Source: Pachysolen tannophilus NRRL Y-2460
Taxonomy: Eukaryota
Length of the DNA stretch: 64,000 bases
Direction: 5' to 3'
Assembly: GCA_001661245.1 (NCBI GenBank)
Contig: KV454017.1
Span: 487,061-551,060 of the forward strand
The notes under the pieces are model-generated. The model was given only the letters and a program-made list of their open reading frames with translations, was not told the DNA's origin and made no database searches. Positions 1 to 64,000 of the stretch are shown here, piece by piece (the first letter of the stretch is position 1; the number at the start of each line of letters is the position of its first letter). A program made the translations under genes and the position numbers.

Positions 1-1023
1 CAACATCATACATTTCAGCCGCACCAGCAACAACCACTTCCAGCTGTTCAGCCGCCACAATATTTCAACCCATCAGCAAATTATAGTCCGGAATATTATC
101 AGTATTATCAACAATATCCAGTTCCTCAATATTTTCAAGGAATGATGACACAAGCTTCAGCAAATTCACCATATGGGAGATACTATTACCAACCATATCC
201 TTCAAGATATAATTATCCTCCAAATTATTCTCCACATCCGCCTTCAGCTTCATCGAATCAAGTACTTCCTTCATCTAATGAACTTTCAGAAGGGGCAGAA
301 CTGACATCATCAAGAAATACAAGTACAAATTTAAATAATAATAAATTGAGTAAAATTACTAAATCAAGTACAACTTCTGGTGTAACGGATATTGAAAATG
401 TCAGCGGCAAAAATAATTATAAAGTTAAAAAACCTAAAAAACAACCTAAGGTGAAATTACCACCAAAACAAGAGATAGTGGATAATTCTGGAACTAATAT
501 TCAAAGACCATATCCATGTACTCATGAAGGATGCCTTTGGGCTTTTGCAAGACAAAGTGATTTGAAAAGACATATAAAATCACACATGCCTCCACTGTTT
601 CATTGCCCCTTTTGGAAAAGTGATCCAACGTGTCATAGAAATGGTGGCGCATTCAATAGGTTGGATGTTTTGAAAAGACATCTTAAATTGGTACATTTTG
701 TTCAAGATAAAGATGATTTTTCTACAAGCAGTAGAATTGAAAAAGGTTGGTGTAGATCTTGCCAAAGACAATTTTCTTCCGTTAGAGAGTTTGTCGATCA
801 TTGCGAGACATGTGCTGCAAATTTGCATCCAACAGAATGGAAACAACATTACAGTAACGGCAACAGCAACGGAAACGGTAATAGTCTAACTTCTATAGGG
901 TCAGATATATCAGCAAGAAGAAAACCGAGAATCTCTAAAGCAAAATTGAAATCCAACCAGCAAGAAAGTCCAGAGAGTATCGACGACGTAGAAGCAGAAT
1001 CTGTTGGAGAACAGGTGAGTTAA
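1..1023 (+). CDS. C2H2 zinc-finger transcription factor, Stp1-4-like; 5' end lies outside the window
   Basis: The frame is open from base 1 (Q/P/Y-rich) through the annotated ATG at 142. Fingers CTHEGC..FARQSDLKRHIKSH, FHCPFW..CHRNGGAFNRLDVLKRHLKLVH and GWCRSC..H resemble the Stp1-type finger pattern (HCPFF..CH.SGGFSRRD). Confidence 0.7.
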   Translation, partial: QHHTFQPHQQQPLPAVQPPQYFNPSANYSPEYYQYYQQYPVPQYFQGMMTQASANSPYGRYYYQPYPSRYNYPPNYSPHPPSASSNQVLPSSNELSEGAELTSSRNTSTNLNNNKLSKITKSSTTSGVTDIENVSGKNNYKVKKPKKQPKVKLPPKQEIVDNSGTNIQRPYPCTHEGCLWAFARQSDLKRHIKSHMPPLFHCPFWKSDPTCHRNGGAFNRLDVLKRHLKLVHFVQDKDDFSTSSRIEKGWCRSCQRQFSSVREFVDHCETCAANLHPTEWKQHYSNGNSNGNGNSLTSIGSDISARRKPRISKAKLKSNQQESPESIDDVEAESVGEQVS

Positions 1024-1130
1024 CCAACAACAAAAACTTATTGACTACGATTTTTAAAGGTGTTATATGGATAGATCCTGATGTTTTTGGCGTTATTGTT
1101 TTATTTTATTTGATTTTTTTTTTTTTTTTT

Positions 1131-1946
1131 NNNNNNNNNNNNNNNNNNNNNNNNNNNNNNNNNNNNNNNNNNNNNNNNNNNNNNNNNNNNNNNNNNNNNN
1201 NNNNNNNNNNNNNNNNNNNNNNNNNNNNNNNNNNNNNNNNNNNNNNNNNNNNNNNNNNNNNNNNNNNNNNNNNNNNNNNNNNNNNNNNNNNNNNNNNNNN
1301 NNNNNNNNNNNNNNNNNNNNNNNNNNNNNNNNNNNNNNNNNNNNNNNNNNNNNNNNNNNNNNNNNNNNNNNNNNNNNNNNNNNNNNNNNNNNNNNNNNNN
1401 NNNNNNNNNNNNNNNNNNNNNNNNNNNNNNNNNNNNNNNNNNNNNNNNNNNNNNNNNNNNNNNNNNNNNNNNNNNNNNNNNNNNNNNNNNNNNNNNNNNN
1501 NNNNNNNNNNNNNNNNNNNNNNNNNNNNNNNNNNNNNNNNNNNNNNNNNNNNNNNNNNNNNNNNNNNNNNNNNNNNNNNNNNNNNNNNNNNNNNNNNNNN
1601 NNNNNNNNNNNNNNNNNNNNNNNNNNNNNNNNNNNNNNNNNNNNNNNNNNNNNNNNNNNNNNNNNNNNNNNNNNNNNNNNNNNNNNNNNNNNNNNNNNNN
1701 NNNNNNNNNNNNNNNNNNNNNNNNNNNNNNNNNNNNNNNNNNNNNNNNNNNNNNNNNNNNNNNNNNNNNNNNNNNNNNNNNNNNNNNNNNNNNNNNNNNN
1801 NNNNNNNNNNNNNNNNNNNNNNNNNNNNNNNNNNNNNNNNNNNNNNNNNNNNNNNNNNNNNNNNNNNNNNNNNNNNNNNNNNNNNNNNNNNNNNNNNNNN
1901 NNNNNNNNNNNNNNNNNNNNNNNNNNNNNNNNNNNNNNNNNNNNNN
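1131..1946. other. assembly gap (N run)
   Basis: Run of N preceded by a poly-T tract. Confidence 0.99.
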
Positions 1947-2129
1947 GTACTCAAGTAACTGTAACTCATTCAAATATACGTTCATCTATCCATTCATTCA
2001 GTCATTTTTATCCTTATCTTCTTTTATTTCTTTCTTCTTCCTCTTACATTCATCTTTTAAATATTATATATATAATTATATTTATTTATTTATCTAGAAC
2101 CTTTAGTACTATCCATGTATTATGGGCGT

Positions 2130-2145
2130 ATTCCTTAAAGGGAAA
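2130..2145. promoter_or_regulatory. candidate Mcm1 (MADS-box) site upstream of the omega GST
   Basis: ATTCCTTAAAGGGAAA: CC-N6-GG core with A/T flanks. Confidence 0.35.
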
Positions 2146-2571
2146 ATTTAAAGCGGCTTTTGATCTTGCAGTAATTTGAATTTAGTTTTGATTGATTTTA
2201 CTGAAGAATAATAATACTTTTGTATGAGTTTAAAAAGGTGAACTTCAGGACGTAAAAAAAAAAGAAAAAGTAAAAGAAAGAGAGAAGTTGGATATTTGAA
2301 GATTGACGGAAATTAGAAATCTTGAAGGTTTTTTGGTACTAGTAGTTAATTCTTTGTGTTATCAAATCAATATGACGCTTTTATTAGAAGAATCCGTCGA
2401 GTTTGATCAAAGCAAATCCGTTTGCATTTCCCATTGTAATGGGTTTAGTTGTAGCACCAGATATTTCAAGAGTTGATAAATATTGGAATATCCCTTATAT
2501 ATTGATGTTTAGTGATGCATTCTTAAAAAGTTTTCACATTTGAGCATTTATCTGGGGTTAATTGATACATA

Positions 2572-2578
2572 TTAGTAA
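2572..2578. promoter_or_regulatory. candidate Yap1 response element
   Basis: TTAGTAA about 190 bp upstream of a glutathione transferase. Short motif in AT-rich DNA, so it may be a chance match. Confidence 0.35.
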
Positions 2579-2769
2579 TATTGTAGTAAGTTTAGCAATT
2601 ATAGCATAAATTCTGTAAAAGGAAATTAATTTAAGTTGTATTTAATTTCCTTTATATTAGTTTGTTTTTACTATAAGGTGGTTTGATAATTGCTTTGATA
2701 TTTATTGGATAATAAGTATATATCTATAATTATAAAGAAAATTGTGAAATTAAAAGGAATAAATTGACA

Positions 2770-3762
2770 ATGACACCAGTTGAAAAGAAACAGAAAATAG
2801 AGATTCAAAAATTTGCTGGTGAAGATGGTCAATACAAGAGGAGGGCTTCAGTATTTAGGGATTTCATCTCTTCAAAACCTGGTTCCCAATTTTTGGCAGA
2901 ACTGAATAGATATCATTTATATGTAAGTTATGCATGTCCTTGGGCTACTAGGTGTCTTATTGTTAGAAGTTTAAAAGGATTGAGTTCAATTATTTCATTA
3001 TCGGTTGTCCATTGGCATATGGATTCAGAAGGTTGGAGATTTCCAAGTGATGATGATAAATGTAAAGATGCAACAATTGATCATATTTACGGTTTTAAAA
3101 GAATCAAGCAATTATATTTTAAAGCCAATGAAAATTATGATGGAAGATTTACAGTTCCTGTCTTATGGGATAAAAAATTACATACTATAGTAAATAATGA
3201 AAGTTCAGAAATAATTCGAATGCTTAATTCTGAATTTAATCATTTGATTGATGATGAACATAAAAAAAAATTGAATTTATATCCTACTGAATTACAGAAA
3301 CAGATTGATGAATTAAATTCTTGGGTTTATGATAATATTAATAATGGTGTTTATAAGACAGGTTTTGCTACTAAGCAAGAAATTTATGAAAATGAAGTTT
3401 TAAACGTTTTTAAATATCTTGACAAGGCAGAATTAATTTTAAAAGAAAATTTTACAAAGGGAGAAACTTATCTTATTGGAAACCAATTAACAGAAGCTGA
3501 TGTCAGATTATTTGTTACCATTATTAGATTCGATCCAGTTTACGTTCAACATTTCAAGTGTAACATTGGTATGATTCGCCATGATTTTCCAAACATTCAC
3601 AAGTGGATGAGATTATTATTTTGGACTAATGCCTCTTTCAAAGAAACTACAAATTTTGATCATATCAAGTTTCATTATACTAAGAGTCACAAGTATATTA
3701 ACCCTCATGGAATTACACCATTGGGTCCAATACCAAATATCTTACCACTTGACCATAGTTAG
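2770..3762 (+). CDS. ECM4: omega-class glutathione transferase / S-glutathionyl-hydroquinone reductase (ECM4/GTO, YqjG family)
   Basis: RYHLYVSYACPWA active-site motif, RFTVPVLWDKK..TIVNNESSEIIRM, INNGVYKTGFA, HIKFHYTKSH..INP.GITPLGP. First ATG at 2770. Confidence 0.93.
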   Translation: MTPVEKKQKIEIQKFAGEDGQYKRRASVFRDFISSKPGSQFLAELNRYHLYVSYACPWATRCLIVRSLKGLSSIISLSVVHWHMDSEGWRFPSDDDKCKDATIDHIYGFKRIKQLYFKANENYDGRFTVPVLWDKKLHTIVNNESSEIIRMLNSEFNHLIDDEHKKKLNLYPTELQKQIDELNSWVYDNINNGVYKTGFATKQEIYENEVLNVFKYLDKAELILKENFTKGETYLIGNQLTEADVRLFVTIIRFDPVYVQHFKCNIGMIRHDFPNIHKWMRLLFWTNASFKETTNFDHIKFHYTKSHKYINPHGITPLGPIPNILPLDHS

Positions 3763-4229
3763 TGCTACGGTATTTAGCAAAACAAAAAAACCAAAAAAAA
3801 AACGAAAAAAAAAGTTTGCTTTTGCTTATATTTATTACTTATTTATTATAACTGTAGAAATTATAAAAAATGTAGTCATTTCTATTATAATGAAAAGTCC
3901 TAGTGGTAATAGTAATAGTAGGAAAATAGAGCTTACTATTGTATATAAAATGTATTAAATCCGAAAATACACTTAACGCTATTATCTTTTTTGCTTTCGG
4001 ACAATTTTTCGTAGTTATCAATTAGATGAGAATTGCTAAATAAATAAAGCGGGTTTCTTTTTTTATTTTTTCTATTTATTTTTTTGCCATTTTTTTCATT
4101 CTTTTTCATTTTTTTTTCTTTCTTCATTTTGAGTTTCTATAAAGTTTAAGAACCTATTTAATGTGGAGTTGTATTTGATCAGAAAAGTTGAATATATAAA
4201 TATATATTTAAAGATAGGTGATATAAAAT

Positions 4230-5117
4230 ATGCTTCAAATAATGGGACATTGGGTTCCTTCATTTTTATCTTCCATATCTTCGGAGTTAGATTCTGAACA
4301 TCCGTTTATACATTTTTCATTTGCAACAGTTGATTCGCACGGCTCTCCACATGTTCGAACAGTTGTATTTAGAAGTTTTTTATTTGATAATTCCAAGACA
4401 AATGTTTTAACTTTTTGTACTGATAAGAGAATGAAAAAATATAAAGAATTGTATGAAAATTGTAAATTTGAAGCATGTTTTTATTTTTCCAAAAGTAAAA
4501 AACAATTTAGATTTTCTGGTATTGCTAAGATAATTGATGAAGAAAATCAACCAATTATTGATTTCCCACAAGGATTACTGATGAAGGAGAATATTTCTAG
4601 TGAAACAATAATTTCTTCATTTGAAAAAAATGAAAATGATGATGATGTTGTTAATTTAGAAGGAGAATATTATAATAATAATAATAATAATAAGATACGG
4701 CAAGTTCAAGCTGATACTTTAGTTTATCCTCTTTTATCACCTTCTATTGTGGCAAAATATAATTCTCGAGAGAAATTTGAAAGTGCAGTTCCACTGCTGG
4801 ATTTAGTTCCACCAACACAAGAAGAATGGATACTGGAATGGCATAGACAATGGTCATCATTATCAAGATCAATGAAATCTACATTTAGAAAACCAACACC
4901 TGGATCCAAGATAACACCAGAAAAGAAAAAACTTTTGGATGCTTTGGGAAGAAGAGTTGATGGTGGGAATGATGATGCAGGCTTGAAGAACTTTGCCTTG
5001 ATTGCGTTGTTTGCAGATACTGTTGATTATGTTGATTTAGAAACAAGTAATAATAGACGAATCATTGACGTTAGAGTTGATGGTGATCAATGGAAAGAGA
5101 TTGAAGTTTGTCCCTAG
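4230..5117 (+). CDS. pyridoxamine 5'-phosphate oxidase-like FMN-binding protein (YGR017W/Alr4036-like)
   Basis: FATVD..G.PHVRTVVFR, TDKRMKK, EACFYF..KKQFRFSG, FRKP.PG and C-terminal W...EVCP. Confidence 0.8.
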   Translation: MLQIMGHWVPSFLSSISSELDSEHPFIHFSFATVDSHGSPHVRTVVFRSFLFDNSKTNVLTFCTDKRMKKYKELYENCKFEACFYFSKSKKQFRFSGIAKIIDEENQPIIDFPQGLLMKENISSETIISSFEKNENDDDVVNLEGEYYNNNNNNKIRQVQADTLVYPLLSPSIVAKYNSREKFESAVPLLDLVPPTQEEWILEWHRQWSSLSRSMKSTFRKPTPGSKITPEKKKLLDALGRRVDGGNDDAGLKNFALIALFADTVDYVDLETSNNRRIIDVRVDGDQWKEIEVCP

Positions 5118-5370
5118 ATAAAAAAGCAGAATTTTACGATAAATTTATTTTTATTTTTTATTTTTATTTTCATTTTTTTATTATTTTGGCTTATACAGAG
5201 ATGATTAATTATAGTTTGTTGGATATAATATGTTGTAGTATTAGTTATATACGTAGATGTAAACCTTGTATGTATTTAGATCTTTCATGTATTATTATTA
5301 TGTATAAAACGTGGTACTTTGCTCATGGTGTAGGAAGTACAATCAGAGAAAGAGAGAGAGAAAAAATAAA

Positions 5371-5530
5371 AGTGGTGTAGCTGGTGTGAGTGGTGTATGT
5401 GTAGTAGCTGCAAATGTGGTGTAAGTGGTGTAAGTGGTGTAATAATTACAAATGTGGTGTAGGTGGTGTATTAACTGTAATTGTGGTGTCAATGGTGTAT
5501 CTGGTGTAGGGTCTCTCAGGTGTAGGATGT
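5371..5530 (+). repeat. degenerate ~9-bp tandem array with (A/C)GTGGTGT(A/G) units
   Basis: More than 10 GGTGT cores, e.g. gtggtgtaagtggtgtaagtggtgta, ending in ggtgtaggatg. Confidence 0.85.
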
Positions 5531-6621
5531 TGGCTGCTTTTACTTTTTAATTTTTTTCTTCCCCCCTTTTTTCCCTTTTCCTTTTTTTCTTTCCTTCTTT
5601 TCTTTTTTTTTTTTTAACTTTACCGCCCTTCAGTGGTGTGGTGCTGTTATAAACTAGATTCTTATCCGTCTTACCCTGCCCCCCCTTTCCCGATCCAAAC
5701 AGATCACCCAAGCCTCCATTTATAGAAGTTTAATCCTGATCTACACTACCTGTTTTACATTTTTTCACATTTTTCACATTGTTTTTTACATGATTTTACT
5801 CATTTTTCTCTTTGTGTCATTTTTTTAAACTTTTTCTTAATCTTGAAAATTGAATAAAAACACAACTTCATTTTAAAAAAGAAAAAAGAAAAAATTAAAA
5901 AGAAAAAAAAAAAAAAATTTAATCAATCAATATTACAAAAAAAGTCTTATTTTGGTTTCTTTTTTTCTCTCTTTTTTTTTTTCTTTGTTTAATTTTTTTT
6001 ATTCCTTTCTTTTTCTACATATATATTTAGATATATATATATGATATATATATATATATCTATTATTATTAAAGTATAGACAATAGATCGTTTGGAGAAG
6101 TTTTTTTTTTTATTTGATGTATTTTTGTTTATAGAGATTTTTTTTTTGTTTAAAAGAAAAAGAGAAAATATTAAGGTAAAAAAAATTCTATTCAGAGACG
6201 ATTAAATTAATTATTTTTATTTTTATTATACATGAAACAATTAAAATAGTGGCTATATAAGACATTTTAAAGAGAAGAACAAAAAAAAAACAACAAAAAA
6301 ACATTAAAATAATAATAATAATTAAAAGAATAAAAAGATACAATTTAGTTAAGTATCAGTTATAATTAAATTTAAAAAGAAAAGAAAAAGGTTATTATTA
6401 TTATTTTTTTTTTTTTTTTTTGTTTAAGTGAATCAATCTATTTTCAGTGTTGTAGACGGTGGTATAGCGCGGTTAGACATTTTTTTTTAATTTCTTTCTT
6501 TCTTCACTTATTATTATCAATCAAGTCCAAAAACAAAAAAAAAAAAAAAAACACCAAATCAAAAGGAAAATAAATAATAAAAAAGAACAAAAAATTTTTG
6601 AATTAACAATGAACGTTATTA

Positions 6622-8235
6622 ATGATAAATGATAAATGCAAAATAGTGGCGGCTGCCGCTGCAGTTGCCGTTTCGGGCAGTAATACACCTCAATTGATAT
6701 CATCATCTTCACAATCACATCAGCAAATCAATTCAACTTCTGGTGGTGGTGGTGGTGGTAATGGTAATGGTGGTAATGGAGGAAACAGTAGTGGAGGAAA
6801 TGGTAGTGGAAACTCACAATCACAAGTTGTTGGTTTACATTATAAAATTGGTAAAAAAATTGGAGAAGGTTCATTTGGAGTTATATTTGAAGGTTCTAAT
6901 ATGATAAATGGTGCACCTGTAGCTATAAAATTTGAACCTAGAAAGACAGAAGCACCTCAATTAAGAGATGAGTATAGAACCTATAAACATTTGGCTGGTT
7001 CAAAAGGTATTCCAAATGCTTATTATTTTGGTCAAGAAGGTTTACATAATATTTTGGTTATTGATTTATTAGGACCTTCTTTAGAAGATTTATTTGATTG
7101 GTGTGGACGTCGTTTTACTGTTAAAACTGTTGTACAGATTGCTGTACAAATGATTTCATTAATTGAAACTGTTCATGCTCATGATTTAATCTATAGAGAT
7201 ATTAAACCTGATAATTTTCTTGTTGGTAGACCAGGATTAGATGATGAAAATGATGTTCATTTAGTTGATTTTGGTATGGCAAAACAATATAGAGATCCAA
7301 GAACAAAACAACATATACCATATCGTGAAAAAAAATCTTTAAGTGGTACAGCTCGTTATATGTCAGTTAATACTCATTTAGGTAGAGAACAATCAAGAAG
7401 AGATGATTTAGAAGCATTAGGTCATGTTTTTTTTTATTTTTTAAGAGGTCAATTACCATGGCAAGGTTTAAAAGCTCCAACAAATAAACAAAAATATGAA
7501 AAAATTGGTGAAAAAAAGAGAACTACACCAGTTTTAGATTTATGTGCTGGTTTACCAAAACAATTTGCTGTTTATTTAGAAACAGTTCGTGGTTTAGCAT
7601 TTGATGCAGATCCAGATTATAATTCTTTACGTCATTTATTATTAAGCGTATTGGAAGATATAGGAGAATCTGCAGATGGTCAATATGATTGGATGAGATT
7701 AAATGGTGGAAGAGGATGGGATGCTGCCATTAATAAAAAACCAAACTTGCACGGTTATGGCCATCCAAACCCACCAGGTGATAGAGATAGGCGTCATCAA
7801 CAACAAAGAAGATCAAATAGACTGCAACAATCAGCTCCTCAACAACAACAATACTTGCACCATAAGCAAATCAGAGAAAGACCACTTCCTCAACTTCCAC
7901 AACAACAACAGCAACTGCAACAACAACAACAACTTCTGCTGCAACAATCTCTGGCACAACAACAACAATTTTCTTCACTGTCTCCTCAGCAACAACAATC
8001 TTATCAATCACAAAGTCAAAATTTGAGTGTACAACTGCAATTGGGAGACTTACAGCAACAACAAAATTTCCATCAACAACATCAACAACTGCATTTACCA
8101 CAACATCAACAATCAATACCTTATATATCTCAGCATGAACTGCTGATTGATGGACAGCCTCAATTCCAACAAAAACAGACGAAACACGAACACGATGAAG
8201 AAGAGGATAATAAAAAAACTTGTTTTTGCTTTTAA
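6622..8235 (+). CDS. YCK2: casein kinase I, Yck1/Yck2 type, with Gly/Asn-rich N-terminus and polyQ C-terminal region
   Basis: [76 protein letters not shown] and a Cys-containing C-terminus. The exact start is uncertain (see findings). Confidence 0.92.
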   Translation: MINDKCKIVAAAAAVAVSGSNTPQLISSSSQSHQQINSTSGGGGGGNGNGGNGGNSSGGNGSGNSQSQVVGLHYKIGKKIGEGSFGVIFEGSNMINGAPVAIKFEPRKTEAPQLRDEYRTYKHLAGSKGIPNAYYFGQEGLHNILVIDLLGPSLEDLFDWCGRRFTVKTVVQIAVQMISLIETVHAHDLIYRDIKPDNFLVGRPGLDDENDVHLVDFGMAKQYRDPRTKQHIPYREKKSLSGTARYMSVNTHLGREQSRRDDLEALGHVFFYFLRGQLPWQGLKAPTNKQKYEKIGEKKRTTPVLDLCAGLPKQFAVYLETVRGLAFDADPDYNSLRHLLLSVLEDIGESADGQYDWMRLNGGRGWDAAINKKPNLHGYGHPNPPGDRDRRHQQQRRSNRLQQSAPQQQQYLHHKQIRERPLPQLPQQQQQLQQQQQLLLQQSLAQQQQFSSLSPQQQQSYQSQSQNLSVQLQLGDLQQQQNFHQQHQQLHLPQHQQSIPYISQHELLIDGQPQFQQKQTKHEHDEEEDNKKTCFCF

Positions 8236-8249
8236 AAAAAAAATTTACC

Positions 8250-8498
8250 NNNNNNNNNNNNNNNNNNNNNNNNNNNNNNNNNNNNNNNNNNNNNNNNNNN
8301 NNNNNNNNNNNNNNNNNNNNNNNNNNNNNNNNNNNNNNNNNNNNNNNNNNNNNNNNNNNNNNNNNNNNNNNNNNNNNNNNNNNNNNNNNNNNNNNNNNNN
8401 NNNNNNNNNNNNNNNNNNNNNNNNNNNNNNNNNNNNNNNNNNNNNNNNNNNNNNNNNNNNNNNNNNNNNNNNNNNNNNNNNNNNNNNNNNNNNNNNNN
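8250..8498. other. assembly gap (N run)
   Basis: Run of N. Confidence 0.99.
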
Positions 8499-9416
8499 AA
8501 AAAAATCTTTAAGTGGTACAGCTCGTTATATGTCAGTTAATACTCATTTAGGTAGAGAACAATCAAGAAGAGATGATTTAGAAGCATTAGGTCATGTTTT
8601 TTTTTATTTTTTAAGAGGTCAATTACCATGGCAAGGTTTAAAAGCTCCAACAAATAAACAAAAATATGAAAAAATTGGTGAAAAAAAGAGAACTACACCA
8701 GTTTTAGATTTATGTGCTGGTTTACCAAAACAATTTGCTGTTTATTTAGAAACAGTTCGTGGTTTAGCATTTGATGCAGATCCAGATTATAATTCTTTAC
8801 GTCATTTATTATTAAGCGTATTGGAAGATATAGGAGAATCTGCAGATGGTCAATATGATTGGATGAGATTAAATGGTGGAAGAGGATGGGATGCTGCCAT
8901 TAATAAAAAACCAAACTTGCACGGTTATGGCCATCCAAACCCACCAGGTGATAGAGATAGGCGTCATCAACAACAAAGAAGATCAAATAGACTGCAACAA
9001 TCAGCTCCTCAACAACAACAATACTTGCACCATAAGCAAATCAGAGAAAGACCACTTCCTCAACTTCCACAACAACAACAGCAACTGCAACAACAACAAC
9101 AACTTCTGCTGCAACAATCTCTGGCACAACAACAACAATTTTCTTCACTGTCTCCTCAGCAACAACAATCTTATCAATCACAAAGTCAAAATTTGAGTGT
9201 ACAACTGCAATTGGGAGACTTACAGCAACAACAAAATTTCCATCAACAACATCAACAACTGCATTTACCACAACATCAACAATCAATACCTTATATATCT
9301 CAGCATGAACTGCTGATTGATGGACAGCCTCAATTCCAACAAAAACAGACGAAACACGAACACGATGAAGAAGAGGATAATAAAAAAACTTGTTTTTGCT
9401 TTTAAAAAAAAAATTT
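8499..9416 (+). repeat. copy of the YCK 3' half (matches 7329-8246, offset 1170); probable unmerged contig overlap
   Basis: Identical by eye, including synonymous sites and the polyQ tract. It begins exactly at the gap edge and lacks the kinase N-lobe. Confidence 0.9.
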
Positions 9417-9988
9417 CCATTTTTATCTTGTCTATTAGATAATTAATCATTTATTATTATTATTAAGAAATTTGTTTGTGATTTTTTTTTTTTTTTTATT
9501 TTTGATGTTTTCATTTTTTTTTATTACTTTCTCCTATTTTTGTGTGTACGTCCCCTGTCTGTTTTCCAATATTTTTTAAACATTATTTTGCTTTTACTTT
9601 AATTCTTCAATAATTTGATCTTCAACTTGTAAATTAGAGAAGTCAAACAAAAAAAAAAACACACTAAAATAATAATTATAATTAAATAAATAAGAAAATT
9701 ACAATTATTTATTTTTATTTTTTCTTTTCTCTTTAAAATTTATTCATAATCATTAGCTTACTATTTAAAACAAAGTTAAAAAATAAATAAAAGTAAAAAA
9801 CATAAATGAAGGTAAAGAAATAAAGAAAAAAAAAAAAAAATACCACCACCACCAGTACCAACATTATTATAATAACTATATACATAACGACGAAAACTAC
9901 AAAAACTTCAAAAACTTTCTAATTCTATTATTTATACTTTCCAAACCTTTTACCAAATAGAGTGAGTATATGCCTTTTTCATTTTTTC

Positions 9989-11140
9989 TCAAAAAACTTT
10001 TTTTTCATCATTTAGTAGATTATCAAAAGCTCTTAATGATATTTGATACAAGAATAACATGATACTACTCTGTATAGAAGTCCAAATGAATCTTGGACCT
10101 ACACCGCTGAATAAGCCAACAAATCCTTCAGATCTGTAAACCACTAATAAACCTTTGAAAACTGATGAAGAAGTTAACAAGATTGGGGAGTTAGAAGCAG
10201 TAGTAGAAGCAGAAGTAGTAGAAGTAGTAATAGCTGCCTTAGCAGCAGCACTTGTAATAGCTTTAGATGATAGAGAAGCTGATGGATTTTGTGTTTGTAC
10301 TCTTGTCTTAATAACATCCAAAGGTGTTGTGATTATACCGGCTAACCCACCAGCTGCAGCACCGGTAATTAATTCATAAGGTATTGACAATTCTTCTTGT
10401 TGACGATTCAGCATAGAAAATTCAAAGGCATAATCTCTAAATTTTTCATAAAATGCAAATTGTAAAGCTGAAAATGGTAAATCTCTAAATAAAGTTGCTT
10501 TATAACCAAAAAATAAAGTTTTTGGACCTTCATCTCTAATAATTGTTGAAATTGCGTTAAAAGTAGATTTATAATTATATCCACTTTTAAAATAAGGATT
10601 ATTATACCGTCCTTGTAATTGTAATCTTGTCTTTAAAACTTCGCTTGGAACATAAAATATAGAAGAGGCAAAATCTCCCAAGAAACCAGATACTAAATGT
10701 GTTATAGTATCAGGAACATTATAAGAATTTATTAATTTTCTCTTTGTATATTCATAAGTTATGAAAAATGTAGCAGCACTTGGGAAAGACCCTAACATAC
10801 AGGCACCATATCCTCCATATAAACCTCTTGCAAAACCTTCTTCTTTTAAAATTGTACCAAAAGCTGGAATCATATTTTTATATTTTAACGTATTGGGAGA
10901 ACCTTGTTGTCGTGTCTTCACCGTATCTAAAGAATGCATCACAGAATCTCCAATTGCACCACCAAACCCTCCCGCAAGCATGCAATGGAGTAATGGAGAA
11001 GCATACTCATCTCTATTCTTGTCACTGTTATAGTCTTCGCCATCCGGGGGAACGGATCTCAACTTTGAATATGAATTGAGATGTTGATCTTCATTATGAT
11101 GATATGGTATTGTTGTTGAACTCAATGTTATCGATGACAT
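9989..11140 (-). CDS. MME1: mitochondrial carrier family protein, Mme1/YMR166C-like (Mg2+ exporter)
   Basis: [63 protein letters not shown] (three carrier repeats), [21 protein letters not shown] at 11140. Confidence 0.88.
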
Positions 11141-11838
11141 GATATAGTGCAAAAATGAAATTGAAAAATATTTGAAAAATTTTGGAAAAATTATGTGACA
11201 ATGAATAAATATATGTATATATATAGAAATGAAAAATAATGATAATAATACTGAATATGATTTTTTTTTTTATGATAATTTTCTCCGTAACAATTAGATA
11301 CTATATGTGCATGACTTTAATACCCAAACCTATGTATATATGACAAAAAAAACCCACAATTTTCATCTATTGAATCACTGGTGATATCTTTTGTAAATTC
11401 CAAAAAAAATTCTATAATTTATAAACAAATATTCCTTTCAAAATCAAAAAAAAAAAAAAAAATAAATTTATTCCTTAATTGACAACCTCTGATTACTCCA
11501 AACAAGATAAATAAAATCAATGAACTCACTCTATAATCACAGCTCCTAATACTATTGAATTTATTTATAATTAAATGTTCTTGTCGTTCTTGTAGTTCTT
11601 GTTGTTGTTGTTAATATTTTAAGATCTTTTTTTTTTTTTTTCTGTGTAAAAAATTTTCCTTTTTCCTTTTCCAATCAAAACTGGTACAAATAATTAAAAA
11701 AAACCGAAAACAGTTTTGGAAAAAACCTTTTTAAAGAAGAATTTATATAAAAATAAATATATTTTAGTTATTGTTTAAAAGAGGTTTCAGGAAAATCAAT
11801 AGTGATTATCTATAAATATCAAATCAGATATATATAAA

Positions 11839-11869
<31 letters not shown>

Positions 11870-11950
11870 GTTAAACAAAGACTTAGTGTTGACTTTAACG
11901 CTGTTGATTTTAAATCCGTATTGACGTTTAAAATTTGAGTGTTTTTGGTG

Positions 11951-13303
11951 ATGAAAAAAATGAACCAAATGGGGATAATTGGTCGTGCTCCGCTTACCAG
12001 AAATCTTAGAAAATATTCCTTATTTAGGAAGGCGGCGGTGGTGCTAGCGCCGCACGATATGGTGCAAATGCATATGGTGCATATGGTGCATACGGTGAAG
12101 ATGGTGAAGCCGATGTTTAGTCTGAGGCGAGGTTATAAGGTTTTAGCGATAGAAAGTTCATGCGATGACTCGTGTGTTGCGCTTTTGGATAGGGATGATA
12201 AGTTGAATCAGACAATAGTGGTTGATCAGTTAAAATCTACACTTGATTCTGCTGGTTCAGGAGGTGTTATACCAACAGCTGCTCATTTACATCATCAAGA
12301 AAACCTTTCGAAACTAGTTTCCAGTTTGTGTATGAAACACGGATTATCCCATAAGAGTCCTCCTGATTTGATATGTGTAACACGAGGTCCAGGAATGCCT
12401 GGATCTCTTAGTATTGGAACAGAATTAGCTAAAGGTTTAAGTATAGCATGGAATAAACCTCTTATTGGAGTGCATCATATGTTGGGACATCTTTTAATTC
12501 TGAGATTGCAAAACAATGGCAAAAGTCCAGAATTCCCATTTTTAAGTTTGTTGGTAAGTGGTGGGCATACGTTATTGGTACTTTCACGTAATTTATTACA
12601 ACATGATATTTTGGTTGATACTTTAGATATAGCTGCAGGAGATGCCTTGGATAAATGTGCTAGAGAAATTGGTATTAGTGGGAACATGATTGGAAAAGAA
12701 TTAGAAAAATTTCTTGAAGAAAATAGGAATTTCTTAACACAAGAAATATTATCAAAATATAAAGATATTGAATTTACAATGCCATTGAGAAATAAACCAG
12801 GAAGATCAAATTTAGAAAAATTCTCATTTGCTCCATTTTCAGGTCAAACAAAAAAAATTTTAGCAAATAAAAGAAATGAAAATTTGAATATGAATTTGAA
12901 CTCGGATTTGGATTTGAATTTGGAGTTCAAAACTATTTTAGGTTTTAAAATTCAAGATTCAATTTTTAAACATTTATTGGAAAAAATACAATTATCGTTG
13001 AAATTAGATAATTTTAAAGAACTGGATAATAAAATTTTTACAAACGTTAAAGAATTTGTTTGTTCTGGTGGAGTAGGATCAAATTTATATTTAAGAAAAT
13101 TGTTAAAAGAAGGTTTACCTGCATTTGAAAAATTTCATTTTCCCGATCCAAAGCTTTGTACTGATAATGCAATAATGATTGGATGGGCAGGAATTGAATT
13201 ATATGAAAAGTACGGACTCACAAGTGATCTTAGTATAACTCCACTTCGTAAATGGCCATTAACTAATATCACAGATGTTGATGGATGGATTAAAAAAGGA
13301 TAA
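11951..13303 (+). CDS. QRI7: mitochondrial tRNA N6-threonylcarbamoyltransferase (Kae1/TsaD family)
   Basis: YKVLAIESSCDDSCVA, VTRGPGMPGSL, GVHHMLGH, SLLVSGGHT, GDALDKCARE, CSGGVGSN, CTDNAIMIGWAG; Arg-rich N-terminal presequence; convergent with NSE4 as in S. cerevisiae. Confidence 0.93.
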   Translation: MKKMNQMGIIGRAPLTRNLRKYSLFRKAAVVLAPHDMVQMHMVHMVHTVKMVKPMFSLRRGYKVLAIESSCDDSCVALLDRDDKLNQTIVVDQLKSTLDSAGSGGVIPTAAHLHHQENLSKLVSSLCMKHGLSHKSPPDLICVTRGPGMPGSLSIGTELAKGLSIAWNKPLIGVHHMLGHLLILRLQNNGKSPEFPFLSLLVSGGHTLLVLSRNLLQHDILVDTLDIAAGDALDKCAREIGISGNMIGKELEKFLEENRNFLTQEILSKYKDIEFTMPLRNKPGRSNLEKFSFAPFSGQTKKILANKRNENLNMNLNSDLDLNLEFKTILGFKIQDSIFKHLLEKIQLSLKLDNFKELDNKIFTNVKEFVCSGGVGSNLYLRKLLKEGLPAFEKFHFPDPKLCTDNAIMIGWAGIELYEKYGLTSDLSITPLRKWPLTNITDVDGWIKKG

Positions 13304-13405
13304 GGATAAAAGTTTTTAAATCATGCTCTTGTATATAAATAAATTTCTTTTTTTTTAATATTGTACAGTAAAACAAAAATAATAATGTATTATACAAAAT
13401 CATAT

Positions 13406-14777
13406 TTATTCATCTGAATGATCTCTCTCGGATCGATCTCCCAAAAATGACTCAGTAATGTTATAAGTTTCAATTAATTTTTGCCAAGTATCATACTCCA
13501 TTCTAAATATTAAATGTGTCTTCTCTATTGTCTTTGAGCTAGCAGCGTTACCATTTTTTGAAAAATATTGCGGTAATTCCAGAACATTTTCCTTGGTTAC
13601 CTCTTGAATAGTTGGAATTCCATTTTTATCCTTATCTAATATCAATCTATTGTTATTGATTAAAAAACTAGTATAAAATAAATTTTCAATTGACTGAGAA
13701 AAAGATTTTGGATTTATGAAAAATTTAAACAAATTCATCTTTCTACCACTTTGCTTCTTTTTAATTATGTCAAAACATTTGATAGATGCAGAATATGTAT
13801 CCTTATCCGTATCATGCTTGAAATCAGATGCAGCTATTTGTGTTGGCTTCACAGCTTGACCAGTTTTAAGATAGTCTCTTTCTCTAACTACTTGTCTTCT
13901 CGGTTTTTGTTCAATTTCTAGTGGGCCTAATAAGAAATCTATAGTCGGAGCTTGGAAACTATGTTTGAAATATAATGAACTAAGTTTTCCCCAATTAAAC
14001 GTACTAAATGCTGCATCAGCATCCAGACTTCTATTTATATCACCTTGATAGAAAAGACCACCACCACCACCATTTCGGTCATAGTCTTCATCGTCATTAT
14101 CATCCTCATTTACAGCTTCAAACTCTTCGCGTTGACTATTATTTTTTTTGGCATATAAAGCAAATTTTTTCAAAAAATCATCAAAGTCTAATCCTTTCTC
14201 AGTAGCTCCCAATCTTAAATTTGTTATACCTATTTTCGCCTGCGATCCAATCTCTTTGAAAGCTTTTGAGTCTAAATTACTGATTTCATTAATCGATGAA
14301 TCGTTTATTTTCTTGGTATTTTCATACAATGAATTTACTTTTAATAAACTTTCCGTCACTATTCTAACACCACCTTCTCGTGCAACTTGTGCCCTCTCAC
14401 CTGATAACCAGTTAGTACTTATATATTGATGAAAAAACCATACCAACATAAATTATATATATATTAAAATCATACTTACTTACAAGGTTATCAGATAATT
14501 GTCTGTAACCCTCTATTGTCTTTCCAATGAAATTATCAAATTGTTTCTGTGTCATTGTTATTCCTTCATGATCTTCCTCATCTTCAGAATCCTCTTCTTC
14601 TTCTTCGTCGTCGTCATCATCATCATCTTCTTCTTCTTCTTCTTCTTCCTCATTATCTTCGTTTTCACTTATATGTACTCCATTGGATTTATATCTTTTT
14701 ATATCTTGATTCCCATCCTCCTCAGATGACCTTCTTTTCACCGAGTTCATTGCTGACTTTATTCCTGATGCCAACAT
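13406..14777 (-). CDS. NSE4: Smc5/6 kleisin subunit Nse4; two exons (14777-14480 and 14400-13406)
   Basis: C-terminal MNLFKFFINPKSFSQSIENLFYTSFLI motif and FLLGPL. Two track ORFs join in frame through a canonical intron, giving ...DNLV-S-ERAQ... Confidence 0.87.
14401..14479 (-). other. spliceosomal intron in NSE4 (79 nt, phase 1)
   Basis: Minus strand GTAAGT ... TACTAAC tggttat CAG; removing it restores the frame. Confidence 0.85.
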
Positions 14778-14848
14778 CAAGATTATGTGAACTTAACTAT
14801 GTTTCAGAAAGATTAACTGTATTATGGTTATGTTATACAAAAATTACT

Positions 14849-14854
14849 ACGCGT
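14849..14854. promoter_or_regulatory. MCB element (MBF site) upstream of NSE4
   Basis: ACGCGT about 70 bp upstream of the NSE4 ATG in otherwise very AT-rich DNA; MBF controls G1/S chromosome-maintenance genes. Confidence 0.5.
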
Positions 14855-14992
14855 TTTAATTTTTTATTTTTTTTATTTTTTCATTTTTTCATATTTTTAT
14901 ATTTTTGATTAATTACATATATACTAAAAGTTTGAGCTTCAAATTTTTTACTATTGAATATTATATAGAGTTAAAAGCTTGTTTAAGGGCCT

Positions 14993-16999
14993 TTACCACA
15001 CGTTGCCTCTCAACTTATAGTTGAACCAATCGTCCAAACCCCTTTCTTTTACTTTTATGTCATCTACAGATCTTAGCTCAGTGATAACATTGAAAATCTT
15101 CAAATACCTCAAACTTTGACAATTTTGTTTAATCTTCTGTGCTATTTCTGTTATTGTACCGATGTTCAAGTTAAATTCTTCTAACTTGAAGTCATTTCCT
15201 TGATCTTCAACTGTTAAGCTGTTAAGGGAGCTGAGGGATGAATTGAGGGACAGATATGTACTTTGAGAAGGAGACACCAATAATGTACCTAGGTGTCTAT
15301 TATAATTGCTCGCTATCCCATCGTTGGCTCCATTAGTCTCGTAGTTCGCCGATGTGTTAAATTCACTGAATATGATTTCTAGAAATTCTAAGTTTTTGAA
15401 ATTTTCTAAACACTCGTTTATGAAAAATGATAAGTTTACAATTGATAAGGGCAATCTCAAGTTATGTAAATTCTTCAAGTTTATCAAATAATCCGCCAAA
15501 ATTATAATATTCAATGGCTTGATATAATAGTCATTAGATTTCCCAAGATGAGTCTCGTCTCGCTGTTGTTGTTGTTCACCTTCTTGAAACATAACTAAAT
15601 TGTTATTATTTTGATGGTTCTGAGCTTCGTTTTTAGTATCTATTAATAAATTTGTCATTGTATTTTTATGTTTTAAAATTGATTCAAAATAAATACTGCA
15701 TAAACCATCCCATGATATATTGTGAACTCTTTCTCTGCTCAGATCCCATCTAATATCAACGTATAATTTGCGAAGGTTTGATATCGAAGAAATCAATTCT
15801 GGAATGCAATCTCTTAATTCATTGTAAAAATCAATATTTAATTCTTCAACATTTGATAAATATGGTGCTAAATCTGTTAAAAAAAATTTTTCATTATTAT
15901 AATGTCTATGTCTGTCTGAATCAACCAACTCTGTAATATTCAATAATGTCAATTTTTGTAAATTTTCCAAATATACAGCATTCGACAAGATTTTTGAATC
16001 TGATGAAGTTAATACAAAACTGTCAAGTCTTATTTCTAATAATTTTAGTTTTCTATTAACAGTGATATTATCTTTGAATAAGTTTTTAATTATATTATTT
16101 TCTTCAGAAGTTTCAGTTGTAGAAATTGTAATATTATTTCTATTTGAACTGTTTCTAAAAATCAAACTGAAATCATTTTGCGACAAATCATTTGTCATAT
16201 CATTATTAAAATACTTATTGAATCTATCCTGTAGATAATTAAAATCTATATCTATCAGGTTAATGACTTGATAATTATTGGGGAAAACAATTCTGTTATT
16301 TTTAGAAATTTCCAAAAATTTCAAATTCTTCTTCAAAGGTAATAAAACTCCATTTAACAGGTTTGATGAAGAAAGAAAATTTTCTATAGATATTTTATTT
16401 AAATTTTTAAAATTATCATTTAAATTCTTTATCGATAAATTATTTTGTAATGATTTTTTTTGCCTTTGATTAACACTAAAATCTCCATTAATTGCTATTA
16501 ACCTGTCATTATTTTTGGGTAAATAATTGATTAATTCAAGTAAATTAATAAAACAAGAATTATAATGGAAATTTAAAGATTTTAAATTTATCAATAATGG
16601 AAATAATTTCTTAAAATATTTTAATAATTCAAATTCCAATAAATGATCTGGTAATTTTTTATAAATCTCTAAATACTCAACAAATCCAATTAAACTTGGA
16701 TTTTTGAATAAAGTCTTGAAAAAAAGTTTTAACCCATGATTTGTTCTAATCACTGTCGATTTGTAGTACTTGCAAACTATTTTATCATTATAACTATACT
16801 TGATTAAACTTAAATCATTAAAATCTAACAACTCTTTATGGTAATAGTTTGTTGATGAATCGATTATAATTGCCCTGTACAATTTTTTCCTCACTATTGA
16901 TGATAATGATTTATTGGTTAACAATAAATGATAGCAATCTGTTTGCGGTAAGCAATCAATAACAACTGATAACAACTCCACAGGTAAGTTATCAATCAT
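14993..16999 (-). CDS. F-box domain protein with degenerate leucine-rich/RNI-like region, function unknown
   Basis: N-terminal IDNLPVELLSVVIDCLPQ.D..HLLLTNKSL..IVRKKLYR F-box pattern; repeated NL..L.L motifs; 668 codons open. Confidence 0.72.
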   Translation of the reverse strand: MIDNLPVELLSVVIDCLPQTDCYHLLLTNKSLSSIVRKKLYRAIIIDSSTNYYHKELLDFNDLSLIKYSYNDKIVCKYYKSTVIRTNHGLKLFFKTLFKNPSLIGFVEYLEIYKKLPDHLLEFELLKYFKKLFPLLINLKSLNFHYNSCFINLLELINYLPKNNDRLIAINGDFSVNQRQKKSLQNNLSIKNLNDNFKNLNKISIENFLSSSNLLNGVLLPLKKNLKFLEISKNNRIVFPNNYQVINLIDIDFNYLQDRFNKYFNNDMTNDLSQNDFSLIFRNSSNRNNITISTTETSEENNIIKNLFKDNITVNRKLKLLEIRLDSFVLTSSDSKILSNAVYLENLQKLTLLNITELVDSDRHRHYNNEKFFLTDLAPYLSNVEELNIDFYNELRDCIPELISSISNLRKLYVDIRWDLSRERVHNISWDGLCSIYFESILKHKNTMTNLLIDTKNEAQNHQNNNNLVMFQEGEQQQQRDETHLGKSNDYYIKPLNIIILADYLINLKNLHNLRLPLSIVNLSFFINECLENFKNLEFLEIIFSEFNTSANYETNGANDGIASNYNRHLGTLLVSPSQSTYLSLNSSLSSLNSLTVEDQGNDFKLEEFNLNIGTITEIAQKIKQNCQSLRYLKIFNVITELRSVDDIKVKERGLDDWFNYKLRGNVW

Positions 17000-17644
17000 T
17001 CTCAACTGAAAAATACGCCTTTTTTGCTTTTTACCTAAATCCTAAACTTTTCCATCTCTCTCATTAATGAATCGTCATGGAATTCATGATAATATATATA
17101 GTATATATCGTTATTGAAAACGTTTGATAATTTTTTATAAATCACGTAAAATTTAATGACTAGAACTTGTATAAGAGCGATAATTCCTTAGCGAAATGCA
17201 GAAGAGTTCAAGGTAAAATAAATCACCGGTAAAGGAGTTAATGACAAGTTTGACCAGTTATTTATTTTCAAAAAATTTCAATAGTTCTTATTAAAAAATT
17301 ATCTGGAATTAAAATTCTTCCTATTTTTCCTTTATTTAACTTTAAAATATCGAAACTACAGTATTGCTAACCTAAAACTATTTAAACTGTAATTACACTA
17401 TAGACGGAAACCCTGAATCTCAGAAAAAAAACAAATTACACTTTTTCCTACCAGAAATTTTAGCAAAAAAGAAAAAAAAATCTGAGATGTTGATTCAAAG
17501 GCTCGCCAATCTCAACTACAGATAAAAGAAATCAATATTGTTGATTTCAAAAAGACTAATGGTTGAATTTCATCTTATGATAATGGGCTCAAACCTAGTA
17601 GCGCTACCAATTGTAAAGATGTGATCGTGTGAAGTCCATCTAAG

Positions 17645-17660
17645 TTTCCTAAAAGGGAAA
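17645..17660. promoter_or_regulatory. candidate Mcm1 site upstream of the F-box gene
   Basis: TTTCCTAAAAGGGAAA, near-palindromic TTTCC-N6-GGAAA. Confidence 0.5.
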
Positions 17661-17683
17661 TATGCTGTTAAAAGTTAAGATGA

Positions 17684-17767
17684 CCTACACCACTCACACC
17701 ACTCACACCACTCACACCATCTACACCATCTACACTATTTACGTTACCTATACCTTTTACACCATTC
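17684..17767 (-). repeat. 9-bp tandem array (AGTGGTGTG / GATGGTGTA on the minus strand)
   Basis: Plus strand reads ctacaccact cacaccact cacaccact cacaccatc tacaccatc tacact..., decaying rightwards. Confidence 0.88.
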
Positions 17768-18076
17768 ATTGCAAAGATATTGATAAACATAATTTCCATA
17801 GGAGATCCAATTCTCTGTTATGTCCATCAAGAAAGATTATATATGAAATACAGAACTTTATTTAAATAAAAAAAAATTTCTTTTTAAAAGAATATTAAAT
17901 TAAAAATGTATAATATATATAGTAAGATATATAATAACCAAAAACTTGTAAAAGTCTCTAATATCTATACACTTAAGAATATGATGCAAGAAGAAATAGA
18001 AATAGTGAAACTCTTGGATTTCAATTAAAAAAAAAAAAAAAAAGCTATTTTTTGTTATGAACTTGTTCCTTGTTTC

Positions 18077-18693
18077 TTATATATCATTACCTTGCAATTC
18101 GCACATTTTTTGATGATGTTCAATATCATTAGTTTCCCAAGGATAACAAATCCAAGAATCTGGAACATCTTTTGAGAAATATCTACCCTTTTGTGTGATA
18201 TAGTCTGGTAATTGTTCTTTTTTTCTTTTAATTTGTTGTGACATACGAAAACTCCAAATTTTGTATTCTTTGGGTCACCACCCTTTTCCTTACATTGCTT
18301 AGCAAGATCTTTCTCTAATTCAGATAAAGCATAGTGTAAAGTCTTGCGAGTATCATCAACTTCATCAATGATAAGTACATTTTTGTTAATCAAATCAACT
18401 CCCGATTGGTCATAGTCTATCCATTGAACCCTTTTCACCTGTACACCAGGTGCTTCTTCTGCAGTTGACACAGTACCTAAATCTTCATATAGCGATAATA
18501 TTATAGCATAAATCCTTAAAGTTGGTTTACCCAGCTCTTTTAAACATGTTCTTAACATTCTAGCCGGAATAAAACCACCACCACCAATTGCAATCATTAA
18601 ATCAGGTTTAAATTCCTTGATTTTTGGTGCAATATCTTGGCACATCTTATGAATGTGATTATAAGAAATATAAATCTTGTTTTCTTCGCCCAT
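18077..18693 (-). CDS. HPT1: hypoxanthine-guanine/xanthine phosphoribosyltransferase (Hpt1/Xpt1), with a 1-nt frameshift at 18218-18224
   Basis: KIYISYNHIH, IAIGGGGFIPARMLR, PRPP-binding VLIIDEVDDTRKTL. The conserved tail LP...GRYF.KDVPDSWICYPWET.DI..H.......QGND lies in the -1 frame and ends at TAA 18077. Adjacent to UTP5 as in S. cerevisiae. Confidence 0.88.
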
Positions 18694-18913
18694 TCTAATA
18701 TATACTTCTAGGAAATCAATTAACTATGGGCAAACTTATAAAGAATATATATATATATATATATACTTTTAAAGATAAGATAGTAGTTTCGAACAAGCTG
18801 CATCTTAGAAAGTTAGTGAGCAAATTTGAGAAGTAGTGTTAGTGTTTACAAAAGATATCTCTACATTAAAGCAAAGTACAATAAGAATAGTTCTAATAAT
18901 GTATTGTATATCT

Positions 18914-21082
18914 CTATTTACTAGCTATTTTCTTCTTGGACTTTAAGCTATTAATCTTTCTTCTTAACAGTTTCTCTTCTTCTTCTTCGCTATCAAGATC
19001 TTTGTTAATTTTTTGTTTATTAGTATCAACCTCAACATCACTATAATTATCTTCTTCATCGGAGATTGTAGCGATTTGTTGTTTGAGTTCATCATCTTCT
19101 TCATCTTCTTCTTCTTCTGATTCACCTTCAAGTTCAACATAATCATCTTGTAAATCATCCATGTCCAAATCAGAATCATCTTGATAGTCATCTTCTAAAA
19201 TACCGTTGTTATCCAATTCTTCAATATATTCAACGTCATCTTCTTCTTCATCTTCATTGGCATCATCACCGCTAGCTATAAATTCACCATTGTCAATTTT
19301 GAAGATACTTTTCTTGATTTCCAAATTTTCTAAAACCATATCAATCTTACCGTTCAATTCCAATAATCTATTTAGAGTTAAGGACCTTCTATGTAATGTG
19401 GAATGTAATACATTTAAATTTTTAGTCAAATTAGGGTAAGTACTTAAAAATCCTCCACAAATTACCAATAACCATTTGATCCAAATATTCAAGACTGATT
19501 GTTTATTTGAATTTCTTGCAATACGCTCAGATAATCTGTTCAATAAAGGAATAACATACTCGTTCGATAATTTTGCAATAGTTCTCTTAATCAATGTTTC
19601 ATCTTTATTACCTAATACAGACTCTAATAATGCATGATCGTTTGATTTTAATGCTTGAGTTAATATAACTGTCAAGGTACCAGTTGAAGCTCTTTGCTGA
19701 TGTTTTTTACTTCTTTCATTTTGTTGTTGTTGTGGTTGTAATGATAATGGTAAAGATTCTAATTTTTCTGCCAAAGTTTTTTCATCTTCATCTTCAGATA
19801 ATTCAAGATCTTTAAAATTATCACCAGATTGAATAATAGCATTTCCCTCATTATAATGTTTAGCAGAGGCAATATCATGACCAAAAAGAGAATGTTCACT
19901 AATTTTTAAATTCGATGGTTTTAATTTATTTAAAATCAAATCTTGTGAAATTTTAAATTGATTATCTTCGAACCAAGTAATTTTTTCGAAAAAGGGTATA
20001 TTTGAATCTTCTAACCATGTAAAAATTAATTTATTTTTCAAAACTAATGATAAATTTATTGATAATTTTTCATTTAAAGGATTATTATTTAATGGTCTTT
20101 GAATTTTAATTTGTAAATCTGAATTTTTTGAAGTTGTACGAATTCTTGCCTTTTTAGAAATAATTTTTGATGGACTATTATTATTTGATATAATATTTTT
20201 ATCCGTTGCTAATGGATTTTTGAAAACTTCAATTAAACCATCTTCTGTAACAACTGTTAATAATTGATTTTTATTAAATTCATCAAATGAAATACTAGCA
20301 ACATTAGATTGTGCTACTAATACATTTTCAATTTTTTTAGTAGTTAAAGAATAAATGTTAATAAATCTATCACCACCAGCACTTGTTAAAAATAAATCAT
20401 GATTCAGTAATTTTAAAAGAGTATGTATAGTTGAAATATGACCTGGGAAATTTATTAAAATTTCTGTTGGTTTTGTTAAATCCACAAGATAAACGTTATA
20501 TGAACCAACCAATAAATGTACTTTATTTTTAAAAATAATAGTAGTTAAAGTAGATAATGGTTCATTATTATCATTAAATTCCAATTTAAAATTTCTAATT
20601 TGAATAAAATTTATTATATCCCATTCAATAATATTACCATTAAGATCTATAGAAAATCCTGTTGATGTAATCCTTGAATAATGGAAATAAACAATCCCAA
20701 CCCCAAATGGTGATTTTAAAGTTGCAATAATATCATTTTGAACTGGTGAATAAATTAAAACATTCCCATTATTTAAACTTATAGAAAGAAATTGTGTTTC
20801 TAAATTAATCAATTCTTGAGGATTAAATTTTTTTTTCTTCAACTGATGTTGTTCCTTTGACACTAACGCTGATGATGATGATGATGATGATGACGGCAAC
20901 AACCCCCAACTCAAATGCTGGATCTGAAGACCTTTATCCAAAGTAAAACTATTCGAAAGAACATTTGTAGATGATGGATCAATAGATTGAATTCTTAACT
21001 TGTGAGAATCTAAAGATACTATGGAACTAGCCAAGTAAGACCCTGTAAGATCAAAAGAAGATGCCACTAACGGTTGATCCAT
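18914..21082 (-). CDS. UTP5: U3 snoRNP/SSU processome t-UTP subunit Utp5 (WD40 + Utp12 domain, acidic tail)
   Basis: FPGHISTI..DRFINIY WD repeat, Y.EGNAII.SGDNFK, GTLTVILTQALKSNDHALLESVL, D/E-rich tail; divergent from NCB2. Confidence 0.9.
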   Translation of the reverse strand: MDQPLVASSFDLTGSYLASSIVSLDSHKLRIQSIDPSSTNVLSNSFTLDKGLQIQHLSWGLLPSSSSSSSSALVSKEQHQLKKKKFNPQELINLETQFLSISLNNGNVLIYSPVQNDIIATLKSPFGVGIVYFHYSRITSTGFSIDLNGNIIEWDIINFIQIRNFKLEFNDNNEPLSTLTTIIFKNKVHLLVGSYNVYLVDLTKPTEILINFPGHISTIHTLLKLLNHDLFLTSAGGDRFINIYSLTTKKIENVLVAQSNVASISFDEFNKNQLLTVVTEDGLIEVFKNPLATDKNIISNNNSPSKIISKKARIRTTSKNSDLQIKIQRPLNNNPLNEKLSINLSLVLKNKLIFTWLEDSNIPFFEKITWFEDNQFKISQDLILNKLKPSNLKISEHSLFGHDIASAKHYNEGNAIIQSGDNFKDLELSEDEDEKTLAEKLESLPLSLQPQQQQNERSKKHQQRASTGTLTVILTQALKSNDHALLESVLGNKDETLIKRTIAKLSNEYVIPLLNRLSERIARNSNKQSVLNIWIKWLLVICGGFLSTYPNLTKNLNVLHSTLHRRSLTLNRLLELNGKIDMVLENLEIKKSIFKIDNGEFIASGDDANEDEEEDDVEYIEELDNNGILEDDYQDDSDLDMDDLQDDYVELEGESEEEEDEEDDELKQQIATISDEEDNYSDVEVDTNKQKINKDLDSEEEEEKLLRRKINSLKSKKKIASK

Positions 21083-21215
21083 AACCCCTTAACCTAAATT
21101 TATATATAGATATATATATATTCTATAATATAATAATATATTTTATATAATATATTATCACTCTCTTACAAATAAAAAGATCTAACTTGTTAAATTATTA
21201 ATTATCAATTACTAG

Positions 21216-21348
21216 TTACCCGTTTACCTTAATACACTTCTACCCTTAATATAAACCCATCCACCTTAATTTACCGCTTAAAATTTTTTTTCAATAAAAA
21301 GAAGTAAAAAAAAAAAAAAAAAATTTTTCAATTTTACAAAGTGATGAG
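21216..21348. promoter_or_regulatory. ribosome-biogenesis promoter elements in the UTP5/NCB2 divergent promoter: Reb1-like TTACCCG (21216-22), RRPE AAATTTTTCA (21321-30), PAC GATGAG (21343-48)
   Basis: Motifs read directly; an RRPE+PAC pair is expected upstream of UTP genes. Confidence 0.65.
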
Positions 21349-21540
21349 CTTTCCGAAAACAGTTATTTTGATATTTACTTTACGACTGTGTTAATTTGGT
21401 ATTTTTGTTTCTTCAAATTGCGGTGAATAAAAGTATAAATATATATAGATATATATAGAAGATATAAATATATATATGAGTAATTATTAATTAGTGATAT
21501 AATAGGTGGAAAAGGTATTGATTGATATTTTTTTATAAAA

Positions 21541-21572
<32 letters not shown>

Positions 21573-21608
21573 TATAATAGATAATATTTTGTTTGTTTGT
21601 TTGGAAGG

Positions 21609-22064
21609 ATGGCAGAGTACAGTGGTAGTAGTAATACATCGGAGGATTTAACTTTGCCTAAGGCTACAGTACAAAAAATACTATCAGAAATATTACCTCA
21701 AGAATTTACATTTACTAAAGATGCTAAAGAGGCATTAATTGAATGTTGTATTGAATTTATTATGATTTTAAGTGCAGAATCAAATGATATAGCAGAGAAA
21801 GAGTTGAAAAAGACAATAAGTTCTGATCATGTAACAAAAGCTTTAGAAGATTTAGGATTTTTAAGTTATTTACCACCAATTGAAAAAGTATTAAAAGAAC
21901 ATAAAGAAAATTATACAAATAAATCTGGTAAAATTAAAAATAAATTTCAAAATTCAGGTTTTACAGAAGAAGAATTATTAAAACAACAAGAAGAATTATT
22001 TAGGCTGAGTAGAAATAAATTACAACATCAAAATAGTGGTGGATTGAAAAAAGAAGATGAATGA
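21609..22064 (+). CDS. NCB2: negative cofactor 2 beta subunit (Dr1 histone fold)
   Basis: EDLTLPKATVQKILSEILP, FTKDAKEALIECCIEFIMILSAESNDIAEKE.KKTI, SGFTEEELLKQQEELF. Intronless here. Confidence 0.94.
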   Translation: MAEYSGSSNTSEDLTLPKATVQKILSEILPQEFTFTKDAKEALIECCIEFIMILSAESNDIAEKELKKTISSDHVTKALEDLGFLSYLPPIEKVLKEHKENYTNKSGKIKNKFQNSGFTEEELLKQQEELFRLSRNKLQHQNSGGLKKEDE

Positions 22065-22130
22065 ATGAATGAATAATATGGGATATATAATGTTTGAATC
22101 TCTTTTAATTTATTTTTTTTTTTTTTTTTT

Positions 22131-22544
22131 NNNNNNNNNNNNNNNNNNNNNNNNNNNNNNNNNNNNNNNNNNNNNNNNNNNNNNNNNNNNNNNNNNNNNN
22201 NNNNNNNNNNNNNNNNNNNNNNNNNNNNNNNNNNNNNNNNNNNNNNNNNNNNNNNNNNNNNNNNNNNNNNNNNNNNNNNNNNNNNNNNNNNNNNNNNNNN
22301 NNNNNNNNNNNNNNNNNNNNNNNNNNNNNNNNNNNNNNNNNNNNNNNNNNNNNNNNNNNNNNNNNNNNNNNNNNNNNNNNNNNNNNNNNNNNNNNNNNNN
22401 NNNNNNNNNNNNNNNNNNNNNNNNNNNNNNNNNNNNNNNNNNNNNNNNNNNNNNNNNNNNNNNNNNNNNNNNNNNNNNNNNNNNNNNNNNNNNNNNNNNN
22501 NNNNNNNNNNNNNNNNNNNNNNNNNNNNNNNNNNNNNNNNNNNN
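22131..22544. other. assembly gap (N run) flanked by a ~115-bp duplicated NCB2 3' end (22011-22130 vs 22545-22660)
   Basis: Same sequence on both sides of the gap, differing by a homopolymer length (tatgggata vs tatggggata). Confidence 0.92.
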
Positions 22545-24042
22545 AGAAATAAATTACAACATCAAAATAGTGGTGGATTGAAAAAAGAAGATGAATGAAT
22601 GAATGAATAATATGGGGATATATAATGTTTGAATCTCTTTTAATTTATTTTTTTTTTTTTNTTTTTTTTACAATCTCTTTATTTCTTTTGATTTGAATTC
22701 TTCAAAATCGTATTAATAATCTTATTGAATTTTTTTTTTTGTTTTTTAGAAAAAACAAAAAAACAAAAAAAAAAAAAAAAAAAGAGTCTTAAAATGAATG
22801 GACTTGATTGTATTATTTTTTAAAAAAAAAAAAATTTGGTGTACTTTGTGCTATTATTGATTTAGTCTGGATACGTTTTTTTTTCTTTTTTTTTCTTTTC
22901 TTTTTTGATGAATTATATGATAATTGATAAAGTAAATTTATATAAAAAAAAAAAAAATTTTGTAAAAATAAGTATTTGGGGAGTTAATTTATGTGTCATA
23001 TCATATGTCATCTCATTAAGTTTCTTAAAAGAGAATAATGAAAATTGAAACCTTTTGTGTTTTTTTTTTCACATTTGTTTTATGTCTTTGTAGTATTTGT
23101 ACTTTTAATTGAATAATTACAGAAAGTAACGTAAAACAAAAGTGTTTTTCTTTTTTTTTGTTATTGGAAAATAACAATCATTTCAAAGAATTATCCTAGT
23201 AAACTAAACAATATTCATTTTTTGGTTTTTTAAAATGAAAAGGAAATAGCAACTTTGGAAAAAAAATGCAATAAAATTTAATTGGAAAATACTAAAATGT
23301 TAGACCCAATTTAAAATAGTAGTTATGTTTAATCTCTAACTGAGATTAGAAAAAAATCTTTCTAATCAGTTTTTTAATTTCAATCTAAATTCAAAATGGT
23401 GTATGTTATTTTGTCAATTAGAGGTTAAAATTAAAATAAAATAAAATCCACCCATTATGCGGCTTTTACATATATATAAAATAAAAACATTTTAAATGAA
23501 AAAAGAAAAAGGCCCCTTAGTCATTACAATTGTAATCTATCAAAATTTCTATTGTCTACTTTGCAAACTTACAATGAGAAGCTAAAAAAAAAAAAAAAAA
23601 AAAAAAAAAAAGAAGAATCACAATTTTATGAAAAGTTGTTTGTATATCTCACCTGTACTTGATAAAATATTACATTTTACATTTACATGTCTTTTAACAT
23701 TTCAAAAACACAAGTTTGAATTTTCGAAATTATTCCAACTATTCCTAATTTTTATAATTTAATACTAATCATTAAAAAATTTCAAAAAAAATTGCAAAAA
23801 AAAACTTTAATAATTTCTTATAATCTTCAAAATTTGTTCAATGATCTTTACAAAATGCTCATCTTCATCATGATAACAGATTTGAAACCTGCAAAAAGAG
23901 AAAATACAATAGAAAAATCAGAGTAGTGCACGTAATAATAATAAATGATTAATACCAAAATATTGCCACGGTAAATTCAATTCATATATATATATATTGA
24001 TTGATTGATTGAATATAGATGATATAGTTCAAGTTAATAGCA

Positions 24043-24906
24043 ATGTCTAGTCAATATGGGTCGCCATTTGCTGATGCTATAAGGTTAGAGGAACAACCTC
24101 CTTATAGTGATTCACCTGCATTTGATGAAATAACAGATAATATCAGTTCTTTATTATTTATTATAAATAATAATTTGAGTCAACTTGGGAAAAGTATAGA
24201 TAAATTAGACGATTTTTCAGATAATTCCAGTTTTTACAAATCATCACTACGTTTAATTAATTTATTGATAAATAACTTTCGGACGTTATCCACTTATAAA
24301 AATGATTTAGCTAAAGTTAATAATAGTGAAAATTTGAACCAGTCACAAGTTTATTTGAGGGATAAATTACTTTTGGAAGTGAATAATTCATTAAAGACAT
24401 TTAACAGTTTACAAGAAAAATTCACAAATTTAGAAAAAAGTCATAATGAAGAAGATCAAGCAAGATTGAATAGTAGTAATGCTCAGGATTTGATAAATAT
24501 AGAGGAACTGGAACTGGATGGCCATAAGGAGTCTCTTCAGCAGCAGCAGCAGCAGCAGCAACAACAACAACAATTTCAGATAGAATATGAACCAATAAAT
24601 GCAGAAGAATTAGAGTACCAACAGAATTTAATCAATGAAAGAAATATCGAAATTGAAAATATTTCAAACTCAATATTAGAGATAAATGATATTTACCAAG
24701 ATTTAAGTACAATGGTTCAAGATCAGTCTCTGATAATAGATAATATCGAATCTAATATTTATTCAATTCATAAAGATACTAGAGGTGCTAGGAATGAATT
24801 AACTAAAGCTGATCGTTATCAGAAAAGAAAAAATGCAAGATGTATTTGGATATTAATTATTTTGGTGGTATTGTTTTTATTCATATTATTGGCCATTGTA
24901 GCATGA
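24043..24906 (+). CDS. PEP12: endosomal/vacuolar Qa-SNARE syntaxin
   Basis: N-terminal YSDSPAF (cf. Pep12 FSDSPEF), SNARE motif INERNIEIENISNSILEINDIYQDLSTMVQDQ..IIDNIE, C-terminal transmembrane helix. Confidence 0.8.
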   Translation: MSSQYGSPFADAIRLEEQPPYSDSPAFDEITDNISSLLFIINNNLSQLGKSIDKLDDFSDNSSFYKSSLRLINLLINNFRTLSTYKNDLAKVNNSENLNQSQVYLRDKLLLEVNNSLKTFNSLQEKFTNLEKSHNEEDQARLNSSNAQDLINIEELELDGHKESLQQQQQQQQQQQQFQIEYEPINAEELEYQQNLINERNIEIENISNSILEINDIYQDLSTMVQDQSLIIDNIESNIYSIHKDTRGARNELTKADRYQKRKNARCIWILIILVVLFLFILLAIVA

Positions 24907-25146
24907 TCTTTTTTTTTTTTTGTAATTTGGCATTTTCAGAAAGTTTATAAATTATTTTGAATGGATGATGAGCAGGATCTTATTTTAATGTTTAAATATA
25001 ATTTTTATTGATTTGTATTAAGCTTATGATATGCTTGTACTTTGTGACGTACAATTAAAAAAAAAAAAGATCTGAATCCATAAAACCGTAATAATACACC
25101 CTAAGTGAAAATAAATAATAAATAAAAAAAAACAAATGCTTCCTTT

Positions 25147-26967
25147 TTACACACTTCCACCAGTACCACCATGGTTACCAGCCAATCCGACCATTTCCAA
25201 AAATGCTCTTTCTTCACCAAGGTTCTTTATATTAACTCGCTGACGAGCTTCCAGTTCTCTTTTCTCCCACTCCCAACTCTTTATTTGTTCTTGGATTTCC
25301 TTATCTGAACCCACCCCAAATACTTCGATATCGCTTATTGTAAATTTGTCTTCATATTCAGGAGTTATGCTATTCAGTGAGTGTGGTACGCTCTCGGATG
25401 GAAGTTTATTGAATCCAGATCCAGTGTTGAAAGAGCCTCCAATTCCAATATGTCTGAAACAACAAAATTCCAAACCACCATCAATTAAAAGGCTTACATT
25501 TCCTGGATGGTACTTCTTGATACCATTTTTAATCTCGGGCAAATTACAACCAAATCCTATACCTCCATTATTTAATGTATTGAAATAAGCATAGCTATTT
25601 TGAAATAAAGAAGATTCGAATAATTGTTGTTGAGGAGCTAACTGGAAAATTAAAGTTTTGGAATCTCCAAAAGGTTCTTTATTACTAATTTTCCAAGCAT
25701 GGTGCAAATAAACGCCATATGTTAATCTTTCTGAGCCTTCACCATATATTTTACTTGGATTCTCAGGAGATCTCCTAAACTTTGGATATTCTTCATTAAT
25801 AAAAGTATCGCATCTTTTTGAAATTTTTTTTTTATTGGGTTCAATTCTATGGCCACTCACTAATAAAATAGTTGGAGCTTTCCATCCAAATACTTTTGAT
25901 TCAAATGATCTCATTGAAAACCCAGAATCTTTACCAACGTAAAGTTTTTTCATATTTGTATAGCAAAGGTTCAGCGGTAAGAATGTTGCCAATTGACTAA
26001 GAGTAAACTCATTTACTAGTCTAGTCATTTCTATTTCAATTTTTGGTACAAGGGTTTCACATAAAGGTGGAGAAACCGAATGTTCCATGAACAACAACGG
26101 ACTTAACAATGCAGTGAATGGTTGGAAAATGTTTGCAAATGTTGTCGCGATACAGTAATTAACTCTGGTTATTGATAAATCATAATTATCGATATTAGTT
26201 GAATTAATATTATATTCAATTGTTTTCATCAAGCAATAAGCAATTTTCTTGTATTTTGACCAATTTTCAAATTCAGATTTAAATTTATTTAAACGAAAGA
26301 ATTTGAACTGATCAAGTGATAGGCGGGTTGCGCAAAGACAAAATGTAAAAATTTTCAATAATACAGAAGCAGGGATAATCAAATTATCTATATCCAAGCT
26401 CGAATAATAATCTATGGATGACCATGACAATTTATTATTTATTAAAGTTGCATCATAAACGTCATTTGAAGAAGAATGAATAAATAGTTTTTCCTTGTCA
26501 TGATTATATGGAAGACAAAAACAAACCAACAATAATTTGACATATTCAAATTCTTTATTAAAAATTGCATTGAATCTTGATCGATCCAACAAATTAATAG
26601 CCTTGATCAACATAATAGAATCAATTCCATTATTTTTACAATGTCCATCTAATATAGGGAAAGAACCCAAATTAATAATAAACTTGAAAAGAATTTCCGA
26701 TATTTCCTCATCATTTTCTATCAATCCTTCCAAAGAAACAAGCTTCTTGAATTCTTCACAGTTATTGATTAACTTGTCATCATTCAAATCACTAATTCGT
26801 AAGTTTGCCTTGATCGAATATATTTCAATCTGTTGTAAAGTAGATAAAGATTTCTTAAGGAATAAGTTGTTCAAATCTGTCAACGTTAACTTGATTATTT
26901 TTTTCTGAGACTGACCATCCACATAAGAACCTCCATTTTCACCATCACTACTAAGCAGCTGTCCCAT
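25147..26967 (-). CDS. RTC5: TLDc-domain protein Rtc5 (predicted N-myristoylated)
   Basis: MGQ..S start, KLYVGKDSGFSMRSFESKVFGWKAPTILLVSG, GGIGFG, DIEVFGVG, WEWEKRE.EARQRVNIKNLGEERAFLEMVGL. Confidence 0.9.
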   Translation of the reverse strand: MGQLLSSDGENGGSYVDGQSQKKIIKLTLTDLNNLFLKKSLSTLQQIEIYSIKANLRISDLNDDKLINNCEEFKKLVSLEGLIENDEEISEILFKFIINLGSFPILDGHCKNNGIDSIMLIKAINLLDRSRFNAIFNKEFEYVKLLLVCFCLPYNHDKEKLFIHSSSNDVYDATLINNKLSWSSIDYYSSLDIDNLIIPASVLLKIFTFCLCATRLSLDQFKFFRLNKFKSEFENWSKYKKIAYCLMKTIEYNINSTNIDNYDLSITRVNYCIATTFANIFQPFTALLSPLLFMEHSVSPPLCETLVPKIEIEMTRLVNEFTLSQLATFLPLNLCYTNMKKLYVGKDSGFSMRSFESKVFGWKAPTILLVSGHRIEPNKKKISKRCDTFINEEYPKFRRSPENPSKIYGEGSERLTYGVYLHHAWKISNKEPFGDSKTLIFQLAPQQQLFESSLFQNSYAYFNTLNNGGIGFGCNLPEIKNGIKKYHPGNVSLLIDGGLEFCCFRHIGIGGSFNTGSGFNKLPSESVPHSLNSITPEYEDKFTISDIEVFGVGSDKEIQEQIKSWEWEKRELEARQRVNIKNLGEERAFLEMVGLAGNHGGTGGSV

Positions 26968-27139
26968 TATTCCTCTTGGTGATTCTCAACTCCATATTTC
27001 AATTAAAAAATAGGATATTACAAATATCTTTTGGTCCACCTTGGACTTGGACTTCTTCGCATCTCTACATACAAAACCCCTTTTGGGAAACAATTAAAAA
27101 TCCAATTTCCCAAAACGGTAATTTCCAGTTTTGATCTAT

Positions 27140-27189
27140 CTCATCTCTCACTAGTAAAAAAAATTTTCAAAAGAGAAGGTGAAAAATTT
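27140..27189. promoter_or_regulatory. PAC core (CTCATC) and two RRPE-like elements upstream of ESF1
   Basis: CTCATC 27140-45, AAAATTTTCA 27160-69, TGAAAAATTT 27180-89. Confidence 0.6.
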
Positions 27190-27276
27190 ACATTATCAAT
27201 AGCAGTCAAGTAAGTGTTGATATATATATATATATATATATCTGCATTTAGAATAGCGATATTGAGCACTGAGAGA

Positions 27277-29307
27277 ATGGCTAAGGATAATAAGAAGATT
27301 ATCAAAGATGAGCGTTTTAGCTCTATGTATAACGATTTTAAATTCAAGCCGCCTAAAACCAAGAATTTGAAGGTAAAAGTTGATGATAGATTCAGTAAAG
27401 ATGAATTAGACATTTATAAGAAAAAGGCAAAGGTTGACAGATATGGAAGAAAGATTAAAGAAGACGGTGGTAAAAACAAAGATTTTGAAAAATTTTATGA
27501 GATGGAGAAAGAAGAAAAAGAAAAATCTGAGAAGGAATCTTCTGATGAACTGGAAGACGATGAACGTGAATTAAAGGTTGATGCAGTTGATACAATTGAT
27601 AAATCTGAATCCACATCGGAATCGGAATCCCAATCCGAATCAGATTTGGAATCTGAATCAGAATTAGAAGGTTTGGATAGAGCGAGAGGAGAAGGTTTGG
27701 AGTCATCTTCAGATGAAGATGAGGATTCAAGTGTTTCTTCTGAGGAAGAAGAGGTTGAAGAATCTGACGGTGAAACAGAAGTTGAAATAGAAGATTCCAA
27801 GCCAGAAGAAGGTGAACCAACTTATAGATTTGCTGTTGTCAACATGGATTGGGATAATGTGAAGACGGATGATTTATTTGCCACTTTCAGTTCTTTTTTA
27901 CCTGTTGGAGGGTCTATTAAAGATATTTCAATTTATCCTTCTGAATTTGGAAAAGAAAGAATGCAAAAAGAAGAACTTGAAGGTCCTCCAAGAGAATTAT
28001 TTAAGAAATCTTCCTCGTCATCTAAGAAGGGAAAGGATAATAAAAACAATGATGAAGAAAGTGAGAGTGAGAGTGATTCAGATGTTTCAGATTTAGAAGC
28101 TGCTGCTAAAAAATTATATGAAGATGACGATGGTAAAGAGGATTACGATTCAAAAGCATTACGTCGTTACCAATTGCAAAGACTTCGATACTATTATGCT
28201 GTTGTTACTTGTGATTCAGTTGCCACAGCACAAAATATCTATCAGAATTGTGATTCTACAGAATACGAATCTACTGCAAATTTGTTTGATTTAAGATATA
28301 TACCAGATGATATGTCATTTGAAGATGAAGAGCTGACCCAGAAAACAACAAGATTAGGCAAAAATTATAAACCTACTCCTTTTGTCACTGATGCTTTACA
28401 ACATTCTAAAGTTAAGTTAACTTGGGATGAGACACCAGCTGAGAGAATACAATTATCAAATAGATCTTTTACTCAAAGAGAAATTGAAGAAATGGATTTC
28501 AAAGCATATCTAGCTAGTGATTCAGATGAAGAAAGTGAAAATGGTGCAGGTGACTTGAAAAATAAGTATAAACTGTTGCTGGAGAGCAGTGGTAAGATTG
28601 GTAACAAGAGTATTTTCGGCGGTGCTGCCCATGAAGAAGATGATGGAGATGTTGATTTTGAAGTCACATTCACACCTGGATTAGCAGAAGGATCTAGACA
28701 GAAGGAGGATACAAACAAAGAAGAAACAACTGTTGAAAAATTGAGAAGAAAAGAAAAAGAAAGAAGAAAGAAGAGAAAGGAAAAAGTTAAAGAAATCAAG
28801 AAACAACAGGATGAAGGACTCAAAGAAAAGAAGAAGGAACTTTCAAGTTCCAAAAGGAAAACTAGTAAAGATCATACAAGTAGTAAGGATGATGAACCTG
28901 ATAATAAAGCAGAATTAGAATTACTAATGATGGACGATCAATCGGATGAACAAAAGAATCATTTCAACATGAAAGATATAATAAAAGCCGCAAAATCGCA
29001 ACACAAGGGTAAGAAACATAACAAGAAGAAGAATTACGACGAAGAGAATCTTCAAGCTGATTTCAAACCTGATTTAAGTGATGATAGATTTAATGAAATA
29101 TTTGAAAATCATGAATTTGCTATAGACCCAACAGCACCACAGTTTAAGAAAACCGCTATCATGAGTCAAATCATTGCGGAAAAAAACAAGAGAAGAAAAG
29201 ACGATAAAAAGGAATCTAAGGGAAACGTTAACAAGAAACACAAGAAGGGTACTACCAGTAGTAACGAATTAGATTCATTGGTGGGGAGATTAAAGAATAA
29301 ACATTAA
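27277..29307 (+). CDS. ESF1: pre-rRNA processing protein Esf1
   Basis: DERFS, KVDRYGR, RFAVVNMDWDNV, IYPSEFGKERM..EE.EGPP, LRRYQLQRLRYYYAVV, ALQHSKVKLTWDET, NUC153 DDRF..IFENHEFAIDPT. ATG at 27277. Confidence 0.95.
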   Translation: MAKDNKKIIKDERFSSMYNDFKFKPPKTKNLKVKVDDRFSKDELDIYKKKAKVDRYGRKIKEDGGKNKDFEKFYEMEKEEKEKSEKESSDELEDDERELKVDAVDTIDKSESTSESESQSESDLESESELEGLDRARGEGLESSSDEDEDSSVSSEEEEVEESDGETEVEIEDSKPEEGEPTYRFAVVNMDWDNVKTDDLFATFSSFLPVGGSIKDISIYPSEFGKERMQKEELEGPPRELFKKSSSSSKKGKDNKNNDEESESESDSDVSDLEAAAKKLYEDDDGKEDYDSKALRRYQLQRLRYYYAVVTCDSVATAQNIYQNCDSTEYESTANLFDLRYIPDDMSFEDEELTQKTTRLGKNYKPTPFVTDALQHSKVKLTWDETPAERIQLSNRSFTQREIEEMDFKAYLASDSDEESENGAGDLKNKYKLLLESSGKIGNKSIFGGAAHEEDDGDVDFEVTFTPGLAEGSRQKEDTNKEETTVEKLRRKEKERRKKRKEKVKEIKKQQDEGLKEKKKELSSSKRKTSKDHTSSKDDEPDNKAELELLMMDDQSDEQKNHFNMKDIIKAAKSQHKGKKHNKKKNYDEENLQADFKPDLSDDRFNEIFENHEFAIDPTAPQFKKTAIMSQIIAEKNKRRKDDKKESKGNVNKKHKKGTTSSNELDSLVGRLKNKH

Positions 29308-29324
29308 CGAAAAAGTTGTTAGTC

Positions 29325-29408
29325 AGTGGTGTCTCAGTGGTGTAAGTGGTGTAAGTGGTGTAAGTGGTGTAAGTGGTGTAGATGGTGTAGATGGTGTAGG
29401 CGGTGTGT
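29325..29408 (+). repeat. 9-bp tandem array: (AGTGGTGTA)x5, (GATGGTGTA)x2, GGCGGTGTG, plus one upstream unit
   Basis: Read directly; starts about 17 bp after the ESF1 stop. Confidence 0.93.
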
Positions 29409-29631
29409 ACTTAAATAAAATAACAGCCCTTGTTTGTTTATTTTTTTTTTTCTTTTAATTTTTCTAAGCTTGAAATCAGGGCTTGGGAACAGTGTTGTAG
29501 CAAAAAAAAATTTTAAGGTGTAAAGAACGACGATGAGTTGACGAGTATTATGAAAAGAATTAAAAAAAAAATCCTTAAAATAATACTCTTTGATTTGGAG
29601 GCCAGACAATCATAATATCAGACCGGACTAG

Positions 29632-30306
29632 ATGAATTTGGGGGCGAAAAAAGTTATTTTTTCATTATTTCTATACTTTAATTATGTTTTGTCCTTACAC
29701 ATATATATAGGACCAGACGAATCAAGATGTTTTTATGAAGATTTACCAAAGGAAACTTTGGTAGTTGGAAAATTTAAGACATATGCTTTTGATAATGATA
29801 AGAATGACTATGGGGTGGCGTCTACAGATGTTCAAATAGAAATTGAGGTCACGGAAACGTTTGACAGTGATCATGCGGTTGTTCATCAGAAATTACCTGG
29901 TAATGGTGAATTTGTATTCACATCCCTTGGGAGTGGTGAACATAAATTTTGTTTTACGCCAAGAGCAGACAAAAAAAGGCTTCAACTGGGTGATGATAAA
30001 TTGAACAAATTTAGATTTTTCCTAGATTTAGTTATAGGGGAAGCCAACGATTATACTGATTCTAAAAAAACTGATACGATAAATTATCTAAATGAAAAGA
30101 TAAAAATTATTAACTTAAAATTAAGAGAAATTAAAAGGCACCAGGAATCAATAAGAGATAAAGAAAAAGAATTCAGAAATACATCCGAAGCTGTTAATCT
30201 TCAAGTTGTCAAATGGACTATTTTCCAAATGTTAATTTTGATCTTAATTGGGGTTTACCAACTAAACTACTTAAGTGGATATTTTAAAAAACAAAAGATT
30301 CTCTAA
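29632..30306 (+). CDS. ERP5: p24/emp24/gp25L family GOLD-domain cargo receptor (Erp1/Erp5 subfamily)
   Basis: Signal peptide, RCFYEDLPKETLVVG, GEHKFC, coiled coil R.KEKEFRNTSE..N..V..W, transmembrane helix, dilysine-type tail YFKKQKIL. The ERP5 assignment rests on its position directly upstream of UBA4. Confidence 0.8.
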   Translation: MNLGAKKVIFSLFLYFNYVLSLHIYIGPDESRCFYEDLPKETLVVGKFKTYAFDNDKNDYGVASTDVQIEIEVTETFDSDHAVVHQKLPGNGEFVFTSLGSGEHKFCFTPRADKKRLQLGDDKLNKFRFFLDLVIGEANDYTDSKKTDTINYLNEKIKIINLKLREIKRHQESIRDKEKEFRNTSEAVNLQVVKWTIFQMLILILIGVYQLNYLSGYFKKQKIL

Positions 30307-30603
30307 TATCTGTATATATATATCATATTTAAGAAAAGACGCATTTTCCATTTTTGAAATTTAATAGCATTTTATTTCTCGTAATATTATTATCCTTGTT
30401 TTCTCACCATTTGTAGAATTCAATTTTTATTTCTTCATCATTTTTTACCTATAGATTTGTGCATGTAAGTCATCTGCAAGTCAAATAATTTTTTTTTTTT
30501 TTTTTTTTTTTCACTTAAAAAATAAAATAAAATTTTTATTAGCAAACTTCAAGATATTTTTGTGATTGGAAGAAAAAGTATAGATACCACAAAGGGACGG
30601 AGA

Positions 30604-31947
30604 ATGACGCTAGATTTTTCTAAGGAAGAGTTGTTAAGTCAGATAGAGTCTTTGAAGAAGGAAAATGAACTGTTGAGGCATCTGAAAATTTACAGTGAGA
30701 CGTCACTGGCAGGTGTTGCAGTTGTAACAGCAGCAAATAGAGAATCTTCATTCTCATTAGAAGAGTACAGGAGATACGGTCGTCAAATGACTGTTCCAGA
30801 AGTGGGCATTTCTGGGCAAGTGATGTTAAAAAAGTCCAAAATTTTGGTAGTGGGTGCCGGTGGATTAGGATGTCCAGCTTTGTTATACTTGACAGGTGCA
30901 GGCGTGGGGAAAATTGGTATCGTAGATAATGATGTTGTGGATACCTCGAATTTACATAGACAAGTATTGCATACATCTGAAAACGTTGGGATGTTGAAGT
31001 GTGATTCGGCAAAGAAGTATTTAAATTCGTTAAACCCTCATGTGGAAATTGTCACATTTCCGAAAAGATTATCTAATGATAATATTTTCAATGTTTTCCT
31101 TTCCGATAAGTGGGATCTTATATTAGACTGTACTGATGCTCCACTTACGAGGTATTTAATTAATGATGCTGCTGTTATATGTGGTCTTACAATAGTGTCT
31201 GCATCTGGGGTGAGAGCTGATGGTCAATTGGCAATCTTGAATTTCCAAAACTTTGGACCTTGTTATCGTTGTTTCTATCCTAAACCACCTCCTCCAAACT
31301 CGGTTTTGTCCTGTCAGGATGGTGGTGTAATAGGACCAGCGATAGGAGTGATGGGTGTCTTGATGGCATCGGAAGCAATAAAAGTGATATGTGGTTCATA
31401 CACTAGGGAAAATTTCAAGCCTTTTTTAAATTTATATTCAGCATATCCTCAACAATCGTTAAGAACTTTTAAAATGAGAAGCAAAGTACCAAACTGTCAA
31501 GTTTGCTCCATAGATAATGACAAAAGAATAATAACAAGGTCAACAATTGAATCGAATGAACTTAATTATAGTGAATGGTGTGGGAAAGTAAGCTATGACG
31601 TTTTAAAGATGGAAGATAGAGTTAATGTTTCTGAATTTTCTCAGAAAATTGCCAACGATAAAGATAAAGATAATACAATGATCTTGGATGTAAGGCCAAA
31701 AGCACACTTTGATATTTGTCATTTACCAAATTCAATCAATATACCCTATAAAGAATTGTCACAGTTAAAAGAATTTTCCGTTCCTTCAAATAAGACCATA
31801 TATTGCATATGCAGATTTGGAAATGACTCCAGACTCGCTGTGAAGTTTTTGAAATATGAACTAGGCTTACCCAATACCATCTTGGACGTTATTGGAGGTT
31901 TGAATCAATGGTCTGAACAAGTAGATACTCAATTCCCAAAGTACTAG
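30604..31947 (+). CDS. UBA4: Urm1-activating adenylyltransferase/sulfurtransferase (E1-like + rhodanese)
   Basis: EYRRYGRQM, LVVGAGGLGCP, DVVDTSNLHRQVLH, DCTD, PCYRCFYP, SCQDGGVIGP, rhodanese CRFGNDS, GGLNQW...D..FPKY. Confidence 0.95.
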   Translation: MTLDFSKEELLSQIESLKKENELLRHLKIYSETSLAGVAVVTAANRESSFSLEEYRRYGRQMTVPEVGISGQVMLKKSKILVVGAGGLGCPALLYLTGAGVGKIGIVDNDVVDTSNLHRQVLHTSENVGMLKCDSAKKYLNSLNPHVEIVTFPKRLSNDNIFNVFLSDKWDLILDCTDAPLTRYLINDAAVICGLTIVSASGVRADGQLAILNFQNFGPCYRCFYPKPPPPNSVLSCQDGGVIGPAIGVMGVLMASEAIKVICGSYTRENFKPFLNLYSAYPQQSLRTFKMRSKVPNCQVCSIDNDKRIITRSTIESNELNYSEWCGKVSYDVLKMEDRVNVSEFSQKIANDKDKDNTMILDVRPKAHFDICHLPNSINIPYKELSQLKEFSVPSNKTIYCICRFGNDSRLAVKFLKYELGLPNTILDVIGGLNQWSEQVDTQFPKY

Positions 31948-31988
31948 CACAAAATTTAAAGTATTACACCAAAAGAAGGTAGTGTGTA

Positions 31989-32045
31989 TTGTTTACAAAA
32001 TCCAGTTTAGGAAATCTCATCGCTCTTGTTGTAAAAAATTTTTCA
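31989..32045. promoter_or_regulatory. MDN1 promoter: Mcm1+Forkhead composite-like site (31989-32014, minus strand), PAC GCGATGAG (32016-23) and RRPE (32034-45)
   Basis: Minus strand TTTCCTAAACTGGATTTTGTAAACAA; plus strand CTCATCGC and AAAAATTTTTCA. Confidence 0.7.
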
Positions 32046-32279
32046 CTATCTAAAATAAAGATCTTTTTTAATAATAATATGAAGTTTTTTTTTGTAAACC
32101 AAGTAGTAATTAAAGAAGAATCTTTGAACAAAGGTAAACTTTACAAAAGTTAAAGCTTCTTTCTTTGTTTTTCTATTCTAATAGCTCTGGATTATAGTGA
32201 TTATTATTTTTTTATTTTTTTTATTTTGCAAAAACAAGAAAAAAGAAAAAAGATAATTTCTTAAAAGACTAGACAGTTT

Positions 32280-35200
32280 ATGAGTAAGTTATGTTTACTA
32301 GCGTAATGTTTAATTTTTTTTTCTTTTTTTTTCATTTACTAACAGTTTCCTTATATATGTTTTAGAAATGAATAATGATATAATCATAGACTTGGATAGC
32401 TTCTATAGAAGCTATCGAAACTTCAAGAGTCATTATGAATTGAAAAATATTCCAGATTGCATTGAACTTAAGAGTAGTGATTCTGTTGAACATTCTTTAG
32501 ATGAATTATCGAAATTTTTATTAAAAGATTTAGCAGTGTTCCCACTTTATTATTCGTTAAGACCAATTTTCATAGAGTTAACTTCAAGATTAATTACTAA
32601 TTTAGATTTGGAGAGTGAAGAATTGCATAAACATAAGTTTAATATACCTGGTTCAATAATTTTGAACTCAATTTGTAAAGTTGTACAATTTTCCGGTGAA
32701 CTATTATTATTGGTAGAATGGTTTCTCAAAAGACAAGAGTTTTTCAAACAAATTGAAAAAAAATTGTCCAATAATGTCGCAAATCAGTTTGAGTTACAAA
32801 ACTTGTTGTTGGCTTTTTACAGGTTAATCCTTAAAGATAGACAAAAATTTGTTAATTTTGTAAATCCAAAGATTTTATACTCCATTTTAAGAAATGATAA
32901 TTCAACTTTGACCAACAAATTTCTTTCAATTCAACTCTTGTCATTATATTTACAACTTTCAGAATCACTTAAAATTGAAATGATAGAACTATATTTAAAA
33001 AATGAAGAACCAAAAGGGTATTATGAAGGTGATGAATATATTAACTATACTTTTTTATCCGTACTAGAAGCTAAGAGATTGTCAAATTTTACTAAATTAC
33101 CTCCTGCACTGACCTTATCATATGATAATAATAACAAACTCGTTATTGGGCCCGAAAATTTGAGTAAATTGGTTATTTCTGTATGTGGTATTTTACTTCC
33201 AGTTTTAAATAAAGACAATCATAATTATAAATCAGAATTTGTCCCAATAAATAAATCAATTTCACTGTTGAAAAAATTGATTTTCAATTTTAAAGAATTT
33301 ACTCCAACCATATTAATAGGAAAAGCTGGTTCAGGGAAAACTTTTTTAATAAATGAACTTTCAAAGATATCTAATCAACAAAATTCCATTATTAAGATCC
33401 ATTTAAATGACCAAACTGATGCCAAACTTTTATTGGGTACATATATTTCGGATGTCAAACCTGGGACTTTTATATGGAAAAACGGTGTCTTGACTACTGC
33501 TGTTAAAGAAGGAAGACCAGTTTTGATCGAAGACATTGATAAAGCACCAACTGAAGTGTTATCAATTTTATTAACTTTATTGGAAAAGAAAGAAATCACT
33601 ATTCCATCAAGAGGTGAGGTCATCAAAGCAGCAAATGGATTTCAATTAATTTCTACTATACGTATTGCAAACGATGCAAATGAACTGCAGATTCCTGATT
33701 TAATTGGATTGAGATTATGGAACATTATAACATTGCAACCTTTGGATTACAATGATTTAATGAGAATCTTGAGAGAAAAATACCCCTTATTGGTTAATCT
33801 TTTACCTAATTTCATCAAATTATTTTCAAAAATTATTGAAATTTACAATACGAGGAAATTCATTAGTTTAAATAAAGGTTCTAAACCTAGAGTAATAACG
33901 ACTAGAGATTTAATGAAATTCTGTGGTAGATCTAACAAATTACTAATGAATAATGGTGCTAAGTCTTCAGAGCAATTATTAACAACTGAAATTTATGATT
34001 TGCTTTTCCAGGAAGCCGTAGATTGCTTTACAAGTTCAATTGTTGAGATTACCCCATTGAATTGGATAATTAATGAAATTGGCCAGACTTTAGAAGTTCC
34101 TTCATCGAGAATTCAATTATTTTTAAATAAGAACATTCCAATTTTTGAAAATTATGATGATCATTTAAAGATTGGTAGAGCCCTTTTGAATAAATCGACT
34201 ACTTCTGCTACATTAAAGAAAGCTAGATATTCTTCTTCCTTTGCTAAAACCAATCATTCCTTAAGATTGATGGAGCAAATTGGAGTTTCAATATCGATGT
34301 GTGAGCCTGTATTGCTTGTTGGTGAGACCGGTACCGGTAAAACTACGGTGGTTCAACAAGTGGCAAAAATGCTTAATAAGAAACTAGTAGTAATCAATGT
34401 TTCCCAACAAACAGAGATTGGCGACTTATTAGGTGGTTACAAGCCAGTAAATACTAAAATAATAGCATTACCATTACAGGAATTATTTGATAATTTATTT
34501 CACAGAACTTTCAGCATTAAAAAAAATGCTCAGTTTATGGAAATACTTTCCAAATGTTTTAACAAAAATCAATGGAAAAATGTCATTAGATTATGGAAGG
34601 AAGCTGTCAAAATGGCTAAAAATCATTTATCGGAGAAGAAAAATGAAGATTTAGAAGTTGATAATAATGAGAATGGCAACAATACCCCAAAAAAGAAAAG
34701 GAAATTGGATCACAACGAAAAAAAATGGTTAATGGATCAGTGGAATGATTTTAATCTAAAAGTGCTGGACTTTGAAAAACAAGCAATTGATATTCAGAAC
34801 TCCTTTGTTTTTCAATTCATTGAAGGTTTACTAGTAAAAGCAGTAAGAAACGGTGATTGGCTATTGTTAGATGAAATAAATTTGGGTTCATCTGAGACAT
34901 TAGAAAGTATTTCAGATTTGCTATCCGAGAAACTTGAAGAGAGAAATATTTTACTTTCTGAAAAGGGGGAAATTGAGAATATCGAAGCACATACAGATTT
35001 TAGAATATTTGCATGTATGAACCCTTCTACAGATGTAGGAAAGAAAGATTTACCTGTTAATGTGAGATCAAGGTTTACTGAAATTTATGTTCATTCTCCG
35101 GATAGAGACCTAACAGATTTATTGATGATAATAGATCAATACATAGGTAAGTATTCATTGAGTGATGAATGGTGCGGAAACGATGTAGCTCAATTATACC

Positions 35201-38200
35201 TAGAAGCAAAAAGATTAGCAGAAAATAATCAAATTGTTGATGGTGCTAATAAGAAGCCGCATTTTAGTATTCGTACATTGACAAGAACATTGCTATATGT
35301 TTGCGATATTGTTTCAATTTATGGATTACGTAGATCTTTATACGAGGGTTTTTCAATGAGTTTCACAACTCTTTTAGATGCCGACTCAGAAAAAATATTG
35401 AAACCAATTATAGAGAAATATACAATTGGCAGGTTAAAAAATCAGAAATCAGTGTTGAGTCAGATACCACCAAATCCTTCATCACCAGATGATCAGTATG
35501 TTCAATTCAGACACTATTGGATGAAACATGGGCCTAATGAATTAAAACCACAACCACATTATATTATAACACCTTTTGTCGAGAAAAATATGTTGAACTT
35601 AGTAAGGGCTACTAGTGGAAGACAATTTCCAGTTTTGATTCAAGGGCCAACATCAAGTGGTAAAACCTCAATGATAAATTATTTAGCAAATATAACGGGT
35701 CACAAATTTGTAAGAATTAATAATCATGAACATACTGATTTGCAAGAATATTTGGGATCATATATAAGTGACCAGACAGGTAAATTAGTATTCAAAGAAG
35801 GAATATTGGTTGAAGCTTTAAGAAAAGGTTACTGGATTGTTTTAGATGAATTGAACTTAGCACCAACAGATGTTTTAGAAGCATTGAATAGATTATTGGA
35901 TGACAACAGAGAATTATTGATACCTGAAACTCAGGAGGTTGTTCATCCTCATCCTGATTTTATGTTGTTTGCTACACAAAATCCTCCTGGGCTTTATGGA
36001 GGTAGGAAGATTTTATCGAGAGCTTTTAGAAACAGATTTTTGGAACTACACTATGATGATATTCCACAGGATGAATTAGAAACTATATTGAAAGAAAGAT
36101 GTCAGATAGCTCCATCTTATTGTAAAAAAATAGTGGAAGTTTACAGACAGTTGACCATTCAACGACAATCTACGAGATTATTCGAGCAGAAGAACTCTTT
36201 TGCAACTTTAAGAGACTTATTTAGATGGGCTGAAAGGGAAGCCATTGGATACGATCAGTTAGCTCTGAATGGTTACATGTTGCTTGCTGAAAGAGTAAGA
36301 AGAGAAGATGAAAAGCTGCTAGTTAAGCAAGTGTTAGAGAAAGTTATGAAGGTAAAATTGAATATGGCAGAATATTATCGTAGCTTAGAAAACGAGGATT
36401 TGATAAACTCTGCGAGTGATGTTATTTGGACGAAAGCTATGCGTCGTTTATCAGTGCTAGTGATAAGTGCTTTAAGAAACAATGAACCAATATTGTTGGT
36501 CGGTGAGACCGGCTGTGGAAAGACTACAATTTGTCAATTAATTGCTGAATTTACTAAGAAAAAGTTGATAACTGTAAATGCACATCAAAATACCGAGACT
36601 GGAGATATTTTAGGTGCACAAAGGCCTATGCGTAATAGATCAGAAATACAGCAGAAGATAACTTCAAAAATTATAGAAGTTTTCAGCACTGAGGGTATTG
36701 AATATGAAAATGACGACAAGCACGATTTTGATAAACTTTATAATAAGTTTTTACTGGTTTCATCTTTTGGGAAAGTAGACTCTGCTTTGATTGATGAGAT
36801 TAAAAAATTAAACCAATCATTGCGAGTTCTTTTTGAATGGTGTGATGGTCCTTTGATTCAAGCTCTTGAAAGTGGTAATTTCTTTTTGTTAGATGAAATC
36901 TCACTAGCTGATGATGCAGTCTTGGAAAGATTAAATTCAGTATTAGAGCCAGAAAGAAGCCTTTTATTGGCTGAAAAGGGAACCACAGATGCATTAATAG
37001 TTGCCAGTGATGGATTTGAATTTTTGGCAACTATGAATCCAGGAGGTGACTACGGTAAGAAGGAATTATCCCCTGCATTAAGAAATCGTTTTACTGAAAT
37101 ATGGGTTCCATCTATGGACGACTTCGAAGATGTTAGACAAATAGTTGGAAGCAAGTTAGTACCTCAAGCAAAGAGTTTATGTAAACCTTTGGTATCATTC
37201 GCCGAATGGTATGGTAAAAAATTTGGAGGCGGAGATACATCCAATGGTGTAATTTCATTAAGAGATATCCTTGCTTGGGTTCAATTTATTAACTCATCGC
37301 TTTTCAAAATTGGAAATGCTAACCTGTGTTTGTTACATGGAGGTTGTATGGTATTTATTGATTCTCTTGGTACTAATAATACCGCTTTCTTAGCAGAGAA
37401 CGAGGAAAATTTAAGAAAACAAAAGCTTGAGTGTCTGAAAATGTTATCGGATTTGGTGAATGAGGACTTGATTAAATATTACTCAGATTCTCCTTCTGTT
37501 TCATTACAGGACAAAACACTTAAATGTGGTTTATTTGAAATACCGCGTTTACCAGATACTGAGTCATCTGCTTCTTTCAATTTAGAAGCGCCAACAACAG
37601 CTACAAACGCCATGCGTGTAGTAAGAGCCATGCAAGTTCTGAAACCGATTTTATTAGAAGGTAGTCCTGGTGTAGGAAAAACTTCGTTAATTTCCGCTTT
37701 AGCAGCAGCCACGGGCAATAAGTTAACACGTATAAATTTGTCAGAACAAACTGATTTGATTGACTTGTTTGGATCGGATGCTCCAGCAGAAGGTGGTAAT
37801 ACCGGAGAGTTTGCTTGGCGTGATGCCCCGTTTTTAAGGGCAATGCAAAAAGGTGAGTGGGTTCTATTAGATGAAATGAATCTTGCTTCTCAATCTGTAT
37901 TGGAAGGTCTAAATGCGTGTCTAGATCATAGAGGTGAGGCATATATTCCTGAATTGAATAAATCATTTAACCGTCATGAAAATTTTGTTGTTTTTGCTGC
38001 TCAAAATCCACAATATCAGGGTGGTGGAAGGAAGGGTTTGCCAAAGTCATTTGTTAATCGTTTCACAGTTGTTTATGTCAATATGTTGACTTCTGTTGAT
38101 TTAAATTTAATTTCGCATCACATATATCCAAATATTGACCCCGATATTTGTTCGAAGATGATTGAATTTATTTCTAAGTTAGAAGAAAATGTAGTTATCA

Positions 38201-41200
38201 AAAAGAAATGGGGTTCTTTGGGTTCACCATGGGAATTTAATTTGAGAGATACTTTACGTTGGTTAGAGTTGTATAATTCACCTGGTATTTCGGAATCTTT
38301 ACATCCAGGTGATTTTCTAAACATTATTGTGGAACAAAGATTTCGTTCTAAATCCGATAGAGAAGAAGTTAGAAAGTTATATCAAAGCATTTTTGGTGAA
38401 ATTCTGTTAGACAATCCTTACTATGTCATAGGAGAAAAGTTCTTACAAATAGGACGTGAAATTATTCTGAGAAAAGAATTAATTCTGTATGGCGTCAACA
38501 ACTGTCTCTTTCCATTACAGTGCACTTTGAATGTTTCAGAAACAGTCCTTACTTGTATCAATCGTTCATGGCCTTTAATTATTGTTGGGAAAACGAATTC
38601 TGGTAAAACAGAGTTGATTAAATTTATTGCGAGTGTCGTGGGAGTAAAAGTAGAAGAGTTCTCCATGAATAGTGATGTTGATAGTATGGATATCTTAGGT
38701 GGCTATGAGCAAGTTGATTTCACAAGAATTATTTCCCAATTATGTTCAGAATTACAGGAAGTTTTACTCAACTTAACGGCAATTAATTTGAGGTCTTCCA
38801 CAAGTGAACCAGCTATAATAGCACGAGTTCTTGACTTATTAAGCTACGTTACTTATAATTCAATTGACACTTCTAATTTTGGTGAACTTATGGAGAATTT
38901 GAACTCTTTTATGAATTTCACTAACAATACTGAGCTATTCAAAATTCTTGAAAAAGGAAAATCATTGTTGAAACGCATTCATGAAAACAGTGGTGTAAAG
39001 TTTGAATGGTTTGATGGCCTTTTGGTTCAAGCAGTTGAAAAGGGAAGTTGGCTTATATTGGATAACGCTAATCTCTGTAGTCCCTCTGTCTTAGATAGAT
39101 TAAACTCTTTGTTAGAGCCAAATGGGTCATTGATTATAAACGAATGTAGTGCTGAGGATGGCTTGCCCAGATGCATAAAACCACATCCAAACTTTCGGTT
39201 GTTTTTGACTATGGATCCGAAACACGGAGAACTATCCAGAGCTATGAGAAATAGAGGTGTAGAAGTATTTGTCGAAACTATTGATGAATGCGCTACCCCT
39301 TATGATCGTGAAGTTTTAGGATACGGAAGACCATATGATACAGAAAATGAAGATATAGATAATAAGCTATCACAATTGGTAATTAATGTTTCTGTGGGAA
39401 AACCAGTAAGCTCATTCTTATGCCCACTGGATTCCATTTTTAGAAGTTACTGTATATTGCTTGATGTTTTTGAGATGTCAAACGCTGCAACAAGAAACCA
39501 GCTTGTTAACATAGTAACTAGTACTTTACCATTTTCACTGCTTAGATCAATTGATAGATTTTCTGAAGTAGTTACTTTATCAACTGAATTTTTTTCATTT
39601 TTGAAAACTTTTGTTAGTGGTGTTCGAGAGCGTTATATGTTCATGGAAAAACTTGATCTTCTAAAAAACTTATACGGTTTATATGAATCTCCGTCCAAAC
39701 GTGCTGCTATGCTAGTGGGTTGTGAAATTGATTATAGCGATTATCAGACACCGAATATACTCATAAATCGTCAGTTACTTTTGTCTCTCATCGAGAAAGG
39801 AAGTAATCTCAACTCTAGCGAACATATTTATCTCTTTGAGTTGGCTTTTGGTATTTTTGAAGCCTCTTTATTGATTTCGAAGTTGGATGAAAGGGCTTCC
39901 AATTCAAAAGTTAATGAACTTAATTACTTGGAAAGGTCTGCTGCATTTAGCTGTGGAAGGAATATAAAACGTCCTCTGCGTTTAAATGTTTACAGTTTAC
40001 TTAAAGCACTCAGCAGCTACATAAGCGACACTTTTTCCACAATTTCGTCCTCTGATTTAATTTTTGAATCTGAATCATTGTATAGCTCTTTATTTGAGCT
40101 TCAAATGCTTTGGAGAAGATTCTATGAAAATTCTAAGTTCCAGGATGAATCAAAATTACGTGTATACCAAGAGTTAATTTCAAACTGGATTGAAATAAAT
40201 AAATCCAATCAATTCTTCGGTATATATTTGAAGAATTTCTTGAACGCAGTCAACGATTTCAGCCAAAAGTTGGCCTTAAAAACAGGAACATCGATAGGTA
40301 GAATTTGGGAACATTTCAGATCAGCATATCCATCTTCTGAGCAAGCTTGGATCAATAGAGAATCCATTGATAGACTTGCTGACGAATTTGATGAGGTCGC
40401 ATATGAACAATTTTCTGATTCAGCAAAAATGGTGCATGACTTACGAATTCTTATATTGCAATTATATGATGAAGCATCGACAGATGTAGAGATTTCGAGT
40501 GAATTAGTTGAAAATTTGTCCGGAAGTATTGCTCAATTGAAAGAAATTTCTTCAAAATTTTTGAATAAGAGAATTCATATTTTTGAGTTCGAATTTACGT
40601 TGTTGTTGAATTTTATGGAATGCTCTTCAATTACCAATAATGAAGATTTGGTTCTTAGTAATGATTTTTTGACCTCCAGTCTTCAATCCAAAAAACATAC
40701 TACATCCATGACTAGATATAGAAAAGAAATTTATAAACCGTACCCAATTATTTTTGACTCTCTCTGGAAGTTGAAAAATGAGGACTATATTTCATTTGTC
40801 AGAGGATTATTCATGGATGAATTTGTTGTCAGTAGTTTGAAGAAGTGTCTGAATATCACAAATATACCAGGAACTCAACTTAACCAAGCATTAGATGATA
40901 TTTCTCAGTTGGGATCATTGTTGGTTAACCAGTCATCTTCTATATTACTGGACCAGATGGAAAATTTCAAAAATTTACTCATCGGATGGGTTTCTGAGTT
41001 ATGCTCTTTACACTTATCGGTCAAAGACCTGGAAATATTGAAGTCACTACTCTTTGTCGATTCACCTAAAGATGTAAATGTTGACAAGATTTTTGAAATT
41101 ATTCAGTTCCTGAATGATGAAAATTTTATAAATATTTTTAAAAGGTTTTTTGCTCCTTCATTATGGTTGCTTCTATCAAATATCAACACTCTGGAAAATC

Positions 41201-44200
41201 TCGGTAAAGCTTGGATTTTATTCTCATGCGGTAGCATTCAATTGTTTGTTCCAAGTTTCCCACTAGACCCGGCTACTAAAGAATATGTTGAGTATGATAT
41301 ATACATGCAACAAAAAGAATTTGTTGAGACTTTCAAAGAAAGTTGGAATCAATTTTCCAAAGTATCAAATTCCATTATTGATTGTTTACCAACAATCTCT
41401 AGTGATAACATCCCTACTAAACCGCGCGTATTTAGGTCGTCATTTTCGGTTGATTCACTATTCTATGAGTGGCAAGCTTTTATGGAATCTTCGATAGATT
41501 CCGATCCTGTTCAGCGCTTACTTGATATTGCAATTGAATTCAATAAGAGTGCTATACAACAAATAGACACTTTTCAAAAGAATTCCTTCCAATTTATTTC
41601 TAGATTAGATCAATCGTATTCCAGATATGCCGACCTCAATGACATTCTTCGTGGTTATATTTTTGGTCTTAAACTAGGGTATGATTTGATTACTGTATCA
41701 AAAGTAAACTCTACAAAAGAGTCAAAATCTAAATTATTATGGCCATTACAATTGGGAAACATCACCATTGAAAATGAACTCATGCAATCATTCAGCAATG
41801 TAAGTGAATTTTGCAAGTCTCAAAGTATTACTTCTGTATCTGCTGATTATATTCTTATTTATTTCATGAAATTATATTTTGTTCAACTGAAAACTCAAGG
41901 AATGGTCTCTACAGATCTAAACTCCATCTTAGGAAATATCTTTCAAGGATTATATTACAGATGGTCTTTACGCCGTATGAAAAAAGAAGAAGAAGAAGCT
42001 ATTCAGAGTAGTATGTACAGATTTAATGATTCAACCATGGATGCTGAGCTGGAATTCAAATCATTATTTCCGGACTACGAAGATGTTATGGATCTTAAAG
42101 ATAATCATGGTGATAAAAACTCTTTTTCTACTGATGATGTTTATTTGAAATTGATGAAAACTTACATTTCTGTTTTTTTGGAAAAAGAGGATATCAGAAT
42201 CAAAGACATAATGTCTGATGGCTTGGAGCTTGTTAAAATGCTAGAGAAATCTGATAGTTTTAAAGATGGCTTTCTTGATTCTTCAGTTTTGATCGTCTTG
42301 GTGAATAAAGTTTCTAGCTCAATCGATGAGTTTTCTAAATACTCTACTGATGACATTGATTTTTACCGGGATTTTAACCCAACAGAAAGCAAAAGGGTAA
42401 TAGATATAATTGAGAAGCTTCAAGGATCGGTTCATAATTTACTATTGCAATGGCCCGATCACGCTACATTACAAAATATATTTATGGCGTCATCTGAACT
42501 TTTATCGTTTCCTTCCAATACTCCGTTAGCCAAACTAATACAGAAGTTAGAGCAAATCTACACATTTATTAGTGAATGGGAAAAGTTTTCTCACAGCAAA
42601 ATATCACTAAAATCTAATTTTGATGAAATTGCTCAATTGATTATATCATGGAGAAAATTGGAGTTACGAACTTGGAAGAGCCTCTTTGCAAATGAAGATA
42701 AAGCTATGGAGAAAAATATCGGTAAATGGTGGTTCCATTTATTCGAAACAATTATTGTTCCTATAATGGCGGAATCACAAGACGTTGAAATTGACGAAGT
42801 TAAAATACTAGCTGCTATCAATATATTTTTGAGTCAGACTACTTATGGAGAATATTTCCATCGTTTAACCTTATTGAAAGCTTTTTCTCAACACGTTAAA
42901 TTGATTTCATCTGAATTTCCAATGTACGATGCTATTTCAAACGTCATTCTTTATTACGAACAATTTTCTCCAATAATTAAGGATGAAATTGCCGTTAACA
43001 GAAAGCAATTGGAGAAAAGTATTTCTGAAATTATTCTACTTGCAAGTTGGAAAGATGTGAATGCCGATGCCCTCAAACAAAGTGCCCGTCGTTCACATCA
43101 TAGTCTTTACAAGATTGTCCGCAAATATCGTGAGTTGTTATCGAAACCTGTTTCCGTAGTTATTGAAGGTGGACTTTCTTCAAGCAAAAATATTCACGTT
43201 TCAGTCACAGAGAATTATGTTCCAAAGGCCATTAATATTGACGCCATAAGTATTAATGAAGTGTCAAATAAGATTTTACTTGAAAATCATGATCTCATCA
43301 TGATAATAAAAAAAATGGATACTTATGTCGAAAATTTTAAAGACGAGTCGTTGCCAGATATTTATGAATTTTCTAAAGATTTACTTAAAGAAACGGAATC
43401 CTTACGTAAAGAGACACCAACTCAATTATCACAGGAAAATAAGAAGGACATTGCAGCCTTAAAATCAAGAAAGAGAAAATTGATGAGTGACACTTTAAAA
43501 GAATTAAGAAGAATGGGATTAAAGACCCATCTTTCAGCCAATGTGACTAAAAAGCAATCATCAATTAATTTGATTTTAACAAAAAGCAAAACATTCAAGG
43601 AAACAAAATTGGAAGGCTCCGATCTCTTCTTTTTCCGCATTCTTGATTTATTGCCTCGTTTAAGAGCTTCTATGTCCAATGTTTCGCCAGATGTGCCTGT
43701 TACAGACGCTCAAAAAGGACTTGCAGTTATCGAAAATCTTCTTTATTCGCTAATTTCAGCACGTAAACCTTTGGTGAAGGCTTCTACTTGTGTAGATGAG
43801 ATTAACTTTTTGATGGGGTCGGTTGAAAAACTATCAGCATACAAAAAATCGGGATGTGTCTTAAAATGTTCATTGCACGAAGGACTCGCACTTACTAAAG
43901 CAGACTTCGAACATTTATCTTATTGGCTTCCGAAGATATTGGATTATGGTCTTTATGCTATTGATTCTGCTTCACGTTTAACTAAAAAATCAGTAGATAC
44001 TGATGTCTTTGTCAATGCAAAATTGAAAATAAAAGATTTTGCTTCTAATTTTCATGATATTTCGCTTTTAGGAATCATGACATCTGAAGATAGTACTTTA
44101 TTTTGCAATTTCAATAATTATCTTGTTGAATTTATTTGCGCTTTAAATGGTTGGAAGCTGAAGAATAATTCTCTTAGTTTTGTTGCTGAATTCATTTTAT

Positions 44201-47200
44201 CATGGATAGATACTGGAAAGATTTCAGAAGTTGCATCTTCTAATTATTCACAAATTCCATTTAACGCAAGTGATTTAGAAAAAGTTGAGAAGGCTTTCCG
44301 TGATTTGACTACCTCAGTTATTCTTTCTGTACAAAATATTGTATCATTGCGGAAGTCAGAGTCAATTTCCGTAGAAAACGATAATTGGTTCCTTGAATCG
44401 CAGCAGAGATTGAGTTCATATATTCAGTTGCTAAATGGAAAACGTATTAAACTGAGATTAACCAAGTGCTTAGATGTAATTTTTGAGATACAACATAACG
44501 AGATAACATCAGGGATATGTTCCACAATTTGTGCTGCTATATCACCTTTACTTTCTCACTACTCCAACTTAGCATCGTTAATTTTGAATAATGCTAAACA
44601 AAACTATATCGAAACTTCTCATTCAACATTTATTTTATCATCTATTCTTCATAAATTGGCAACAGAAGGATTTTGCTCTCCTGAACCACAACAACAGTCA
44701 AAAGAAAAGGATGACCTACAAGATGGTACCGGTTTGGGTGAAGGAGAAGGTGAAACAAATAATTCGAAAGATGTTGAGGATGATGAAGATCTTTCAGAGC
44801 ATGCACAGAAGGAAAATGAAAAGAATAAAGATGACGGCGACGACGACAACGGCGACGATGACGCCGTTAGCATTGAAGGTGACATGGCTGGCGATTTGGA
44901 GGAGGCACCTGATGCTGAAGATGATGAAAATGATGAAGATAAACTGGATGAAGATTTAGATGAAGAAATAGATGATATTGATGACTTGGATCCGAATGCT
45001 ATTGATGAAAAGATGTGGGATGAAGAGACAAAAGAAGATACTAAACAAAAGGACTCAGATAAAATGCCTCAAAATTCGAACGAAGATGATGAACTTCAGG
45101 CAATGGATGAAGAGAATGAGAAGGAAAAGAGAAATGAAACTGAGGATTTAAACAAAGATGAAGAAGCACAAGAAAATTCACAAGAGAATGATGAGAATGG
45201 AGATGAAGAAGAGCAAGAAGGAGAAGAAGAAGAAGGAGTTGGTGAACAAGAAGATGAAATCAAAAACAAAGATGACGAGAAGATGGAGGCAAATGCTGAT
45301 GAAAGTGAAGCTTTGGAACTTTCCGATGACATGCATTTGGATTCCTCTGAGGAAGATAACTCTAATGCAGAAGATTCAGAAAGTTTTGATGACAAAATGA
45401 ATTCGGATGAGGAAATAGATATGGATGAAAATAAGGAGGAGATGATGGAAAACAACGAAATTGAAGAACCTTTACCGACTGATGAAGTTAAAGCTGAGAG
45501 TGATGAAGATCATAATATTGAATCTGAAGATGAAAGAGATGATGATCAATTGAATAAGGATGAAAAAGATGAAACCATGGAAGGAGCAGAATCAGATATG
45601 GAGTTACTTGACAAAGAGGAGGAGGAAACCGAATCGAACGAAGCTAATAAAAATGAAAATGCAGCTCAAGGTTTAGAACAGTCTGGTCAACAAGATGAAG
45701 TCAAAGCTGATGAAGCATCAGCAAAACAAAAATCTGGACAAGAAGAAGAAGGAGCCAACGCGGAAACCCAAGAGGAAAAACAAGATATTGGTGCAAGTGG
45801 TACCGCCCAATTTCAACAAGACAATCAAGAGGAATCTGAAAGTAATGCGGATGAGGCTCGTGATATGGCTCGCCAATCATTAAAACAACTAGGTGATTCA
45901 TTAAAGGAATTTCATCGCCGTCGTCAAGAAATAAAAGAAGCTAGTGAACAAGATGACTTGTCAGAAAATCTGGCAAATAAGAGACCAGATGAATTTCAAC
46001 ATATTGAAGGTGAAAACACAGAATTTGATACTCAGGCATTAGGAGCTGCTAGTAAGGATCAAATTCAAACTATAAACGAGGATATGGCGGTCGACGATGA
46101 TCTTGAACAAAAAGAAGAAAATGATGCCGAGCAGGATCTAAATATGGAAGATGATAGAAAAATGGATATGGATGAAGCTCAAAATGTTGAATCTCCAGAA
46201 CTTCAAGACCCTACAGAAGATTTCAACGGGCAAAGTAAAACAGCATTTGTCGGGGACAGAAACAAATTTGACGAATTTTCCGACTTGGAGACCCTCAAAG
46301 CTGAGAACATTATTGAAGATGATACTGACTTCAAAGATGATTTAGAAATATCAAAAGATAATCATCCTGATAAAATATTCAGATCATTAGAAGAAGCTCA
46401 CGATCTTTGGAGACAAAGTGATATTGCCACACAAGAATTATCGGCAGGATTAACTGAACAGTTGCGTTTGATATTGGAGCCAACATTAGCTACGAAATTA
46501 CGTGGTGATTATAAAACTGGAAAGAGGCTTAATATGAAAAGAATAATTCCTTACATTGCGTCACAATTCCGAAAAGATAAAATTTGGTTAAGACGTACAA
46601 AACCAAGCAAACGTCAATATCAAATCATGATCGCAGTTGATGATTCTAAGTCTATGTCAGAAAGTAAATCTGTTGATTTAGCTTTCAAGAGTATTGCTTT
46701 GGTTTCAAAAGCGTTAACTCAATTAGAATCTGGTGCCTTATCTATTGTGAAATTTGGTGAATATACCGAAGTGGTACATCCTTTTGATAAGCTGTTTACT
46801 GCTGATACTGGTGCTAAGATATTCCAAAGCTTCGATTTTGGTCAGACGCGTACCGACATTAAAAAATTGGTTAGCCAATCCATCAAATTATTTGATGATG
46901 CTCGTGCTTCAGGCAATTCGGATTTATGGCAGTTGGAAATCATATTATCAGATGGTGTTTGTGAAGATCATGAAACTGTTCAAAGATTAGTCAGAAGAGC
47001 AAGAGAAAATAAGATAATGCTTGTTTTTGTAATCATAGATGGTATTAACTCTAGTGAATCAATATTAGACATGAGTCAAGTAAGCTACGTTCCTGATGCA
47101 AGCGGAAAAATGGTTTTAAAAGTTGATAAATATTTAGACACTTTTCCATTTGAATTCTACGTTGTTGTTCATAATATTAATGAGTTGCCAGAAATGCTTG

Positions 47201-47244
47201 CAATTATATTGCGTCAATACTTTTCTGAATTAGCATCAATGTGA
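32280..47244 (+). CDS. MDN1: midasin / Rea1 AAA+ ATPase for 60S maturation; exon 1 coding part ATGA (32280-32283), exon 2 32366-47244
   Basis: Six AAA modules (Walker A GKAGSGKT, GETGTGKT, GPTSSGKT, GETGCGKT, GSPGVGKT, GKTNSGKT), long linker, D/E-rich region, C-terminal MIDAS/VWA (DDSKSM, SDG); about 4960 aa. Confidence 0.97.
32284..32365 (+). other. spliceosomal intron at the MDN1 start (82 nt)
   Basis: ATGA|GTAAGT ... poly-T ... TACTAAC (32337-43) ... TTTTAG|AA ATG. The spliced product ATG AAA ATG AAT is in frame. Confidence 0.85.
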
Positions 47245-47514
47245 TATATATCCACATTCATCGCCCACAGAGGCTCATGTTCAATTATATATATTTTTCG
47301 TTTTTTTCTATTTTTGATATTTTTATTCAACTGCATTGTTTGTATATTGGTTTATTAAGTTTATATTGTATTTTAGGAATAAACAATTTGCATATTATTA
47401 ATACAGCAAGCTGATATAAAAATTATTAGTTCAGCTTTGAAGAAAATGAATTAAAAAAAAAAAAAAAAATATAGAAAAATCTTAATTATAAACATAAATG
47501 AAGTCTCTTTATTC

Positions 47515-49422
47515 TTAAGAATTTATGGTTTCAGCGCTCATTAAACTTTCAATAATCACTAAGCCAGAACAAGTTGTTGCACAATACCAATTAGGATGGG
47601 TGGTATTTTCATTCCAAGCCACAGAATTAACACATATTTGTGGGGGATGGAACTGAAAATTTAATCCAAGTTCTTTTAATGAGACAGTATTAGTCAGATG
47701 ATTAGTAACTAATCTATATTTGTCTAGTTTCGAGCTATATTCCAACTTAAATAGTCTTACTGTAGGGAAATTAGATGATAGAGCGTTTTTCTTGGTTGAA
47801 ATAATTCTTCCTATAGCATTACACATATTAGCTTCTCCATCAGACGAGCCATTTATAATCATTGGATGTAATCTAGAAGAAGCTAAAGCAGATGTTGTAC
47901 CTTCACTTTTCAAAATATTTTGACAATAAGCACTATCTCTTTTCGTAAATATCTTTGTAAGTTGAGATCCTTCATTAATGGCAAATGTATCAAGACGAGG
48001 TGAATAACAACTTTGAGATAAAAAAGTTTTGTTTTTAGAAGGAAAAGATATCAAATTTCTTAAATCATTTAAATCAACTATAATATTAGTATCCAAAGAA
48101 CCAACAAATATTATTTTATTTGATAATTGATATTCTCCACTTGATGAAAATGATGGATCATGATCAAAATAGTAATCACTATAATTTGTAGTTATTGAAG
48201 TAATATGATGTGTTAATAATGGATGAACAAAACTTGGTGATTTCGTTTCCAAATTATACTCTAAAATGCAACCATCTGAGGTACCAGCAATTATAGATTT
48301 ATTAGATATGAAATCAAAAGCAGTAATTTTAGTTTCTGGAATAGCTATTGTAAAAGAAGCTTCTTTTATTAATATGAATTCTGGATCTTTTGATGTATGT
48401 TTTGGGATTTTTAAAAATCTTATTGTACCATCAGTACATATACCCACGACGATACCTATTATATTTGGATCTGATTTATTTTTCCAAGGTAGCCATTTTA
48501 AAGAAAACATTATACCAAATTGGAAAATATATGATTTTATTAAACTTAATTGAAAATTTTCAGAATTTAAAGTATAAATATGTAAACCACCATATTCTTC
48601 TTTTAAAGAATTTTTTGGTTCATTAAATAAACTTAAAGATTGATTTGTTATATCAAATTTATTTGATAAAGATATAGCTAAATATTGAGATGGTGAAAAA
48701 TTTTGATTAAATTCAATTGGTTCAGTAAACCATGAACTTGAAATTGGCAAACCACCAGTATTTAATACAAATCCTTGTCTAATATTTGAAGATTTTATTA
48801 TAGGAAAATAAGAAGCTGCACCAGGTTGTAATAAAATATTATTTTCATCAGAATTAAAATTTAAATTCAATTTATTATGTAATGGGAATAATTTATCAAA
48901 TTCTTCAAATTTTAATAAAAATTGATTTAATTTTTTGAAAAAAATTGTATTTTCTTGTAAATCATTGATATTTAAATTTTTAATAATTTTATTATTTAAA
49001 TGAAAAATATTGTAATTCCAATCATTTCTTGTTTTTAAAACTTTATTTAAAACATCTTGATTATATCCATAAAGATAAAGAAACTTATCTTTTAAATTGA
49101 AACTAGCTTTATGAATTGTAAATGGGTTATTATTAAAAAATGGATTTTCAGTATTTAACAGTGAATTTTCATATAAATCATTTGAAAATTTTTTTAAAAT
49201 TGAAATTGAATTATTTTTATCAATTTTGGTGGTATTCTTTTTACGATTATCATTCTTCTTTGGCTTAAACCCATAACCATCTAACTCATCAGAATTCTGG
49301 AAATTTAAAGTATTATTATTATTATTATAATTATCATTCTCTACCAAATCTTTAATTCCATCTTTATCATCTCGCAGTGGTCTACCACGTTTACGTTTTT
49401 TGGGTAAAGTATCTTTTACCAT
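47515..49422 (-). CDS. TFC6: TFIIIC subunit tau91 (AT-hook + WD40)
   Basis: N-terminal KRKRGRP, RQGFVLNTGGLP...W, DGTIRF, LASSRLHPMIINGSSDG, C-terminal VAWNEN.....WY....SGLVIIE. Confidence 0.8.
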   Translation of the reverse strand: MVKDTLPKKRKRGRPLRDDKDGIKDLVENDNYNNNNNTLNFQNSDELDGYGFKPKKNDNRKKNTTKIDKNNSISILKKFSNDLYENSLLNTENPFFNNNPFTIHKASFNLKDKFLYLYGYNQDVLNKVLKTRNDWNYNIFHLNNKIIKNLNINDLQENTIFFKKLNQFLLKFEEFDKLFPLHNKLNLNFNSDENNILLQPGAASYFPIIKSSNIRQGFVLNTGGLPISSSWFTEPIEFNQNFSPSQYLAISLSNKFDITNQSLSLFNEPKNSLKEEYGGLHIYTLNSENFQLSLIKSYIFQFGIMFSLKWLPWKNKSDPNIIGIVVGICTDGTIRFLKIPKHTSKDPEFILIKEASFTIAIPETKITAFDFISNKSIIAGTSDGCILEYNLETKSPSFVHPLLTHHITSITTNYSDYYFDHDPSFSSSGEYQLSNKIIFVGSLDTNIIVDLNDLRNLISFPSKNKTFLSQSCYSPRLDTFAINEGSQLTKIFTKRDSAYCQNILKSEGTTSALASSRLHPMIINGSSDGEANMCNAIGRIISTKKNALSSNFPTVRLFKLEYSSKLDKYRLVTNHLTNTVSLKELGLNFQFHPPQICVNSVAWNENTTHPNWYCATTCSGLVIIESLMSAETINS

Positions 49423-49679
49423 TTTACTTGCAACACTAACTCCAATTCACAAAATATATCAATACATCAAGATATCAATATATCACTTTCCAATAGCACC
49501 CAGTGATCAATTTTTAGTGCTCAAGTCCCAGTACCCAATTCCCAGTTACCAGTGCCCGATCCGAATAAAATCAATCAATTGTTTGTAAACAAACAAATTA
49601 TAATTAGATAAAAGATTTAACCCCAGATCACATACAAAAAGTACTCATTACGAGATTTACAGTAGTAAAATAAAAACAA

Positions 49680-49697
49680 ATTTCCTAATTAGGAAAT
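49680..49697. promoter_or_regulatory. perfect palindromic Mcm1 site
   Basis: ATTTCCTAATTAGGAAAT, an 18-bp perfect palindrome containing the CC(A/T)6GG box. Confidence 0.75.
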
Positions 49698-50041
49698 AAT
49701 TTGTATTCGATCACAACACCCCAAGAGCAAAACTACTTAATCAGGAAATTAATGTGTATAAGTAACCAAAAAAAAAATTATTTTTTGAAAATTTACCCTT
49801 ACAGTTCATTTCACTGGTTATGGTTTATCAGTTTCCTGACTTTGTTCCTCCAGCTTCAGTTTTTTGGCTTTTTTACTTCAACTCTAGCTAACCACTTACG
49901 TTATCTGGTGTGTTTTTGTTACTGTTTTTGTTTATCGCTGAAAATTTCAGCGAAAAAAAAAAAAAATTAAGGGGCTTTTTGTGATTGTAGCACACGACTA
50001 ATTGTTTTTCTTGGTAGTGTTTATTTATACTAAAAAAAGTA

Positions 50042-50072
50042 AAACTGTGGCGCATCTTAATATCACGTGATA
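50042..50072. promoter_or_regulatory. sulfur-regulon (Met4) module: Met31/32 site AAACTGTGG and Cbf1 site TCACGTGA
   Basis: AAACTGTGG at 50042-50 and TATCACGTGATA at 50061-72, about 150 bp upstream of a trans-sulfuration enzyme. Confidence 0.85.
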
Positions 50073-50222
50073 CAGTTTCTTTTTCTTTGACTATATGAAG
50101 AAATGTTAGAGAAGAACTGTTCCAAGTCAAATGATTACCATCTAGATGAAATCAGAAATTGAGATATAAGTTAGTTATCTTTAGAAGAGAAAGAGAAATA
50201 GAAATAGAAATAAAAAAAAAAA

Positions 50223-51371
50223 ATGGTTGGTTTAGGAACAAATTTGATTCATGGAGATGATTCTTTATCGAGAGTGCCAGATGTGGTTCAACCGATTAAT
50301 GTATCTACTACTTATAGATATGATGATGATCCAGATAAGTTGAGAATTGCTGCAGAAAGAGGTGATGAAATTATTGGAGTTCCTTATTATTCGAGGTTAT
50401 CACATCCGAATAGTGAGAAAGTGGAACAATTGCTTCAAGAGGCTGTTTTTGGTAATGATAAACATGTTATTATTTATAATTCAGGTCTTTCTGCATTTTT
50501 TGCAGCATTAACTTTTTTAAATCCAAAAGTATTAGCAATTGGTAAAGGTTATCATGGTTGTCATGGTATTGCTAATATTTTCACTAGGTTAACCCATTTA
50601 AAACAAATTTCATTAGAAGATGATTTTAATCAATTATCAAAAGGTGATGTTATTCATTTAGAAACTCCAGTAAACCCTGAAGGAACTGCTTTTGATATTA
50701 ATTATTTTGCCAATGAGGCTCACAAGAGAGGTGCATACCTTATTGTTGATGCAACATTTGCACCTCCTCCTTTACAAGATCCATTTTTACATGGTGCAGA
50801 TATTGTAATGCATTCAGCAACAAAATATTTTGGAGGTCATTCTGATTTATTAGCAGGTGCTTTAATTACTAAAAATTTAAATTGGAAAGAAAAATTGGTT
50901 TCTGATAGATTATTATTAGGTACAAATATTGCAAATTTAGAAAGTTTCTTCTTACTAAGAAGTTTAAGAACTTATGAATTAAGAATATTAAAACAATCTT
51001 CAAATGCAGAAAATTTGGTCAAATATTTATTTGAAAATATTAATCAATATAAAATATTATCCAATATTTATCACTCTTCTCTACAAAATGAACAATTTGT
51101 TAAAGATCAATTAACTGGTGGTCATAGTCCAACATTTAGTATTCTATTAACTGATGAAAAACTTGCAAGAATCTTACCTTCAAAATTAAAATATTTCCAT
51201 CATGCTACTTCATTGGGTGGTGTTGAAAGTTTAATAGAATGGAGAGCAATGAGTGATACAGAAATTAGTACAAAATTATTAAGAGTTAGTGTTGGAATCG
51301 AAAACATTGCAGATCTCATTAATGATTTCCATCAAGCTCTCAAATCTCTAGAAAATATAGAAACTGTTTAA
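50223..51371 (+). CDS. PLP-dependent Cys/Met metabolism enzyme (cystathionine beta/gamma-lyase family, YHR112C-like)
   Basis: VVQPINVSTTY, YYSRLSHPN, HLETPVNP, VDATFAPP, PLP-lysine motif HSATKYFGGHSDL, HATSLGGVESLIEWR, LLRVSVGIE. Confidence 0.92.
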   Translation: MVGLGTNLIHGDDSLSRVPDVVQPINVSTTYRYDDDPDKLRIAAERGDEIIGVPYYSRLSHPNSEKVEQLLQEAVFGNDKHVIIYNSGLSAFFAALTFLNPKVLAIGKGYHGCHGIANIFTRLTHLKQISLEDDFNQLSKGDVIHLETPVNPEGTAFDINYFANEAHKRGAYLIVDATFAPPPLQDPFLHGADIVMHSATKYFGGHSDLLAGALITKNLNWKEKLVSDRLLLGTNIANLESFFLLRSLRTYELRILKQSSNAENLVKYLFENINQYKILSNIYHSSLQNEQFVKDQLTGGHSPTFSILLTDEKLARILPSKLKYFHHATSLGGVESLIEWRAMSDTEISTKLLRVSVGIENIADLINDFHQALKSLENIETV

Positions 51372-51536
51372 AACTAAATTAAATTAAATTAAATTAAACT
51401 AAAACTAACTTCTCAAGTAGTGTAAATAAATTTTACATTCTAATGTTTTTTTTAATGAGGTGTTGCAATAGTAATCGTAGTAATTGAAGATAAAAGATTA
51501 TTATAATTAAATCTCTTTTTTAAATAAAAGTTAAGA

Positions 51537-52655
51537 ATGGTATTGGTAGGTGGTAGTAGCTCTATGAAGAGTTATGTTGCTGTTTGGGTGTGGTTGTGGG
51601 TTTTTCTTGGTACGGCAAGAGCAACAGATGATGATGTTTCATATTCATTTCCATCAATTTTTTTTTCTGAACAACTTATCCCTGGATTATTGAATAAGCA
51701 ACATTTGAAAAATAATATATATGGAGTTAATGAACTTACATCTATTATAAAATCATCTGTTTCTGAGTGTACTTCAGATGCTTATTTTTTAATAAATCAA
51801 CCTGGATTAAAATTATCAGATTTTGAAGATTTTAAAGATTTTGGATACTTGAGAGCTTTTATTAGTAGATCTTCTTCAATTTTCCCATCACCAAATACAA
51901 TTACACATGATCAAGGTTTAAATTTGGATATAATTGAATCATATATTAAATCACATTGTAAGACGGATACATATAGAGTTGTTAATGATAACGAGGCTGA
52001 GGTTCCTCATTATATAGATATTAAAAAGAGAATCATAAGAATTGAATTTAGTCCCTTACCTGAAAATCCAGAAGCAAGAAAGAATACATTAATTGAACAT
52101 GACATGGTATTTCATAATATTGCTAGAAGATTACCTTCACCACACTATTTTGTCTTATTTACAACAGATGAATTAAGAGAATTTAATCCAGAAAAATCAA
52201 AAAATCTTGATTTATTAGAAGAATTCCCAGATTATTTAGTTTCTCTTGATCAATTAACTGATTCTCAATTTAAAAAAATTTATGATAATTCAATTTTTCC
52301 AGATTTAACATTATTTGATAAATCTAGAACCGTTGAAATGGAAAGAAATGCAAGAGTAAAACAAGCAGATGTTAGACCTGAATTTCCTAAACCTAGATTG
52401 AAAAATGAAAAAGTAACTAGTTTTATTAACGAAGAAATAATTAATGATCGTTTTAACAAAGATATAGATGATATCCCTCATATCTTTGATAAAGATTTAA
52501 TATTAGAAAATCAATTCTTAGTTTTAACTGGTATATGCATCGCTTCTTTACTTTCAATGTGGTATTTTTTCAAAATTGTAATTTTTGGCTTAAAAAATAT
52601 GGGAATAACATTTAAAAGCTCCAAAAATACTAAAAAAACACTAAAGAAAGAATGA
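51537..52655 (+). CDS. BIG1: ER type-I membrane protein Big1 (beta-1,6-glucan synthesis)
   Basis: Signal peptide, ECTSDAYFLINQPGL...DF motif, RRLPSP, C-terminal transmembrane helix and dilysine-type tail. Confidence 0.7.
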   Translation: MVLVGGSSSMKSYVAVWVWLWVFLGTARATDDDVSYSFPSIFFSEQLIPGLLNKQHLKNNIYGVNELTSIIKSSVSECTSDAYFLINQPGLKLSDFEDFKDFGYLRAFISRSSSIFPSPNTITHDQGLNLDIIESYIKSHCKTDTYRVVNDNEAEVPHYIDIKKRIIRIEFSPLPENPEARKNTLIEHDMVFHNIARRLPSPHYFVLFTTDELREFNPEKSKNLDLLEEFPDYLVSLDQLTDSQFKKIYDNSIFPDLTLFDKSRTVEMERNARVKQADVRPEFPKPRLKNEKVTSFINEEIINDRFNKDIDDIPHIFDKDLILENQFLVLTGICIASLLSMWYFFKIVIFGLKNMGITFKSSKNTKKTLKKE

Positions 52656-52787
52656 ATAACTAATTTACACAAGAAACCAATAGTTTAGTCTCTCCGACGA
52701 CTTTGAATTTTTGAAAAAGAAAAGAATCATTTCTTATCATATATAGTTTTATCTTTATATCTTTTAAAATGTATATGATATAGACAC

Positions 52788-52803
52788 TTTCCTAAACTGG
52801 AAA
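52788..52803. promoter_or_regulatory. candidate Mcm1 site upstream of ESC2
   Basis: TTTCCTAAACTGGAAA; shares 14 nt with the site upstream of MDN1. Confidence 0.5.
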
Positions 52804-52974
52804 CAGTTTTCTCTTAAACTTTTCACAAATATATATATAAATATATATATATATAGATACAGATATATTTTGAAACACTGAATAATTGTAAAGTTGACTT
52901 TGGTATAAACTGATAAATCCAATATAGAACTGAGCACTATTAGTTGTTATATCTTGTTGCTTATAAAGTTCAGG

Positions 52975-54585
52975 ATGACTGATGGTGGTAATAATAATTT
53001 TGAGATTTCAATAAAGCCATCCACGATGAAAAAGATAAAAGTTCAAAAACAGATTGATTATCAAGATGAGACAGCGTTAACAATAGATCTGATCGAAGAC
53101 GATAGTTTTGATTTGAAGGAGGTGGTTACGGAAGATGATTCTGGTATGGAGTCAAATACTATGGATACTGGAAGGCGCCATAATATTGTAAGTCGAAAGG
53201 AGGAGGATAATTTATTAAATTTACAACCGAATGAAAATAGTATAGATACTGATACCAACTTCATACTGAAAGAATCTAAAGATAATTCAAATTCTATTGA
53301 AAGCCGATCATTGAAAAAAAATTCTAAACTTAAGAGAAAGAAGTTACAATCAGTAGAGGATGATTTTTTCGCATATCATGATGATGGTGACGATATACCT
53401 ATGAAGAAGAAGAAGAAACTTAAAAAGAAAAAACATCATTCGGAAAATTTGTTTTCAACGTCTAGTATCCCACCAAGTCCTTCCGAATCACCATCTCATC
53501 ATTTGAATTCTGTTATTTCACCTATACAATCGCTGGCGGCTTCTTCTACTAATTCACCAGGTAGATATACTCAAGTGGCTGATAATAATAATGATAACAA
53601 AAAAATCTTGAAAAGAGACGTTACTCCACCACCAGCACCTCCAGCTCCTGTAACAATTGTACAAAACGCCGCTATTACTAACTCTGCATTAGGTAATATG
53701 TCCCCAGAAATTGAAACTATCGATACTGATTGTGAAATTACAGAATCTTTCCTCCCAGAATTCGAATATAAGGTACCTAAATTATCTGATCTAGAAATAT
53801 TTTCAAGATTACAATCACCACTGACACTGATTCTGGGTGATATTAACAACTTAAAGCAACCTTGTTTCAAGGAAAAATTCAAGTTGAATATCGATTTAAA
53901 TTATGTAGGATTCACAAAGAGTATACAGTTAATGGTCAAAGGTGGTACCAAAATTGGAAAGTTAATTGATACAATAGTTGAGTATATTCGTTCTAATCTA
54001 AATGAAAGCTTTTCAGAAACTTTAGTCTTAGTTTTCAATAAGATCAAATTAAACAATATCATGAAATTAGGATCAATCCTACAATTATCAAACAAGCTTT
54101 CCAAAAATGAGCTTGAAAACTGCTACGAGGTGAACTTGTCATTGATATCTCTCAATGTATTTGAAACTATGCAAGAAGCAGATTTCATAAATTTACAGAA
54201 TAAGCTTAAAGAAGATAAAGAACTAGAATTTAACCCAGATACAGAAGATTTTTCAAATAATAATTACCAAAAAATAGATTTATCAGAATTAGAAAAATTG
54301 GCCGAAATAAATTCTTCTTCTTCATTTTCTTCTTCCCTGAAAAAAAATTGTGGAGAATATGAAGGTGGATTCCAAGTAATATTAAAATCAAGTGAAAAAA
54401 ATAAAATATCTTTAAAAATACATCCAAAGATGAAAATTTTAGAAATTAAAAATTTTTTTTTACAAAAATTCCCAGAAATATCAAATTGCAAACTCCTCTT
54501 TGATGATGATGAATTAGATCTAGATGATACTGTGGAAAATACTGAATTAGAACAAGATTTCATCATCGATATTATTCCAATATAA
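52975..54585 (+). CDS. ESC2: SUMO-like-domain protein, Esc2/Rad60 (RENi) family
   Basis: Disordered N-terminus with EDDFF and a Lys-rich NLS; two C-terminal ubiquitin/SUMO-like folds ending KLLFDDDELDLDDTVENTELEQDFIIDII; near TFC6 and ESF1 as in S. cerevisiae. Confidence 0.72.
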   Translation: MTDGGNNNFEISIKPSTMKKIKVQKQIDYQDETALTIDLIEDDSFDLKEVVTEDDSGMESNTMDTGRRHNIVSRKEEDNLLNLQPNENSIDTDTNFILKESKDNSNSIESRSLKKNSKLKRKKLQSVEDDFFAYHDDGDDIPMKKKKKLKKKKHHSENLFSTSSIPPSPSESPSHHLNSVISPIQSLAASSTNSPGRYTQVADNNNDNKKILKRDVTPPPAPPAPVTIVQNAAITNSALGNMSPEIETIDTDCEITESFLPEFEYKVPKLSDLEIFSRLQSPLTLILGDINNLKQPCFKEKFKLNIDLNYVGFTKSIQLMVKGGTKIGKLIDTIVEYIRSNLNESFSETLVLVFNKIKLNNIMKLGSILQLSNKLSKNELENCYEVNLSLISLNVFETMQEADFINLQNKLKEDKELEFNPDTEDFSNNNYQKIDLSELEKLAEINSSSSFSSSLKKNCGEYEGGFQVILKSSEKNKISLKIHPKMKILEIKNFFLQKFPEISNCKLLFDDDELDLDDTVENTELEQDFIIDIIPI

Positions 54586-54610
54586 AAAGTTCATTTAAAC
54601 CATTTTAAAC

Positions 54611-54617
54611 TGAGTCA
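54611..54617. promoter_or_regulatory. Gcn4 binding site upstream of LEU4
   Basis: TGAGTCA about 190 bp upstream of an amino-acid biosynthesis gene. Confidence 0.7.
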
Positions 54618-54806
54618 TACTTTTAATTTTTCACTCACGACTGAAAAATAGTCAAAAAATTTTCACTACAAAGACAATTTGTATTTTTCAAGGTATTAAT
54701 TATTTTTTAATTGTAGTATTCCCAAGATATTTTTATTTTTCACTGTGAAGGATTTTCAGTTATTGGGATTAGCTTTAAAAAGTTAAGTTATAGGTAACTT
54801 TTGGCT

Positions 54807-56618
54807 ATGTTTAAAAAAACAGTGGTTGCTTTTCAAAAAAGCGCAATTTTGAAGGAAGGAGTGGTGACAGCATATAAGAATCTTTTGAAAGATCCATCTT
54901 TGAAGTATAAGCTGCTGCCAAAGATTAATTTGAGTAATCGTCAGTGGCCTTCAAAGACCATAGAAAGGGCACCTAGATGGTTGTCTACAGATTTGAGGGA
55001 TGGTAACCAGTCTTTACCAGATCCGATGTCAGTGGAACAGAAGAAAAAATATTTCCATAAATTGATTGAGCTTGGTTTTAAAGAAATTGAGGTTTCTTTT
55101 CCATCGGCTTCTCAAACAGATTTTGATTTTACAAGATATGCAGTTGAAAATGCACCAGAAGATGTTTCCATTCAAGTCTTGACTCAGTCGAGAGAACACT
55201 TGATTAGAAGAACTGTGGAGAGTGTTAAAGGTGCTAAACGTGCTACTATCCATACGTATTTGGCTACTTCTGATTTATTTAGAGATGTTGTGTTTAACAT
55301 GAGTCAGGAAGATGCTATAAAAAAGGCTATTGAGACCACAAAGTTGATAAGGTCCTTGACTAAAGATCATCCAGATATGCAAGAAACTCGTTGGTCATAC
55401 GAATTTTCACCTGAATGTTTCTCAGATACTCCAGTGAAATTTGCTGTTGAAATTTGTGAAGCCGTTAAACAAGTATGGGAACCAACAGTAGATAACCCTA
55501 TTATTTTTAATTTGCCAGCAACAGTTGAAGTTGCTTCTCCAAACATTTATGCAGATCAAATAGAATATTTCTCTACTCATATTTCTGAAAGAGAAAAAGT
55601 TTGTATTTCTTTACATCCACATAATGACAGAGGCTGTGCAGTTGCTGCTGCTGAACTAGGTTTGTTAGCTGGTGGTGATAGGATAGAAGGATGTTTATTC
55701 GGTAATGGTGAAAGAACAGGTAATATTGATTTGGTAACAGCAGCTTTAAATATGTATACTCATGGTATTTCTCCAAACTTGGATTTTTCAGATATGGACT
55801 CTGTTGTTGCTATTGTTGAGGAATGTAATAAGATACCAGTTCATCCAAGAGCTCCTTATGGTGGGTCTTTGGTTGTTTGTGCTTTCAGTGGTTCCCATCA
55901 AGATGCTATTAAAAAAGGTTTTACTAAACAACAGGAAAGATGGAGTAAAAATGACGATAAATATTGGGCTATTCCATATTTACCAATTGATCCAAAGGAT
56001 ATCGGAAGAAACTATGAGGCAATTATTAGAGTTAACTCACAATCAGGTAAAGGTGGTGCTGCTTGGATCATTTTGAAATCATTAGGTTTGGACCTTCCTA
56101 GAAAATTGCAAATTTCATTTTCAACAGTTGTTCAACATACAGCAGAATCAATGGGCCGTGAATTAAAATCTGAGGAAATTTGTTCATTATTCAAGAAAAA
56201 ATATAATCTCGAAAACGTATCGAATAACACGTTAGAATTGATTGATTTTGATATCGTTAGAACAGCAGATAAAAACGTTAGAAATCTTACTGCTGAAGTT
56301 TCTATCAATGGTAAAATAGAAAAACTTACTGGTTCAGGTAATGGTCCTATATCAACATTTGTTAATGCAATCTCAAAACGTTTGAATACCTACTTGAATG
56401 TTGTGAACTACCATGAACATTCTTTAGGTCAAGGATCAGATACCAAGGCTGTCACATATATTGAATTGTCTAATAATGACAACGACGTTTTGTGGGGTAT
56501 TGGTATTGATGAAGATGTATCAACAGCAGCAATGAATTCTATTCTTGCTGCTGTTAATGTTTTGATCAAAGAAGGAAAGATCAATTTGGAAAAACTGGAA
56601 AAAGTTGCTACCGCTTAA
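54807..56618 (+). CDS. LEU4: 2-isopropylmalate synthase
   Basis: RQWPSK, PRWLSTDLRDGNQSLPDPM, EFSPECFSDT, FNLPATVE, SLHPHNDRG, GCLFGNGERTGN, AFSGSHQDAIKKG, IRVNSQSGKGG, regulatory domain GNGPI. Confidence 0.97.
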   Translation: MFKKTVVAFQKSAILKEGVVTAYKNLLKDPSLKYKLLPKINLSNRQWPSKTIERAPRWLSTDLRDGNQSLPDPMSVEQKKKYFHKLIELGFKEIEVSFPSASQTDFDFTRYAVENAPEDVSIQVLTQSREHLIRRTVESVKGAKRATIHTYLATSDLFRDVVFNMSQEDAIKKAIETTKLIRSLTKDHPDMQETRWSYEFSPECFSDTPVKFAVEICEAVKQVWEPTVDNPIIFNLPATVEVASPNIYADQIEYFSTHISEREKVCISLHPHNDRGCAVAAAELGLLAGGDRIEGCLFGNGERTGNIDLVTAALNMYTHGISPNLDFSDMDSVVAIVEECNKIPVHPRAPYGGSLVVCAFSGSHQDAIKKGFTKQQERWSKNDDKYWAIPYLPIDPKDIGRNYEAIIRVNSQSGKGGAAWIILKSLGLDLPRKLQISFSTVVQHTAESMGRELKSEEICSLFKKKYNLENVSNNTLELIDFDIVRTADKNVRNLTAEVSINGKIEKLTGSGNGPISTFVNAISKRLNTYLNVVNYHEHSLGQGSDTKAVTYIELSNNDNDVLWGIGIDEDVSTAAMNSILAAVNVLIKEGKINLEKLEKVATA

Positions 56619-56853
56619 ATTTAATATCCCTTGATATTCTGGTTGTTTATATTGTTTAACATGGCCGCAAAGTCGAGCTTGTGTTAATTAGACTTTAAAA
56701 ATGTTTATTTATTTCTGAAAAAAAAAAGTTTACCTATATTTATATTTTTAATTTACATTATTGCTTTTAAAAATTGCTGAATTAACCATCATATCAACCG
56801 TAGGAAATAATCTAACTCAATTGGAAATATTAGGTGTAATCACCAGCTCTACA

Positions 56854-58404
56854 TCATGTCATCCTAGCAACATTTTTCCTTGTCCAGTTTTTTTCTCCCA
56901 AAAGACCAGCAATAGGTGCTACATCTTTATTTTCTGTATTATTGATATCTCTAGGACCTGAAACATAATTCACATAACCCTCGGGACCACACACAATTGC
57001 AAAAGCCGGATTCTTATATAATAATTTATCTTTAATATTCAGAAATTGTTCCACTTGAGATTTATATTTGAAAGGTTCGTATAATTTATCATTATGTAAA
57101 TAAATTTCTTCCAGCTCCAAATCTTTCAGTAAACTACTTTCTATCTCTTTTATATTGATAGAAGAATCTTGTAATCGTTTGTTTTCAAGTTCCAGTATTT
57201 TCGCCTTCAAGAGCTGTTTTCTTTCGTACTCTTTTACAACTTCCATGCTCTTATAACCTTTATAATTGAAATCTGCCGGTTCCAAAATGTCTTTTGAAGT
57301 TAGTCTTTGTTTATTTTCACCAACTAAATAATGAAATTTTGCTCTACCAAGTTTCTCCAAGATAAAATTGAAATCTTCAAAATTCTTTAATAATTCTGAT
57401 TTTTTTTCAAGAGAATAATAAACATCTACAAAACCTCTTGGTGGGTTTTGAGAATACAACATTTGTAAAACAGGAGTAATACAAGTTCCAGCAACATAAA
57501 AAACCAAGTTGTCGGGTCTTGGTAGAGAAGAATCATATTTGGGTTCTGGTCTGATTCGTGAGGGAATATTATTCAATGTTTGTCTTTGTTTCTCTTCTTG
57601 AATTGGAGAATATGGTAGTATCAAATCTTTATAAGGTCCTCTCAATAGTAATTCGCTACCAATAGGTCTGTTAAACAACCACTTTGCCATTTCACCTTGC
57701 TCATATTTTTTCAAATATAATAACATTTTCCCTTCTTCTTCTTGAGTTTCTATGATCTTCAAATAAGGCTCTTTTGTATCAGCATTAATTGATGCAACAT
57801 ATACAGGTATTGGAGTATATGATCTTACAACATTGATTTCTGGTTGACAAATCTCTACAGACCATAACTTATGACCATCCCACATTGACGAGTAATTAGC
57901 CTTCATCTGATTATGGATTTTGGTTAAATTTTTTTTGGTCAATTCTATAACGAAATGATCTGGAGCATTAGGCAACTCATATCTATAAGTCAATATCCAT
58001 GTAGTAAACTTATCTGGGTTAAGAAACTCTAGTTCTTCATCTTCTGCAAAGAAATATTTATATGCAACTAGTAACCATATACCACCACCAATAACAACGA
58101 GAGAAGGTATATATTTCTTCCAAGGTTTATTTCTAGCAAGTACATTTTCCTGATGAATATCTGATGGCTTCGAAGGAGGAGGAATATCATACTCAACTTT
58201 AGTAAATGGTTTTGTTGGTGCAACATAATTTTCATAATTTTTATCTGAATTATTCAACCGACCTTTAGCAGCATTAGTCAATGGAGCAGGAGCAGCTTTT
58301 GGAATGGCCTCCTTATCATTATTGCTTGATGGTAGGTTCGAATTAAACCTTACAAGTCTCTGCCTCAACGACACCACTCTTCTAGTAGCTGTCAACCTAA
58401 ACAT
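56854..58404 (-). CDS. CYC2: mitochondrial flavoprotein for cytochrome c maturation (FAD-binding, cytochrome b5 reductase-like)
   Basis: Presequence, one transmembrane helix, LWSVEICQPEINVVRSYTPIP, LYLKKYEQGEMAKW, LRGP, AGTCITPVLQ, VCGPEGYVNYVSG, GLLGEKNW. Confidence 0.85.
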   Translation of the reverse strand: MFRLTATRRVVSLRQRLVRFNSNLPSSNNDKEAIPKAAPAPLTNAAKGRLNNSDKNYENYVAPTKPFTKVEYDIPPPSKPSDIHQENVLARNKPWKKYIPSLVVIGGGIWLLVAYKYFFAEDEELEFLNPDKFTTWILTYRYELPNAPDHFVIELTKKNLTKIHNQMKANYSSMWDGHKLWSVEICQPEINVVRSYTPIPVYVASINADTKEPYLKIIETQEEEGKMLLYLKKYEQGEMAKWLFNRPIGSELLLRGPYKDLILPYSPIQEEKQRQTLNNIPSRIRPEPKYDSSLPRPDNLVFYVAGTCITPVLQMLYSQNPPRGFVDVYYSLEKKSELLKNFEDFNFILEKLGRAKFHYLVGENKQRLTSKDILEPADFNYKGYKSMEVVKEYERKQLLKAKILELENKRLQDSSINIKEIESSLLKDLELEEIYLHNDKLYEPFKYKSQVEQFLNIKDKLLYKNPAFAIVCGPEGYVNYVSGPRDINNTENKDVAPIAGLLGEKNWTRKNVARMT

Positions 58405-58574
58405 TGAATCAATCTAGCAAATCAGTTTTATTTAAATCATTTTAAAATTGAACATTTTTATCTTGGTGTTTTGAAAAAAACTTTTTTTATTTATTTTTCC
58501 AAACATTTTATATAATTCAATTAGAAATTGATAAGAAAAGTGATAAGAATTAAGGTCAATTTTTTTTTTTCAAA

Positions 58575-59663
58575 ATGCCGATTAGTCTTTGTCATTCGTT
58601 TAAGGGCCATAAGGATAAGGTTTGGAGTACCAGTGTCAATCCCAAGTTCCCGTTGTTGGCGACAGCATCTAGTGATAAGACATGTAGGTTATACAATTTG
58701 AACACCAAACAGTTGATTGAAGTTTTGGACGAGAAGACTCATAAGAAGGCTATAAGAACAGTTGATTGGAAGCCATCTGGGGATTATCCTATATTGGCAT
58801 TAGGTTCTTTTGATGCTACTATTTCGATATGGGGTAGAGAGAACGATGATTATGAAGAATATACTACGACATTTAATACCGAGAACAAGTCAGATGATTG
58901 GGAATTGATGGCAATAATTGAAGGGCATGAAAATGAAATTAAAAGTGTCTCATGGTCTTGTGATGGTGAGTTTTTAAGTTCTTGCTCTAGAGATAAGACC
59001 ATATGGGTATGGGAGTGTGATGAGACGAATGAAGAATTTGAATGTGTTAGTGTACTTCAAGATCATACACAGGATGTAAAATGTTGTAAGTTCCACCCAA
59101 GGGAGATCTTATTGGGATCTTCTTCTTATGATGATACAATCAGATTATATAAACAAGATATATATGATGAAGATGATTGGTGTTGTGTATCAGAACTTAC
59201 TGGTCATAGTGGTACGGTGTGGTCAATTGATTTTGAAAAAACGTATAATGATGATAAAGTAAGATTATGTTCATGCTCTGATGATTCAACGGTAAGAGTT
59301 TGGAAAAGATTGAAAACTATAGGTAATTCTAAAAAAGAAGATGTACCTAGTACTTTAAGATCAGAACCAAATTCAGAAGAATGGGAATTACAACAAATTT
59401 TACCCGAAGCTCATGAAAGACAAGTTTATTGCTGTAGTTGGTCACCAACTGGGAAAATTGCTTCAGTTGGATCTGATGGTAAAATTGTAATTTACGAAGA
59501 AGATAAAAATAATGAAGAATGGAAAATTAGAGATGTTCATGAATTAGCACATCAAGTTGCTGAAATCAACAGTTGTGAGTGGTGGTATAATAAAGATGAA
59601 GAAAAAGAATATCTCATAACTGGTGGAGATGATGGTATCGTGAACATATGGAACATTGACTAA
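58575..59663 (+). CDS. CIA1: cytosolic Fe-S protein assembly WD40 protein
   Basis: HKKAIRTVDW, GSFDATISIW, IEGHENEIKSVSWS, CSRDKTIWVWE, EFECVSVLQDHTQDVK, SSSYDDTIRLY, GGDDGIVNIW. Confidence 0.95.
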   Translation: MPISLCHSFKGHKDKVWSTSVNPKFPLLATASSDKTCRLYNLNTKQLIEVLDEKTHKKAIRTVDWKPSGDYPILALGSFDATISIWGRENDDYEEYTTTFNTENKSDDWELMAIIEGHENEIKSVSWSCDGEFLSSCSRDKTIWVWECDETNEEFECVSVLQDHTQDVKCCKFHPREILLGSSSYDDTIRLYKQDIYDEDDWCCVSELTGHSGTVWSIDFEKTYNDDKVRLCSCSDDSTVRVWKRLKTIGNSKKEDVPSTLRSEPNSEEWELQQILPEAHERQVYCCSWSPTGKIASVGSDGKIVIYEEDKNNEEWKIRDVHELAHQVAEINSCEWWYNKDEEKEYLITGGDDGIVNIWNID

Positions 59664-59791
59664 AAGACAATACATATACATTATATCAAGTGAAAAATAA
59701 AAGAGTATGATTAAATAGTACGTAATAAATTTAATACAAACGAATGCAATTCTTTCATATATATATATATATATATATAGGAACCATCTCA

Positions 59792-60343
59792 TCAAGTAGT
59801 TATAAACTTCTTGACATTCTCATCAACAGAAAAGACAGGATTCAATAATACACTATTCAAGAAAAACTCTAACCCATGTCTACGTTTCTCTAAAAACCGA
59901 CTATCATAATTTTGGAAAACAGATTTTGGAGGCAAATTAGCAATTTCAATAACTCTTTGTGGATATTTTTCTACCAAATATCTATGTAATTCTTCAAATT
60001 CTTTATATCTTTTCCTTGTCACTATTTTGCTATTTTTTAAAGTTTCTACAGTTATTGTCCAAACAATATATTTTGCACCATTATTACCGGAAATAATTAC
60101 ATATTCACCAACAACCACCCTTTTACACCACAATTTTCTAATCCCACGATTAGTTCCCCCCAAACCATCAGTAGTAAAATCTGAAGACAAATGAGTATTT
60201 TGACCATTCACACAATCATCCCTAAGAAGCTCATCTATATCTTCCTGTGATTCATTATCAATCATTCGGATGGGCAGAGGCGCCATATTCGTTAGCTCTT
60301 TCTTCGCATGGATAAAGTTATTCTGCTTATTCTGAGAGCTCAT
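59792..60343 (-). CDS. YPT35: PX (phox) domain protein
   Basis: V.VGEYVIISG...KYIVWTITVET, KRYKEFEEL, LPPKS, FLEKRRHGLEFFLNSVLLNP. Confidence 0.8.
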   Translation of the reverse strand: MSSQNKQNNFIHAKKELTNMAPLPIRMIDNESQEDIDELLRDDCVNGQNTHLSSDFTTDGLGGTNRGIRKLWCKRVVVGEYVIISGNNGAKYIVWTITVETLKNSKIVTRKRYKEFEELHRYLVEKYPQRVIEIANLPPKSVFQNYDSRFLEKRRHGLEFFLNSVLLNPVFSVDENVKKFITT

Positions 60344-60770
60344 TTAAACCTCTATGATATATAAATAACACAGATCAAAATATCATTATAATTCTAATTA
60401 ATTAAATTGTAATTGATATAGTCTATTATACTGATTTCATACCAATTATATAAAATGATATTTATCTACTAATAATACTATATATATAGTTCGTATATCT
60501 CGACACGACAAATAACATTAATTAACATTATGATAATAAGATGAAATGGAAAATGGTAAAGTAAAGATTTAATTAATAATACACAATAAGATCAAAACCA
60601 AGAAAGGAAGAGAAAAAGAAATAGAATAAAAGGTCCATTAGCCAAATAAACAAATATTATATGGTAATCATAAATTGGATAAAAACAAAAACCAGAAACA
60701 AAAAGATAAAAAAAAAAGATAACTAAAATGAAATGAAATGAAATAAAATAAAAGTAAAAATGAAAAACAA

Positions 60771-63104
60771 TTATTTTTTAACGCCATTAACTAATGCAGG
60801 AACATTATTCTTATTGTTGACAATGTTCCCGCTGTTGCTATTATTATTATTATTACTATTAGCACCATTGCTAATACTATTATTGGTACTGTTGCTGTTG
60901 TTGTTGTTGTTGTTGTGATGATGATTGCCATGTAGTGCTTGGAAATAGTTTCGGTATTGTTGTTGCATGTTATGTAATGATTTTGATAATATCATGGATC
61001 CAAACCTTATTGATTGTGTTTGTGAAGAGATATTGTTTAAACGACTTGGATCAAGACTAACGTCTATTGAAGACATTGACTTGTTATCGAAAAACCAACG
61101 AGTTTTCAATCTTAAAGACAGGTCACTTTTGCAGTCATAAACATTTGGAATACGTTGTTTCTTGCGCGGAGGCTCATTAATTTCGTCGTTAGTGATGGTT
61201 TCGGTATTTGTTTCCTTAGGTTCAGATTCATTTTCAGGTACGGGTTCAAGTACCAGTTCAGATACGGGTTTGGGTTCTGGTTCTGGTTCTGGTTCTAATT
61301 GGGGTTCGATTTCATCTTCAGAATCTGTGAATGATAAAAACTCGTCAATTTCGTCATGAGGTCTTTTTAATTTACGATCGCAGTACATGATACCTGATCT
61401 TCCAATTCTTTTCTTGAGTTGCATAATAGGTTCCGAAACATTAATTTTCTCATCACTGATGAGTTGATAATATTCTGGAGCAGGTGCTGGAATCAAATCA
61501 CCATTTGAAGAGTTGAATGCCAACATGTTTGGTAAGCACTCCTTGCGTTTGATTAAATCAGACAATTCCTCATCTATAAAATGCAGAGCTTTGACATCAT
61601 ATAAAGCCGTTGTTATTGAAGAAAAGGGTACATTGGATTGCTCAATAACTTTACGATACGGTTGTTCAATATCGAAAAATGGATTATATGGGTCATCAGT
61701 AATATTGACCCAACCCGCATCTTGTTCTTGTCTTCTTTTCAATTTTTCAGAAACTGCTCTTACTATTGCACTTTCCTTCTCGTTTAATATTGCTTGAACT
61801 GTGACAAGATCCATATCAGGTATTTTTGAAGTAGGTAACCTCACATATGGTTGAATAGTACCACCCAGAGCAAGTAATTGTTTCTTGGCAATATCTGTTT
61901 TCTGTGATTGCAGTACTTGATTTTGTTGATTAAGATTACTTGTATGTAAAGGTGGTCTTCCAAGTTTAGCCTTTTCTGGTTTAGATGTATCTTTAATTTC
62001 ATCTCTTTTTATTTCAGGAGGAGGAATAATTTTTTTCTTTTTATGTGGGATCAAATCTTCTTCTTCACCTTTAATACCTAATTTCCTTTTAACTTCTTTA
62101 ACTTGAGATCTTAAATTAAAAATATTTTTTTCTATTTTCAAAGCATTATACCTTTTAGCTTCTCTAAGAGCACACATATAAACCAATTCTCTTGCATTTT
62201 TTAATTCTATATATAATTTGTGTAAACTTTCAGAATTTTGTAAATCTGATTTTCTTGTCTTTCTAACACTTCTTATAGTTCTATGTCTAAAACAAATATA
62301 AGGATCAGAATCATTATTTTCATTTGGATCTTCAAATCTTAAAGCAGGGAAAATTGGCCGTCCATTTCTTGCTAATCTTCTTTCTTTCCAATGTTTATAA
62401 ACTTTTTCACCATATTTATCAAGTAAATCTTTTAAAATTCTTGGTTGTTTCCCATCAATTGGTTCAGCATCAAATAAAGTTTTAAAATTATGTAATTTTA
62501 ATTCATTTTGTAAACTTTTTGCTATATCCAGTTTTGAATTTTCATTTAAAGCATAAGATTTAATTTCTTCATATGAAAATATACTTTGTGGATCTGTTTC
62601 TAAAAAAGGTTGTTTATCATTTATAACTTTTTCAAAATTATATGAAATTATTTCAAATTCTGATTCTGTTAATTTAATATTATCCAGTGGTAAAGATGAA
62701 TTTAAAATTTTTAAAAAAATTTCATCTTCTTCATCCATATTATATGGACAACCACATGTATCTTCAACTGTTGCTGAAAATTTGATATACGTTGCAGGTA
62801 AAACAAACGTTCCAGTATAATATTTAGAAGCTTCTGGCCATGTCTTGGAAGCATCAGGTGTTGGAATATAAACTTGTTCTACTTGAGAACCTGCAATCTT
62901 AGCACGAGCCGCATTGATAACTTTTTGTAAATGTTCTTCCTCTTCTTCCCCCTTTTCCACCCCAGTCTCAATCTGTTGTAACTCTCTCTGTTGATCTTCT
63001 GTTTCTAAATCAGGAAGATCACTCTGTTTTAAAACTTGTAAAGTCTGCTTAACAGAAATCTTTCGCTGTCTAAAACGAGCACCTGCAGAAGATGGAGGTG
63101 CCAT
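60771..63104 (-). CDS. EPL1: Enhancer of polycomb-like, NuA4/piccolo subunit
   Basis: ARFRQRKISVKQTL, IETGVEKGEEEEEHLQ, YIPTPDAS, YIKFSATVEDTCG..YNMDEEDE, DPYICFRHR, PYVRLPTSKIPD, DPSRLNNISSQTQSIRFGSM. Confidence 0.95.
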   Translation of the reverse strand: MAPPSSAGARFRQRKISVKQTLQVLKQSDLPDLETEDQQRELQQIETGVEKGEEEEEHLQKVINAARAKIAGSQVEQVYIPTPDASKTWPEASKYYTGTFVLPATYIKFSATVEDTCGCPYNMDEEDEIFLKILNSSLPLDNIKLTESEFEIISYNFEKVINDKQPFLETDPQSIFSYEEIKSYALNENSKLDIAKSLQNELKLHNFKTLFDAEPIDGKQPRILKDLLDKYGEKVYKHWKERRLARNGRPIFPALRFEDPNENNDSDPYICFRHRTIRSVRKTRKSDLQNSESLHKLYIELKNARELVYMCALREAKRYNALKIEKNIFNLRSQVKEVKRKLGIKGEEEDLIPHKKKKIIPPPEIKRDEIKDTSKPEKAKLGRPPLHTSNLNQQNQVLQSQKTDIAKKQLLALGGTIQPYVRLPTSKIPDMDLVTVQAILNEKESAIVRAVSEKLKRRQEQDAGWVNITDDPYNPFFDIEQPYRKVIEQSNVPFSSITTALYDVKALHFIDEELSDLIKRKECLPNMLAFNSSNGDLIPAPAPEYYQLISDEKINVSEPIMQLKKRIGRSGIMYCDRKLKRPHDEIDEFLSFTDSEDEIEPQLEPEPEPEPKPVSELVLEPVPENESEPKETNTETITNDEINEPPRKKQRIPNVYDCKSDLSLRLKTRWFFDNKSMSSIDVSLDPSRLNNISSQTQSIRFGSMILSKSLHNMQQQYRNYFQALHGNHHHNNNNNNSNSTNNSISNGANSNNNNNSNSGNIVNNKNNVPALVNGVKK

Positions 63105-63162
63105 TTTTGTCTCTCTTTATTTCTTTCTTTCTTTAGTTTTTTTTCTTTAATCTTTCAAATTC

Positions 63163-63231
63163 GGGGCTGTCTCCGGTTCCGCGGCTGTATCGCGCTGTCT
63201 AGACCTGTTTGGGGCTGTCTAGCCTTGTCTG
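63163..63231. repeat. degenerate 10-bp GC-rich tandem repeat in the EPL1 upstream/leader region
   Basis: ggggctgtct .. gcggctgtat cgcgctgtct agacctgttt ggggctgtct agccttgtct. Confidence 0.65.
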
Positions 63232-63462
63232 AACCAAAAACAGAAAAAAAAATATATATATTCTTGAAATGAAATTAATCTGGGCGACAAAAAAGAAAAA
63301 AAACTTTTTAACACTTAGAACAACATCTATAATTGAAGCAATCTATCATGAAATTATATTCAGTTGAAAGGCCGAGATTTTCTCTTTAAAACGATATATT
63401 TTTTTAATCAACTCGCCAACAAAAATTCGTTATATGACTATGATTTCAATACATACAACCTA

Positions 63463-63471
63463 GGTGGCAAA
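63463..63471 (+). promoter_or_regulatory. PACE / Rpn4 site
   Basis: Exact GGTGGCAAA. The target is either EPL1 or the next gene beyond the window. Confidence 0.55.
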
Positions 63472-64000
63472 AATGCTTTTTTAGTTTATAATAAATTTCT
63501 CGCTACACATTCCGAAAATTTTTATTTTGAGAATGGAGTTAAAAAGCGTAAAATTTTTTGCGAAAGTAAAAAAAAACCAAAAAAAAAAATCCTAAAAGGG
63601 AATAATTGTTCTTTTGGGACACTACATTTATTTGGGATCTAGGGCTGTTTCTTTTTCAGTTTTTTTGCTAGGGGCGGTGGTTTATAGCATCTATTTTCAT
63701 GAATTAAAAATAAAAATTGTAATGTAATTTATCAATTCATCAATGGGGAAGGAGAAAAATGTTCATGTGTGTGTCTATGTGTGGGTTTATTTGGGAGAAA
63801 GCTTAGTTTCTTGGTTTTTTGTACGTAAGTGAGGACTTTACTAAAAACCATAGTAAAAAGAACAAATAAAAGAGATAAAAAGATAAAAAATAGAAAAGGC
63901 AACTTGCTGGTATAACTTTTACTCTTGTGTCTTATATCTGCATTGGTAAATTTGAGCACTCACGACTTTCGAAGCGGTACTAATTACCCCATAGAACTGA

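Follow-up and report, generated by a model that had tools for sequence, protein, structure and literature searches.

CTG codons in a 64-kb window of Pachysolen tannophilus NRRL Y-2460 and the published nuclear CUG=Ala code

Genes and CTG codons in the window

The window, that is, the whole 64-kb stretch of DNA analysed, has a G+C content of about 30%. In its 29 ORFs, CTG makes up 109 of 16,736 codons (6.5 per 1000), as uncommon as the initial annotation had described it, and the other Leu codons are TTA (834), TTG (462), CTT (228), CTA (95) and CTC (44). Ten of the 109 CTG codons are contributed by a duplicate at 8499-9416, which leaves 99 unique ones. A tandem duplication of the casein-kinase gene was considered and rejected, because a pair of identical 918-bp copies on either side of an N gap represents an assembly artefact. 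No tRNA was found in the 64-kb window by ARAGORN or by Rfam at gathering thresholds. The features used in the analysis are as follows.

142..63104, strand (.), coding region with about 27 real genes and 99 unique in-frame CTG codons
32280..47244, plus strand, MDN1 (midasin), 28 CTG codons; its CTG=Ala translation is identical to public protein P0001 past the first 2 residues of P0001
32280-32283, plus strand, exon 1 of MDN1, followed by an intron at 32284-32365 and by exon 2 from 32366
25147..26967, minus strand, RTC5 (TLDc domain), 4 CTG codons
27277..29307, plus strand, ESF1, 4 CTG codons
60771..63104, minus strand, EPL1, 7 CTG codons, a single one in a usable column
36265..36267, plus strand, CTG at MDN1 residue 1300, a near-invariant Ala column (A in 108 of 111 non-redundant homologues)
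37324..37326, plus strand, CTG at MDN1 residue 1653, a majority Ala column (A in 56 of 106 aligned homologues)
25252..25254, minus strand, CTG at RTC5 residue 572, a near-invariant Ala column (A in 49 of 50 aligned non-redundant homologues)
28333..28335, plus strand, CTG at ESF1 residue 353, a majority Ala column (A 20, P 7, V 3 of 35)
39976..39978, plus strand, CTG at MDN1 residue 2537, a near-invariant Pro column (P in 106 of 111)

Homologue columns were examined for MDN1, RTC5, ESF1 and EPL1, which carry 43 of the 99 unique CTG codons, 34 of them in usable columns. The remaining nine were dropped by a 70% coverage rule (six in EPL1, RTC5 positions 4 and 531, and ESF1 position 435). Usable columns were not added by four further genes. 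All three CTG codons of LEU4 fall outside the aligned stretches of solved-structure alignments, all three of UBA4 are N-terminal of the displayed alignments, and those of NSE4 are found in solved-structure alignments only at low-confidence loop positions, with Y and S. The zinc finger at 595 has only weak, generic C2H2 matches; at this site KLF5 has Pro and YY1 has Val.

CTG at conserved leucine positions

The four genes have 306 columns with at least 80% Leu. The codons found there are TTA (148), TTG (90), CTT (32), CTA (19), CTC (5) and non-Leu codons (12), and CTG does not occur at all, compared with a total of 294 for the other Leu codons (Fisher p 5.1e-9). This agrees with the initial annotation, in which no CTG had been seen at conserved Leu positions and TTA, TTG and CTT had been named as the codons used there; CTA and CTC have to be added to these. 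CTG makes up 4.9% of Leu-box codons, and about 14.5 CTG would be expected in these columns, with P(0)=3.5e-7. The standard code (table 1), in which CTG would be used at Leu columns like the other Leu codons, does not describe this distribution. Rarity of CTG as such might be attributed to the AT-rich genome, in which CTC, GCG and CCG are likewise rare (2.6, 2.4 and 2.6 per 1000 codons, respectively), but CTC, rarer still than CTG, retains its five Leu columns. When each of the 61 sense codons was called by profile log-odds, CTG alone was not called as its standard residue; its Leu log-odds over the 34 CTG columns is -44.2, whereas the five other Leu codons have values of +25 to +437. The column statistics of the window decisively exclude Leu as the meaning of CTG.

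Residues favoured at CTG columns

All six coordinates given in the initial annotation are in-frame CTG codons. CTG had been proposed to lie where homologues have Ala or another small residue; this applies to some Ala columns, but not to the plurality residues in general, as these are K (6) and E (4) besides A and S (5 each), L and N (3 each), V and P (2 each), and D, H, Q and G (one each) among the 34 columns. CTG sites are for the most part variable, polar positions. Two of the proposed Ala sites, MDN1 36265 and RTC5 25252, are the near-invariant ones listed above. At MDN1 42049 the proposal was partly right, with A 33 and G 21 but E 34 of 111 homologues. Other proposed sites were not borne out: ECM4 2902 has Lys in three of three solved-structure homologues and QRI7 12500 has Pro in three of three, both among the matches listed, and the ESF1 site KYK[x]L has N 18, S 13 and A 1 of 34. 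The interpretation of CTG as Ala is nevertheless supported as correct, although several of the homologue motifs cited for it were wrong.

The columns of the window favour Ala as the best-fitting meaning of CTG. Unconditioned scores over the 34 columns are -2.1 nats for A and -4.3 nats for S, so Ala is ahead by 2.2 nats only. Scores conditioned on column variability are A +8.4, G -8.2, S -14.3 and L -36.0, the conditioned score being biased to Ala by construction (3203 of 5000 signal-free random sets were called 'A', with negative scores). Of 5000 random site sets with the same variability, 0.16% gave an A score of at least 8.4. A single residue reaches at least 50% in ten CTG columns, and it is Ala in four and V, Q, P, P, E and N in the others, never Ser or Leu. 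CTG is found in 2 of 114 columns with at least 80% Ala. A tally of orthologue residues at CTG columns had been suggested as a check in the initial annotation; it identified Ala as the best fit over four genes, but with a modest margin over Ser. Dominance of these columns by Leu or Ser, named there as contrary evidence, was not seen (plurality in 3 and 5 of 34 columns, respectively).

Support for Ala comes from about 4-6 columns, mainly MDN1 36265, MDN1 37324, RTC5 25252 and ESF1 28333, and when the four columns strongest for Ala are removed, Gly (-2.0) is slightly ahead of Ala (-2.6). In MDN1 alone (28 CTG columns), S (-4.5), Q (-5.0) and A (-5.1) were not separable, and three more gene families were added because of this. 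Among the closest relatives, whose identity is 47-56%, Ala (19) is ahead of Ser (15), Gln (14), Val (12), Lys (12), Pro (11) and Leu (5) at CTG positions, which is consistent with Ala, but not decisive.

Identity of the organism and the published code

The MDN1 of the window has as its best match PACTADRAFT_71717 of P. tannophilus NRRL Y-2460 (P0001), with 4958 of 4958 residues identical when CTG is translated as Ala, but not when translated as Leu; the public protein differs solely in its own first 2 residues. Public RTC5 (P0121) and ESF1 (P0180) also match the window if CTG is taken as Ala, but not if it is taken as Leu or Ser. Ala at CTG in public proteins follows from the use of table 26 by the annotators and is not independent evidence of decoding. 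The claim that this genome uses CUG=Ala is supported by the identity of the organism, which the public proteins give, and by columns that exclude Leu and favour Ala. The window is nuclear DNA of this yeast, of which NRRL Y-2460 is the type strain, and almost certainly an instance of its already published nuclear CUG=Ala code (NCBI table 26).

This code was known and published before the present analysis. Riley et al. (PNAS, 2016) reportedly gave a second report of the same CUG-Ala code. CUG=Ala was discovered in P. tannophilus, via tRNA analysis and mass spectrometry (PMC4937558), and this species belongs, as identified here by MDN1, to the CUG-Ala clade described as Pachysolen, Nakazawaea and Peterozyma (PMC5951914). 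Its tRNA(CAG) is described as having the Ala identity elements A73 and G3:U70 and as being without a long variable arm, and of 907 CUG positions with full support by LC-MS/MS, 97.2% are reported to be Ala (PMC4937558). The same report counts 16,824 CUG positions in 5288 proteins, in agreement with the CTG density of the window, and about 80% of genes affected by CUG recoding (PMC4937558). No difference was found between the window and the published code: the organism is the same, CTG is off Leu columns and on conserved Ala columns, and the density matches. The present analysis itself shows which organism this is, that Leu sites lack CTG and that Ala fits best; the evidence from tRNA and peptides is from the literature.

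In the explanation favoured here, P. tannophilus reads CUG as Ala. An Ala-type tRNA with anticodon CAG is described in the literature, and alanyl-tRNA synthetase is reported to charge it via the G3:U70 pair and A73. In this explanation CTG first vanished from ancestral Leu sites and was later regained at sites tolerant of Ala.

Other readings of CTG

Ambiguous decoding, with CTG mostly Ala and a meaningful share of another residue, would resemble the situation in Ascoidea asiatica, where decoding as Ser or Leu is stochastic, and dual decoding is reported in another yeast (PMC6041473). CTG columns are indeed unlike ordinary Ala sites (A-minus-S of 22.7 vs 54.6 +/- 7.5 for matched true-Ala sites), several are conserved Pro, Val or Gln columns, and in the published proteomics the peptides were ambiguous at 8 CUG positions and showed a residue other than Ala at 18 (PMC4937558). 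Against this, the reported 97.2% Ala comes with a CUG error level similar to that of the AUG control (PMC4937558), and the odd column profile is more simply explained by recent arrival of CTG at tolerant sites. The DNA sequence gives no measure of ambiguity. This reading is considered very unlikely.

Conserved columns with other residues are MDN1 2537, where CTG mismatches the Pro column whether read as Ala, Ser or Leu, MDN1 1690 (V in 80 of 111) and MDN1 2040 (Q in 75 of 111). There is a slim chance that CTG at conserved Pro, Val and Gln columns marks places where CUG is decoded as a residue other than Ala, residually or depending on context; the sites behind this suggestion are MDN1 2537, MDN1 1690, MDN1 2040, QRI7 184 and HPT1 53. 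More probably, these sites are fixed replacements by Ala via a single-base change from CCG, GTG or CAG.

CTG=Ser, as in Candida (CUG-Ser1, table 12) or Ascoidea/Saccharomycopsis (CUG-Ser2), is still less probable, to be reckoned extremely unlikely, even though Ser is second in the unconditioned score and equals Ala in plurality columns. The CUG-Ser1 code of Candida and Debaryomyces shares with the window the reassignment of CTG from Leu, its loss at Leu sites and its regain elsewhere, but it has CTG at conserved Ser columns: as a positive control, the standard-code-translated CUG-Ser homologues P0052 and P0071 show L at 9 of 80 such columns each, while CTG of the window occupies 0 of 104 columns with at least 80% Ser and is present in two columns with 97-98% Ala. 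The observed A-minus-S was reached by none of 2000 matched true-Ser site sets, and Ser is second or third in fit. The capturing tRNA of CUG-Ser1 is reported to be of Ser type, whereas both a tRNA(CAG) of Ala identity and Ala peptides at CUG are reported for P. tannophilus (PMC4937558), which sits in the Ala clade (PMC5951914). CUG-Ser2 is described as another independent CUG reassignment in budding yeasts (PMC5951914; PMC6041473), but with Ser or Ser plus Leu inserted by competing tRNAs, while the published data for P. tannophilus give Ala alone. The standard reading, CTG as a merely rare Leu codon, is refuted already by the column statistics despite its three plurality columns, is also contradicted by the fit of the public proteins with Ala only and by the published proteomics showing Ala (PMC4937558), and has practically no probability left.

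Relevance for annotation

The relevance of the CUG=Ala reading of this window is one of annotation, not of discovery. From a 64-kb window the standard meaning can be excluded with high confidence, while the new meaning can be named only moderately well, because reassigned codons are mostly at variable sites. As CTG is Ala here, the standard-code ORF track misreads every CTG in the window, which bears out what had been claimed of it. ORF tracks made with table 1 or 11 place Leu at 99 sites of the window where the cell has Ala, and table 26 is advised for any later searches, for predicting structures and for heterologous expression.

CTG usage in the window

The window has a G+C content of about 30% and holds about 27 real protein-coding genes. 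CTG is uncommon, as the initial annotation claimed: it accounts for 109 of 16,736 codons (6.5 per 1000) in 29 ORFs, in which the remaining Leu-box codons are TTA (834), TTG (462), CTT (228), CTA (95), and CTC (44). This density agrees with the genome-wide count of 16,824 CUG positions in 5288 predicted proteins reported in PMC4937558. Unique CTG codons number 99 once 10 of the 109 are removed as artefactual, because ORF 8530-9405 duplicates the casein-kinase 3' end.

The source of this spurious ORF is casein-kinase-1 (6622-8235), whose 3' end it repeats. An N run (8250-8498) separates two 918-bp copies of identical sequence, 7329-8246 and 8499-9416. The repeat has the look of an artefact of gap closure or scaffolding, not of a genuine tandem duplication. 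In the C-terminal tail of the kinase (7800-8235), 10 CTG codons are dispersed in a Gln-rich stretch of CAA and CAG; under table 26, CTG inserts Ala, not Leu, into this poly-Q tract. More N runs lie at 1131-1946, 22131-22544, and 22661. ORFs 1101-1985 and 22069-22581 are nearly all N and were rejected as genes.

Comparison with public Pachysolen proteins

For the homology search, every CTG in the 4958-residue MDN1 ORF (32368-47244) was masked as X. The top match, P0001, is annotated as 'hypothetical protein PACTADRAFT_71717 [Pachysolen tannophilus NRRL Y-2460]'. Without its first two residues, it equals the window translation at 4958/4958 positions when CTG is read as Ala, and is not identical when it is read as Leu. 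The extra N-terminal MK results from an apparent first exon of 4 bases (ATGA, 32280-32283) and an intron of 82 bases (GTAAGT at 32284, TACTAAC at 32337-32343, TAG ending at 32365). For RTC5 and ESF1, the public proteins (P0121 and P0180, respectively) likewise equal the window translation with Ala, and differ with Leu or Ser. These matches assign the window to P. tannophilus. Public annotation already uses NCBI table 26, in which CUG is Ala. Ala in these records is the annotators' choice, hence no independent evidence of decoding, and the code was therefore also tested from sequence.

Meaning of CTG in aligned columns

Four genes with 43 CTG codons were aligned to homologues, with self and >85% duplicates taken out. 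Columns with at least 70% of homologues aligned were used (34 codons; 9 dropped), and Codetta-like log-odds were computed per codon.

Homologues used in the column test
MDN1 (midasin), + strand: 120 fetched, 111 non-redundant
RTC5, - strand: 59 fetched, 52 non-redundant
ESF1, + strand: 120 fetched, 35 non-redundant
EPL1, - strand: 150 fetched, 149 non-redundant

The standard residue was called for 60/60 other sense codons in the four genes, with CTG as the sole exception. Leu is excluded as its meaning. The 306 columns with at least 80% Leu hold TTA 148, TTG 90, CTT 32, CTA 19, CTC 5, and 12 non-Leu codons, but no CTG, in line with the initial annotation, which had seen none at conserved Leu positions. 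From its 4.9% share of Leu-box codons, 14.5 CTGs were expected there (Fisher p 5.1e-9).

The separation of Ala from Ser is less simple. Unconditioned log-odds over the 34 columns were -2.1 for Ala, -4.3 for Ser, -13.2 for Gln, and -44.2 for Leu, a small Ala-over-Ser margin of 2.2 nats; in MDN1 alone, Ser, Gln, and Ala scored within 0.6 nats. CTG is strongly biased to variable columns, with 18/34 in the most variable fifth. With the background conditioned on column variability, the scores were Ala +8.4, Gly -8.2, Ser -14.3, and Leu -36.0. Two controls favour Ala: only 0.16% of random site sets reached an Ala score of at least 8.4, and none of 2000 matched true-Ser sets reached the observed Ala-minus-Ser difference of 22.7. 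Two others point against it. Variability-matched random site sets were called Ala in 3203/5000 draws, so the conditioned method leans to Ala without signal. Matched true-Ala sets gave a difference of 54.6 +/- 7.5, far above that observed, and CTG sites are therefore not ordinary Ala sites. The Ala signal depends on few columns, the first six among the selected columns below; with the four best removed, Gly (-2.0) and Ala (-2.6) tie. CTG occupies 2/114 columns with at least 80% Ala, 0/104 with at least 80% Ser, and 1/109 with at least 80% Pro.

As a positive control, the MDN1 homologues P0052 and P0071, both from standard-code translations in a public assembly collection, each carry Leu at 9/80 conserved Ser and 0/95 conserved Ala columns. 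Such a pattern is what CUG-Ser yeasts should show under standard-code translation, and the two look like yeasts of this kind.

Sites that carry CTG

Selected CTG columns
RTC5 residue 572 (25252): Ala 49/50
MDN1 residue 1300 (36265): Ala 108/111
MDN1 residue 1653 (37324): Ala 56/106
ESF1 residue 353 (28333): Ala 20/35
MDN1 residue 300: Val 45, Ala 29, Ser 19 of 109
MDN1 residue 3228 (42049): Glu 34, Ala 33, Gly 21 of 111
ESF1 KYK[x]L site: Asn 18, Ser 13 of 34

The initial annotation placed CTG where homologues have Ala or a small residue. This holds for RTC5 residue 572 and MDN1 residue 1300 and is half right for MDN1 residue 3228, but most columns are variable and polar, and the ESF1 KYK[x]L site is no Ala column. 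Plurality residues in the 34 columns are Lys (6), Ala (5), Ser (5), Glu (4), Leu (3), Asn (3), Val (2), Pro (2), and four singletons; CTG typically sits at variable, polar sites rather than at Ala positions. The motifs given for ECM4 and QRI7 were wrong, as CTG lies opposite Lys in 3/3 displayed Xi-class GST structures and (12500-12502) opposite Pro in 3/3 displayed Qri7/TsaD chains. At the zinc-finger site, alignments were weak and placed Pro or Val opposite CTG, and the UBA4 CTG sites fall beyond every alignment.

CTG also occupies Pro columns at MDN1 39976-39978 (Pro 106/111) and 46792-46794 (Pro 63/111), and residue 53 of an HPT-like gene (18055-18693, - strand) lies opposite Pro in 3/3 displayed Hpt1 chains. 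Only residues 3-161 of the 212 in this ORF align with S. cerevisiae Hpt1; the final ~50 have no alignment, and an unrecognised intron or frameshift may lie close to the 3' end. Further CTG codons are opposite Val or Gln. The codons CCG, GTG, and CAG are one base from CTG, which suggests that new CTG codons arise from them by single-base change.

Relation to the published code

CUG=Ala is already known in P. tannophilus, the species of its discovery (PMC4937558). According to that report, the tRNA(CAG) clusters with alanine tRNAs, has discriminator A73 and a G3:U70 pair and, unlike Ser and Leu tRNAs, has no long variable arm; in LC-MS/MS, fragments fully supported 907 CUG positions, and 97.2% of these were Ala. 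No tRNA was found in the 64-kb window by ARAGORN and Rfam. The placement of Nakazawaea and Peterozyma with Pachysolen, also claimed initially, agrees with PMC5951914. In the model of PMC4937558, the tRNA reading the codon would be lost, CTG would then decay, and an Ala tRNA would capture it. The window pattern of old Leu sites without CTG and new CTGs at tolerant sites fits this model as described there.

The initial reading of CTG as Ala is supported. Its six coordinates are all in-frame CTG codons and the avoidance of Leu positions stands, but several homologue motifs do not. In practice, the P. tannophilus genome is to be translated with table 26.
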